DNA from: Ophelia neglecta
Taxonomy: Eukaryota
DNA length: 64,000 nucleotides
NCBI GenBank assembly: GCA_965285935.1
Contig: OZ260663.1
Coordinates: 97,960,001-98,024,000, forward strand
Direction of reading: 5' to 3'
Part shown: positions 1 through 64,000 of the stretch, piece after piece
How the letters are laid out: each line of letters starts with the position of its first letter
How positions within the stretch are numbered: the stretch's first letter is position 1
The notes under the pieces: generated by a model
What the model was told of the DNA's origin: nothing
The model's input: the letters and a program-made list of their open reading frames with translations, nothing else
Databases searched by the model: none
Translations under genes and position numbers: made by a program

Positions 1-1424
1 GGCCCCCCATTGAACATGATGTGTTCAATGTCACCACGGTCAGACAATACTTCTTGGTGGATGGTGGATCTTGGTCTTCTATATACCATTGATAAAGTAT
101 TGGTGACCCGAGGTACTTCTTTTTTTTTCGCTAAAATGTTAAACCAAATTGAAGGTCAAAAATCACATTAATGTTTTCCTATATAGAGAAGGGTGAGTAA
201 TAAGAAATTCATAATGGCAAAAAAGGTAATTATACAACTATCGTACATTTAGAACAAAATAGATATACCGTCCTGGTTGGAAACTGAAGCCGACCAAGGG
301 GCAATAAGTACTGCTTGGCCGATGCAAAGGCTAACATGTCTGACCCGTTTTATACTGTGGTCACCTGTGATGATACCATGATCGGAAGATATGTAGTTTT
401 GGTGCAACATGCTTGGTCCCAGGCCGACCCACAATTGTGCCAGATCGTTGTTATTCCTACGACATCCATAGGTAAGTATTGAATCAAACTAATACCTATG
501 CTTGATAAGGCAATGTGAATTATTTAAAAAAAATATCCTCTGGTTTAACGAGCCGGGCTGGGTTTCGTAGACAGGATCCAAGCACCATGGTTGTAATGTA
601 AATTAGACTATTGGTCGAATAGCAACTTATGTTTATACAAGGTTCTAACTTTGTCGTAATAGGTTTCAATATTAATTAACAGTTCTTAGTGTTGAACTTA
701 ACCGTATCTACCATAATGCATTACCTCGAAATGTTTCGTTATACGCAATATTCAATAAAAGTATATATAGTGGCAAACAAGAAGTGTATTTTTAATATCA
801 TGTTTTGTTGTTTTGCGCTCAGGGGAAAGCAATGTCTTTAAAAGTAACACCATAGTTGTCTTGTGTGTCTCTGTGGTGGTGTTAACAGTAGCAGTCAGCA
901 GCGCCATATTTATCCTGATGTATGTTATTGATTTGTTGTATAACATTTTAATACGGCCCTACATAGACACTGTTATATAAGTTATATCCCACCCGTGTCT
1001 CATTTCATTTGGACCAGGTATAATTGCACTAACACAGATATATTGCTAGACACGGAAGCGATTACACTGTACAAATGGTCCTTTTTATGTTTCATTTAAA
1101 GCAGACGAAGAAGATTAGCCTCGAACATCAGGAATGCTGGACAGGAAGAAAGAGGCGGAGTGTCGCCTTTAAAACAAATGGAAGTGCGGATTCCACTTGC
1201 TGGTAGGACTTGGAATCCGAATTTGTCCTTTTGGTTATAATCAAATTATATCTTTTCTCTTTAACTATTTTCTTCTTCTTTGGGTGTGTACTAATTGTAA
1301 TGCAAACATTCATTATTTTATTCTGTATGTACCATGTACGTATATCATTGATGATCACGAGTAGACGATTAAGGTGCATTGCAACAGCGAATAATTATAT
1401 GGAAATATATAGCAGTGGAAATAA

Positions 1425-1823
1425 AATGAGGATATAACACAGGCAAACTCCAAAGTCCTTCGTGAATTAAAACAAGCCAGTAATGTAGAATCGGCTTGGG
1501 CGCGCAATGGAAAAGTTTTTGCTAAACAGAGTGGCAAAACCATTGTCGTGAAGCTCTCAAATGTTAAGCAAGTACTGGCTTACAATTCACCCTCGTCCTA
1601 CTCAGCTGCAGCATCTCGTGACAGTAGCGTGACTACACGTCAGATAAATGAGGAATCTTGTAATGGCGTAGCTAGACCCAAACTTACGGGACATGGAGTC
1701 AAACGTCCGCTCAACAAATCTCCGACCGACGACCAGACTAAACGTCCAAACAAACAGTCGACTCCGTCTAATCAGCCACAACTCGCCTCAGCCGCGAGTG
1801 ATCTGGAGATAAGCTTTGTCTGA
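1425..1823 (+). pseudogene. LINE ORF1 C-terminal remnant
   Basis: NEDITQANSKVLRELKQASNVESAWARNGKVFAK resembles the EDLT...AW..NGK motif of CR1/L2-type ORF1 proteins and is in frame with ORF 1548-1823. Confidence 0.65.
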
Positions 1824-2396
1824 TTGTCGATATCTGAACCCGGTACTCGCCACTTTGTGTTTCTATTGCATTAACGTTAGTCACATAGTTGTCTCACTTA
1901 TCCTGAATTAATATCAGCTTGCTTTTAGAAGGCTATGTATTTTTCGCTAGTTTATTATTTTGTATCATATTATGTTACATCGCTTGAAAAACTTTCAAGC
2001 TACTTAAAAGTTATATATGTTTCCGCACAACGATAACATTGTTACTCCGCTTCACTTGTCGCCCGAATGTTATTATGTTCTTCTACGTAATCTTTTCTTT
2101 ACTTCATAATAATTATTTAAGCATATCGCTTCCCCATCATCCATTATTCATTAGCAACTCTTTAAATTGTTACCAGGTAGTTGACAGCTATATTTGCTTG
2201 GCTACACCCAGGCTAGCATTGTGCATCCTTGAAAGCTTGCAGTTGATTTCCATCTTAGTAATTATGATTTGTGTTCACGTCTTAAAGAGATATGATCTGC
2301 ATTGCACAGTATCGTGTAGCTATTGGCTTATTTTGTTTGAGCTAATCAAAATTATTCAGTGATGCTCTATTTTGGTTTGTTATATTCCCAGCTTTC

Positions 2397-3135
2397 ATGC
2401 TTACGCTGTTTATCGCGCCTGATTTATTACTTCAATGTGGGGACATTGAAGCCAATCCCGGCCCTGCCCGTCTGTCTGGCCTCACCTTTTCTTATATGAA
2501 AGTGCGCAGTTTACTTGCAACCGCTGTTGCTAACGGTGCCCAAAGTCATGACAAACTAACTCATCTAGCCGCATTTTCGTCACATTATAGACATGACATC
2601 ATTGCTGTTTCAGAAACCTGGCTAAACCCCAGCACCCCTAGCTCCTCTATCACCCTGCCTGGTTACTTGTCACCTATCCGCAAGGATAGAGACGGACCCG
2701 GCGGCGGCTTGGCAGTTTATCTATCTGAATCCTTCCCAGGAAAACGACTTGAAATTACTGAATCAAGCTCAATATGTAATATATGTATAAGTGCAAAGAT
2801 AAAAAACTACACCATCCTCCTTTGTTTCTACTACAGACCTCCGTCAGAGGACTGTTTACACTTCCTCGACGGTATTAATGATATCATTGACGCTTCTTTT
2901 GAAAATCATAATATTGTAGCCTTTATTGGAGACACAAACGCTAAAAACAGCCTCTGGTGTCCTTCAGACACAACTAATTCCGACGGTCGTGTCACAAATG
3001 CTTTCTTTGTAACAACGAGGTTTTAGTCAGCTCGTCCACGAGGCGACCCGAGGCGACAGTCATAGCGAGGCCTGCCTTGACCACATATTTATCAATTCTT
3101 GTGACCATATTATATCATGCGGTACCCTACCGCGT
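2397..3135 (+). pseudogene. LINE ORF2 N-terminus: 2A-like peptide followed by an apurinic-like endonuclease domain (frameshifted near 3020)
   Basis: LLLQCGDIEANPGP, then endonuclease motifs SETWL, YRPP and GDTNAK. The reading frame continues in another frame to DHIF...CDHFPI. Confidence 0.88.
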
Positions 3136-4944
3136 TTGGTTGATAACTGCGACCATTTTCCAATTTATGCAGAAATGTTTCGCAACGTCAGTAAACATAG
3201 TGCTTTTAAACGTCAAGTGTGGGACTTTAAGAACGGTAATGTTGAACTCTACCGTGACTTGCTATATTCTGCCCCATGGGATATTGTTCTCTCGCTTCCT
3301 GATATTGACGACGTTACTGTAAATTTTACTAATGTATTATATCAAAATGCCGAACATAGCTTTCCCCACCGCTTAGTAACTATTAGACCAAGGGATAAGC
3401 CTTGGATGAATTCAACTATTAGACATGCCATGGTTGTTAGGGATCGTTTATTCAGATCAAAACATATTAGTAGTCAACACCTGAATGGCTATAAACAGGC
3501 GCGGAACAGCGCTACTGCCCTTATTCGTGAAGCTAAAACTAATTATGACAAATCTTCTGATGAGGTGGCACTTAGCAATAATATATCATCTCCAAACTGG
3601 AGGAGACTTATGAAAACAATCCTCAAGACACGTTCCCCTTGCTCTTCACCCGCCTTGCATATGGGCGATGACATAATTTGTGATCCTTCTGAAAAGGCCA
3701 ACCTATTTAATGACTTTTTTATTCAACAATCTACTGTCGAGGGGAATGATGACATCTTGCCCAACGATACTCACACTTTCCATGCTCAAGCCCCGTCTAT
3801 TGAGAATAAAGTAATTTCACCAGCTGAGGTATATAACGTTTTAAAATCACTTGACACTTCCAAAGCTACAGGGCCAGACCAAATCGGAAACTTTCTACTC
3901 CGGGAGGCTGCACTTCCCCTTTCTGAACCACTTGCCTTGCTGTTTAATGCATCCTTGGTTCAATGTAAGTTTCCCCAAGCTTGGAAACAAGCTGATGTTA
4001 TTCCTCTCCACAAGAAAGACAGTGTTCATCTTTGTAATAATGATCGGCCAATATCACTATTGCCCTGTTTATCCAAAGTTTTTGAGCGTCTTATATTCGA
4101 TCACTTGTTTAGACACTTGAAAAATTATAATGTTTTGGTGCCTAATCAGTCTGGTTTTATTCCTGGTGACTCTACTGTTAATCAGCTACTTGATATCTGT
4201 GATAAACTATTTTCTGCTTTAGACTCTGGAGATGAAGTCATAGGAGTTTTTATAGACTTCACTAAGGCTTTTGATAAAGTTTGGCATAGGGGTCTACTCT
4301 ATAAACTTGGCAGATCAGGGATTACTGGCGATATCTTGGCGTGGGTGGAGGACTATCTGACAGGCAGACGCCAGCGTGTGGTCCTTCCTGGTGGCGCCTC
4401 GTCCTTTAAATGTGTTCCTGCTGGTGTCCCACAAGGCTCTGTTCTGGGCCCACTACTATTTCTTGTATATATAAATGATATCATCCAGGGCATCTCCAGT
4501 TCTACTTACTTGTTTGCCGACGACACTTCAATTTTTAAGAGATTTTCTCTAGATAATTTACAAATTGCCATTGATTGTTTAAACCACGATCTTTCTTTAA
4601 TATACAGTTGGTGCAACAAGTGGAAATTATCAATCAGCGTTCCTAAAACACGAGTTGTTCTCTTTAGCAGGAAGCGCAGGCCTACGCCGCCTGCGCTTAA
4701 CTTATTTATAGGAAACTCACCAGTGGTTGGCGTGTCCTCTCACAAACACCTAGGTGTCATAATTTCTAATACTTTGTCTTGGGAGAGTCATATTTTATGT
4801 ATTACTGAGAAAGCTTCCCAACGTCTAAATGTTCTAAAATCTGTTAAGTATAAAATGTCTAGAAGGGGCCTCGATGCAGCTTACAAATCGTTTGTAAGAC
4901 CAATTCTTGAATATGGTCCATACTGTTTGATAGTCTCCCTTTAG
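3136..4944 (+). CDS. LINE ORF2 reverse transcriptase domain (part of a disrupted ORF2)
   Basis: 602-aa ORF with the full set of non-LTR RT motifs, including YLFADDT. Confidence 0.9.
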   Translation: MVDNCDHFPIYAEMFRNVSKHSAFKRQVWDFKNGNVELYRDLLYSAPWDIVLSLPDIDDVTVNFTNVLYQNAEHSFPHRLVTIRPRDKPWMNSTIRHAMVVRDRLFRSKHISSQHLNGYKQARNSATALIREAKTNYDKSSDEVALSNNISSPNWRRLMKTILKTRSPCSSPALHMGDDIICDPSEKANLFNDFFIQQSTVEGNDDILPNDTHTFHAQAPSIENKVISPAEVYNVLKSLDTSKATGPDQIGNFLLREAALPLSEPLALLFNASLVQCKFPQAWKQADVIPLHKKDSVHLCNNDRPISLLPCLSKVFERLIFDHLFRHLKNYNVLVPNQSGFIPGDSTVNQLLDICDKLFSALDSGDEVIGVFIDFTKAFDKVWHRGLLYKLGRSGITGDILAWVEDYLTGRRQRVVLPGGASSFKCVPAGVPQGSVLGPLLFLVYINDIIQGISSSTYLFADDTSIFKRFSLDNLQIAIDCLNHDLSLIYSWCNKWKLSISVPKTRVVLFSRKRRPTPPALNLFIGNSPVVGVSSHKHLGVIISNTLSWESHILCITEKASQRLNVLKSVKYKMSRRGLDAAYKSFVRPILEYGPYCLIVSL

Positions 4945-5675
4945 ATTTAACTAAAGCCCTTGAAAATCTAAATCTGGCCGCTGCACGCCTCGTATCTGGG
5001 GCCAGACGTGGCACTTCTCATGAACCTCTTTTGCAGGAAGTCGGATGGGAGTCACTTGCATCCCGCCGCAGAGTTGCTAGACTCGTTAAATTTTTCGATG
5101 TTTACACTAACGGCACTCCTCTCTATCTTAGCAACAATATTCCTTTGGTCACTCGCCATTCCTATGGCACCAGGAGACTTGCAGAAAACTGTATCCCTCC
5201 ACCCTTCTGTAGGACGGAACAGTATATATCCTCATATTTTCCCCAAACTATACGGGAATGGAACAGTCTTCCTCGTGAAACTCGACAAGCACGCAGCAAG
5301 ATTATATTTATATCCCTTCTGAAAAGCAAACCTGATAGGCCACCGAAATATTTTTCAATGGGCTCACGTAAGAGTCAAATTTTCTTAAGCCAGTGTCGTC
5401 TTGCTTGCAGTTGCTTGAATTTCCATCTTTACAACAATCACTGTGTTGTATCGCCACTTTGTCAATGTGGTTTAGAGGCTGAAACACCCCAACACTACTT
5501 CTTTTCTTGCGCAAATTACTCCACACATCGCGTTCATCTTGTTGATTTCCTATCAGAACAGTCTGTGCCTCCAGAGGACTACCTGTACACCGTTCTAAAT
5601 TGTGATATTTCTTATATTCTAACAGAGCTGGCTGGTCTAGTTAGTGAGTATATAGATAAAACCACTCGATTCTAA
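4945..5675 (+). pseudogene. LINE ORF2 C-terminal region (frameshifted continuation)
   Basis: EVGWESLASRR, SYFPQTIREWNSLP and a C-terminal Cys/His motif, typical of CR1-group ORF2 tails. Confidence 0.82.
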
Positions 5676-6800
5676 ATTTTGACCGACTTGGTTCAGTTAT
5701 TGATCCTACGTCATGTTTACTTTTGTTTGCTTTTGCCATTTGTGTCGGTCATCTATTTGTGTCCTGGTGCCTGTGTTCCGGCCGCTCCGTCACATCATGT
5801 CTCATGGTGTGGCGGTGCGGTGGGAGCCGGGCACCACCTATCATCCTGATTATTGGTCACTGATCATGTATGCATGTTTGTACTCCCTTACAACTTCTGT
5901 ATTATATAGCTAAACTACTTGCTACTCTGGATAACGTTCATAAATATTGTATGCAATTAAAATACGTTCCTATATGTATGGGTTTATATTTTAAGACATG
6001 TTTGAATGTATTTGCGTATGTACACACGGATGCTCAATATTGCAATATTCATCACTGTGTTGCTATGCCAACTACAACTACAATAATGTTTATCTAAAAC
6101 TCATCCAATCATCATCATCGTCATCATCATCATATTCGTCATCGCATGCCCGTATTTACTTGTTTATATGATTACTTTGGTAATTACACCCGATAAGCCA
6201 TTGGCTTTTTGTAAAAACCAAATTGTAAATAAATATGTTTAAACCAAAATGATATGTTTTTAACAGACCTGGTGAAAGGAACAATTCGGTATAATTCAAC
6301 AATACATCTCGCTTTCCCCCCGACACAGGTCCTGCGGTCGTAGAGACTGAAGCATCATCCGCAGGCGATTTCAATATCTATGAGAGCACATGTAAAACTG
6401 GCACAGAATACGGTATGTTTTGTTATTTACATATTAATTAGTGTATATATCACCCATGGTCATGATAGCAAACTTGTTTGGTAGCAATATTTGCAGTATA
6501 ACATAAATTATATATGATGTCACTATTTTCTGTACACTTTGCAGAAAATGTCAACCCTGAAAATCCTTATAAAGAGCTTAAAGGTGACAATAACACAACT
6601 CTACATGACTACAACGACTACATGGAAATATATATCTAACAATTCCAAGACAGTTATTTAGGAAATTGTTCATTGAACAAATGTCCAAGTACTATGATAA
6701 CATATGGATAACTTCATACGTTGCGAATCATTTGTTTGGTGTTGCATCGATCCTAGGCTGCGTTAGAGAGCTTAACAGTCCTTTCGATTTATTTTGTTGA

Positions 6801-8483
6801 ATGATATTTGTATATGAACGTTACAATAAATTCTACGATGGCCAATCGGGATTTAGGGCCGGTTTCTCAACAACAGACAACATCTTTATGTTGTATCAAT
6901 TGGTGAGAAAAACATTGTCGAGCGGAAATAAACTATTTGTATGCTTCTTGGATTTTCGCAAAGCGTTCGATAGCGTCATTCATCTTAATATGTGGTACAA
7001 GGTTGCCCGACTTGGGATAACGGGCAAATTGCTCGATCTGCTGAGGGACATGTATAGAGAAGTCAAGTCAGTTGTGAGGGGTTTCTCCGGGGAGTGTAGT
7101 GACCCTTTCGTATGTGTGACTGGAGTAAGGCAAGGGGAGTCTCTCTCGCCGTTTCTGTTTGGATGTCTAATCGAGGATTTTGATGAATATTTAAGACAAA
7201 AAACATCATTGTCAGGTACTGAATGGAACACTCTCAGCATAATGCTACTCGCGTACGCCGATGACTGTGCGGCCCTGGCCGGTTCAGAGGATGACATGCG
7301 GTCTATTCTCAGGGGCGTGGCCGAGTACTGTAGTCTCTGGGGGCTGTGTATTAATTATGAAAAAAGTGAAATTATGGTATTCACCAGATCATCTCGTTAT
7401 AGGGACTATTCTTTCAGCATGGATGGCCACAAAATTAAATGTGTGAAAAGTTTCAGTTTTCTAGGAATACGGTTCTTTTTAAATGGAGGCTGGAAGAGAA
7501 GTTTGGAAACGTTGGCTCGTCAGGGCGAGAAGGCAGTCTTCAAATTGTCCTGCCTTCAGAGGCGACTGTACCAAAATCCGGTGGATCGTGTGAAGGACTT
7601 TGAAACTCTGGTGCTCCCTATTCTGCTGTACGGGGCTGGCGCCTGGGGATGCCACACGAACTTGGAACCGGTTGAGCGCATCTATAATTCCTTCATGAAG
7701 TCTGTGCTCGGAGTTAAACGTTCAACTGCCGGATATATGTGGCAAATGGAGTTGGGTGTCCTCCCTTTCAGGGCACTGGCCATTCAAAGAGTTCTGTCTT
7801 TCTGGTCGGGTCTGGTTGACCCCAGCCGAACTCGACCAAGGTTAGCAGCTCTAGTTTACAGAGAAATGCTCAGTGAAGGTGATGACGCGTGGTGTGTCGC
7901 TGTACGTGACACTCTGTATGACTTGAATTTGCACAGTTACTGGAATAGTCAAGCTGTTTATAATAGACGATCTTTTATGAACAGGGTGAAGAACTGTTTG
8001 ATTGACTCGTATTCCCGGATAAATCGTCAGAAGTGCCTGGACTCCAGTAAATGCTATCTGTACAAGCATCTGATTACTCCACTGGAATATAAAAAGCCGG
8101 CTTGGTATTTACAAGCTGTCGACCAAAGAAATGTGAAGACAATTGCCCGTTTGAGGATGAGAACGCACAGATTAAATTGTGAAACAGGTGATTGGTATGA
8201 AGTGGACTGGGAACTAAGGAGGTGTACAACTTGTGATTTGATCGAAACCGAGGCGCATGTCTTGATGTCTTGTGTACGTTACTCACACATCCGCGAGAAG
8301 TATATTCCACGAGAGGTTAGAGCAATGGACCTAACCGAAAATGAAAAGCTCGTCTATCTATTACTGAGTGACAATCGTAAATGGTTGGATAATTTGGCTC
8401 TCGCTTTTTCATGGATAACAAAACTACATTCGGAGTATGCCGAATACTATGTGCCAATACCTTTAAATGACTTTGAAGATTAA
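6801..8483 (+). CDS. Reverse transcriptase plus C-terminal CCHC-like domain of a 5'-truncated RTE-X-like LINE
   Basis: Uninterrupted 560-aa ORF: QSGFRAGFSTTD, DFRKAFD, GVRQGESLSP, YADD, ELG, RRCTTCDLIETEAHVLMSC. Confidence 0.88.
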   Translation: MIFVYERYNKFYDGQSGFRAGFSTTDNIFMLYQLVRKTLSSGNKLFVCFLDFRKAFDSVIHLNMWYKVARLGITGKLLDLLRDMYREVKSVVRGFSGECSDPFVCVTGVRQGESLSPFLFGCLIEDFDEYLRQKTSLSGTEWNTLSIMLLAYADDCAALAGSEDDMRSILRGVAEYCSLWGLCINYEKSEIMVFTRSSRYRDYSFSMDGHKIKCVKSFSFLGIRFFLNGGWKRSLETLARQGEKAVFKLSCLQRRLYQNPVDRVKDFETLVLPILLYGAGAWGCHTNLEPVERIYNSFMKSVLGVKRSTAGYMWQMELGVLPFRALAIQRVLSFWSGLVDPSRTRPRLAALVYREMLSEGDDAWCVAVRDTLYDLNLHSYWNSQAVYNRRSFMNRVKNCLIDSYSRINRQKCLDSSKCYLYKHLITPLEYKKPAWYLQAVDQRNVKTIARLRMRTHRLNCETGDWYEVDWELRRCTTCDLIETEAHVLMSCVRYSHIREKYIPREVRAMDLTENEKLVYLLLSDNRKWLDNLALAFSWITKLHSEYAEYYVPIPLNDFED

Positions 8484-8640
8484 CTGTGACTTTTAACGAT
8501 TTCTGTGACAAAGAATGGTTATGAGTAATTTTGTTTTTCCTTGGATCACGCATGCATAATTTTTTCTATAATGTATATATTATTATTGCAGGTTATAAGC
8601 TTGTTGTATGGCTTGAAGACCTAATAAATACTACTACTAT
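6820..8640 (+). mobile_element. 5'-truncated non-LTR retrotransposon (RTE-X-like; clade assignment tentative)
   Basis: RT ORF begins mid-domain; 3' UTR ends in AATAAA followed by a (CTA)n tail at ~8623-8640. Confidence 0.85.
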
Positions 8641-10129
8641 TATATGCATTGTGTCCGTACCCATTTCCAATAAGGGTCCTTTTAAAATTCTGAATGTGTC
8701 TTTATTTTTCAATATATTGCTATTTGCGGGCTCCTTCGCTGTCGGCATTCTTATTAGGGGTATTCGCTACTTGATCCAGGTACATATGTAACTGATGATT
8801 TATGTATTATTTAGATGTATAAATATATATTGATCACAATCAAACATGTCTCATTCTGATTCTAATGCAGCTTCAAATCAAAGTTTCATAGGTGAGTGCA
8901 CTTGCACTCAGGCCTTACCAACTCTTCACCTAGATTTGCGTCTTTCAATAGCTTTATCAATTGATGGAAAAAATGAACCTTGATGTAGAGCAGGCTTCGA
9001 TCAGGTATGAATTTGCAAATGAGGTTTTAGATTAAAATCTGGCTCATTTTTGGCATCCGTCACCTGGCCAATTGTGTGAATTAAGCCTAAAATGCGCTAT
9101 TGCATGGTATGAAGTTGTGTAGTATGTCTCTTTTTGAAGGTGCCAGCGGTGGTCATTTACTATTTTCGTCACAAATACTGTTTAGTGACTAATTTCATCC
9201 ACGGTTCAAAAGTAGGTCCAGCCCGACTCTTTGATGTGTCTTGTAGCTTGACTAATATTAACACTCCTAGAGATAAGTGTTTATTACCGGCAAGCATACG
9301 TCGTTTTATGGGAAAAGGTTTGCATCCTAGAGAGTGTTGTTTTATAGCTTTAGCAATCGAGAAACCGATACCCCCTTAGGAAACCGAGAATGTTCAATGG
9401 TAAACCAACATAAATCACGTTTTTCATTTTCAGCAATGGCATGAGAATACAATATAGTCTTGAAGTAAATTTTCGAAATGAAAGCCTAAAATTTCATTTA
9501 AAGGTCTGCCTTTTCTGTCGGGTTTTTTGACCGCTTAAAAAAGTTTCAGATTATTCGTCCAGCAGACTCTCGCCTTTTCACGTGTCGAATGTGAAAATTG
9601 TGAAAAAGATAAGATAGTTTTGTGGCCATATTCATAATTAATACCCAACGCGACTTTAAAGGTGGACCTTTCATTCTTTGAACACTTACTTTCAAAAACA
9701 GTTGACTCTGTAAACAATCTCTGATTTTACTTCAAATTCTAAAGAGTGAACGCTCTAGAAAAATTATGCTCTGACAAAAAGAGGACAGGTACATATTTCT
9801 AGCTTAAATTTATCAAATTTCCAAAGAGTTATATTTTCCTTTTATTTAGTCATGAATTAATAAATCTTTGACAAAATTGACTTGGACATGCACACTTTTG
9901 CATCTGAGCAAACGAGGCGTTAGTACACAAGTTTTCTGGCTATGAGGCAGAAGTATCTCTTAAACCCATTTGGTGAGTACGAACTAAAAACACGGAAATG
10001 GATACCCGGCAGCTAAAATGCATGTGAGCTACAGGTAGCTTGCAGGCACGAAATATATGGACATATATATGGACTGGGTCCAAATATTTTTAAGTTCTCT
10101 CCTTGCCCTACAGAGGGAGAGAGAAACAA

Positions 10130-10272
10130 ACACCCGCACACACACTCCCATACGCATAACAATACACAAAAAACCGCACGGAGGTATTTTTGAAAAAGAC
10201 ACACACACATACACACACACCCGCACACCCACTCACAAACACACTCACAAATACACTCACAAACACACTCCC
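10130..10272. repeat. Degenerate (CA)n / ACACACTCACAA microsatellite
   Basis: Visible CA-rich tandem repeats. Confidence 0.7.
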
Positions 10273-11237
10273 CAGCCGACAGCTTATATTCTATTGCTCT
10301 GGACTCTATTTCATATAAGGTTACTTTAAGGAAAGTACCAGAAATTCACTCTTTCCAAATGGCGGCAACAATTGTCAGGGGTAAGCTTTCCGGTCCCTCA
10401 AGGGGGCAGACTAGTGCAACAACGGTCCGATATCATCATCCACTCGGGGTCGTCCAATAATAACCAGAATCAGCTATCCATTTACGCCGGGGGGTGGCAT
10501 GGAATCAGATATGAATTCCCTACGTTGGCGGTCATGGGTAGGAAAGAGGTATCAAACTTCAATCTTAATGTTGAACATAAATTTTTGTCGCTGTTTCAAA
10601 AGTTAAACTTTCAAATCGTCCTTTTATCATGGGTGACACCCCCTTTCTTACTACCTTTCATTCCGCGCTATATTAAATAAAATGTCATATTTTTAATTCA
10701 TATTTCTATACGCAATTTCACCAATTTTCGCGCAAAAACGTCACTCTTTTCCTGCCGTAAGGACTGAATACTTATTTTGACTTTCTTCATTATTATGATT
10801 TCCTTTTTTGTTGAACATAAATATTTCATTATGAAATGATTATTTGATGAAAACTTAGATTAGCCTAAAAACTATGAGTATCATTATGATTATCATAATT
10901 AATCTGATAACGCATTAACTTACTATAATAAATCTGATTTTAATATTGATTGCCACCGATTACAACGTAATCAAATTAATCGGGATTGGATCCTCACATA
11001 TAACTGAAAGAATCATTGATTTACCATTGATTAGGTTATTTTAATTTATAAAGAATGGATTACTATTACAATGCTGTTAAAAAAATCGGATCAATTATTC
11101 TGGTTGGGCACTCTTTCAGGTCTAATGAAAAAATAATTACATTCACCAAGATAGAATTTTGCGTAATCAACGACTTTTTTGGAATAGTGCTAAATGGACG
11201 ATAAAAGCATTTGAGTTTCCCCTTAACTTCCTTTTAC

Positions 11238-11298
11238 CAACGAGGCTTGAACCCCGGACTTTGGCGTGGCAGGTAAGCGTTTTAACCACTACTATACT
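11238..11298 (-). mobile_element. Degenerate tRNA(Gly)-like SINE head
   Basis: Minus strand reads TAGTATAGTAGTGGTTAAAACGCTTACCTGCCACGCCAAAGTCCGGGGTTCAAGCC: A-box-like and B-box-like motifs, a GCC anticodon-like loop and a poor acceptor stem. Confidence 0.5.
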
Positions 11299-12829
11299 AG
11301 ATTCATATTGATAAAAGGCCAAAGATGAAGACACCTCTGCTGTAGTGTTAACTAACAATAGTTTTTAAATTTACCTGTGTTTTTAGAAAGTTTTATTTGA
11401 CAAGGGATTTCGTAACCAGAGAACTAATATCATATTATTGTACGTATAAAAGCTTGCGGTACCGTAATATTTATCCTATTAAAAAGTGTAAATAAGTTGT
11501 TGTGCAGTAGTACAATCAACAAATTACCTAAGCTGATAGAGTCTGGGTTATTGCGTGAGTTAACGGCAACGATAGTGGGGTGCAATGGGGTAGTAGAGGG
11601 GAGGAGTGTGGTTGATGCTATATACATGATCCTCAATTTGTAAGGCATTTTCATTTTTATCCAGGGCGGTCAAGGCTGGGTACGAGTGACGGGGTAGGGG
11701 TTGGCAGAGCAAGGGAGTGTCGAGAACATACAAGGATGGCTGCGGATGGTTGGGGGAGAAGGGGGAGGGGGCATGGACAGGGGTTAGTAAGGATGGGTTG
11801 GGGAAGGGGTAAAGTAATGTGTAGGCTTTACGTTGTTTTTGCGATAAAACATGCTGGTTCAGGAGTTGAATGTGAGTGAAGCGAAGGGGTCGTTTTAATT
11901 CTTGAAATAAGATTATCCTCCCGGAGTTGAATTGTTATAATTGCTACTGTGAGGCTGCTATACTGCTCAACGTTATTACAGAGGCATCCCAGATGACATC
12001 TTGAAGCATTTGGAGATTATAATACGTTAGGTACGATACAAAGTGCATTCCGTTTTTTACCAGTTTGAAAATCTTCGTGGCCTTGTAAGATCAACCACCG
12101 GACGCGTCTGATTTAACCATTGACTTAAATAACGCGTTGGCCAAAAGCGCACGACAAAATTTACTTGACTCGTTACCCTATATCACTTGTAATATATAAT
12201 CTTTAAATGATTTGCCTTTGACTATTTGCTATACGTTTGACACTATGATAAATGAAATTTGATCCGCACTTTCGACTAGAGGTCAAAGACAACTGGTGTT
12301 TACTGAGTTATATGAATCACCTTAACCGAAAAAAATACTATCATGGAACGCCTAAACGACAAGCTAACAAATTCTATTAATGGATGATAAAATCTTTAGC
12401 TATTTCTTTTGAAACAAACACATGTTTTACTATGAAAAACGTGCTTCCGTGGTTCATCGCCTCTTCTCTATAGAACAGAGAGCCCATTCATTCATGGTCC
12501 ATGTTTAAATAGGATGATTCGTGACATAGACATGCACCAGGTACTATCTTGATATGTATCAAACACGCGCTGACTCCGATTGCCATAGTGTGTGCCAGTG
12601 CTGCCTTAACGGGTACATGTGTCAACTGAACTAAAATGCGACACAGTTACAGCTAGGTTAAAATAGGCGAGGAAGTAAACTTTACATGTAAGTGCGCAAA
12701 TTCGCTAGGTTGATAAGTATGCTGCTTTGGCTATATTGAAGATCCAGGCCAGATGGCGGCCGTGCTAATGAAACACGTCTTTCCCGTGTTTAGCGTTTCA
12801 GCCAGCAGGTTCAGACCATGTCTAGCTAC

Positions 12830-13180
12830 AAACATTGGATAAGCACTCCTGGTTGACGACATTTTTTCTTCTATCGCTAAAGGCGACAATGGATTTTTTC
12901 ACCAAGACTTTCTTTAAAATAAAATGAATAAATACCAGAGAGGGAAGTGGGGTTGAACTGATTTATAAAAGATAAGACAATTCGTTGATTATTTCGGGTG
13001 CTTTCTCTGAGCACTTGAACATTCCGTGCGGGATAACACAGGGTTCGATTTTTGGTCCAGTCCTCTTCCTCATGTATATTAATGATATTGCAGACGTCTC
13101 AAATAGTTTATTCATTCTTCTTTAGGTTTTAGATTCAAACGCATTCTTACCTGGCTAAAAGCTTGATACCTTCCATTCAA
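12830..13180 (+). mobile_element. Degraded CR1/L2-group RT fragment
   Basis: Translates to ...CGITQGSIFGPVLFLMYINDIADVS..., with stops. Confidence 0.7.
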
Positions 13181-14869
13181 TTTAATGTTTGACAGCCAGG
13201 AGAGCTCATATAGTCATTCCGGCCAAAACAATGGGTGTCCGTTGATAGAGCAATGCTGATCATGTTACCTCCGCGATTGAGCCTCGGAGCTGTGTTTGGC
13301 CAACTCCATATAACAGGTGTTGCATCTCCCTGATCATTTCAGAAACATAGGTGTTCAACAGTATCGCCCAGTTACTTCACCTGTATGCGCCATGGTTTAC
13401 GGGATTATTATTCGTACAATCTAGTTACAAAATGCCGGGTTGGGGCAGTACCTCAACATACTGGCGGTTGCAACCAACCAGATAGGCAGCGTAGTATGCG
13501 CCGTCATCAACACACCATGCGCGAAACTTGGATTTCGGCGGCAACTGAGATTTTATTTGGTGTGTTTAAACCTTCTTTGTATAAATAAGGATACTGTAAG
13601 CATTGAAAGCTACATGTATATATATTGTGATAAGTATATACATAATTCATTACCGGATGGTCAACATCACTCATGTGGACCGCATAAATAGGTACGTTTA
13701 TAATCATTATGAAAAACAGATTTAGTTCGCCCACAAAGGAGATAAAAACAGTAATTGGACTAATATTTATACAAGGACACCTGTTGCCTTGGCGTTAACC
13801 ATTTCATAGTCAGCATTGATACGCAATTCTAACCATACTTGAGTACTGGTCATATTGTGAAGAAAAATCGAACGTGATTTAGCACCATGGATTCAGGTTC
13901 AGATCGGTTCTAACAAAAAAGAGTTTATCAACAACAACTACAATGGACGGTATTTAAACCACATTATATAATGTGTCACAAATCGCCCTCTTCTCTCACC
14001 TATATTGATTACTTTATGATATCAATGGGGTCAACCGAATTATTACACGAACACGCCGTTCTCGAAAACAGCCATACTAATGTTTCCGACAAAACCCAAT
14101 CTTTTAATCAGTCACGCTTGTAGCGCCGTACGTCGTCTTACACGTATCAGAGATTGCATTTGAGAGATGGTCTATGTAACTGAACTTAACAATATCACCT
14201 AGGCCCCCATGTCTGGTCTAGTTCGGTTCCTCAATCTCGTACATCCACTGTTACGAGTAGGTTTCCTAGACACATGCCACGACATGTGCCATGAGGAAAT
14301 GCGTCAGCTGCTTTTGAGCTTGAATGAAATGTGTCGTTTTCAAATTCAATTTCATAATATATTAATTAATACCACACAGCTTGGGAATTTTTATTGAAAC
14401 GGTGATATTTCTGCCTCTTTAAACTTGAATTTATAAGTACATTATTGTAATTAAACAGAGCCCTCTTTAATTATGGAGAATGATTCACCGATTGGGCTAC
14501 TTTATTTGAGCAACCTTACAAAGAAATTGCTCAAATGATATATTTATCTTTACAATCAAGGTTCTAGTATATATATATATAAATGATCCCGGCTTGATAT
14601 AATATTATTTATGCTGTTTGTGAAAATATATTTTAGTGTGCTTAGTCTTTAGGTCAAGCCGATAAAAACTAATTTTGTTTTTTGATAGCTTAACATGCTA
14701 AATAGGTATTCTGTAAAAGTACATGTATACGCTTTTAACAAAATGAAATAAAATCAATTACAGTCAATGTTGAAAGATTAAAGGGAAAAATGAAGTGGAA
14801 GAGGGTAACTGACAGAGACCAGATAGGCATAATCATGTTCGAGTTTGCTTTCACTGTGCATCAATAATA

Positions 14870-15110
14870 ATAATAATATTGTCATTTACAGAGCGCTCCT
14901 TTCCTCGTATATTACACTTAAATAGTATAAATAAACCTTAATAGAAATAAAATAAAAGTTACATAAATAAATGAATTAAAAAAATCAAATCTAAGTTAAG
15001 TTATGGCACACATTAATTATTTTCGGCCAATAAGTAATTAAAGGCAAGTCTGAATATTGAGTCTTTAGCCTGGATTTAAAGACTTCCACTGACACGAGAT
15101 CTAATGCTGA
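14870..15110 (-). mobile_element. L2-like LINE 3' end remnant
   Basis: Minus strand has FKSRLKT-like coding sequence, followed by GCGCTCTGTAAAT and a (TTA)n tail typical of L2 3' ends. Confidence 0.45.
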
Positions 15111-18100
15111 TTAGCTGAATATGGTATCTTATTAATTTATTGTATGCTGATTCGCTTAATAACATTTTATTTTGTAGGTCTCGCGGTTCATCAAAAACAA
15201 ATATTTCTTCATCCTATGTGAAATTATTTATTCCTTCATTAATTATAATGAGATTATGTTAGATTTAGGAGATCAAAAGGAGATTAGGTTAGGTAACTAA
15301 ATAATTATAACAGACCTTTATTGAATAGGCTATTGTTTGGCGCCGGGAATGAACCGGGAATTATATCTACCTCTATAAAATTAGAATTATAAGTACATGA
15401 TTATAATTAAACATAGCCCTTGTTACTGATGAGGAATAATTTCATTTATGGGTCTACTTTACTACCATTTTTATCTCTTTATTTTGGTTACTATGTCTCG
15501 CATTATTTTCTTTTGGTCACACAGGTGTGTATATTCTGTGATGAATATAGTCACTCTCTTCTTGTACGGTACATACGTACTCTCTTCTTGTACGTACATA
15601 TTCGCCCACAACGCAGCGCTGAATACAGGGGCCATGAAGTGCTTGCTATCACAACCATCACGGTTCACCGCCTCTTGTGCATGGATAACGTAGACTATTC
15701 ATTCATGGCCTGTGTCTGAAAAAGTGATTTGTAATATAGACATGCAACAGGGCCACCTTAACAAGTAGCGAAACACGCGCTGTCATTGAATGTGGGCGTC
15801 GTGGGTCCCCTTAAAACAGGGGAGCCTCCGTGCCATGTTGGCTAAGATTTTACTTTCGTCACAACGTCGGGCGTCAAAGAGCCAACGTACTTAATGTTTT
15901 TGTAATGCATAACCTCGTATCTCGTGCTAAAAAATTCGAACGATTCGCGGCTTTATTCGAATCTTTTTAACCCATTGGTATTCCTTTTTTATTTCAAACA
16001 TGCGTACTCGTGTTGCCTTAACGTCTACATGATCTGACCTAAAATGCTGCATAGGCACAAAAACGGTTAAAAAGAATAAATAAATGAGGAAGTAAAGGTA
16101 GCATAAAAATGCAGCAATTCGCCATGTTGACTTGTGGCTAAAGGGCTGGGACCAGGTAAAATGGCGGCTACGTTTATGATACACGTCTTTCTTGTGATTT
16201 CGTTAAGCATTTCAGTCAGCAGTTCAGGTATTTATTGTGACAGATAATATTTCTGTGTCGATTTGAATATTATTATTTATTTGAATCGGTATTCTATCCC
16301 GGAGGTAAACCAATAATGAGATATATTTATTGCAAAAAATGAATATCTTTATGCACAGATCCCTGTCGATACGGGCACGGCCTTACATGTGCGTTTACGT
16401 GTCGTTGTGACAGCGGTTGTAACACAGACACAGGAAATTGTCTGCACGGTACAGCGTGTCAGAAATGGAGCCCGGGTTCTGTTATGTGGCGCGGCTCAGG
16501 TTGTAGAATAGGTAGGTATAGTAGCTATGAATTCTCGAATGGGGCATAATTTGCCTATGAGGGCACAATGGGGTGGGGTGGAGGGGGTTCGGAGTAGTTA
16601 ACTAAAGAGTGGCTAAGCGAGAGGATTTTTTATGTATTTGCTTCGCCATTTGTCACACGTTTTCGTTAACTCATAAGTTGCAGCGGAGTTATATCTGACG
16701 TACTTCGTGTGTTAGTTATTTGACGAAAATAGTCACAGTGCCATTCATATTCTACCTATTAGGAAACGTGGCAAGGTCAAAAACAGCCTATCAGAGTTGG
16801 ACACGGGAGGATTATGGTCCTGATCGTGCAGTTGATGGACATGTCGGAAACTCACTGTCAGACGGAAAGTGTTCATTTATAGACCCATACCAAGGCATTG
16901 TCTTGTGGATGGTGGATCTTGGACACATGTACCTTATATCCAGTGTTTTTATATATAGTGAAAAAGGAAAAAGTAAGTAAGAATAACGAGACCTTGCATA
17001 TTTAATCAATGTTTCAAATGATAAACCATCATTTTGATTAGATAGACAAGTACATGTAGCGGTAGCAACTAATGGCTATTAAAAGTTAACAAAGACAGAA
17101 AAAAAGCACCTAGATGCGGTATCTTCCCCATACATGTTTATATTTTTATGGGTGTGCGAGACGAATATACATGTACCTACATCAATGCAAGGAAAACATT
17201 TATTGATTAATCTTACTAAAGAATCATCAACTAGTATTTCTTAAAGAAGAAACCTTATTTAAACGAATATGAATGAAGTATTAAATAAACATGCATTTAC
17301 TCTAATATAATATTTTTAGGTAAACTGAACGATTACCGTATTCTTGTTGGTAATTCTACACAAATAAACGAAAATACAGTGGAGTGTGGAACAAGCGGAA
17401 CCGCGGACCACACTTACACAGACTACGACATAGTAACCTGTTACCCCGACAAACTTTTTGTGGGAAAGACAGTTGCCTTCAAAAGCAATGCCATTTCCGG
17501 CGTTATCTTATGTGAACTGGTTGTCATTGGACGGCGATATATAGGTTTGAAAAGCTATTGCATATTTTGTCTGTTGTTTGTTTGTTTCTTGTAATCAATT
17601 TAGTGTACATGTATTTGTGGACAGATTGTTCTCTCTGCCCGACTTCCAGTACCTGTAATGAGTACGATGGATGTAGCCTGTGTCCAGAAGGCTTTCTGCT
17701 ACCAGACTGCAAAGTTAATTGGAGTTTTACTCTACACTTATTTGTGACTATACCAATTCTAGTCGTGTTTGCTGTAAACAGCGTCTTATAAAAGGTACAC
17801 AAGTTGCAAGCGGTTCGAAAAATAGTGTTGAGGGGATCTGTTTTGAAGTCGTCGAGATGTATGAAGCCTTTGTTTATCAGAATGTATGCCTGGTCTGGGA
17901 GGGAATGACTGCTGTAGCACACACTGTGAGAACCTCGCCTGTGTTAGGGAGACAGGCGTGTGTACTGACGGTTGTTCATATGATGACGAAGGGTTTTTGT
18001 GGGTTGGCCAGATGTGCGAAGAGGGGTTACGTAAGTATGAGCTATTGATATATCACTTTTTTGAGGGACAAGAATGTCTATGAAAGTGTACTTATGTTTT

Positions 18101-18114
18101 TTTTAATCTTACAG

Positions 18115-18477
18115 CCATCATGCGATTTGGGTCAGGCGACACCGTGGACAGAAATCCAGTGGAAGTCACAGCTTACTGTGTGACATGGCGCTGGAAGGAG
18201 GCGTTGAACGTATCAGAACATGCGACACCCCACGTAGGCTACCGGATTTATAACCGTCCATTGTACAGCAGTAACTGGAAGCTGGGAGTTGACATACCAT
18301 ACAGTAAGACCGAGTGGCAACAAGGGACGGTTAGCAATTTAAGTTCAAACACTGATTACGAGTTTGACCTGGAAGCGTATCGAAAGAAATCTGATGGAAC
18401 TAGGGTCTTGGGTGACACGTCCTACATCGAATCAGGTTATCCCACCTGGAACCTGCCACTTAGAAGTAAAACATTAG
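18115..18477 (+). CDS. Fibronectin type III-like exon of copy B
   Basis: VTW...GYRIY...W...TVSNLSSNTDYEFDLEAY pattern, with phase-1 splice sites on both sides. Confidence 0.75.
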
Positions 18478-20099
18478 GTATGGAATATATTCTTTATTAT
18501 AATCCGGATATGTTTTGCATTCATACACCTCTTCCATTTCTTGTTGACTCTCAATCTATATGAGTCATTCACTTATTATTCCTACTATTTTCTTTAAGTG
18601 GCGCCAACCTCTCAGTTTCGAACCTCATCCATCATAACCAGTATGAAAACCAAAGGTTTATGTTCCTCTGACATCTCCAAGACGACTGAACTTCCATCAT
18701 TATCAAATAGTGAATCCACTTCAAACACAAATCCTCGATCAACTGTTTCGACTAATCTAAACCCGCCAAGCATTGACGGTCCACAAAATGTAGGGCCAAA
18801 AACGGAACTTATAGCTGGAGTAACTGTTGGGATTTTAGTTATTTTGATAATAGCTGGAGCCATTATTGTCTTCCTGGTCAGGTATGTTCAAATGTTTAAC
18901 AAAAGTGAAAAACTTATGACGAATTCAATTTGGTTACAATGAACAACATTTAACTGTCATTCCTCTCACCAATGACCAAAGAAAAAACAGGAAAGGAAGA
19001 TGCGAGTTATTAGAAAAAAAAGAGAGAATTTCTTTGAAAGGAGACCAACATACACAAATGGATTCAGGCGAAAGTAAGTTAAAACTTCGAACTTACTAAG
19101 TTTTCGTACATCTACGAACATGTGAAATGAATATATGCTAAAAAATTGAATTTCGCAGTCTAGAAAGTGGGTCATGTGATTGGATGTTTTTATAATTTCG
19201 GTTAAAATTGAAATAGCACATTGGCTGACACCTCGTGACGTTCGTTAACTATCCGTATACCACGGTTTGAATTCGTACCTGAAATGTTTGTCAACTTGGA
19301 CAGCGATGCATAAGATCATTAGCATAAAAACAAACACGAGAAGTTAGGTGTAAACGAGTTGTGCATCTATATAAATAGTTGAAAACTTAAAGCCGATGGC
19401 CGCAGCTTAGACATGAACCATATCGATAGTGATGGTATCTACTAGGTAAAGCGTTGTGGCCCTTTAGGCCTGGGCCAACAGTTAATGCATAAAATGAATA
19501 TCTGTTGGTGTGATGATAGTATGCCGCTGTATATAATAATACAGTTTTGGATCATCAAATTTTGAATTGAGCGGCAATGATAAGAGGTCACATAAATGTA
19601 TGAAATGCATATCCGTTCACACTGTGGTTCAGTATTTTACAAAATATGACAATTTATTGGGTCACGATACGGGTTTCTCCTATGCTCGCGATTATTTTAA
19701 TGTTAGAAACGATTTCACCTTATCGGCTTCGTTAACAAAATAGGTACACGTGAGAACAAAGTTATGATGCTTTTGGAAATGTGGGCATGCTCGGCGTCAG
19801 GGACGGGATTGATTGCGGAAGTTAGGGTAGGTGCTGCTTCTCGGGGCTCTTTGTATTTAGGGTTCAGCACGGGCCTGGGTTAGGTTAGGGTCGGTATATA
19901 TAACTTGTTTAGGGTTAGGTCAGGGTTTGGATCAGGGTAAGTAATGTAATAGGGCTTAGGGAAATGCAATGATTATCCCTTTAAAGTTAGCGCCAAAGTA
20001 GAAAATATGCTTTGCATATTGCATTATTGAACCATGAACACTCATGAGATTGATTCTCCTAGTCTGAGTTTGCCCATAGTTATAGTTCTCACACAACTG

Positions 20100-21350
20100 G
20101 TTTAAATTAAGATTTCCTCAGACACAGAGGCAAGAGATGATGATTGAACATCTGAATTAAATTCACACTTATCAACATATTTCAGCTTTCTGTAAGCTAT
20201 ATCTTTCGATTCATTCTTAGGTTTGCCTACATCTAGAGACAGGTGAACAGCAAAGTAGTCTGACATTGGACATGACACATTTAAATTGCGGATGATATTG
20301 TCCACTGACCTTGAGCATACCAAACCTAGAACATGACCATTTATATGAGTAGGTTCAGCATTCAATTGAATATAATTGCAAGATACTAACAGAACTGTTC
20401 TAGCACTTTCTAGCACTACTGTCCTCACTGCCTCCAACATGGAAGTTATATCCGCCAGCTAGAATAATCTTCCCAGGAGCCGCGGCAATATATTCTAATG
20501 GAGCACCAAACGCCTGAAGAATACTGTAATATTATTTTTAGTCGATGTTGGAGCACTGGACACAATGATACGGATCAATGAAGCAGATTTAAAAAGAAAA
20601 TCAAGTAATTCTAATGATGCATGAGCGTCTTTTTTTCTGACTCCATCTTTATGACCATATCTACACCTCCGACACACCCCGCCAAACGTGGTTGGTGGCA
20701 AATAGCATAGCAGGCTGGCACAATATTTCCTATAGTAACTGCGTCAACATCTTTTGCACGAGACCAACAACAAAGTCGTGAACATTGGTGACAGTAAAGT
20801 CATTGACAAGTCTTTACAGATCATGAGTTAAAGATGCACATAGAGTGTTTTAGGATTGCCAATAACAAACGTAGTTTTTGTACTGGCACACGATTTATAT
20901 TAACATTATTTGAATGTTTTGAATTGAAAGGATTATCCACAGCCTGTGTAATTTCAATGGACTCCGCTGCTTCAATGCTCTTGGCCCACAAGCGACTGGA
21001 AATTCTGCCTTGCCTCCCTTAACGTCTAGCTCCTATCCTCTGTAGATCTGGGCCTCCCTAATGTTGTCTGTCACATTGATTTACTGCTAAGCAGGTCCCT
21101 GTTGACACTGACCAGCTGTTCGCGCGCATATTGTAAGGTCATTCCCCAGGTCGTTTAGCATGACGCTTAACCCATGATACAGTTTTTATTGTACACACTA
21201 GTTTACTGGTCTTCCCGGTTTCCACTGGAGTGTTTGCAATCCCGGAAAGTTGTCAGGCAGGTCACCAGCAAAAAACAATGGCAGCATAGCTGGCAGGGAT
21301 TACCCAAGTGTCAAAAATCTTTAAACTTTAGCAAATATGACCGATTTTAC
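20100..21350 (-). mobile_element. Degraded L2-clade LINE 5'/endonuclease fragment in an intron of copy B
   Basis: EPTHINGHVLGLV...MSDYFAVHLSL...YRKLK matches the endonuclease C-terminal SDH region; many stops; the 5' boundary is approximate. Confidence 0.7.
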
Positions 21351-24300
21351 CCAAAAACGCACACAAAATCTTCTACATCAATCCAAACTTGACAGAACTT
21401 GTTCATCCAAAAAATGAATCAGGTGTGTTGATTCACATTCTTAGCGAGTTACTATTTACATTCACTTGGTGTCATGTGTCATATGGTGAATATCATGTCT
21501 AGAATTGAAAGAAAAAAAACGAAAAAAACATCCTGTTAGAAATTCTTCAAGACAGATATGGCATTTTGACATCTCAATTTTAGCAGTTTCTAAAACTCTA
21601 TCATTGTGATTTCTTGGCAACCAAATTCGCGATTTTCTATGATACAAAACAACACCATAACGCGACACTTAGTGCCTTTGTTCCGATCTGCGCTATTCTC
21701 CTTTGACCTCAGAAGTTACTATATAATCCGGCCCATCACCCCAAATATTCCGACTGATAGTTGGACGGATGAACAGCCTGAAGTACTGACTAATATATGG
21801 TAAAATATAGTCGATGTTCATGCTAATGTGTAACATTTAATTGGTAATTGCATTATGTCTCTGCAATATGTCGCAAAAGCCCACAAAGTACGTTTTAACA
21901 GATGAACCAACGGGCGTACCAGAAGTAATGGCAATGACGTATTAATTAATTAGAATTACTAGATCTAGCTTATTAGCAGCCGGTTAATTCCTAAGCGCTT
22001 CATAGTCCCACTTTACTCGGTCATAGCGTGCAATGCCCCGTCACAAGTTGCCAACTTATCGTACAATTGAATTTGAAATTGTGTAACCAAGCTTTCCCAT
22101 CACACGGTCCAGTAAGCTACGCCTGCTTGCAAACCGACATCCGGTCTTATAAATTTCCTGTTCACAGTTTATTTAAATCAATGGATTTTGTCTATAAAAA
22201 TTGCCGCTTGTTAATATTGTAAAGAATTACTGACCTTCGTTAGTTACAACCGCTCGGCGCGTATCCAGTCGAGTACCAACGCCTAAAACTTATTAACGAT
22301 TCATTTAAACGGACATGCACTGAATTTATCGTTTCACAATTTAAATTGATATGCAAAATTCACCCATCGAAGACGATAATGAACTAATTGAAGACAACAA
22401 ACAAGATCAAGTCTCTGAAGAAATAGCAAATGGCCTGATAAGAGACGAAGCATTATATGTCAACATAAGATCATCCCAGAGTGTGGAAGGAAACAACATC
22501 AGGCTAGATGAGTTAAAGTCTGTTATTGACACCCTGACTGTTGAAGATGGATTCAAAGATGAATTTAATGTTCGTTATGCTCACATCTCCTACCATTTTT
22601 ACTACATATTTACTCAACTAATTTCGTCTATAACGAGTGTTTAGATAAATTGAATGTCATTCCTATTGCAGTTGTTACCTAATGAGGAGTTGCTTGACTG
22701 TGTGGCGGCTAGTCTTCCAGAGAACAATATACGAAACAGATTTAAGAATATAAAAGCATGTGAGACAAAGAAAATCATTAACCAGGAATAGTCCATTCAA
22801 ATAGAATTCCTAAGAAACCGCCTGCAACAGGCCTAAAAACAAACTTAAGCCTGAGAGTTGTATCCTCTACATTTCCAAAATTATATCTGTCTTGTAAATT
22901 ATTTTCCTTATTGTGAATGTTTTATTCTTCCAGATGATTCAACTCGTGTTGTTCTGGACGTGGATAAAGAACACTGTGAATCCGATTATATTAATGCCAA
23001 TTATATTACTGCAAGGTTAAATACGTCTTTCACTGCCGACATAATCACTTATGATTATTAATCACTTTTTTATTAATACATTTAATATATAAGATTCGAA
23101 ACTGTGCCTATTGTGTTACAGGGCTATAAAGGAAAAAAGAAGACATATGTGGCCACTCAAGGTGTGACGCAAAACGTGTACTAAAATGTATCCTATGCAA
23201 TTACTAGCTTATTCTTCGATACATACGGTACTAGCTATTTGCAAACAATGCTGTTAACTATTTCTAGTTATATTCTCCTGAAATACGATTTATGTTTACT
23301 GTCAGCCCCAAATGAACATACTACAAAAGACTTTTGGAGAATGATTTGGCAAGTCAAAACAAATAGGATCGTCATGGTTACAAGAACATTTGAAAACTGC
23401 AAGGTGAGTCGTTCATTTAAATTTAATTATCTTTGCCTACAGATTTATGTGTGAACACCTTATTGGAGTGCATAATGCCTTGTTTTTGTCAGTTTTAGTA
23501 TTCATACTTTTCAGACCAAAAGCCACCAGTATTGGTCGGAGAATGTCGGGGAAACAAAGCAGTATGATGAACTCTGTATCAAAACTATGAAGAGAGATAC
23601 ATTTACAGATTATGCCGTTTGCTTACTCAAGATAACAAAAGGGGTAGGTTATGTACTAAACAATACTAGCATACCAGTGTAACGCAAAAGTTTGTGTTGA
23701 ACTGAGCTTGGTGTCAACCAAAAATGAAATTCTAGAAGAGAGGAAAAATTAACAGATAAATCAGCCCACAAATGAAACCCCCTTATTGGCGTTAGCATTA
23801 CCAGTTGATAAGAGTGTTACATATATAAATGTTCCTTACTAGAGATACAACAAGTCCAATGGTAAACAAATCATTGCTTAGCTCTTAGTATTCTGTAAAT
23901 TTAGGAGGAGTCCCGCACTGTGCGCCATTTCCAGTTCTTACAATGGCTTGACAAGATGCCTCCGGACCAAGCCTACCCACTTCTCGCCTTTAGGAGGACT
24001 GTCAGGTTATCTGATACTGTTAGCGAGGGACCCATGATAGTGCATTGCAGGTATTGGACCCAACATTATTTAGATTGTCAGGTTTTTTTTCAATTCTGTA
24101 GTCACAAGTTATTACTTTTTCTTGAACAGCGCTGGTATAGGATGCACAGGAACCTTTATTGCCCTGGATTATCTGCTGCATCAGGCAGAGTCAGAGTCTC
24201 AAATCGATGTTGTCACCCTTGTCAAACGACTGCGGGCTGAACGGATGAAAATGATCCAGACCTTGGTATACCTTTAGATCACAATACTGGATTACTTTTC

Positions 24301-27300
24301 TGGGTATTAATAGCATTCGAGAATTACTGCAGGAATGATATTTCTATTTTATAACAGAACTAATTAAGGCTGCTGGTTTGTTTAACAATGGTGAAGTTTA
24401 TCTATTTCATTAATTTGTTAAAACGAATTCAACGCTTCAGGACCAGTATATATTCGTGTACACTGCCATCTTAGAAGCCGTAACCATTGGTAATACAGCT
24501 ATTTCCAACAAAGTCTTTGATGAACGTCTGGCTAAACTCACCACCAAAGACAAACATGGGTCATATACTCTTAAAGATCAGTTCACGGTAATGCTTGGTT
24601 TCAAATTTCTGCAATATCGATTTCAACTTTACATAACTATATAGCTCTGAACAATGTTGCTGCTCGAAAAAATTTCTAGTTTTATAGATTAAATCAAAAC
24701 CTTGACATGAAGTTAAACAATAACGTGTAGAATTTTTTTTTACATTGATAACTGTGACATCCTAAGAAGTACTTTATTTTCCTATTCGTAATTTAGTGAA
24801 AAACTATTTTTATGCTCTAATATAGATGTTGGAAGGATTGAAAATTACTAAAACAGAAACAAGTAATGAGGGACGAAGTCAAGAAAATGTAGATAAAAAT
24901 AGAACACAGGAAATAGTCCCTGGTAAATGCATTAGTTTTTAAATTTTACTCGTAGACAAGATGCGTTTATACAACATAGTGCTTTAAACGTATTTCATTA
25001 AAACATAATGTGCTGATTTCAATTACCCAAAGTATGCAAGGAGTTGCTTACATATTTTTCAGAAGACAGGATGAGGCCAAAGTTGATTTCTTCGAGGACA
25101 CATACCAACACCTACATCAACGCCGTATTTGTCGACGTAGGAAATCTACTTATAAATAAACCAAATACATATAAATGAGTCATTAAAATATCATAAATAT
25201 CGGTGAAAAAAATATATTGGTAAAATCTAAGATTCACCAGATATGGCCAATAAGCCTTTTTTTCTTGATAGGGCTTCCGAAGTGAACATGAAATGATCGC
25301 TACCCAGATGCCTCTTTCTAACACCGTGGAGGATTTCTGGAGACTGATTTACCAATTCAGACGTACTACTATCGTCATGCTCGATCCCCTGGACAGCAAG
25401 GTCGAGGTAGAGATAACGGTTATATTAAAATTTAAATATATTACCATTTTGCCGCAAAAGATACTAGAAGCATATTTATTTTGATCGTATGCCACACATT
25501 TTCAGAACTGTTTGATCTACTGGCCAGACAAACAGCAACCTATACAAACATATTGAGATATCGAGATAAAGTTCGTATCATCGAATAAACGAGGATGCAT
25601 TCTGACGAGAGATTTCCAGGTTGCAAAACCAAGAATGGTATGAACACCTTAAAGACTGCTACTTGATAAATATATAGCTATATTCATCTTAAAGCTTATT
25701 TTGGCAATGACTCTTTCAATTCGCCCTCCTTCACAGAGACGTGAAGAGCCAATGGCCGTCAAGCAATTCCAGTTGTTGGATTGGCCGACTGGAGATGAAC
25801 TTCCTACGATTGGCTCCCTGCTTGACCTTGTTGTCAAAGTTGCTCAGCACGGTGGTGAGACGGAGAACAGTTCAGTTCTTGTTCATTGCATGTGCGTAAT
25901 AGTCTTTTTTAATTAGTGATATATGATCTGTTAACCAGGCATTCACTCACGTTCCAACATGGCTGATAAAAAATCAAAGGCACAAATTATTGGAATCTTA
26001 ACTCGAACTTTGACATGACACTGTTTCAGGGATGGGGCTTCTCGTTCTGGACTTTTTTGTGCGGCTACTTACATCGTAGAGAAAATGAAGTCAGATAAGG
26101 AGGTAGACATCTTCTTAGCCGTCAGATATGTCTCCAGAGGGCGCCCTCAGTTTATTGGCTCCGTGGTAAGTCAACATAGTTACAACACATAACTAATACT
26201 TTGCATTAATACACTTTGTTTTACAAACATCAGGAAATATACGCAAAAACTTGTAAAAACGCAATTAAACTTTTGACGGTACCGAATGCAATCATACTGT
26301 CTAGTTTCTTCTTCAAACAGAAGCAGTTTTCATTTCTTTACGACTTGGCGAAGGAATACATTAAATCACAGGGTGACTACAATAATATGTGAACCATGAC
26401 CCCGCAAACCACATCACCATTTATTATATCTTAGTATTCGGGTCACTTGTTTTGTTACAATCATTCGTTTTGCGACTTTTGGGGAGTACCAATGGATCAT
26501 TCGGTCACGGATAATAAGCATTAGTAGATTATCAGAGCGGCACAATTCAGAGGGGTTTCGGTTTTGGGCAGGAGTTGCTTATCACTTCACACATTGTTCA
26601 TAGGCAGGATTATATTATTAGCCTTAAGCTGGTCTCCAATCAATTAAGAGTGTTTGATCCGGGATGGTGGAGATAGTGGTGGACATTCGAATGTAGGAAA
26701 AAGAAGAGGAGTTGGTTAAAAGTTGGAGTGGAAGATACTCGACAACATTTATATCCCGTGACCGGGGATATTTTGCCGCTTACTTGCTCTATAATAATGG
26801 GCTAATAGGGCCAGTCGGATATGTTTCATACTGCTGACCAACAACCACTTTTCTTTCCTCCAAAGCTGATTGCAATTAAAAGGCAGTGGTAAGGTGGGAT
26901 AAGTGGGGCTACTTTCAGCTGTTCATATGGGAATTTAACATGGGAATGATGTTTTAAAAGCCCTTACTTAGTGCTTGTTGAAGTGATCAAAACAAAACTT
27001 TCAGGGATGACTAACATTTTAGAGGGCTTTCCATATAGGTAAATTTCACATTTGTGTGATAGCTACAGGTTTCGCAATGAACATGGAACCGCTGCTGATC
27101 TAGCCCCACATTCAAGTGCAGACTATTGGTATGCAGTGCTGTCACCTCCTTGCTCATCCCCGACTGACCCCATTGGCTTACCGTGGAGCATTTTATAGTG
27201 GTTATTTTGCATCATTATTATTCAGTATATAGTGTTTCATGCTTATAATGTTGGGACTATTTGATTCGGCAGACGTGGCTTAAAAAGCCAATTTATTATT

Positions 27301-28029
27301 AGAGTAATAAATCAGAGCTTTATAGAAGTCTGCCACAAAGACGCAGTTTATTATTATTATAGCATAATTCATGCATAACATATGGGGTTTGATGTAACTT
27401 TGGTCATTTAGAAGTTAGTATGAGGCCAATTGCATGTTTGGCTGATTGTGTGGATACATAACCTGGTAGCTTCTTCTGCATGGGAAGAAGAATATAATAT
27501 TTTGTCTTAGATGATTTGCTTGATTAATGAAGAGGGATGAGTTATATAATATATTTTTTAGCTGTATACCTATATTTGTTTGCACTGTTGCACTGTTGTA
27601 CTGTTTCTATGTGAGCTATCAAAATTAAAGGAATAAGTTATGAAGGGAAAATACAATTATCCCGTAATTCATTTCAAATTACATTATATAATTTTATACC
27701 TGATTTGCAATTTCAAATAATATTACAAATATGTGTTAAAGCAACCTGTATGAATTAGCATGTTCAGGTTTGATATGAATGAATAAATCAATTTCTCTTC
27801 TATTCAATGTCTTATCGATTTATTACAACATTGCTGTTACCATTTCTGTTGTTACTATTTCTGCCTCTAGAATGTCCGTTGTAATTGTTAAATTGAATAT
27901 ATCATTAGATCGGTAAATGGAATCAATGATGACGGCAAACTATTTCATTAATTAATATCATTAACAAGCCTTAAACTCTTACATAAATACAGAGTGCAAT
28001 GATTAAATGTATTTAGCCTCAATTAACAC

Positions 28030-30545
28030 GTAAATCAAAAGCAGAGATGGGATCATAACCTAAGGGAAGAGTTTGTAGCCCATATTTCTAGTGAAAAATT
28101 TTTAAACTTGTGCAGAAAGGTCTCAAACCTAGAAATTAGTGTGGATGTCATAGCACAGGATCTATCTGACTTGTATATTGATAGTGCTAAGCATGTTTTT
28201 CCTGTTAAAAACAAAGCCACCTTGGTACACAAACCAAGAAATTTTGCTATTAATTTTAATAATGATCCAACCTATAGTAGAGCAAAAAGGGAGTATAATA
28301 GAGCTAAGAACAGTTATAAGAAACATAAATCGGCTTGTCTAGACACAGAGGTTAGAAGGACGAGTAGAACTCTTAAGAAGGCTAGGGTCAAACACCAGCG
28401 GGAATTGCACTCTAAATGGAAGAAACTCAGGAGTAGTAACTGTAAACTTTATTGGAATTTGATCAATAACAGAAAGAATAACAATGTCCAGTCGAGCCTG
28501 GGTGATTTACTTACACATTTTAGAGAATTAAATACCCAGCCAAATATTAGCAGTGACAACCCCGATATTGACCAAACACACTCCCACCCCAGTTATAACT
28601 TTGACATATTGAATCTGTCAATCTCAAAAGACGAGATCAGGAAATGTATCAAGAAATTGAAAAATGGTAAGGCATGTGGCCCCGATTTAATTATTAATGA
28701 TTTTATTAAAACAGCAGACCTGCCAATGCTAGATCTATACGAAACATTGTTTAACAGGATACTTAACACAGGTGTAATCCCAAGTATCTGGTCAGAGGGC
28801 CTTATTGTTCCTATTTTTTTTAAAAGAAGGGTAGTAGCAAAGATGCTAACAACTATAGAGGTATAACACTACTGTCTTGTGTTGTCAAGCTTTTCACAAC
28901 CATTCTTAATGAAAGACTATATAAATTTTTAGAGGATAAAAAGTTATTAAATGAGAACCAGACCGGGTTTAGAAAAGGTTATAGCACTAATGATCATGTC
29001 TTTGTTCTAAACTGTGTCCTTGAAAAATTTCTTTCACAAGGAAAAAGAAGGTATTGCGCATTTATAGATTATCAGAAAGCTTTCGACACTGTGTGGAGAG
29101 AAGGCTTATGGTTTAAATCGGACTTCCAGGGTATTTGTACTGACACCAAAATCATTAAAGTTATCAGAAGTCTGTATAACAATGTCAAATCATGTGTATT
29201 AGTTAATTTGTCCCCACTGCTCTTTTCTATTTATCTTAATGACCTAGAGCAATACTTGATTAACTCTGGTAACACTGGTGTAAACTTCGACCCTCAAGGT
29301 TTAATTAGGTTGCTTGTATTGATGCATTCTGACGACACAGCTGTTCTGGCTGATACACCGGGCAGGCTTCAGAAAGGTTTAAATGTCTTAGACAATTATT
29401 GTAGAAAGTGGAATTTGACTGTAAATATATAAAAAACCAAAGTGGTCGTATTCAGCAAATCAAAAATTAAAAATTTACACTTCTATTATCAAAAAGAAGA
29501 ACTAGAAATTGTATACGAATTTAAATATTTAGGCATTATTTTTAAATTTAACGGAAGGTTTGATGCTTGCAAGAAACATTTAGTGGAACAAGCCTGTAAA
29601 GCCACAATGCAATTGTTAAATAGAGCCAATGCCCTGTCTATAGCAATAGATATGTTATGTGATCTATATGATAAAATTATACTGCCAATATTAACATACA
29701 GTTGTGAAGTATGGGGTTATGATAACAATGATATTATTGAGGCTGAACACCTACGATTTTGTAAAAACATATTGAAGGTCAGGCGCTCTACCTGTAATAG
29801 CATGGTATATGGGGAACTAGGAAGGTATCCCTTGGATATTGTAATTAAATCCAGAATTGTGGGTTTCTGGGGTCGTATTGTACAAGGTATAGAGAGCAAA
29901 TTGAGCCATCAGACGTGTCACTATTTATATAATAAGTTCATTGAAGGTACTCGGCCAAGTCCTTGGCTACAGTGCTTAAAGAAAATACTTGATGACACTG
30001 GTAATAGTATGTTTTTTAACTTTAATATGGTTTTTAACCCTGTTTGGTTGAAGTTAAAGGTAGGGAGATCCCTGTCGCAGCAGTTTGAGCTAAAGTGGCA
30101 TGCAGATGTCCACTCACTACCTGTCTGTAATACATATAGAGTCTTTAAAACACAATTTAAGATGTCAGAATATTTATGTAGAACCTCTGCAGATTTGGCA
30201 ACTCATCTATGTAAATTTCGAGTCAGTAACTATACTTTGCCTATTGAAACTGAGAGACATAAAGCATTTGTTGTTCCAAGAAATGAAAGACTATGCACAT
30301 TCTGCAACTGTGTGAAAATGGGTGATGAATTCCATGTATTACTGGAGTGTGAGAATGCTAAAGTCAAGACACTTAGAGAAAGGTACCTCCCTAAATATTA
30401 TTATGAAAGACCAAATATGTTCAAACTTGGTTTATTATTACAAAAGGGAGATCCACAAATAAGGCTTGCAATATTTATTCAAAAAGCTGGTAGACGATGT
30501 GTATGATGTATCAGTCCCTATGCCCGGATGGCCTGTGTCTGAGGG
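28030..30545 (+). mobile_element. Decayed RTE-X-like LINE (5'-truncated, frameshifted, internal RT deletion)
   Basis: ORF pieces 28108-28866 (KACGPD), 29091-29432 (HSDD instead of YADD; GVRQGE segment missing) and 29442-30506 (YGELGRYP, RLCTFC...GDEFHVLLEC). The 3' UTR is cut before the tail. Confidence 0.88.
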
Positions 30546-33500
30546 AAGGTCCACCCCCAGATACAACTGTGCATCGTTGTTGTCCATAGCTTGGCTTGAT
30601 ACCATGGCACCATTTGAAGTTTCGGTGCTGCTTCCAAAACGTTTACTTAAGAAAGAAAAACAATACATTACATTTCGAATCCTCGTCAAAACAAAATTCT
30701 GTGCTAGGAAAGAAAAGAAGTAAATACAGTATGTGTGCAGAATATTATAATCATACATTTTTATTTTACAAGAGTATATACCCAATACAGAAGAAAATAA
30801 TCCCAACAACAAAAACTGTAGCAGTCAACCCGACAGTAGCTGCTGCTATCAATCCGATGTTACTTCCTTCGGCATCTGCACCTTCCTGGAGGCTCGTGAG
30901 TGCCGAGGTCAGTATAGGAGTAGTGGCCACAGGCAGCGACCCTGAAATGTTTAGTTATTATTTATGCGTAAATCGCATTTTATTTAAGGTTTGAATTTTC
31001 TTATCAATGACACCTCTTGAGTGTCCCTTTATGCGCTTTTGTATTTCTGTATTCTGTAGAATAGAAATATTCTAAATTTGACATCCAGATTAAAGGGCTT
31101 CTGCTATGTGTTGTGATACGGCCATATGTTTGCATTCTGCCCACAGTATGTATTGTTTGTGAAATTTTACACGATATTTAATGAGCGTGTTGCTTGCGCG
31201 ATGTATCGTTTGTTGGTCTTTGAGCCGACATGAGCCCTCAATGCTACATATCTTCCAATTATGTTGTTTTCACAAATCGCCTCAGTATATTGAGGGTTAG
31301 CGTCGTTAACATTTGCAACAGACTGGCAGTATTCATAATCTATCGGCTGACTTGAGTTTCCTACCAGGATGGTATATCTAGTTTGTCCACGAACTATATA
31401 AGAATAGGAAATGTGTGGCAAATTAGGTAATTTTAAATTCCTAATAACTCACTTGTTCATACCAATAAATAGTTTATTGCGTTATTTGACCTTCTTTTTA
31501 CATGTTTAACTCCAAGCCGATGAAAACGTACTAAAACCTCCGATCAACAATACTTTATCAATGAGATACAGATGCCCAAGATCCACCATCCTCCAGGCTG
31601 TATTGTCTGAAGGTTGTGATACATAACACATTGTGTCCGATGAGACGCCATCGATTGTCTGCTCCGTCGCATCGCGATCTGCAGCACTCTGTGTCGACCA
31701 GCTGCCCAACGCTACATTGTCTGAATCAGATATTATACAGCCATACTGTGGTTTTTGGGCGATACAGTAAATTTTCTAACAGATAAACAATTAGTTGTTA
31801 ACTGCAAGCTTTAAAGATAACCGAATAAGTTTATGCGGTGATGCTTTTAAATTCAGCTATCATCCACCTTTTCTTCTCTTTATGATAACTGACTTTCCCA
31901 AATATGTTTTCTGATATTTGTGAGTTGCCCCAAATACGATTTCATTCTTAAGACACTGCTACAACCTTTCTATCTCCTGTTAGGATGTTCTGTGTACGTT
32001 TTACTTTCTTAAATCGTCCATTTATGTGCCCGAAATCATCATGAACCAATACCCACATGCCTACACACACGTCAATATATCAATCTCCCAAACAATAAAT
32101 CAACTAGTAAACGTATGTATATATATATGTTAGGTGATAATGATATATTCTTGAAGTGTATATCTTACTAATTCCGCATTCCTGCTCATTCCATGGTTCA
32201 GAACCAGGACTCCAGTTCTCACAGTCTACCCCAGGTAGACAATCCCGATTGTTTGCTTCGCAGCTACATTTGAATGCATACAGCATACGGTCATCCCCAT
32301 AGTGACAAGAACCTCCAGGAAATATAAAAAAAATATGTGTGCTAAACCACTAGCTGAAATCATCCCAATGTAACATTTGCACTGATCGGAAACTATATCA
32401 CCTGGTCTTTTCTAACAATAAATTTCAGTATTTTACAGTAGGGCGATTCGGAGATGCTCATTGAAGTTCATCTATTCACTATGACTTAAATTAAAATCAT
32501 TTATTGGGAAATCTCTTTTATACATCAATCCTGATGGAATTTGTTGTTTCTTTAGAGGGTTAGACTGGAAATTCATTTTGTATTTCATTAAGGGTACTAC
32601 TCACAGACGATAAAGTATGAAGTGTGTATATGAGAGCAGTATCACTGAACAGAACGAAAAGGGGCCTCAGAAGGCAATTGTGGCCCCAAAGTATGGTCCC
32701 GGTTGCCGAAAAAATGTATTTGTTTGTTCCGTGATAAAAGCATTAGGAACAGTGTTTATTATAACCAAATAAATCAGTAGTATCCCAAATTTGCGAAAAC
32801 CCATACATTGCTCTTGCCGTATGATGACTGAGTTCAGCGAGGGCGTGTTATGGGACAGTGTGGCACACCACTGCCCGGGGATGCATCGTACATCAAGCCG
32901 GCTAAACTGGTAAAAATACCCTTCTCTAACTGATACTCTAACCCCCGAAACAAACCCTAGCTGAAACCAAGCACATATCTAAATCGTTAAGCACAGACCT
33001 GAACACGAATACTAAAAAGTTCGTTCCAAATTTTCTAAGCTCTATAATCATAACCGACTCTAACACTGAACAGGCCCACCCTTAACCCTTAACCCAAACC
33101 CCTACAACAACAACAGCCCAACTACCAATTACGCGAATTGGAACGAGTGAACTCTCTCGCAGGTGCATATGAAGTGATGACGACGCCGATATCATGATAT
33201 AACTTCTCTATTGCTGAATTGAGCACATGTGCAGAATTAGGTATTATACGTGTTTCAAAATTTATGGGGCAAAATTTCCTTTGCTCGGTGTACTTTTCAG
33301 AGAGACAGAGAGACAGAGAGAGACAACAAAACCTCCGAATTACGTCTAAAACCGACAAGGTACATAACGGGTGCACATGTTGCGCCGCGGTTCATGTCAT
33401 TATCTCATATCAGGGAAGTACACCCAGACAAATGCATTTCCTTGTTCACGTAATCATATAATATCGCTCGTTCAATGAAGCCTATCATATGAAATTAATG

Positions 33501-33640
33501 CGCGATAATCCTAGTTCTTTTGGTAGCTTTACCCTTCAATAATGAAGTATGAACGAGAAATATACTGTACCTAGAACGGCGTCAGATGTCAAATACAGGC
33601 CAACAAGAGCGAGCAGAGAAGTGTGTATACCTTGAGCCAT
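30545..33640 (-). pseudogene. Copy C: truncated F-type lectin receptor (signal peptide, Cys-rich exon, FTLD, TM, partial cytoplasmic exon)
   Basis: Exons: 33571-33640 (MAQGIHTSLLALVGLYLTSDAVL); 32169-32312 (Cys-rich); 31538-31720 (FTLD part 1); ~31210-31394 (FTLD part 2, broken off before the last beta strand); 30782-30941 (stalk plus TM); ~30545-30645 (juxtamembrane, abutting the LINE). No PTP exons remain. Confidence 0.8.
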
Positions 33641-33653
33641 GTTCCCCTGGTTA

Positions 33654-33660
33654 TGACTCA
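33654..33660 (-). promoter_or_regulatory. AP-1 consensus (TGAGTCA) 13 nt upstream of the copy C ATG
   Basis: Exact consensus, conserved at the same position in copy E. Confidence 0.3.
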
Positions 33661-34997
33661 ACTCCAGGCGGTGACTGCCTTCTACCGAGGGTTAATTGAC
33701 GTATCCTGTATGCATACATATCAAAGTCAAATAGGTTATGTTAACGATAGAAACCACACAAACGTGATAGTGTTTGTCCTCCATTTACTCTATATACTGT
33801 AGCCTTATCGTGGTAATTGGGAATTACATAGTATAATAATACCTTCTATAATACAAAATGGCTGCCACTGTATGTTTAACAATAAGAACTTTTTACCGCC
33901 ACTTTATAACTAAAGAAGGGGATGTTTTGTGGTAAACTGGTGGAATAATGTCTGACACTCGATTGCGCATGAAAATCCAAGTTGTCATAACATTCTTAGC
34001 CAGACCTGGCAGAAATCTTGTATTCATGACGCCCACTATCCATCCTTGAATAAAAGGCATAGTTTGACGCCCTGATATCTAACAGAACTCTCAACAATAC
34101 CCAATCCAACTATATATTTATAAATCCAAGGATGCACTTTCGGTCAAGTAGGAAAAGTAGCTGTTGCTAAAAATATGCACGTGGTATGGACCATCACACA
34201 ATTGACGATAAAATGTGCATTTAACTTATCGGTAAGATAGCTGTCAATTATGTAAGAAGTAAGGCTGCTTTCTTGTATATTGTAAATGATAGCCTGTGCA
34301 AAATGAATTCGTTAATGTCCCAATAAATTAAATTAATAACGTATTTATTACTTATGGTTCAAACACTTTACATTCGTTTAAATGCCTCAGCTTGCATTAC
34401 CTTGATTTGAGGGGGTACAATTATTGATATCATATTTTATGGCGTATCTCAATCCATGTTAAAACAGGAAGAGTGTATTTTGCATTTTATTTAATCTATT
34501 TCGCTTTATTTTGTGTATTGCCCGCAGATATTCCATAATGGGCAGAGCTATAATACAACCACAATGATAATAACCGTAAAGAAAAAACAAAACAAAATAA
34601 GCGTTAGGCATTTATTAAGAACATACAAGTGTGTAAGAAAAATGCAAGTTGAATACATAGTTTGTGCAAATGTTTGGCACAATAGCTCAAGCACACGTGC
34701 CGAGAGCCACTAATAAAAAAACATTGCTATATAAAGATACTAAGTTTACAATAACTAGTTTGGTATCTCATTGTATAAGCCAAAATCCATGTACCATTTT
34801 GAGGAAGACAAAAACATGTTTGAACCATGTTTATAAATGTAATAATACGATAATGATGTTGAAAAGGACCATAAGTGTAAGCGCCATTATCTTACAATCT
34901 TATGTTTTAACATTCAACAACTGTACTTTTACAAAGAACTGCGCACTTGAAAAAAATAGTAATTTCGAGAAACCTCGAGTAAACTAAAAAGCATTCG

Positions 34998-35160
34998 CTA
35001 TCGCAAATTCCATGGTGTAGTATACTTGTAGACACACATCATAAGCCCCCTGAATAAACATGTTTTAAGCGACCGCTTAATTATAAAAGATTCCTGATTT
35101 AGGTCATATGGTAGGCTGTTCCACAAACAAGGAGCTGAAGCACGCGAACCCCTGTTCACA
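34998..35160 (-). mobile_element. L2-like LINE C-terminal remnant
   Basis: RASAPCLWNSLP...KRSLKTCLF. Confidence 0.55.
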
Positions 35161-35575
35161 AATATACAGTGGGAACTGATTAATACACACGACAAAATTA
35201 GTCATTGAAGCTAGATGAGTTTATTGGTCAAATTACTACTTACTCTTTTCACTGCGGTTTATTTGTTCCGCGTACTCTTATCTATAGATAATATTTTCAA
35301 ATGAGCCAACTTAATGGTAACAAAAACACATTTCTTTTACTCATATTGTTTAATCTTACTGTTGCAATGCATGGCTATATTGTTATATAGAATAAAAATA
35401 ATACAATTTGTACAAGTTTGGAATCATGCATCTCCTTAACTTGTAGCCGGTTCCCTTAACCTACTTGTCTTCATCTGTCTCGATCTCCAACTTTAGTTGA
35501 TGATTATGTAGTTCAGTGTTTTCTTGTCGTGATAACGCCTTAACCGAGTTATACCGCTGAAGATCAATGCCCATT

Positions 35576-38500
35576 TCACATGTGTATACTAACTCCATTT
35601 ACGGAAAGGTGTTGTTTTGCCACTTCATGGAGAAATTGGTACTGCTTCTACGAAGATAAACGTGTTATATAAGTCGGGTTTCTTTGTCTATCAAATATGT
35701 GTTTACATCATGCTACTAAGATAGCTAATCAAACTATCTAGGTAATCGGTTGCCTGGCTGATTGTCAACATGGATTCTGAAACTAATCCAATATTTGGAA
35801 ACGCTCCTGCATTTGAGCCCAGCTGAACTAGTTACATCGTGTAACCCTATGCTTCTTCGCGATTTACTCTAGTTCTCCTCAGCCATATCAGTGGTAGCTG
35901 TTGGTCAGAGATGGCCAATAATTGAGAGATTGTACAGTTTCAACACGGTTGAATGATATGATTTGCTGGGCTATTTTCTAAGAAACGCGTAGTTACAGAA
36001 TGAAAATTTACCACAGTGTTAACGAACTGCGGCCTACTGTTGAAGACACATCTAACAGATAAGAAGACGTCCACTTCCTCTTCTGCTCTCATTTTCTTTA
36101 TCATGTAGATGGCAGCACAGACGAGACCTGAACGGGCCGCACCGTCCCTGTGGCAGCCAAATTCGAGATACAAAACTTATTAATGTACAATGAATGTTGT
36201 ATATTCAAGACATAATCTACACTATTAGACGCGCGTCAATCATTTTATATTTTACTTATTTCAAGATCTCCGTCCACACAAAGGTCTAAAACATCAGACA
36301 ATTTATAAATTTACTTTTGCTTAATGATAAGACATACATGCAATGCATCAGAAGAAAATTAGTATCCTGTTCTTTTGCAGATCTCTCCACGTTTTCAATC
36401 AGATCAAGCAGTGACTCTACTTTAGGAAAATCATCGGAAGTGGGCCAATCTAACAACTGGATTTGTTTGACCATCAGTGGCTCCTCTGCTTCCTGAAAGA
36501 TAGAAGAAATAAGTCTCGCAACATGCTTTATTCAATGAAATAGCTCTAAATTTCGTTTTTTTTACCGTAGTTGGATTGAGACCTCCCGGTTTTGTATTGG
36601 TAATTTGGAAGTCTCTAGTCAGAAGTGGGCCGTTTGTGGTTGAGGACATAAACTTGATTTCAAGGTCTCCATGGCTTTGTTTGGGTTCCTCATCAAATGG
36701 CCAATACACTGTACACTGCTGAAAAATAGTAAATAAGTAAAAAGACTATTAAATATTTTACCAGTAAATTACTTATTGAATAATAAATCAAACCTTACGG
36801 ATATTGTGTCCGATGATTTAAGCTACCTCGTCATATCTATGATTTGTGTCCATGACATAACCTTTCTCGTCATATCTTTGATTTGTGTCGATAAAACCAT
36901 GATGTTTTATAACATAACATTCCTCGTCATATCTATATTGAGTTACCCACCTCGTCAAATTTATGACCTGTGTCCGATGATACAACCTACCTCGTCATAT
37001 ATATGATTTATGTTCCTTGACATAACCTACCTCGTCATATCTATCCAGATGATTAAGCATGACGACAGTCGATCGTCGATTTTGGTAAACCAGCCGCCAG
37101 AAATCCTCCACGGTGTTTTTAAGTGGCATCTGTGTGACAATTATGCCACGTACACTATCATAACTCTGGCAAGGAAATATTCGTCTTAACAGTATAACAA
37201 TACAAATATACATCGATCTACTTCATTCTGTTAGGATGTTAATATCTAATGAATTAACACGAATACAGATTCTAAATTGAATTCCTGTTTTTCAGACTTT
37301 GTTCAAGACGTACATTGACGTATACGGCGTTGATGTAGGTGTTTTCATTTTCTTTCGATGGCATCAAAATGGGTCTCATTCTGTCATCTAAGACAAAATA
37401 AGAATAGTTAATTATGCAATAATTAAACCTCCATGGCTACCGGTTTGTATAGCCATAAAGACGTAGTCATTCTGAACATACAAGGATTATTCAAACTTCC
37501 CTGATAATAACATATACAAAACCAACCGTGTGGAAAATACCAGACATACAAACATCAAAAGATCTTTGCGTTTTTAAGAAGTACTGAGTTGGTTTAGTCA
37601 ACAGTTTCCCATTTATATAGTTTTTCTGGAAATTTGACTTCGAGGACTATCTAATGAGCCGCGCAAACAGCCATGTATGTTATTATCCGTACGGAAGCTA
37701 TCCTGTATGTTAGGATTCTTTCCGTGGCCGAAAGAATAGCGCGGCCGTCTCTAAAGAACTGCTGGTTAATTGATGCCGCAAATCCAAGTCGAAGGATTCA
37801 TGGTTCTTATCTCGCTCCGGTCAAATTACATGAAAAAACTTGTTTAAACCAGCTCAGGATATCTTAAACACAATTCATTTGACTAACAAATATACCTGTA
37901 TTACCCTAAATCTAAACACTTTCTTTCATACCGGAATAAGTGTGGACAAACCAGGTAAATTGGAATAATTCTGAGCACAATTTATATAGTGGATCTAGTT
38001 TGAATATATACCGGGAAGGATGTCAATAGTCCTGTTCTTGTCAAGATGTTGGTCGTTTCCTCCTTCAATGTTTCCAGCAGAAACTACCGGTCTCAGTCCT
38101 TGCAATATCTGTACTCAATAAGTAATTTAATGATATTATCAAAAAGAATGAGTTCCACAAAGACAATGAAGACTCGCCAGACACAAAAAGTCCTGTGATC
38201 CATAAACTAAAAAATAAATGCAACTAAAACAGCGAAGAAAGAAATGTGAAAATAGAAGAGTACATTGAATTGATCATTTAGTGGACAAGACCCCATTTCG
38301 TCCTCAGTAATAAGTGCAGTCATGCGCTGATGTAGTTCAGTAGTTGGGATGGCAGTTTCGCCGATAGTAACGGTCTCTAACAATGCCAAATATACAAACT
38401 TGTACTGCTCCTACAAATAATAACAAAATGAACTTACTGATATTTTTAATGGAAAAATATTGATTTAATTTCAGCCGGGTATCGCATCTCGTTTTAAATA

Positions 38501-41500
38501 ACAACGTAAATAGAAATATTTGAACCAGTGTTTGAATCATATTTATCCTCTCAGTTCTCATTCTGTTGACGACGTTGACCACGTCAACTTGACACTCCGC
38601 CTTTGCCTGCTGCAGCAAATAATCGAGGGCGATGAAGGCACCACTTCTTCCAATACCAGCACTGATAAAGAACGATCATTCAAAATGTGCACATTTCATT
38701 TTCTAGCTTGGTGTAATTTTGTTGTGTTTGATAAAATGAAACAGCATCCATATTGAATATTATAAGAATCAAACATACATAAACGTTTATATTTTAAAGA
38801 GTGGATGTTTATACATGTTATAAAAGACCAGTTTAACACGAAATGGCCATCAATGGGAATAATAACGTTACCTGCAGTGTATTACCATAGGACCTCTGCT
38901 GACATTGTCTAACGACCTGACCTTCCTCCGGAAGGCGAGTAGTGGGTAAACGTGTTTTGGGACCGACTTATCAGGCCAACTTATGAATTGGAGATGTCGC
39001 ACTGTCCTAGATTCATCCTGATCAATTAATACATATAAATGGTAAATAGATGTATCCAATGAACGGACCTTTAAGCGCCAAAAGATTAAAAATAATGTGC
39101 TTTGCCTTTGCTGAGGATCTAAAATCCTCAAATACCAAATATATCACTTCATACCCACAGATTGAAATCCACAAGCTTGAAAGATTTCACTCTATTTATA
39201 CATTTTCTTATAGAGTAACATACCCCGTTGGTGATATTCAACAAGCAAAATGCGTAATCAGTGAATTTATTTCTCTTCATGGTTCTGATATTAAACCCCC
39301 CAAAGCTCACTTCTTCGCCAACTTTTTCAGACCAGTACTGGTGACTCTTTTTCTGAAATGTTACAATTTCGTGTCCGTTTATAGCAAGGAATATCATTGT
39401 TATGTATAAGACATATCAACTGCACAAATTACCTTACACTGATCACAAGTAATCAATGGCGTATTACTACCCTGCCGTTTTCCATCGTCCGTGTTAGCAT
39501 GATTATTCTATTGGCCTTGATCTGCCATATCATCTTCCAAAAGTCATCGGTGGTGTATGGAATTGGAGCTGAGCGACAATGAATTCTTAATCAGATTTCT
39601 ATCTTTGTTTCATGAGGTAACGAAAAATAAACTAAGCGCAACATTCCATTAAGACTTAAACGTTTCATGTAACACGCACTTAGGTTAATCATGCAAAGGC
39701 TGTACCTTGAGTAGCAACATAGAAATTCGGCTGCTTCTTATACCCCTAAGGGAGGGAAATTAACACAAACGTTTAAAACGGTCATTATTTAGATACTGGT
39801 TCATGAGCTCGGCAGACACTTAAATGCTGAACTGCAAAATATTGATCAACATCATTTAATTAAGTCCAACTCACAGTGATATAGTTAGCATTGATGTAGT
39901 CAGAATCAAGGGACACATTTTCTACCTCTAGAAAAACCCTCGTGGAATCATCTTAAAAGACGGAATTGGCTTAAAACAACAAACTAACAATGATTCAATC
40001 TTAACAATAACAAGTGAGTATAATGAAGTAAGATGATAATAGAGGGTATATATATGTTGTATCTTAGTAAACCAAAAACCACAGAAACCTACAGGCTTTG
40101 ACGTTCATGAACCTGTTCTTCCGCTTGTTGAAAGGTTGGTTAGCTGCGATAGAATCCGACATTTCCTGAGAAGGTATCCCCTGCAACATAATATATGGAT
40201 TATCAAACAATAGAAACCACACAAGAAACAACACTTGCTGTAAAGTCACATCTCCGCAATGACATGCTCATAGCCTTGAATAGCCAAAGCAGCTGGCCAA
40301 TGCTTTCGGATAGTACCCGCTAATTTGATTCATTTAATGTTTTTCCTGTGGTGTCTTATGTAATTATGGGTCTGTTTATACATGTTGTATAATGATTATT
40401 ATTCTTGATATAAACCAGATTTAGGACAGAGAGAAAATAAAACTAATGGAAACTCACGCTAAATTCCACGTGGAACTGACCATCGATATCCAGCTCTTCA
40501 ATGTATGACTTCAAATCCTCGATCTTAACGGTAGTTCTGCGATTGGCGTTAGTAGCTCCAGCTTGCCTTGTACTGCTGATGATTGGCTTGAAACTGTTGA
40601 CCCGTGTGAGCCCTGTAATGCTCGCTCTCTCGTTGCTATCATCCATGATTGAAGTTCCTTCGTCAAGTGGCTCAGAATGCAATTCATTCTCAACTAAGTG
40701 AATAAACCCCGTGCAATTTAAACTTCTGTCTTGATGCAACAAGCCCGTCTTTAGAGTTAGCTCTCTGCTTAAGACTTGTTACGTATACGTGTTCTGGTTA
40801 TACCGTTATGTAAATCGATGATGAGAAAAAACTAAAAATCTTAAACTCATGTATGTTGGGGCACTGTTTTATCGAACTGTTTCTTTTGGGCATTCTTTGT
40901 TTTTTTCTAGTAATATGAAAATTTACTATCGTCGTCATTTGTTATTACATTAATAAGTAGCTTAATGCAATCATTTTAATCATTGAATTTACTACCAAAA
41001 AGGTTTAACCATCTTCATTGAAGGTATACATATCTGGGCACATTACCTCCTGGGCCAAATAAGATCAGTTATTTCTTTTTGCACAAATGTCTTACTTACC
41101 TGGACCTAGAAATGAACATGGTCACTGCCACAATGACAAGTATCAACAACAGAGAACACCCTATTATTGCTAACTTCTTCCGATTAGGTCCTTTCTTTTC
41201 GTTTTTCTCGGCTGTAAGTAAAGAAAAATCAACATAGAATGGAAAGAAACGATGTTATTCGAAAACACGGTATATGCTCCTCATTGGTATAAAGTGTAGT
41301 CCAATAACAGAAATTTTCATTTGATACTAAAGACATTTATTTATGTCGAGCATTAAATGTCTAATTGCTTCATATAGATTTTTTAACACTGGTTTACATG
41401 AGGCTGTAATGTGAACAATAATATTTCGCATCGCACCTGCTTTCATGTAATTTATATCGAGCATATTTTGATATATTACTCTTTAGGGTAGTTCTAGCTA

Positions 41501-42756
41501 TATCAAATTGAATAAAGTATAATCATTATCAGTAATAAAATAGTCTCTTGATGAACTCAATTTATTCATTGACAAATCCAACCTAGAGAGGTTATGGTTT
41601 CATGGTCAAGGTGTTTCACTTACCTGCTGTGAAGAAATTACTATGATAAGTAGTCACAAATGAAGACAAAATCAGGCCAGAAACTAAAGACAAACGTTTA
41701 TAAAAAACCTCTGACAAAAACGACTGTTCCAATCTGATAATCTATTTTGGGTTTAACTTATTTTAATACAAAGATATCTTTTTGTGTTTCCTCTATGATC
41801 ATTGATTCTGAAAAAAATGCCATTGCAGAGGAATAGTTGCGAAACAATCTCCCACGGGAGGCCAGTCGTTAGAGATTTATTTACGAAATATAAGGGCTGG
41901 TTAATTACGTCAGCTCATTGTAGCTACTCTAGTAAAACTATGTTTATTTAGACTCTAACGTATTGTTAACCCAGATTTAAAATACCAGTTACCCATTGAT
42001 GTATTTCTCGGCCTGGCCTTTAGAGCAACGGTGAAACTTATATACTTTGGTGTTAGATTCTTGATACATTTCTTAATAGGAATAATTAAGTGATGGAATA
42101 ATCACATATGTCACACGGAAAGTGGATAATCAATTTGGTGTTACGTATTGCTCTTTTCCCGTATACCTCTACTTCACAGAGAATGGTGTCAAACTCTTCA
42201 TGGCGCTTTAACACCACCTTACTTCCGATCATTTCTGTTGCACATGTCACTTCGCTGAAGTTAGGGTGAGAGTTGTTGGCCATTTCGCTAGACTGGCATT
42301 CAGCATTACTGATCGCATCAGTGGAGTTTCCAACCAAGACGATGTAATTATTTAGTCGGTCTATGAATTTAACATATTTATAATATTACTAGAGTGTTTC
42401 AATTTTTCCCTTATAGTAATTGTACGCTTAAGTTCTTAAGATGATTTTGGATGAAACATGATTCAGCATTATATTCTTTCGAGGTAATGCAATACATTTT
42501 TACTATTGGTTGCCTTAACTTTATTTAAATGTATTTAACTCGCATTAAATGGAAAAATTGTTACCTCCTTTCAAGCTATACACCAATACACTAGAGATAC
42601 GATAATGATGCACACGATCCACCATCCACCATACTTGGCCGCTTGAAGACGATGGGAAGGAGCATATCCGATCGGAGGTATCGCCATCGACAGCCCATGA
42701 AGCTTCCTCGCTGTACCTGCCACTTTGTATCGCTGGTTTCCCTTTACCAATATTGT
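35576..42756 (-). CDS. Copy D: F-type lectin domain receptor-type protein tyrosine phosphatase (FTLD-TM-PTP D1-PTP D2), multi-exon; first exon(s) not identified
   Basis: Exons: 42565-42756 and 42145-42360 (FTLD); ~41624-41683; 41100-41212 (TM); ~40830-40906 (donor uncertain); 40458-40694; 40093-40180 (KNRFMNVKA); 39876-39951; 39706-39745; 39471-39568; 39223-39352; 38872-39018 (WPDK..IHC); 38526-38660 (SAGIGRSG, MIQT); 38264-38407; 38012-38108; 37315-37387; 37031-37165; 36566-36718; 36338-36493; 36012-36147 (DGAARSG); 35576-35647 (stop). No in-frame stop seen in the exons read. Confidence 0.82.
36800..37045. repeat. ~40-bp degenerate tandem repeat derived from an exon/intron junction of copy D
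   Basis: About six copies of ACCT(AC)CTCGTCATATCTAT, which is the reverse complement of ATAGATATGACGAG|GTAGGT. Confidence 0.75.
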
Positions 42757-44295
42757 CTGGAAGTGTTTAGAAGGGAGATATATCCTTTATTTAATATTCA
42801 ATTATTTTAAAGCAAAAATGTATAAAAAGAGACACCGAAATATTTTCAGTAAAATTGCCTTATAAATCAGGTCAAAAAAGATGTACGTTGACAGCCAACA
42901 TAACAATGACACCACCTCCTTGCTGAAAGTGTTAATGGTGCTTTACTGAAGAATTAAATATCAAAGCACACTATGATGGCAAATCAGTTATAAATGTCAA
43001 AGCACTACTGTATCTTAGGATAGTAGTCACTAGTGTATAGAATATTTATTGGTGTGTTCGGTATTTGACATACGCCACTCGGCGAAAGTAGTGACAAAGT
43101 CAAAAGTGGAGGCAGAAGCGGAAGTAAACTAGGGGAAAACTTCCGCCCTAGTCGCACTATTTCGAGGGGTTAATTAATCAGTCCCAATCTTATGCCTTTA
43201 TTTATTTGTCGAAACATATCTTCTGTTATGGTTATAAGCCCTATGGTTAGTAGGTGTTTTTTCATAGTCCATGTGTAAATTTCGCAGAAGTCTGGTTATA
43301 TTCTTTAGGACGCATCATTAGATAAGTGGGGAGGGGTAACATTACTTTAGAAGAGAATGTTCATTTCATATTTCTTGTCGAAAACGTGCAATTGTTTCTT
43401 CAAGCTTTGCGACTAACATTTGAAGAAGGACAAACTACTTTTCAGAAGTTGAGAAGGAAACCTTTTGTTCTCGAGGCATTGGAACACAAACCTGCATTCT
43501 GACGTCGTCTCTCTCCCCCCCCCCCTACACACACGTATATCCCCCCCCCCCCTCCATGTTTGTTATCATGCGTCCCTTAGTTTACCAAGGGCGACTATGA
43601 ACGACCACTTTTCAAATTTATACTTAGACGGCACATGGACAAAGAGAAAGAAGACAAATTGGCATGAACTTTTACCCAAAAGTGTAAAGGAACACGACAT
43701 TTTATCATTCTTTCAATTGCAAATGGGTGTCAGATTTTAGCACTTACACAGATGCAGGGGCTCAGCTCACTCACCCACATTTTGTAATAGGTTCACGCAT
43801 TTCGTTCTCTGAGCTTGGATCACAATAATCTTCTGCCCCCCCCCCTTCACCCCACCACATATATCCATGCACTCCACCCCCTCACCAATGTAGCGGGATG
43901 TGAGTCTGTGTGTTTACCCAAATGTATGGGCGAAACACTCACCAACGTTTATTTAGTAATATGTTCAGTGCATACATATGCGCTAGTCACACACGTTAAT
44001 CTTGAACATGTTTCCTCAACGATAAATTATTCGCGTTTATTAGTTGATATAAGAATTGAGCATACACTATATGGTGTTTGATGTGGCGACAACTCTGGGT
44101 CCAAGCCAACTAAACAGGGACTCTTTTATTTATATTCTAGCAAAACAATGCTGATATCTTATCTTATTTTAGACAGGAGTAACTTGAGCATCGCCCACTA
44201 ATAGTATAACCAATATCGCTTGCAACCCCATATGCAGTGAGCTGTTCTGGCATAATGTTCTAGAGTTAGTGTATGAATAGGTTTGTATGTTTTGT

Positions 44296-44476
44296 GGGGG
44301 GGGGGGGAGAGGGGGGGGGGGCGTGTTTGGCAAAAAGTATAAGGTCTGCTTTGAGTGTGTGAGACTTCGGAAAGTATTGGTCAATATAGTAAATATATAT
44401 ATATATATATGTATATATGTGTGTGTGTGTATAGTATATACATATATATGTATATTTATATATACATATATATACG
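44296..44476. repeat. Poly-G and (TA)n/(TG)n microsatellites
   Basis: Directly visible. Confidence 0.8.
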
Positions 44477-46149
44477 TGTTGAAAAAAATATTCAATTGAT
44501 CGCCAGCGACCACTTTATTTCCCAGTAAGAAAAGTGCTCGATCAAAATGACATAACTATGTGAAATAATATCTTGAATACTAGTTATAAGCCCAAGTCGC
44601 TTCCCTGACCCTGTAAAGGTACATCGTGGCCAGCACATTTCATAATAAATAACGTTTAGACTTAGTTACGGGTAGAGGCACTCACTTAGTTTCCGTGTCG
44701 ATGTGATACCGAAATAATCAATGAAATTGTATAAAATAAATCATGATGCTACAACGAATGATCTGACACAAGTACATTATACTTATAGATGTCGTACAAA
44801 TCAGAATATATTAGAGAATTCTTACCGAAACCATCAAAAAATATCCCACAAACAACCAAACCAAACAGCAGGGTGTGAATTACGGAGGCCATGTTTCTCT
44901 GCGTTGAACTTTTCGACTGAATGTCGTTTGCCGATAATACGTTGTCCAATCATTGTATCCAATTCATCGTTTTTTTTGACGTAGTACAGAGAGATAAGCT
45001 TGATATATGTAAAAGACTAGGCACGGGAAGTGTGCTGTGTAATGCTAAACTTCCTAATAACCGGGTACACAAACATGATTAGTTTAACTTACTGTGCGCT
45101 CAATGCTGTTCACATATTGCCACAGTTTGTGCGGTCGGCTTATAAAACTCTCTGGGTCACATCAATTCAATGCAGTTTTGACTATATGATTGGTTTATAA
45201 ATTAATGTTCCGACCTGAAGGGGAGGTCCTACGCGTGTTTCTTTACTTGACTTAAAAGTAGGATGTCTTCTTGGTACTTCTAATAATATAAGATTATGGT
45301 GCTTATGTGGCGTTAAACCCCGAAATCCCAAAATCCAATTCTCATAGTATAAGAGTTATGAATACAGACCACTTATCAGGTGATTATTTCTGTAAATGTA
45401 CAGGTAATATTTGGCGCGGTGTTTCCGATGACGCATGGTTAAAAAGTGATTCTCGAAGGAAACCACTTACGAACGCACTCACGATCATTTCCGAATATAT
45501 GTCCGACACGCCATAGTTCTAAGCCAGCTTTACCGACTACACATAATGACATATTGCTATTTGATCCAACAGTAGAGATAAGCTCGAATGAAATGCTGCT
45601 TTTTCAACGCAATGCGTGATCGCCGATCTCTTCTCATTTTCATTTATGTTATTACAGGGCTCGATTACTATACGTGTATGTACTATGTGACATGAGAAGT
45701 AATTTGCAGCCCCAAGATAATTTTTATTTTCGCCGATTGAAAAATATGAAGACTTTGTTACACTCATGCAAAATACTACTATAAAGATAGTTTACGATGT
45801 TTTGAAGCTTATAAAACACCACATATATTGCCAATAAGAAATAAACAGATAAATATCACTTCTATTACTAACAAGGTATAAACAGAAATTCTCCAAAGTA
45901 ATATTTTAAGAAATCAGTTGCTACACACTCTCTAAATATATACGTTCAGGTGTCGAGTGTGGTTAAGTCAATCACTTTCCACCTTCGCAAAATATCGTGT
46001 ATCCGAATATTATTAAACACAGGATCCACCAAAGGACTTTCCATTGCTATGTTTCGACTGGAATACAGAAAGTCCAATTTGAGTGGCATGATGCGTGAGT
46101 TGTCCTCTATTATATCCTTGATAAATATGAGAAATAATATGGGGACGAT

Positions 46150-46466
46150 GATTGTTATTATGGGTTTCACGTGGCTTTCAACACTTATCTGGTCATATCG
46201 CCACGGTGCCTACTTGTGACAGTGGCCCAATGCCCTCTTTAGAGTGCTGTCTCACTGGAGTACCTGCCGTAGACACCAGACAGGGAACCCCACCCAGTCA
46301 CATTATACTGACACCGGGTTGACCAGTCCTGATACTACCCCCGAGATACTGGGCGCCTGGCAGGGGTGCTGTCAGTACCTATTTTTACGTCTTGGGTTTG
46401 ACGCGATCGGGATTCGAACCCCGATCTACCACTCGCGAGGCGGACATCCTAACCACTCGGCCACGC
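46150..46466 (-). mobile_element. tRNA-derived SINE with a Meta/MESC-like central core, nested in an L2 remnant
   Basis: Minus strand has A-box TGGCCGAGTGG, B-box GGTTCGAATCC and core GGACTGGTCAACCCGGTGTCAGTATAATGTGACTGGGTGGGG. GGACGATGA occurs on both flanks. L2-like coding remnants lie at 45950-46130 and ~46510-46600. Confidence 0.8.
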
Positions 46467-47736
46467 TTTGGTGGACGATGAAAATGAAAAAAAAATTTGG
46501 GGGACGATGAAAGCTGCTGCGGTGCGCAAGCCTATACTGGACCGTGAGTGGACGTCACCCCATCACCAACACTCTGCTGTCTACTGGCCAGAACGTTCCC
46601 GATCTATGTAAAAACCTTGTCTTCAAAACAATAGTAGTTCATTTTTGAAAGATAACTTTCTATGGGGGACTAGATTAAAAGCTTTTGGAAAGTCCAATAA
46701 CGCCATGTACGTTTTGCTTTAGTTGTATAGCTCTTTAGTTAATAGTTTTTTTTGTCTCGTAATGTGTTTTTGTATATGGTCTTTCAAATTGTTTACATTT
46801 TGTGCAGGCAAAAACTGCTTTTCGATTTAATTTGTTTGGGCTCTTAGTCTGAATTTAGGAGTTTAATATGTTAACTTGGTTTTATTTTTTCTTGTTTGTA
46901 CTTTATTATATTATAGTGACTTTCTGTAGTAGTAGGATATTATCCTTCAATCCAGCATCTGAACGATTGTAACAAGTACTACATAGATACTATAAAGGTA
47001 GACTTAGGTCCAAAGGTTGGTTTTATCACGAGTCACACCAAACGTCTAACGTAAGCTTAGGAATTTATTGAAATTTTCAACTGCTTACACATCAATTAAG
47101 GAAACAATACTTTTATGCAGATTTGTGTATTGGAAATGTAAGCTTAGTTATCAGAATATATGATGAGAGCTCTGTGAGATGAAAGTGTTTTATTAAACTT
47201 TATATTGTCACCATTTACTGACTTAACCATCAATCATTTTTGAAATTTGATTTGCCTGTATGTAGTAGTAACTGATTGCTGGCAACTTATTTAAATAAAA
47301 TAGTTACTTTAAAATGCTTTGGGAATCGCAAATTGCAGTATAAGCGTACAAACTAAATTTATGATCATTGTCCAAATGATAAGTTAGGATATACTTAGCT
47401 ATCATAAAAGAGTTGATAACATTAGCTACACTGCTTCCATTTGTAAAAGCATATTAGTTCAAATTAGACAAACGTGTATAATGAAACGATATTTTATGAT
47501 TTATGTAACATTCCTCATTCAAAACGACATAATTTTAGAATTATTACATAAGTTGCTTTCGTTACTTTTCTGGATACAATGATTAATTACTAATTTGATT
47601 AAGCAAGCAACTGTCATGCTTTGTTTTATAAATGCCAGCTAAAGAAACATTGTTCAAATTGAAAAAAACATTCAGACTGTATAATTAGACTTGCTGGTGT
47701 GCATATTCATCAATCTTTCCTGCTCCATAATATCAT

Positions 47737-50700
47737 TTAAGATTCAGTTGATGATAGATTGACTCCATACGTGGAAACATATTCTCTTGCAACCTCATGG
47801 AGGAATTGGTACTGAACCTATCAATAAAAAGTCTTTACTTAAGTATGTTTTCTTTTTTTCTAATAAAAGTATTCTTATACCATTCTGGAGTCGGAGGCAA
47901 CCCGATACCCTTGCTACCAAAACCACAGCTTCAAACGCTTTCCTTTCAATAAGGTGTTGCTTTTCGTAACGCACATAACAAAGGGTTTCATACTAACCAC
48001 GCTGTTGACGAATTGGGGCCGACTGTTGGAGACACATCTGGCGGCCATGAAAACGTCTATTTCATTGTCTGCTTTCATCTTTTTTACCACATAACTTGCT
48101 GCACAATATACGCCTGAACGTGCTGCCCCGTCCCTGAAAGCAAGCATCCATCAAAATGATTTGCAAGTGTTCAATACATACGAGAAAGCAAACGTTCTTA
48201 ATTTATGTGATTTAAAGATGTGTTTTTCACTTAATGAAAACAATATTTAGATTCAGACGTCAACAGAAACAAAACTGTTTTTTATATTACAAATGTGAAA
48301 AATGAAAATCACACATAAAGCTTACAGGCAATGCACAAGAAGGGGGTCGTCCTTCGTCGAGCGATGCACGTTATCAATTAGATCTAGCAATGATCCAATG
48401 TTTGGAGGTTCATTAGTATTTGGCCAATCCAACAAATGGAGTTGTTTAACCATCAATGGTTCTTCTACTCTCTGAAGAATCAGATGAAACACGCGTGTCA
48501 AAATTATAAAAATAAAAACAGAACAATGCAGTAATCAAGTCCCCATATATTATGGTTATTATGAAGATTATTACCGCCTTGGTCTTGGTGACTAGGAACT
48601 CTCGGGTCTGTATAGAGCCACTGTTATCAGATGATAAGAACTGGACCTCTAGGTGTCCATACATATGCGTTGGTTCCTCATCATTTGGCCAATACAATTT
48701 ACACTGCTGAAATGTCATGTGTTGACAAATAATGTTAACAAATAATGTTCACATTATTATCTAACCTGGAATAGTGTCATTATAATTAAATGAAAAATTT
48801 AGTGATTCAATGAGGTATTTAGGGGAATTTACTCTGTAATTTGGAGTTTTCTTTCCTTAAGTTTAAGAACTGGGGATTGATATTTTTCTGGCCCTATAGA
48901 TGACAGAATTAAAAGATAATTCCTGATCAATGCATTTCAACTGTCTGTCGGGTATCCATTCCTGTTTTGTACCTCATCATATACATCAAGGGGATTTAGC
49001 ATGATGATTGTTGCCCGTCTATATTCATAAACAAGTCTCCAGAAATCATCGACTGTGCTTGGAAGTGGCATCTGTGTGACTATTGTGCCGCGTTCATCTA
49101 GGTAATTCTGCAGTTTAGTAAAACAATTAATATAATAAATATACAGATCCATGAAAAGTTTAGATATTGTTGTGACTTGCATTTTACAAAATCCAGAATT
49201 TTGATTACTATAATTATAAGTTTTCCAATGAAAAGTAGTTTGGTGAAACCTACATCCACGAACACAGCGTTTATATAAATGCTGTCATCCTCTCCCGATG
49301 GCATAAGGGTAGGTCTTACTCTGTCATCTTTGAAAAGTAAATCATACTATAATCTGCATTTCTCTGGCAGTCGATAATCGTCAACGAAAGATATGAATAC
49401 GAGCAAAAAGCGAAATTACCAGGAATAATAGCATTACTCCTGTTTTTATCCACATTAATTTCGTTTCTTCCTTCAGCGCCTTCGACACGCCTTCCTGGTT
49501 TTAATACTTGTAACATCTGTTCGAACATACAAAACATGTACTTTCGAATAATAACAAATACATTTAGATCTATATAAACCAAACTGCTAAACTAACAATG
49601 CTTTTTAATCTTACAGGAAAGAAAAAAATTAAATAAACGTGTGATTTAGAGATATTATTTTACATTGAACTGATTATGTATTTTGACCGATCCTGTTTCG
49701 TCCGGGGTGGTCAGTTCAGTTAGTCGATGTTGTATCTCACTAAGAGATATTGCTGTGACGCCAATTGTATAAGCCTCCAACATGGCAGTGTGCACAAACC
49801 TATACTGGTCCTATAAAAAAATCAAATAGATCTCAATGAGGCATATACGCACGCATATCAATTATCTTTTAATTAAAAATAACGATAAACAAGCCTAAAT
49901 AAACGTGGATAAACATAATTAATAAGCAATCTGGAAAAGATTATGTATATACATAAAACTAAATACATTGATTGTACCAGTGTTTGAACCATGTTCATTC
50001 GTTCTTTTCTCATCTGATTGACAATGCCAAGGACGTCAATCTGCGACTCAGCCCCGGCCTGCTTTAACAAGTAGTCCAGAGCAATAAACGTCCCCGTGCG
50101 ACCTATTCCAGCGCTGGTAAAACATGGACACGTATCTTAAAATGTTATATATATATATATATATGACACCGGTTTTTATTACTCTTGTATTGAAACAATT
50201 ATTTTAATACCTGCAGTGCACTACCATGGGGCCATTGCTGTCGTTGTCCAAGGACCTAACCTTTCTCCTGAAGGAGAGCATAGGGTAGGCGTGTTCCGGG
50301 GCCGACTTGTCAGGCCATCGAAGGAACTGGAGATGTCGCACTGTTCTTATTTCATCCTAAACATATATAGCTAATTGGTTAAACTTACAACTGTCTACCT
50401 AATATATAGTTAAGAAGATTTCTTAAAACTTGAATATTTTAGGACATTGACATCTAATTGATGGTTGGAATTAAGAATGAAAGTTGTTAGTTATAATATA
50501 ATATCCACTGAAATGTAAGGTGGAACGACATGATTATTTTCTATTACGTTCCTCTTTTATATAACCTACCCCTTTGGTGATATTAAGCAGGCTAAACGCG
50601 AAATCAGTGAATAGGTTTCGTTTCATTGTTTTGACCTTGTAATCCCCAAATGTTAGTTCTTCTCCAGTATTTTCTGACCAGTATTGTTGACACTTTCTCT

Positions 50701-53700
50701 AAATTATCGTAAATGACATTTGATCGATTGACAATATATCAACTCCAATCGCATTAGTAAACAAGAATCTTATAGCAGTGTGTTTTCATTGCATAAATAT
50801 ATTGTATGATACCCTGCAATTTTCCAGTGTTTTTGTAAGCATGACTATCCTACTGGACTTGAGCTGCCAGATCATTTTCCAAAACTCGTCTGTCGTGTGT
50901 TGCGTTGGTGCTTAATGAAAAGATGAATAATTAATTTCGTATTTTTACATGTACCGAGTATGCGTATAATTAAAAACACCAATTGTAACCAGGTCAACTG
51001 TAACACAGATGTAACGCAATTCTTAAACTGTTTCCGATGATAAAGAACAGGTAGAAACACACAAAACGTACCTTGAGCAGCAACATAGGTGTTTTTTTGC
51101 CCGTTATATCCCTAGAAACAAGAAAACAAACCAATTGTTAGAAATACTTCATTCAACATGTCTTTATTGGTGTTAGAATATAACTTGCATACTCACAGTG
51201 ATGTAGTTTGCATTGATGTAGTCAGACTCAGATTCAGCATTATTAACTTCGAGAAAAACTCGCGTGGAATCATCTGAAACAGAACGATTCTACTGCAACA
51301 GATACACTAGTTTAAAATAGGAATCATTACGGTTCGTTTTGCAAGCAACAAAGTGGTACACGGCCAAACGCACAAGCAATTAACTAGCCAGGCAGAATAC
51401 ACTAGACGGTGAATATCAACCTACAAGCTTTAATGTTCAAAAACCTATTCCTGAGGTTGTTCTGTGGAAGGTTTGCTGCGATGCAGTAGTCCGATATGTC
51501 ATGACACGGTATCCCCTGAAAATAGCCAAAAGTAACAACACGTGAACGACGAGAGGTCGTTCAGTCTATTGAGTGCGGTTTCACTTTAAAGAGTATGAAC
51601 CAGAGCTATAGCCGTACTGCTGGGACTAAATGTTTCCTCAATAAAAAGCTTATTTCCTGAAAATATCTTCATTATGAGTGATTCAAATGTACTATAATTA
51701 CTTTATGACACACCCATTTCTAGACCGTGTTCTTAACTTAATTCTAAAAGACGGCGGAATCAACGTACATTGAATTCAAGCTTGAATCCATCATCTATAT
51801 CCATCCTTGTAATGTGGGCTTTCAGGTAGTCAAGCTTGATTGTGTATCCTCGAATGCCATCATTTTGGCCACCATTAACATAAAGTGCTTCGCTAATTTC
51901 CGGTTCCGACGGTTTTCGTTGGCCTACACTTATAGCGCTGCCAAACATTTCCTTATTGAACGCAATGGATGTGCGGTATTCCGAGGGACTGTTTGGTAAT
52001 TCATTCTCTGCTAGAAAAATTACAGTGAACCAAACATAGAACAATAAATTTTGCATTATATTTATCTAATGCGGTGGTTGTTTGTATATTGGATAGGTAT
52101 GATCATAGTTTGAAATTGCCACTTTGAGAAATGAAGATTCCTAACTTTACCAGAAATAAGATTCCGCTGTACCACTTGTCCTGACGGCGTCGTTAGTGCC
52201 AGATCATTATTCACAACATTCCTATTCCTCAAGGCTAACTTTCGCCGTTTCCTTTAATATAAATACAAAATGAGCCTTTTGATATCATTTGCGTGTACAT
52301 TTCGGTAAGGCTGCATACCATTGGTTTAGAACTATATATGATTATACCGATACTTGCGCAATGGTTTCGAAACCCAAAGGATGCCGATACTTAGGATAAA
52401 AAGTAGCAGTAATTCAATAAAAAGGCTGATTACACTTTTGAATAAGACAATGCGATACTGACACCTATGCAAGTGGAACAGTCTGCAGATACCAATATTT
52501 CCCATAAAAAAATTGAGAAGATAATAACAAAACTGTTCCTGTTAAGTCCTAAATGTGTTTTCATTTTCCAAATTGCAACAATTGGGTTTAAACAGGAAAT
52601 TCTGTCTTAGCCAGGACGTAGTGTGACCATGAATCCCACGCACCAATCCCCCCCCCAATCCCCCCCCCACACGCACACATACATCTCCCATCCCACACAC
52701 AATGAAACCTGCCTTAAAGACCACCTCTATATTCAGACCACATGGTAACTCACTAGCATTTTCAAGATAATGTAACCTGTCTTAACAGACCACCTTTATA
52801 GTAAGACCATTATTTTCCAGTCCCTTGGGTGGTCTCACTTCACAGGTTTCATCGTACTCGGCTACATATCAAACGAGGGCTTACACAATTTAACGGCTCA
52901 TCCCAGAAAGCCTGATGAACTGAACTAGCAACATGACTGATACTCAACAACAGAATTTTTTTTTGTAAATATACACCACTTTCTATGAACTAGATTCAGC
53001 CCTTTTGTATCCCGACCGCATCGAAATATTCAACCCAAACGATACCGATATTGACATAACTCAACTATTGATACGATACTGGTAGTATGGGATATAGGTA
53101 TGCAGCCCTATATATCAATGTTAGAGGAGTATGTCTATGCGTGCTATACATGAAGAGACTATAGGGATGTTACTTTGAAAGTGTCTAAATGCAACCTGCA
53201 ATTAGTAACATACGTCAGGGTAGATATGGCGATGTTGACTGCTACTACTAAGGATAACAGCACCACAGAGACACATATCATAGCTATGGTGTTTACATTG
53301 ACATCTCCAGCTTTAGGGCCTTTGCTTTCATCAGGGTAATCTAAAACAAAAAATTATATTTGACTTAAAAGTTTCGTTTTTCAGTGTATATTTAATTATA
53401 TTCAACTGTATAAATATTATATACAATGAAATGGTTCCTGGGGCATGTTGTTAAAAGATTCCTGACCTTAGCTAAAATATTTGATTTGGACTTGACTTTT
53501 TTTGACTTGAGTAGTCTTCTTTCCGAGTTAAGTCAAAGTCTTAAGGCTAAGACAGCTATATGGCAGGCTTGAGAAAAGCCCAAGTCTAAGTCTAAAATCA
53601 GGCTTACCTGAAAAAGAATCTTTTAACAACCTACTTAAATCTAGGTCAATTGATTTAAAGACACATTTCAAGGCTAAGTCTAAAACTATAGAAGCAAAGT

Positions 53701-56456
53701 TCAAGTCCAAAGCTAAGAAACTTTTATCAACTGACATATGGTCATCCACAATCGCGCCAAATATGAAGGTATTTTTGTTAATACTGAGTTACGGTTGTAT
53801 CCAACTGTAAGAATATATTCACCTCAAAGTGCCAATGAAAAATTAGAAGTTTCCAACGTTGTCTCTGTCTATATATATACATAGTTTGTGCATGTAACCC
53901 AATATCGGTAGGTTCTACTCACCGTTACAATCCGGGAGCTCGTATTCTGTCGGGCATTGACTACATCGCTGGTAATCATCACAGGTGACGTTCGAGGGGC
54001 AGTCAGAACAATCTTAACAGTAAAGAGATTAATTGAGCGAGAGTTTTTTTTACTTTAATGCAGATTGCTGTATCAAGCATATATATCCGTTAGACAACTC
54101 ATATTTGGTTCGTTTACCTACCTTTGGATTTGCTACCAAGAACAACCATCTGGCAAAGGCTGGTCTTTGACCCTTGGTGTGGCTTAAGTACTACATATCT
54201 TCCAATTAGGTTACTTTCACAGATCACCTCAGTAAATCGGGGGTTAGAGTTGATAGCCTTTGCACCAGCCTGGCAGTAACTACCTTCCGGTTGGGATGAG
54301 TTTCCAACCAGGATAGTATATCTCTTTTGTCCAACAACTGTATAAGAGTAGGACTTATGTAGTTTTATTTTATAATCATTTATAATTCCTGATGATTTAC
54401 CCTTTTACATCAGTAAATAGATTAAATCGCTATTTGGCCTTATATTTGTTGCATCATATTAAATGGAAAGCCGAAAAAACATATATTAGTACCACCGATC
54501 AGCAATACTTTATCAATGAGATACAGATGCCCAAGATCCACCATCCTCCAGGCAGTATTGTCTGAAGGTTGTGATACATAACACATTGTGTCCGACGGGA
54601 CGCCATCGATTGTCTGCTCCGTCGCGGCGCGAGCTGAAGCACTCTGTGTCGACCAGTTGCCCAACATTACATTGTCTGGATCAGATCAGAAAGTACACAG
54701 CGTGTTATTTTCGGGCGAATAGTTGTTAACTTTATGCTCTAAAGATTACCGGATAATTGTATTTAGTGATGCTGAGTTAATAAATTCAGCTATCATCAAG
54801 CCATTCGCTCAGTCTTATAACGCCTAACGTCTTTGCTAAACTTGTTTTCTGATATTTGGGAGTTGCCCTGGCTGCCACAAGTTTAATAACAAGTTTATTT
54901 ACTGCGTGGGAGCTGGAGATTGATTTATTGATGTGTGTGGGCTGTGGCTGCTATTTCCTGATGATTTCGGACCTACCTAATTAACCATCCCTGACTAATG
55001 ATTTTGCTTTGTCTGTCGGGAATCCACTTACGGCCTTTTGTTTGCTTTTGTGCTATTGGACATTCGATGTACTTGTTTTATCCAATTAAAGAACAGTTTC
55101 ACTTTCATAAGAAGTGCCCGAATATCGTTCCTTATATTTTTTACATTCACCTTGAAGGTTCCTTAAGAGAAATAATGCTATCTTAATTGGTAAACACACA
55201 TTTATGGATACAAACTATGCCGGAAATGCAGATCTTACCAATTGGGCATTTCTGGTCAATCCATGGTTCAGAACCACCTGGGCTCCTATCCTCACAGCCT
55301 ACCCCAGTATGACATTCCCGATTGTTTGCTTCGCAGCGACATTGGAATGCATACAGCATACGGTCTACCACATCTCGACATAAACCTGAGAAAAGGATGT
55401 GGGAATAATACGTTTGCCAAAACACTCGCAGATTGAAAAGAAACAGGTTGCACTGATCCAAATTAACATCACCTGCTTGCGTTTCTTGCTTGCTTTTTCA
55501 GGGTGATATTTTCATATTAATAGTATATCTAAAAACATCAACATTTTATCAATTTAATGGTTTTAAAGTACAATTAGCACATTTTCTGACACACACTGTA
55601 TATTCTGACTAGATGTAGATTGTACGTTTACATATAGAGGCGGGTTTAGTTTACTCAACCATATTTAATTACATTTACAGTAGTCAAGATAGAACGTATA
55701 GGTTAAACACGTTCAAAGATGAATACAATGACAGTATGTCACTTAATCATTTAGTAATTATACGTAGTTACTCATGTGCAATGGCTGTCAGCAAACATGC
55801 AGGCCGCATAACATGATAAATAAGCTATTACAATTCGACAAAAAAATTGGGGGACATGGATTATGGATAATCATAAAATCCGGATACTCGGAATCCGGAT
55901 AATCGGGCCTGTACTCTATTATGAAGTGAATCGCTAGTCAGCCAGTTATTTCCAGATAAGGAAAACCCTAGAGTATCGAGGCATACAGTAGGGAAGTTTA
56001 TGTCACTCGTCCCGGACGTACTGGGTCATGCTGCACAATGCTCAATCGAAAATATGTGGCTAGGTATCTTTCATATTTAGAAATATTGCTAAAGAACCAA
56101 AAAAACTTAACACAAACTTAACACAAACTTAATTTGATTGAATATTATATATGACATGACAGATTATGAATAAACCCCGACATGGTACTTGAGTGCGTGA
56201 AGTATACCGGGTTTATGTCATTACTCAATTACAGGAAAATACATTCAAATAACTTCACTTCCTTTTCAACTGAATCATATTATCGCTCTTCCAATGGGGC
56301 CTATCATATAAATATATTAGCTGACAATCTTACTTATTTTGGTAGCTTATCCCTCAATAATATATAAATCGGAAATAATACTGTACCTTGAACACCAGCA
56401 GAGGTCATATACAGGGTCACTAGAGCGAGCAGAGAAGTGTGTATTACTGCAGTCAT
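47737..56456 (-). CDS. Copy E: apparently intact F-type lectin/EGF receptor-type protein tyrosine phosphatase (SP-Cys-rich-FTLD-EGF-TM-PTP D1-PTP D2), about 23 exons
   Basis: Exons: 56387-56456 (MTAVIHTSLLALVTLYMTSAGVQ, signal peptide); 55239-55385; 54493-54675 and 54122-54337 (FTLD); 53923-54012 (EGF-like); 53214-53340 (TM); 52151-52251; ~51769-52011; ~51424-51514 (RNRFLNIKA); 51197-51273 (DYINANY); 51072-51111; 50813-50910; 50570-50698; 50211-50356 (WPDK..VHC); 49977-50113 (SAGIGRTG, MVQT); 49664-49810; 49420-49516; 49254-49327; 48972-49107; 48575-48706; 48326-48472; 47998-48133 (DGAARSG); 47737-47817 (stop). Phases are consistent and no stops were seen. Confidence 0.88.
52698..52856. mobile_element. 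Tc1/mariner(pogo)-type MITE in an intron of copy E
   Basis: Imperfect TIRs ACAATGAAACCTG ... CAGGTTTCATCGT, with internal GACCAC repeats. Confidence 0.6.
53440..53640. mobile_element. Palindromic MITE-like element
   Basis: Inverted repeat GTTGTTAAAAGATTC (~53447-53461) / GAATCTTTTAACAAC (~53616-53630), enclosing GACTT/AAGTC arrays. Confidence 0.55.
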
Positions 56457-56469
56457 GTTCTCCTGGTTA

Positions 56470-56476
56470 TGACTCA
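56470..56476 (-). promoter_or_regulatory. AP-1 consensus (TGAGTCA) 13 nt upstream of the copy E ATG
   Basis: Exact consensus, conserved at the same position in copy C. Confidence 0.3.
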
Positions 56477-58744
56477 ACGCCAGGGGGCGACAATGTCGCC
56501 CAAAAATAGTTCAGATAGACGTAACCTAGATACACAACTATATACAGACAAATTAGATATGTTAACAACCTAGAAAACACACTTAAATCTTTGGATGAGA
56601 GCCATAACCCGCGAGTCTATTAACAAAGACAGCGGCATGCGGTACACCGAAACGCCATAGCTGTATACTGTTAAACAAAGCAGATTGGGCTGGCAGTAGG
56701 AGATCAAAGAACGAATGTTTCAAGACTGGGGGAGGGGTTTGGAATGGGGGATGGGAGGGGAGGGGGGGGGGGGGGTTGAGGATACGACCAAAAATGACCC
56801 TGTGGTTTATGGCAGAAACATTGTTTCATAATCAGACGCCGGGGTGGTCTGTCTCCGGTCATGACATTGTATTAAATGTTGTTTATATCGTTACTTACAG
56901 TGAAAAGACCGAGGTGAGTGGAATGGGGTATTCAAAGGGCAAGTGAGAGAGTGGGTAAATTTTAATGTTTTTATGGAAAGGGAAGTCTGGGGGATTTGTG
57001 TAGATATGCTTTGAGAGGGGGACTTTTAGAGTTTTAGAAATTGGGAAGGTGTCCGTTTCCGACTTTTGGGGCCCAATTACAGTCCGGAGACTTTATTTTG
57101 AATTTATGGCCTGCTTGGCTGAACAGTCCGTTTCGCGGACGGACAGTTCAAAAAAATGTAATAATTGTCTACGACGTTGACACAAATTTGTGTCCTAGGA
57201 CACCTACTATAATACCCCCCCCCCTCAAAGAGCGTCAGTGGTTTTTAGCCGAAATGCATTAATAGTATTTGGCCCGAAACTGTTCCTGGGAAAACGCAAT
57301 GTACGCGGCACGATGCCAATTTTTGTACTTGAACAAGCGTACTTATCACCATCGCTTAACTGCCGTCAGACTTGACTGTTATTGGTGTAATTCCCTACGT
57401 AGACCAATATTACATAGCAAACACATCTCTATAATTACCGTATTGTTTTCTTATAAGCACCCATGCCTTAATAAGCGCCCAAACTCATTTGTATCTGTCA
57501 AAATCTTTCCATTCCGACAATTTTCACTAGGTTTAAAGCATAAAAATGCCACATAAATATTGAAGCACACCGTTCGCTTATTGCAGAGAAAGCGGTGCTC
57601 AGCGACGACATTCCCGACAATATTTAGTCAAATATGATTCGCGAAATTGCCCTACTAGTGAAGATGTCTTTACCTACAATGTGTAGTTCCTGGTGCTAGG
57701 TCAAAGGTCCATAACAAAATTGTTCAGCGCATTTAAATTAGCTGAGACCGAGTTAATCGGTGTTTCTATTGAGAAGGATTAAGTTTCAGGTCAAAATGGG
57801 TAGGTTTAAGGCCAAATCCAGTTTATTTAAACACCTATTTAGTAAGTTAAAATCGATCAATCACGTTCAACCTGACTTTATTTAAAGCTTAGAGTTAATA
57901 CCGCTTCTCGAAACCGGGCCTTGATTTTCCAGGATACATGATGTTTTACTGTACAACTACTGACCACATGTCCCTTCTTTTTGAAAGACACGTTGGGACT
58001 CCGAGTGTCTGCATTTAAGTCATCCGGGTATTCTTCTGCCGTGACGCTGTTCATACACTATTGTAGTTAACAGATTGTCAGTCATCCGTTTGCAAGTAAG
58101 CGCGGCACATCCAACACGCGACACGGAAGTCACACGCTCGATGCTATTTATGTCCTCGCAAATATTTGTTTTCGACCACCGATACAACTCAGAGCAGTTT
58201 GAAACTAGATTGTACTCGTTTTATAAAAGTGTATTTAAGTAGTATTCCCTGTCTCTCTATGTATTATATCAGTAGTAACACGAATGGCTAATGAAAACAG
58301 ACGCCACATGACGTCATCGGACCGTGGCGAGCGACTAATACCTCAGTGACCCGCCACGTGAGGTCAGGTGACAGTGGCAAGCCACTCATATATTAGTGAC
58401 CCGCCGGTTGACGTCACGAGCCAGCACTGACCCGGCGCGTGAATCTCGTACTGCATAAACCAGTGCTAGGTTTATTTGCCTCGTTTGAAATCCCATGGCA
58501 CTCTTTTTACGGCGAGACTTCGCAAAAAAAAACTAACAGATTTGGACACCGTAAGATGGTAGCACTATCAGCTTGGTTCACCGCCTGCAGATCTTTGGGA
58601 TGGCACTAGGTTTGTTGAGATCATATTTCTCTCAATTTTTTCGTTTATTTTATCAAATTCGGCCTGTCCATTTCCAAATTATAGATCAAATTATATATGG
58701 AATACATGGGACTTTTCGCATTTGGGATATTACACCCCTTTTCA

Positions 58745-58768
58745 CGAGTGGATGTATTTTTATCGCAA
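58745..58768 (+). repeat. Dispersed repeat core shared with 63707-63730
   Basis: Identical CGAGTGGATGTATTTTTATCGCAA at both sites; probably two copies of one non-autonomous element. Confidence 0.6.
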
Positions 58769-58974
58769 ACTGACTTGGTGTTACTGGTCCCATGAGTGGT
58801 TTGGCCGAATCTCGGTGTTTCGTTTGATACTAATTTCATTTCTGCCCCATGAGAACTGACGGACTAATGGTCAATTCTCGTCGCCGATATATTACCCCAA
58901 TTTCGATAAAAACGGCTGGTATCTCTGAACAGGGGGAGGGGGTTTTAATAGCCAATGTACGTGGCCTGGTACAT

Positions 58975-60905
58975 ATACGTCTACCTGTACCTGGCTCTCC
59001 ATCCTACTTGTACCTGGTTCTCGATCCTACCTGTACCTGGCTCTCCATCGGCCATCCTACCTGTACCTTACTCTCCGTCCTACCTGTACATGGCTCTCTA
59101 TCCTACCTGATCTCCATCCTACCTGTACCTGGCTCACCATCCTACCTGTACCTGGCTCTCCATCCTACTTGTACCTGGCTCTCCATCCTACCTGTACGTG
59201 GCTCTCCATCGGCCATCCTACCTGTACCTGGCTCTGCATCCTACCTGTACCTGGCTCTCCATCGGCCATCCTACCTGTACCTGGCTCTCCATCGGCCGTT
59301 ACTGTACTTGGCTCTCCATCCTACCTGTACCTGACTCTCCATCCTACCTGTACCTGGCCCACCGTCCTACCTGTACCTGACTCTCCATCCTACCTGTACC
59401 TGGCTCGCCATCCTACCTGAACCTGGCTCTCCGTCCTAACTGTACATGGCTCTCCATCCTACCTGATCTCCATCCTACCTGTACCTGACTCTCCATCCTA
59501 CCTGTACCTGGCTCTCCATTGGCCATCCTATCTGTACGTGGCTCCCCATCCTACCTGTACGTGGCTCTCCATCGGCGATCCTACCTGTACCTAAGATGTA
59601 CCTGGCTCTCCATCCTACCTGTACCTGGCTGCGCATCCTACCTGTACCTGGCTCTCCATTCTACCTGTACCTGGCTCTCCATCCTACCTGTACCTGACTC
59701 TCCATCCTACCTGTACCTGGCTCTCCATCCTACCTGTACCTGGCTCTCCATCAGCCGTTACTGAACCTGGCTCTCCATTCTACCTGTACCTGACTCTTCA
59801 TCCTACCTGTACCTGGCCCATCATCCTACCTGAACCTGGCTCTCTGTCCTACCTGTACATGGCTCTCCATCGGCAATCCTACCTGTACATGGCTCTCCAT
59901 CGGCAATCCTACCTGTACCTGGCTCACCATCCTACCTGTACCTGGCTCACCATCCTACCTGTACCTGGCTGCACATCCTACCTGTACCTGGCTAACCATC
60001 CTACCTGTACCTGGCTGCACATCCTACCTGTACCTGGCTAACCATCCTACCTGTACCTGGCTCACCATCCTACCTGTACCTGTCTCTCCATCCTACCTGT
60101 ACATGGCTCTTTATCCTACCAGATCTCCATCCTACCTGTACCTGGCTCACCATCCTACCTGTACCTGGCTCTCTGACAGCCATCCTAACTGTACCTGGCT
60201 CTCTATCGGCCATTCCAACTGTACCTGGCTCTCCATTCTACCTGTACCTGGCTTTCAACTCTGCATGTTACTGGTTCTTCAGTCTACATGTAATAGTCTG
60301 GGTGTTCTACCTGTACCTGTCTGTGTGTTCTACATGTACCTGTCTGTGTGTTCTACCTGTATCGTCTGTGTTATACCTGTATCGTCTGTGTTCTACCTGT
60401 ATCTGTCAGTCTGTCCTACCTGTATCTTTCTGTGTGTTCTACATGTAACTGTCTGGGTGTTCTACCTGTATCTGTCTGTGTTCCACCTGTATCTGTCTGT
60501 GTGTTCTAACTGTATCTGTCTGTGTTCTACCTGTACCTGTCTGTGTGTCCTACCTGTATCTTTCGGTGTGTTCTACATTTAACTGTCTGGGTGTTCTACC
60601 TGTATCTGTCTGTGTTCCACCTGTGTCTGTCTGTGTGTTCTAACTGTATCTGTCTGTGTGTTCTACCTGTCTGTCCGTCCTACATGTATCTGTCTGGGTG
60701 TTCTACCTGTACCTGTTTGTGTGTTCTACCTGTATCTGTCTGTGTTCTACCCGTACCTGTCTGTGTGTTCTTCCTGTATCTGTCTGTGTTCTACCTGAAC
60801 CTGTCTGTCTGTCTTACTTGTATCTGTCTGTGGTCTTTATGTACCTGTCTGTCTGTTTTACCTGTACCTGTCTGTGTGTTCTACCGGTTCCTGTCTGTGT
60901 GTACT
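58975..60905. repeat. Bipartite 23-bp minisatellite
   Basis: 58975-60255 has unit CTACCTGTACCTGGCTCTCCATC (with +7-nt variants); ~60290-60905 has unit CTACCTGTATCTGTCTGTGTGTT. Confidence 0.95.
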
Positions 60906-61889
60906 ACATATACATCTAGTTTGTGTCTATACATTCTAACTATATCAGTCTATTGGCAAGTGCTGAAAAGGGTAATGTGGTGCTCTGGAGAAAAACAATT
61001 TCTATCTGCTAATATTCAGACTGACACATGTCTAGTCTAGTTTTTAAGTCAGCTGTTATAGGCGCCAAATTTGCAAAATCTGGGCAAAGGTGATCAGGCA
61101 ACAAATTGAGTAAAATCATTATAATTATCAGGATCAACCTTTTAATGTTTAAGATGTTCAAATAGTTGATATTTTTGTGTATACCATAATATGACATATA
61201 TATTCACAGTTTACAGTGTCTTATTTATTATATTTATTATTTACATGAAAATAATCAAACTGTGATAATATTTTATTTCAGGAGGTCCAAAATGCCTTTG
61301 TGAGAGCAGGGGATTAGCTGGTGACAACTGTGAATGCCCAATGCATTTTCCACATGGACAGGACTTCAGTTACTTGAAGACATTATGCATGTAACATGTG
61401 AAAGTGTGGGAATTTTATTTCATTGCCGCACCTTGGCACCATGTAATTGTGGAATGGATCTGAACAATAGGTCAAAGTACAACACTCACAGAACTAGCAG
61501 TACTATCATGGGGGGCGGGGGGGGGGAGTGAAGGGTGCGTACATACAAACATGTATATGAGAGACTGGTAGTAAGTTCATGAAACATATCCACAATATGT
61601 ATCCCAATTCCAAAATACATGTACATCAGATTTTAGAAAAAGATTTCTGTGTTTCGTGGCATTGCTATAGTTAAGGGCAAAGCAGAGTACACCAGCATCA
61701 GCGCTGCCCACGGTGGGCCTTGCAGGCCCCAATTAGAATTTTTTTTAGTATTTCTTGACATTGCTATAGTGGCTTTTAGAGGAAACCTTAAGGCAACAGG
61801 TAACACGGTCGACCCAAATAAACATTTATGATTTTTTTTGAAACTGTGTACAGCCCGGGATCGGTCCATTCCTGAATGGAAACATTATA

Positions 61890-62173
61890 TAAGGCCAAAA
61901 AAAAAAAAATGTTTCCGGTCGCCCGACCCTACCTAGCAAAAGGTGCCCGGTCCTAAAATTTGTATGAGCATCTTAAAAAAAATTAACAATTGTCGCCAAA
62001 GTCTAAGAAACATCGTCCCTCGCGTTAAAGTTAACCACATTTAAAATACTGAAAAAATTACACCCACACCGCGAGGATAATTACAAAAAAAATTCTAAAA
62101 AAAAACTTTCCTACCTACCTACCCTATTTTTTTTGTCCATGTAATAGGAAACATAATATTTTTTTTTGGCCTA
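61890..62173. mobile_element. Non-autonomous DNA transposon (MITE)
   Basis: TIRs AGGCCAAAAAAAA ... TTTTTTTTGGCCT, ~280 bp, no coding capacity. Confidence 0.65.
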
Positions 62174-64000
62174 ACTTCCACCATATAACTTTTGATTTTA
62201 TTTAGAACTTGTGTTGAAAGTGACTGTCGGACAGGCATGCATGCATGCTATCCCTTACAATAGGATGGGGGCTTGTGCTCCTAAAATTGTTCTATTTATG
62301 TAGTGTGCTTACGTGGCCAGGTGGGGGGTTGTGTTCCTATAATTCTTGTATTCAATAAGTATGCTTGCCTGGCTAAGTCACAAATAATGTAGATGTTCTG
62401 ACATGATTTTTATGACTATTACTTTGCCCTTTATTATCAGTGCATCATCCTGGACTGAATGATAATAAATATATTGAATTTGCATTCTAGTTATTGTTTT
62501 CTTTCAAATAACTAATATGAACTTTTCTGGAAAGATTTTGTTTATATCAATATAATCCCAATCCCTTCTATGTTTAATTTAAGAGTGTGCAATTGTTAAG
62601 CATAGAACTTCAAAAATAAAAGCAAGAAATATCCAGATATTATTGCTTATTATTAAAATTTAATTCATTATTTAGCATTTTTTATTTGTTTTAGAAAACC
62701 GCAATTACCAGGAAAGTGTTAACAATTTATTTATAACACCCCCAAAAGAATCCCATTAGAAATAATAAGTACAAATATAATAAGTAAAAATGCTCGGTTT
62801 CCGAAAGCCTAAAAGAAGTGTCCTTGTCATCGCCTTTAAATTTAAGAAAAAGGTAAACATTCCCCTCCTGTTTATAAAAACAATGTGTGTTAGGGATTTT
62901 CACTAATGCCCTACCTATATCAATTAATGTAACTCTTCTTAAAATATGTTTCCCTTTATTAGACAACCACATCTAAACGTTGTTACTGTTGATTGTTTGA
63001 TCTTGGCTGAAAACTGAAAGATGTAAGTGTTCAATCAATAAAGGACTGTCATAAATATTATATCTCTCCAACAAAAGCAAAATCTAGAGTCACAAAAAAT
63101 TAAGACTTGCATTCATGGATCGATCCCAACGGTTGAAATACTCCATCCCTCCTCGCAAATGTATAAAAACCATGTGAAATCATCAAAATGACACCTCTCC
63201 CAGCCCTTCAACCCTGTCACACTACCCATTCCACACTGCCACCCCCTCAACCAGAATGGTCCTTCCCCCACCCTACCTCCTTCCCACCTAGACCTTACCT
63301 CCCCACCAAGACCCCCCCCCCCCCTAGTCAAATGCAATAAGCCTACTGATCATGATGTAATTTATTTATAATGCTTGAACATAGATTTACTCAAATGGAA
63401 ATGTCTGTGAAAAGTGTCATGTCACAGGTTTGTACATAATAAATTCGTGACTATCTGAAACCAGAGGCCTATCCCTTATTCTCATCCTTATTCTTAGCTA
63501 AAACCAAAACTCCGGTAATTCGAGAATGCCATTTAGATGTTAAGACAGGTCAATTGTAAATTCCTGTGGTATATTTCAATAAAACCCCAAAAATCCATCA
63601 AAGTCCACCAGCGTATGAGCTTTGTTGATAAACAAACCAATCGGCCTTGACCCAGGTGATGTCGGACAGGTTGGGGGGGGGGGGGGGGGGGGGGTATGCA
63701 AGTTCCCGAGTGGATGTATTTTTATCGCAAGCGCGCACGCTGGCCAAACTTTCAAAGATTGTTCATTAGACATTTTTGTTTCATAAAATATCAAAAGCTA
63801 ATATGCCTTTTCATAATTCCAAAACTTATAGCGAAAATTGCAAGAACACGGCCAAAAAAATATACAATCTCGCGAGCACTTGCACAGCCCGTGAGAGGCC
63901 ACCACCATTCCCGAAGTGTAAAAATATACTTTTATTTTATAGAACCTTAAAGAACAGAAAAGTAGCTTTCATTTACGTCTAAATATAGCTATGCAGTAAT

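Follow-up and report, generated by a model that had tools for sequence, protein, structure and literature searches.

A pseudogene marks a conserved tyrosine-tail module that is shuffled with receptor tyrosine phosphatases, in the manner of paired receptors, in a lectin-like receptor cluster of Ophelia neglecta

The closest described systems are clustered single-pass receptors of the snail Biomphalaria, namely, the MEGF/galactose-binding receptor protein tyrosine phosphatases (RPTPs) of the SudRes1 region (PMC12297450) and the "scavenger class F-like" 1B and 1C receptors of the LG5R region (PMC13712769). In the accessible portions of these reports, both regions are tied to parasite resistance by GWAS. 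The Biomphalaria receptors carry EGF-like and fucolectin or galactose-binding domains; two PTP domains are present in some of them (1C) and a short tail in others (1B). The cluster analyzed here resembles them, a likeness of domain architecture only. The short tails are described there as having no identifiable signatures, the word ITAM does not occur in the two main texts (supplements apart), and neither grafting nor pairing of tails is described in the portions cited (PMC12297450, PMC13712769). Snail lectin/EGF RPTP clusters map to parasite resistance, while the substrates of these phosphatases and the role of their short-tailed neighbors are unexplained in the cited text. The annotation of B. 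sudanica has 17 MEGF/GBD RPTP genes, as given in the accessible part of PMC12297450, compared with at least 150 D1-exon matches here. The second point of reference is Drosophila Draper, an EGF-type receptor whose tyrosine tail, according to the sections available, is written by Src42A, read by Shark, and erased by Corkscrew (PMC4503800, PMC8092387).

The window, i.e., the whole stretch of DNA analyzed, is C5:97960001-98024000 (64,000 nt) of a 762-Mb genome. It opens within a gene that we call copy A, whose first lectin exon begins 71 bases upstream of the window and whose signal-peptide and Cys-rich exons lie further upstream. The features of copy A and of the elements inserted in and behind it are as follows.

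1 to 112, + strand: 3' part of the first F-type-lectin-like exon of copy A (gene model; the exon-family profile matches fucolectins in the PDB)
253 to 471, + strand: second lectin exon of copy A, with an in-frame TGA at 285-287 (gene model; open in the other 5 copies)
823 to 919, + strand: transmembrane (TM) exon of copy A, E-type, derived from a PTP gene (homology to gene E)
1105 to 1202, + strand: juxtamembrane (JM) exon of copy A, E-type, ending in phase 1 (gene model; homology to gene E)
about 1262 to 1429 (approximate), + strand: intron relic that covers the end of the tail family's own TM exon together with the first (5') half of the family's tail exon (alignments)
1430 to 6245, + strand: young non-LTR retrotransposon (LINE) with endonuclease and reverse transcriptase (RT) (domains; 7-bp target-site duplication at 1423-1429 and 6246-6252)
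6329 to 6412, + strand: tail exon 1 of copy A (84 nt), with the IYES motif and EY (family comparison; splicing inferred)
6545 to 6639, + strand: tail exon 2 of copy A, which completes YENV and carries YKEL-x13-YMEI and the stop (family comparison)
6817 to 8640, + strand: second RT-element insertion, 3' of the stop and private to copy A (domains; copy comparison)

The TGA in the second lectin exon is codon 142. The LINE at 1430-6245 fills most of the interval from 823 to 6639, has copies that are 97 to 99% identical on other contigs, and is missing from the other five A copies. Based on the TGA at 285-287 and this young LINE, copy A is a pseudogene. It belongs to a subfamily of six copies, the front of which consists of a signal peptide, a Cys-rich module, a lectin-like domain, a TM exon, and a JM exon. 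Three of the six (A2, A4, and A5) are intact, with open reading frames of 321 to 323 aa, and the other three are broken, A1 and A3 by stops and A6 by a GT-to-AT change in a donor.

The first-pass annotation of this DNA had read copy A as a relative of the window's PTP gene E in which a tail of tyrosine motifs takes the place of the phosphatase domains. The genes needed for comparison are given below.

16762 to 26393, + strand: copy B, a lectin-EGF-FN3-TM-PTP-PTP receptor, from lectin exon to stop (domain matches)
about 30519 to 33654 (approximate), - strand: copy C, a second gene of the tail family (homology)
47737 to 56456, - strand: copy E, a lectin-EGF-TM-PTP-PTP receptor (domain matches)

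Copy E has WPD and HCSAGIGRTG in its D1 and is the source type of the TM and JM exons of copy A, while copy B has WLD and an Arg-to-Cys change in the P-loop of its D1. Copy C has an E-like ectodomain and the tail family's own TM, and its tail exon is cut by another LINE. The homology between copy A and gene E was borne out by DNA comparison, with local scores of 101.5 for the TM exon (823-919) and 60.0 for the JM exon (1105-1202), neither of which was reached by any of 1,000 shuffles. The TM exon of copy A shows no similarity to those of copies B and C in the DNA comparison, and Pfam gave no match for the TM, JM, and tail exons of copy A or for the fragment of its second lectin exon. Tandem PTP domains follow the TM in neighbors B, D, and E and are absent from all six A copies; in each of the six, the tail exons follow the TM exons, and there is no PTP exon match between the tail and the lectin exon of the next gene (for A3, to the end of the DNA examined). 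The reading of copy A thus survived both of the refutation tests that the annotation had set. The window is part of a very large expansion of receptor PTPs: of 279 candidates for a D1 exon used as query, 150 are scored matches, and 148 of these lie on C5. Most of the D1 exons sampled keep the catalytic motifs, with WPD in 28 of 34 and GxGR(T/S)G in 34 of 35. Searches with an FN3 exon and a PTP exon for longer homologues found none at an E value of ≤0.001, which is weak evidence.

The annotated tail was correct in its downstream part. The two exons at 6329-6412 and 6545-6639, which are phase 1 with AG/GT ends, give NIYES, EY/ENV, NPYKEL, and DYNDYMEI followed by a stop. The further exon that had been proposed for NNYMEI (1390-1407) does not exist as such: the Tyr codon is gone in four of the six A copies, and the apparent motif sits inside the intron relic at 1262-1429, which the alignments identify as the decayed 5' half of the ancestral tail exon. 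Correspondingly, tail exon 1 of copy A aligns with the 3' part of the family's longer tail exon and has a derived acceptor. In the 28 non-A genes, this first tail exon is 182 to 206 nt long and runs from phase 2 to phase 1.

The annotation had also suggested that intact paralogs of the tail might be found elsewhere, and they are common. The tail DNA query gave 34 matches, all within C5 96.56-98.66 Mb. Among 35 tail sites examined, 34 have two open exons, and the remaining one is copy C with its LINE. All 34 two-exon tails have open frames, frame-preserving exon lengths, and conserved splice sites between tail exons 1 and 2. Tyr is retained at three columns, in 33, 33, and 34 of the 34 tails, and this conservation spans subfamilies that are separated by dS values of 0.24 to 0.58. 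Because they are conserved across this diverged family, the motifs of copy A are beyond chance. When 1.84 billion protein representatives were searched with a profile of tail exon 1, the two matches were judged to be spurious and repeat driven, which leaves no credible relative; the ESM Atlas gave only leads below 0.9. Derivation of the tail from the PTP "wedge" exon was discarded, as its scores are within those of shuffles. We conclude that the tail is a conserved family module that is unrelated to PTP exons.

The claim that YKEL and YMEI stand at nearly ITAM spacing is true of copy A as a count, 13 residues, and does not extend to a strict ITAM. The strict form Yxx[LI]x6-8Yxx[LI] fits 0 of 34 tails. 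The 13-residue spacer is private to the window copy, in which it results from a 9-nt insertion, and the other five A copies have x10. ITAM spacing is sometimes relaxed to x6-12, and at this setting, 10 of 34 tails fit, including five of the six A copies, the window copy excepted. The consensus in the available text of a study of Hydractinia Alr is Yxx[I/L]x6-9Yxx[L/I] (10.1101/2022.03.04.482883), and a spacing of x9 occurs in two non-A genes (matches C5:98265728 and C5:98076292). The last Tyr remains in 11 of 34 tails and has been lost in 23, by an earlier stop in 15 and by Tyr-to-Ser change in 8. Overall, replacement of the phosphatase by a tyrosine tail on a PTP-type front holds and is wider than had been claimed, with 35 receptors and more than one grafting, while the strict ITAM does not hold.

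Whether the A genes use the tail depends on the acceptor at the start of their tail exon 1, a site that falls in the interior of an exon in the 28 tail genes outside the A group. This acceptor scores -0.3 to -3.4, compared with a median of 2.6 for 57 reference acceptors chosen by coordinate (0 to 14% of which are lower), it also ranks low with a noisier matrix made from automatically picked sites, and stronger AGs lie upstream of it in five of the six copies. In addition, half of the A copies are broken, and there is no sign of purifying selection within the A group, in which pN (0.051) is not lower than pS (0.035) and exons vary as much as introns. These observations are what would be expected if the tail family were real and the A genes did without the tail, the JM exon being spliced to an upstream AG or reading into the intron up to a stop, so that A proteins would be tailless decoys or decaying chimeras. 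However, conservation switches at the acceptor. After it, the A copies are 74 to 80% identical to G2, G3, and array genes with no gaps; before it, they are 53 to 57% identical, with gaps and stops (the shuffle baseline is 51%), although the same upstream part in functional non-C genes is 63 to 79% identical and gap free. Pyrimidines before the acceptor reach 15 of 20 positions, compared with 8 to 12 of 20 in the 28 genes of the ancestral type, its phase matches that of the JM donor, and the 62 nt before it have only 2 variable positions among the six copies. In a neutral-decay simulation, the joint chance of retaining the frame, no stop, and four Tyr was 0.004 to 0.08, depending on the assumed distance. 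Judged from these sequence comparisons, the acceptor is probably used, joining the JM exon to tail exon 1, and we consider tailless A proteins unlikely.

The motifs of the tail admit two opposite directions of signaling. The ITIM/ITSM-like pattern [ILVST]xYxx[LVI] fits 32 of 34 tails, and among the tandem-SH2 readers that we saw, the most expanded is SHP2-like, with a tandem array at C2:96.40-96.66 Mb containing about 8 N-SH2 and 11 C-SH2 matches and, in the copies examined, PTP exons behind the SH2 pair. Together, these two observations could mean inhibition. In such a case, the near-invariant T-x-Y-x-N-V/I would recruit SHP2-like phosphatases, as an inhibitory or switch motif, and the tail receptors and PTP receptors would both damp signaling, the former by recruiting a phosphatase and the latter by their built-in enzyme; the loss of the second Tyr of the ITAM-like pair in most tails is in keeping with this. 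On the other hand, the same site is YxN in 33 of 34 tails (in A, this requires splicing of tail exon 1 to tail exon 2), which is a Grb2-binding motif (PMC4810170), and the strongest purifying selection is on tails that have the full YxxL...YxxI pair. The dN/dS ratio is 0.17 to 0.28 among the two-Tyr types G1, G2, and G3, about 0.6 for A versus G1/G2/G3, and 0.65 to 1.1 in comparisons with C-type tails. Readers suited to activation are also encoded: a Syk-like SH2 (best match SYK, 3.8e-14) and a Shark-type open reading frame with ankyrin-like repeats, SH2, and kinase. The middle motif also fits the T-x-Y-x-x-V switch pattern, so that the tail may signal in either direction. We regard an inhibitory tail as a rather remote prospect, less probable than tailless A proteins. 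On balance, we take copy A to be a dead member of the six-copy subfamily with a PTP-type front and a tyrosine tail, whose intact relatives may well be signal-on partners of the neighboring PTP receptors.

The relationship between fronts and tails was analyzed in parts of C5 96.55-98.75 Mb, a total of 875,540 known bases including the window. The 75 lectin anchors comprise 35 followed by PTP exons, 35 followed by a tail, and 5 that were unassigned and left out; these counts are a biased partial sample, as the regions were picked around tail and PTP matches. An anchor that precedes a tail and, behind it, a distinct PTP gene was classed as tail, and several E-type genes were classed by the wedge exon, D1 matches being located shortly behind it. 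In the tree of lectin exons, the tail-type label needs 10 changes, at least 6 of which are forced by starred branches, and monophyly of the tail genes is rejected (p-AU, 6e-41). The lectin exons of one tail gene are 97.2% identical to those of a PTP gene and 78% identical to those of the nearest tail gene; identities to PTP genes are 88 to 91% for array genes and 82 to 87% for C-type genes, while the lectin exons of copy A are only 73 to 75% identical to those of its nearest PTP gene (E). The role that the annotation had proposed for copy A, as partner and possibly substrate of the PTP receptors, is therefore not supported for the pairing of A with E.

The TM exons are consistent with this. 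In four tail genes, the TM exon is that of a B-type PTP gene; in all six A genes, the TM and JM exons are E-type. The A intron can be aligned to the TM-to-tail region that is native to the tail family, with scores higher than in any of 100 shuffles for 9 of 12 comparisons, and it keeps a relic of the end of the family's TM. Two kinds of PTP-type TM front on tail genes, together with the relic TM, indicate at least two graftings of the tail onto PTP fronts. In the non-A tail genes at C5:98.266, 98.289, and 96.684 Mb, the exons traced between lectin and tail are open and have AG/GT ends. Closely related ectodomains that carry different intracellular modules lie in one cluster, the arrangement that characterizes paired receptors.

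Recombination by itself, with no selection for pairing, would also produce the interleaving in the tree. The mixing could be a by-product of unequal crossing-over in a fast-turning array, with tail receptors signaling alone (e.g., in adhesion or scavenging) and uncoupled from the PTPs. The cluster does show identical copies in large duplicated blocks, as well as broken genes and inserted LINEs, and for most tail genes, the nearest ectodomain relative is another tail gene. In contrast, the grafts are in splice phase and leave the frames open, and each of the two ectodomain classes occurs with either tail type. We consider a mere by-product improbable and give it the least credence of the alternatives weighed here, and we retain the signal-on partnership described above as the preferred reading.

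The lectin-like domain is of the F-type fold, as judged from profile matches: a profile of 24 first lectin exons matched FBP32 (5.8e-14), eel lectin 1k12, and other fucolectin modules (5 of 5 matches). The F-type fucose motif is HX24RXDX4(R/K) and the calcium motif is h2DGx in the accessible text of PMC5712786. In the A copies, Ile or Met stands in place of the His, and there is no DG motif; most B-type domains keep AVDG, mostly without the His and the R-x-D segment.

In the mechanism that we propose, ligand would cluster a tail receptor, and a Src-family kinase, for which there is an array of Src-family-like genes on C5, would phosphorylate the tyrosines of YES, YxN, and YxxL/YxxI. Grb2-type, Src-type, or tandem SH2 proteins would dock on the phosphorylated tail. 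A PTP receptor with similar ligand would then be drawn to the same patch and strip the phosphates, and recombination would repeatedly join binding specificities anew to "on" or "off" tails. Phosphorylation upon clustering and erasure by an ectodomain-matched PTP are inferred by analogy with Draper, Src42A, Shark, and Corkscrew. More tentatively, the cluster as a whole is possibly a paired system in which the off receptor brings its own phosphatase and a portable two-exon tail has been grafted repeatedly, yielding matched on and off sensors of the same ligands, with more than 100 PTP genes and with co-expanded arrays of SHP2-like and Src-like kinase genes, plus Syk and Shark, as readers. We found no description of the pairing of PTP receptors with tyrosine-tail receptors in the openly accessible literature, as judged from titles and abstract openings. 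For the snail clusters, this offers a testable answer: the short tails would be a conserved phosphotyrosine module, with ectodomains exchanged between tail genes and phosphatase genes. If true, this would be a different design for paired immune receptors and would provide candidate substrates for orphan invertebrate RPTPs.

Although the copy in the window is a pseudogene and falls short of the strict ITAM, it points to a tail module that is real and conserved and to a shuffle with receptor phosphatases that resembles paired receptors. Vertebrate paired receptors (KIR, PILR, and Siglec-5/14) are clustered members of the Ig superfamily that have related ectodomains and ITAM or hemITAM versus ITIM tails. 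From the accessible portions of their descriptions, Hydractinia Alr and Botryllus FcoR (10.1101/2022.03.04.482883, PMC12065747) are, like the genes here, clustered and diversifying, with related ectodomains and alternative tails with tyrosine motifs. However, Alr and FcoR belong to the Ig superfamily and oppose ITAM or hemITAM to ITIM, whereas the receptors here are F-type-lectin-like and oppose a tyrosine tail to tandem PTP domains. The likeness to Draper, as far as the cited sections describe it, is that the same protein classes (Src kinase, Syk-family kinase, and SHP2) are encoded here. Draper is one gene, in which ITAM and ITIM tails are switched by splicing, while in this cluster, tails are exchanged from one gene to another and the opposing receptor has a phosphatase of its own.

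The D1 domain (first PTP domain) of copy B, a lectin-EGF-FN3-TM-PTP-PTP receptor, has WLD in place of WPD (window 23905-24266), a substitution common to 5 of the 34 sampled D1 exons, and its P-loop Arg is replaced by Cys, which was found in no other sampled copy. Based on these two changes, we conclude that copy B is probably catalytically dead. In the phosphotyrosine-recognition loop, KNRY is replaced by RNRF both in copy B (window 22672-22760) and in copy E, the lectin-EGF-TM-PTP-PTP receptor (window 51407-51575), and this may alter substrate preference. The PTP receptors also have a YxN motif of their own (ALYVN), which is juxtamembrane and lies directly ahead of D1 (window 22450-22470 and 51880-51900).

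The loci discussed here, in this genome unless marked as window positions, are as follows.
Window 58900-60900: long low-complexity tandem repeat upstream of gene E
C2:96.40-96.66 Mb (L100-L103, L127-L133): SHP2-like genes arrayed in tandem, SH2 matches
C5:3.28-3.61 Mb and 4.36 Mb (L138): clustered SH2 matches
C8:14.985 Mb (L097, L098): two neighbouring SH2 exons ~1 kb apart, presumably Csk-like
C8:29.35 Mb (L105:448-2535): Shark-type kinase, single open frame of 695 aa
C12:55.50-55.53 Mb (L110, L111, L117, L118): arrayed SH2 genes with long open frames, putatively SOCS-like from their sequence pattern
C5:96.56-96.71 Mb (L038-L052): tail genes (lectin receptors with a conserved-tyrosine tail in place of PTP domains) arrayed head to tail

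The SHP2-like array has ~8 N-SH2 and ~11 C-SH2 matches, and the examined copies contain WPDHG-bearing PTP exons. The single stretch examined of the C5 SH2 cluster contains Src-family-like SH2 and kinase exons.

Additional dense PTP-receptor clusters are located at C5:99-101, 103-105, and 110-113 Mb. The tail module of this receptor family has no match in these clusters, which may contain other short-tailed partners.

In 15 tail genes of the C5:96.56-96.71 Mb array, a stop lies directly ahead of the last Tyr motif, and a relic of that motif is still legible 3' of the stop, which suggests a common switch to a hemITAM-like tail with a single YxxL.

What the first reader, a model, noticed from the sequence alone, without database searches (positions are those of the whole stretch)
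1..56476. Tandem cluster of five F-type-lectin receptor paralogs with interchangeable signalling tails: a candidate invertebrate paired immune-receptor system
Seen in sequence: five paralogs share the same two-exon FTLD and intron phases but differ inside the cell. D and E have tandem PTP domains with intact catalytic motifs, B has a crippled PTP, A has a Tyr-motif tail with no PTP, and C is truncated. Three of five carry disabling lesions and the ectodomains are much more divergent than the PTP domains. Established: classical RPTP ectodomains use Ig/FN3/MAM/carbonic-anhydrase-like modules; F-type lectins are innate recognition proteins; vertebrate paired receptors (SIGLEC, KIR, LILR) couple similar ectodomains to opposing tails and evolve by birth-and-death. 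Inference: this is a fast-evolving recognition-receptor locus in which the phosphatase is built into the receptor and has a phosphotyrosine-scaffold counterpart. Related EGF/lectin-PTP genes may already be auto-annotated in mollusc genomes; the paired organisation is the part likely to be undescribed.
Basis: partly seen in the sequence, partly recalled or inferred. Interest (0 to 1): 0.85.

Follow-up and report, generated by a model that had tools for sequence, protein, structure and literature searches.

The report
Lectin-headed phosphatase and tyrosine-tail receptors
This window is one 55-kb repeat unit of a very large invertebrate gene family: five single-pass receptors with an F-type-lectin-like head, three wired to a built-in tandem tyrosine phosphatase and two to a short tyrosine-motif tail; only two phosphatase genes are intact here, and an immune 'paired receptor' role is unproven.

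Summary
Five paralogs share a two-exon F-type-lectin-like domain (FTLD) with phase 1-1-1 introns.

- **D and E:** complete ORFs of 844 and 946 aa, with signal peptide, FTLD, TM and tandem PTP domains. D1 has intact WPD, HCSAGIGR and Q-loop motifs.
- **B:** dead, with a P-loop Arg>Cys, a stop codon in D2 and a GT>GC donor.
- **A:** a tyrosine-tail gene (YENV, PYxEL, YMEI) with a TGA in the FTLD and a LINE in an intron.
- **C:** new here. It is not a truncated phosphatase gene but a dead tyrosine-tail gene.

A sister copy of the whole unit lies 225 kb away and carries all five genes intact. The family has at least 128 FTLD exons on this chromosome.

Tails do not follow ectodomain ancestry. C-type (tail) and E-type (PTP) share a 5' gene half (74% FTLD identity, dS 0.13-0.35), while their TM and cytoplasmic parts are unrelated.

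The 'paired immune receptor' reading is only partly supported:
- No near-identical ectodomain twins exist.
- The fucose-binding histidine is absent in all five copies.
- No excess of amino-acid change in the FTLD was detected (omega 0.3-0.6, like the PTP domains).
- No RNA data exist.

The scan has already flagged this family in other windows of this genome.

The parts
1..112 (+). Gene A (tyrosine-tail type): 3' part of FTLD exon 1. The gene starts before the window (signal-peptide exon at L002 7216-7285, Cys-rich exon at L002 9353-9490).
253..471 (+). Gene A FTLD exon 2, with an in-frame TGA at 285-287 (VGN*SRP; five paralogous copies read VGNSSRP).
823..919 (+). Gene A transmembrane exon (78.7% DNA identity to the TM exon of E).
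1105..1202 (+). Gene A juxtamembrane exon (basic stop-transfer stretch RRRRLAS...).
1430..6245 (+). LINE insertion (endonuclease + reverse transcriptase ORFs) inside an intron of A. It is absent from the sister unit.
6329..6412 (+). Gene A tail exon 1 (NIYEST; ends TEY, which joins the next exon to give YENV).
6545..6639 (+). Gene A tail exon 2 (ENVNPENPYKEL ... YMEI, stop codon at 6637-6639). This is a cassette exon with 21 copies in the cluster.
6817..8640 (+). Second LINE fragment (reverse transcriptase ORF 6801-8483) just behind A. It is absent from the sister unit.
16161..26392 (+). Gene B, 25 exons: SP, Cys-rich, FTLD (16763-16972, 17320-17544), Cys-rich, EGF-like, FN3 (18136-18435), stalk/TM (18656-18876), D1, D2. 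It is a recently killed copy. One junction (juxtamembrane, around 19029/22357) is unresolved.
24143..24145 (+). Gene B D1 P-loop codon: Cys in place of the catalytic-loop Arg (HCSAGIGCTG). The sister copy has Arg.
25554..25556 (+). Gene B in-frame stop codon in a D2 exon (PIQTY*DIE). There is no stop in the sister copy.
23011..23012 (+). Gene B donor site GC instead of GT after the DYINANYIT exon. The sister copy has GT.
30490..33640 (-). Gene C remnant (tyrosine-tail type, E-like head). It keeps SP (~33571-33640), Cys-rich (~32169-32315), FTLD exon 1 (31538-31720), FTLD exon 2 cut at 31212 by a ~550-bp deletion, the TM exon (30780-30881) and tail exon 1 cut at 30490. Tail exon 2 is lost.
28027..30489 (+). 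LINE insertion that replaces the 3' end of gene C. The sister unit has 492 bp with the tail exons here.
35576..44892 (-). Gene D, 21 exons, intact 844-aa ORF: SP, FTLD (42565-42756, 42145-42360), TM (41100-41211), D1, D2.
47737..56456 (-). Gene E, 23 exons, intact 946-aa ORF: SP, Cys-rich, FTLD (54493-54675, 54122-54337), Cys-rich (53923-54012), TM (53214-53340), D1, D2.
49978..50356 (-). Gene E D1 catalytic exons: WPD loop and VHC (50211-50356), then SAGIGRTG to QTL (49978-50113). The intron splits the HCX5R motif.

Best explanation
**What is there (shown).** The window holds one ~55-kb unit of a segmentally duplicated, lineage-specific receptor family. Each unit encodes single-pass membrane proteins with one F-type-lectin-like domain outside, in two signalling formats.
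- Format 1 (B, D, E types): a classical receptor tyrosine phosphatase, with a D1 that looks catalytically competent and a D2 that lacks the general-acid Asp.
- Format 2 (A, C types): a ~100-residue tail with three conserved tyrosines (YES/YET, YENV, PYxxL).

The genes are built from phase-compatible exon blocks, and blocks have been exchanged. The head of the C-type tail receptor and the head of the E-type phosphatase are recent relatives, while their inner parts are unrelated. In this copy of the unit only D and E are intact. A, B and C were inactivated after the last block duplication by a nonsense codon, by a nonsense codon plus an active-site change, and by a deletion plus a LINE.

**How it probably works (inferred).** The head binds an unknown ligand, probably not fucose in the canonical way. 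Binding clusters or relocates the receptor. Tail forms become tyrosine-phosphorylated and recruit SH2 proteins (Grb2-type at YxN, Src-type at YEEL/YxxL). Phosphatase forms bring a PTP to the same sites and oppose that signal.
For: **Gene models and motifs:**

**FTLD homology**
- The exon-1 profile finds 1653 proteins. All eight of the hits scanned with Pfam are PF22633 proteins.
- It hits solved F-type lectins: 3le0 at 7.8e-8, 3cqo and 1k12 at 1.1e-5, 2j1r at 3.7e-5.
- Exon-2 profile hits lie directly after exon-1 hits in 43 of 44 cases.

**PTP homology**
- PF00102 is covered collinearly in D1 and D2.
- The closest solved chains are PTPsigma/LAR and PTPepsilon/alpha.

**Duplicated unit**
- The window 1-58237 is collinear with C5:98184766-98233768 at 88-98% identity.
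- B', D' and E' there are intact, with equal exon lengths and AG/GT kept.
- A' and C' are intact.

**Family size and subfamilies:**

**Mosaic ancestry**
- FTLD identity matrix: {A,C,E} 55-74%, {B,D} 44-48%.
- C'-E dS is 0.13-0.35, against saturated dS among the PTP domains.

**Purifying selection on intact copies:** omega 0.3-0.6 in both FTLD and PTP.
Against: - No transcript evidence: the only public runs are DNA-like contigs that cover introns and show no splice joints. That FTLD and PTP exons form one mRNA therefore rests on phase compatibility, conserved ORFs and co-duplication.
- Per-exon Pfam scores for the FTLD are below the gathering cut-off (13.7-19.6 vs 27.8 bits). The exon-2 profile finds no solved structure.
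- The fucose-binding His is absent, so lectin activity is doubtful.
- WPD is followed by K rather than H, and activity is untested.
- SH2 recruitment is read from motifs only.
Confidence: 0.6

Rival explanations
1. This is a strict paired immune-receptor system. Activating (tyrosine-tail) and inhibitory (phosphatase) receptors see the same, fast-changing, pathogen-related ligands on immune cells, as KIR, LILR and Siglec pairs do.
For: - C-type and E-type share a recently related head on opposite tails.
- Both formats are duplicated together in every unit.
- The tail has an ITAM-like YxxL...YxxI and YENV.
- Copies are gained and lost.
- Amino-acid variation in the E-type FTLD is concentrated in one stretch at the start of exon 2.
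Against: - No opposite-tail pair has a near-identical head. The best is 74%, and the A-type has nothing above ~52%.
- Omega of the FTLD is below 1 and not different from the PTP domains (Fisher p 0.45-0.52; p 0.08-0.12).
- The sugar-binding His is absent.
- No expression data of any kind exist.
- No charged TM residue or ITIM, which are typical of vertebrate pairs.
Confidence: 0.2
2. The receptors serve non-immune cell recognition, such as gamete, self/non-self (allorecognition), larval settlement or neural adhesion signalling. F-type lectin repeats do this in oyster sperm bindin (from my own knowledge), and RPTPs do it in axon guidance.
For: - The closest PTP relatives are LAR/PTPsigma, which are adhesion-type RPTPs.
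- The FTLD has lost the canonical sugar triad, which fits protein or other ligands.
- There are very many tandem copies with moderate omega.
Against: Nothing here speaks for a particular tissue. There is no RNA. No Ig/FN3 adhesion arrays occur except one FN3 in B.
Confidence: 0.15
3. This is mostly neutral amplification. The array is a by-product of segmental duplication of one or two functional ancestral genes, and many copies, including this window's, are redundant or decaying with no specific role.
For: - Three of five genes here are dead.
- Further broken copies: L005 (donor GT>AT), L017, L022 and L029.
- Omega of 0.3-0.6 is relaxed for a phosphatase.
- LINEs accumulate in the unit.
Against: - Nine of ten E-type copies and all five genes of the sister unit keep full ORFs and every splice site.
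- Omega is clearly below 1 in both domains.
- Subfamilies that split long ago (dS saturated) all retain catalytic motifs.
Confidence: 0.1

Closest known systems
Classical tandem-domain receptor protein tyrosine phosphatases (LAR/PTPsigma type R2A; PTPalpha/epsilon type R4)
   Same: - Single-pass receptor with a membrane-proximal D1 carrying WPD, HCX5R and Q-loop motifs.
- D2 lacks the WPD Asp.
- These are the best matches among solved chains.
- PF00102 is covered twice.
   Different: - The ectodomain is one F-type-lectin-like domain, with or without small Cys-rich/EGF/FN3 modules, instead of Ig/FN3/MAM/carbonic-anhydrase modules.
- The family is amplified to at least 128 FTLD exon-2 matches in the one search that listed the whole family, all on this chromosome.
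- WPDK replaces WPDH.
- An intron splits the HC|SAG motif.
F-type lectins (eel agglutinin 1K12, striped-bass FBP32 3CQO, Streptococcus FTLDs 3LE0/2J1R; Pfam PF22633)
   Same: - The N-terminal half aligns with E 8e-8 to 4e-5, with the NxAxGKxAxQS, DG and WWxVDL blocks.
- The C-terminal half maps to the second half of PF22633 domains.
   Different: - The His of the His/Arg/Arg fucose triad is absent in all five copies.
- The Arg positions are kept only in part (A-type).
- The NRxDC(C) block is missing.
- The domain is membrane-anchored and fused to signalling tails rather than secreted.
Vertebrate paired receptors (KIR, LILR, Siglec, PILR; defined in PMC3533184 as very similar extracellular regions with opposite signalling)
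   Same: - Related heads sit on different signalling tails.
- The genes are clustered and show gain and loss of copies.
- Tail exchange is by recombination in an intron.
   Different: - Heads are only 57-74% identical.
- The 'inhibitory' arm would be a covalently attached PTP rather than an ITIM that recruits SHP-1/2.
- The 'activating' arm carries its own tyrosine motifs rather than a charged TM residue pairing with an ITAM adaptor.
- Neither a shared ligand nor immune expression has been shown.

Membership tests
F-type lectin domain (PF22633 / FTP) | Significant sequence match to the family profile | tested here: inconclusive
   - Single exons score 13.7-19.6 bits against PF22633, below the cut-off of 27.8.
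- The reverse test is significant: the exon-1 profile hits solved FTLDs at 7.8e-8 to 3.7e-5. Eight hits from its top 150 in 1.84 billion proteins were scanned with Pfam, and all eight carry PF22633.
- Exon-2 hits follow exon-1 hits in 43/44 cases.
- The joined two-exon domain was not sent to Pfam.
F-type lectin domain (PF22633 / FTP) | His/Arg/Arg fucose-binding triad (H-x24-R-x-D-x4-R/K motif; motif recalled from my own knowledge) | tested here: not met
   - None of the five copies has a His in the 10 residues before the WW/WR/LW motif, the stretch in which the solved FTLD 3le0 has its His.
- The NRxDC block is replaced by YSEKG (B), YSLKG (D) and LIG (C, E).
- Only the A-type keeps two Arg (VTREQNRY).
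F-type lectin domain (PF22633 / FTP) | Jelly-roll fold of the F-lectin type | not tested
   The domain is split by an intron.
Classical receptor PTP (PF00102, class I Cys-based) | PTP domain with the HCX5R P-loop, the WPD general acid and the Q-loop | tested here: met
   - D and E D1: WPD, VHCSAGIGR(S/T)G, QTLxQYxF.
- PF00102 positions 14-221 are covered exon by exon.
- B fails: Arg>Cys and a stop in D2.
- D2 has CX5R but no WPD Asp.
Classical receptor PTP (PF00102, class I Cys-based) | Signal peptide, ectodomain and one TM helix in the same polypeptide as the PTP domains | tested here: inconclusive
   Continuous, phase-compatible ORFs with hydrophobic SP and TM stretches are found in D and E and kept in nine of ten E-type paralogous copies. 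No RNA confirms the joins.
Classical receptor PTP (PF00102, class I Cys-based) | Phosphotyrosine phosphatase activity | not testable with these tools
   This needs an enzyme assay.
Paired receptors (PMC3533184) | Very similar extracellular regions on members with opposite signalling | tested here: not met
   The best opposite-tail pair, C'-E, is 74% identical in the FTLD; A-E is 57%. The A-type exon 2 has six copies at 92-100% and nothing else above 52%.
Paired receptors (PMC3533184) | Opposite (activating vs inhibitory) signalling | not testable with these tools
   Only motifs are available: YENV, PYxxL and YMEI against a built-in PTP.
Paired receptors (PMC3533184) | Clustered genes evolving by duplication, exchange and loss | tested here: met
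   - The five-gene unit is duplicated as a block.
- Subfamilies have 3-10 recent copies.
- Lesions are copy-specific.
- C-type and E-type share a 5' block.

The most novel reading that the evidence does not exclude
An invertebrate lineage has built a paired-receptor logic from different parts. One lectin-like head lineage is repeatedly re-wired, by recombination in the intron behind the head, between a covalently attached tandem phosphatase and a phosphotyrosine-docking tail. The two formats, kept side by side in every repeat unit, act antagonistically on the same ligands.
Probability: 0.25. Interest if true: 0.8.

Novelty: new variant of a known kind. Interest (0 to 1): 0.55.

Why it matters
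Receptor tyrosine phosphatases are among the least understood receptors, because few ligands are known and their ectodomain repertoire is thought to be narrow.

This family joins a lectin-type head either to a PTP or to an SH2-docking tail, in at least 128 copies on one chromosome. It would offer a natural series of head and tail swaps for asking how ligand binding controls a PTP.

It would also show that opposing-tail receptor families can arise outside vertebrates from unrelated building blocks. I found no paper that describes an F-lectin-headed RPTP in the searchable library.

For this particular window the value is mainly anatomical. It defines the five-gene repeat unit, shows which copies are dead and how they died, and shows where heads and tails were exchanged.

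Tried and rejected
**Pfam on the long ORFs.** They are LINE reverse transcriptase and endonuclease, not receptor parts.

**Motif scan for HCX5R in single frames.** It found nothing, because an intron splits the motif.

- It returned multi-repeat F-lectin proteins. None of the 150 listed has a PTP domain like the window's, and none is closer than 44-45% to the window's exon.
- Close relatives of this family are therefore either absent from that library or ranked below the repeat proteins. This does not show that the architecture is unannotated elsewhere.

**Exon-2 profile against solved structures.** No hit.

**An intronless 882-aa tandem-PTP ORF elsewhere in the genome (L001) as a mapping guide.** Too distant to map the exons.

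**RNA evidence.**
- No RNA run was found.
- The three runs found are DNA-like: their contigs run through introns and show no splice joints.

**Test for faster or adaptive evolution of the head.**
- Old paralogs have saturated dS.
- Window versus sister gives omega 0.5-0.9 for the FTLD against 0.24-0.56 for the PTP domains, Fisher p 0.08-0.12.
- Nine E-type and five D-type copies give omega 0.59 vs 0.42 and 0.31 vs 0.40, p 0.52 and 0.45.
- Positive selection on the whole domain is therefore not supported.

**Literature.** Six searches found no F-lectin/PTP receptor paper.

- The joined (spliced) proteins were used only in my own scripts for identity and dN/dS. They were not sent to Pfam, structure prediction or database searches.
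- Cross-species comparison was not possible: the genome collection holds only this genome plus bacteria and archaea.
- The organism was not identified here.

Full report
**What the window is.** It is C5:97960001-98024000 of a 762-Mb eukaryotic assembly. Other agents' notes call the animal a lophotrochozoan, probably an annelid; I did not verify this. The long bacterial-style ORFs are LINE reverse transcriptase and endonuclease. The receptor genes are split into many short exons.

**How the genes were found.**
- An all-against-all comparison of stop-free translated segments recovered exon families. Two families have five members (the two lectin-domain exons). About fifteen have three or six members (the PTP D1 and D2 exons).
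- This places five genes: A (+, starting before the window), B (+), C (-), D (-) and E (-).

**Gene models.** I chose splice sites by frame compatibility and consensus.
- E is a 23-exon, 946-aa ORF.
- D is a 21-exon, 844-aa ORF.
- Both have canonical AG/GT throughout and the same intron phases.
- Both lectin exons are flanked by phase-1 introns in all five genes.
- E reads SP, Cys-rich, FTLD, Cys-rich, TM, juxtamembrane, D1, D2. D is the minimal form: SP, FTLD, TM, D1, D2.
- B adds EGF-like and FN3 modules (fn3 at 2.4e-4, below Pfam's cut-off). One juxtamembrane junction of B is unresolved.

**The phosphatase part.**
- Exon by exon, E covers PF00102 positions 14-221 in D1 and 40-221 in D2.
- The nearest solved chains are PTPsigma/LAR and PTPepsilon/alpha.
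- D1 of D and E has KNRF, DYINANY, WPD, VHC|SAGIGR(S/T)G and the Q-loop.
- D2 keeps CX5R but has WPN or WPT in place of WPD, as many D2 domains do.

**The head.**
- Single exons reach only 13.7-19.6 bits against PF22633 or PF00754.
- A profile of the five exon-1 peptides finds 1653 proteins in 1.84 billion. Eight of the top hits were scanned with Pfam, and all eight carry PF22633.
- The same profile hits the solved F-type lectins 3le0, 3cqo, 1k12 and 2j1r at 7.8e-8 to 3.7e-5.
- The exon-2 profile finds no solved structure. Within the 150 retrieved proteins, 43 of its 44 significant hits lie directly behind an exon-1 hit, with a median gap of 15 residues. The two exons are therefore the two halves of one F-lectin-type domain.
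- The canonical fucose-binding His is absent in all five copies, and the NRxDC block is gone. Homology to the fold is good, but canonical fucose binding is unlikely.
- The fold itself is untested.

**The tyrosine-tail genes.**
- A continues from the TM exon (823-919) and a basic juxtamembrane exon (1105-1202), across a LINE, to two tail exons (6329-6412, 6545-6639).
- The exon junction creates YENV. It is followed by NPENPYKEL and YMEI, with NIYEST upstream.
- The last tail exon has five further copies at 83-95% identity.
- Three fetched paralogs show the same eight-exon gene within about 4 kb and without the LINE.
- A itself has TGA where the five other copies read Ser, so this copy is dead.

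**The sister unit.**
- Searches with each FTLD exon 2 show that each gene type is a subfamily with recent copies: A six (92-100%), E ten (87-100%), D ten (89-100%), B three (95-100%).
- At least 128 FTLD exons lie on this chromosome. PF00102 matches number 249 or more genome-wide.
- The order A(+), B(+), third(-), D(-), E(-) recurs 225 kb away.
- That region is collinear with window 1-58237 at 88-98% DNA identity. It lacks the three LINE insertions at 1430-6245, 6817-8640 and 28027-30489.
- E', D' and B' there have every exon at the same length, all AG/GT, and no stops. B' has P-loop Arg, no D2 stop and a GT donor.
- The lesions of B (Arg>Cys, stop at 25554-25556, GC donor) therefore arose after the block duplication. 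WLD in place of WPD is shared by both B copies.

**What C is.**
- The sister's third gene is SP, Cys-rich, FTLD, TM and a tyrosine tail (HFYETI, TSY|ENV, NPEHPYEGL).
- The window's C keeps SP, the Cys-rich exon, FTLD exon 1, the TM exon and the start of tail exon 1.
- It has a ~550-bp deletion at the end of FTLD exon 2. It has also lost the rest of the tail, where the LINE sits.
- C is therefore a dead tail receptor, not a truncated phosphatase.
- The tail cassette exon has 21 copies, all in the 96.6-98.8 Mb cluster: six A-type, nine C-type and six others.

**Exchange of heads and tails.**
- FTLD identities form two clades: {A,C,E} at 55-74% and {B,D} at 44-48%, with 31-38% between them. D1 of B, D and E is 61-66% identical, with saturated synonymous sites.
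- C-type and E-type share a DNA block from upstream of the signal-peptide exon to about 66 bp past the FTLD exon-2 donor, introns included, at 74-80% identity. dS is only 0.13-0.35.
- Behind that point the two gene types are unrelated. One head lineage thus sits on both tail formats, through recombination in the intron behind the head.
- A and E also share a TM exon at 78.7% DNA identity, more than their FTLDs at 67%.

**Selection.**
- Old paralogs: FTLD 33-44% identical against D1 61-66% and D2 50-58%. The head is indeed more divergent.
- Window versus sister: omega for FTLD 0.90, 0.60 and 0.50 (E, D, B), against 0.24-0.56 for the PTP domains. Counts are small (Fisher p 0.08-0.12).
- Nine E-type and five D-type copies, summed along a minimum spanning tree: omega 0.59 vs 0.42 (p 0.52) and 0.31 vs 0.40 (p 0.45).
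- Both parts are under moderate purifying selection. No domain-wide positive selection is seen.
- E-type amino-acid variation clusters at the start of exon 2, which deserves a site test.

**Gene loss.**
- Dead copies: A, B and C here; L005 (donor GT>AT); L017, L022 and L029.
- Nine of ten E-type copies are intact.

**Expression.** No RNA run holds the sequence. The three runs found are one sample's DNA-like contigs, which cover introns and show no splice joints. Expression, tissue and the joins are untested.

**Comparison and verdict.**
- The genes work like classical tandem RPTPs with an unusual, lectin-derived head and with PTP-less siblings.
- They resemble paired receptors in layout. They fail the defining test of very similar heads (PMC3533184).
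- I found no published description.
- The scan has already reported this family from other windows of this genome. This report adds the repeat unit, the nature of C, the copy-specific lesions, the recombination point and the negative selection tests.

Noticed in passing
window 1430-6245, 6817-8640, 28027-30489: Three LINE insertions (RVT_1 and Exo_endo_phos ORFs, partly intact) are present in this copy of the unit and absent from the sister copy 225 kb away. They are therefore younger than the block duplication (dS about 0.03-0.08).
   Followed up: partly
window 58981-60253 and 60296-60907: Two 23-bp minisatellite arrays (54 and 28 copies, ~77% matches) lie in a G+C-richer, strongly strand-skewed stretch just beyond the end of the duplicated unit (collinearity with the sister ends at 58237).
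   Followed up: no
window 51880-51900 (E) and ~22460 (B), juxtamembrane exons: The phosphatase-bearing receptors B and E also carry an ALYVN motif (a YxN, Grb2-type site) between the TM and D1. D lacks it. The PTP forms may themselves be docking sites.
   Followed up: no
window 52701-52900: Public DNA contigs pile up to a summed depth of about 1e5 on a 200-bp stretch in an intron of E, with many alternative joints. This is a very highly repeated short element.
   Followed up: no
L001 1858-4506 (-) = G000:C2:95958857-95961505: An intronless 882-aa open frame encodes FN3-like and Thr-rich stalk regions, a TM and tandem PTP domains (PF00102 match at 1.2e-68 without stops). It looks like a retrocopy-like or single-exon RPTP gene.
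   Followed up: no
G000:C2:96.40-96.67 Mb: A separate tandem array of PTP exons, many with a single in-frame TGA inside the matched stretch (PF00102 positions ~129-208) in many copies. This could be a shared lesion, a shared intron or recoding.
   Followed up: no
L005 ~2990-3000 (A-type copy at C5:98367659): This otherwise intact A-type paralog has AT instead of GT at the donor of FTLD exon 1, so it is another probable pseudogene in the tail subfamily.
   Followed up: partly
window 51634-52281: The public contigs that lie here differ from the window at 2-3% of positions (17 of 648). This is about as far as the sister copy E', so they may come from a paralog or another haplotype or individual.
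   Followed up: no
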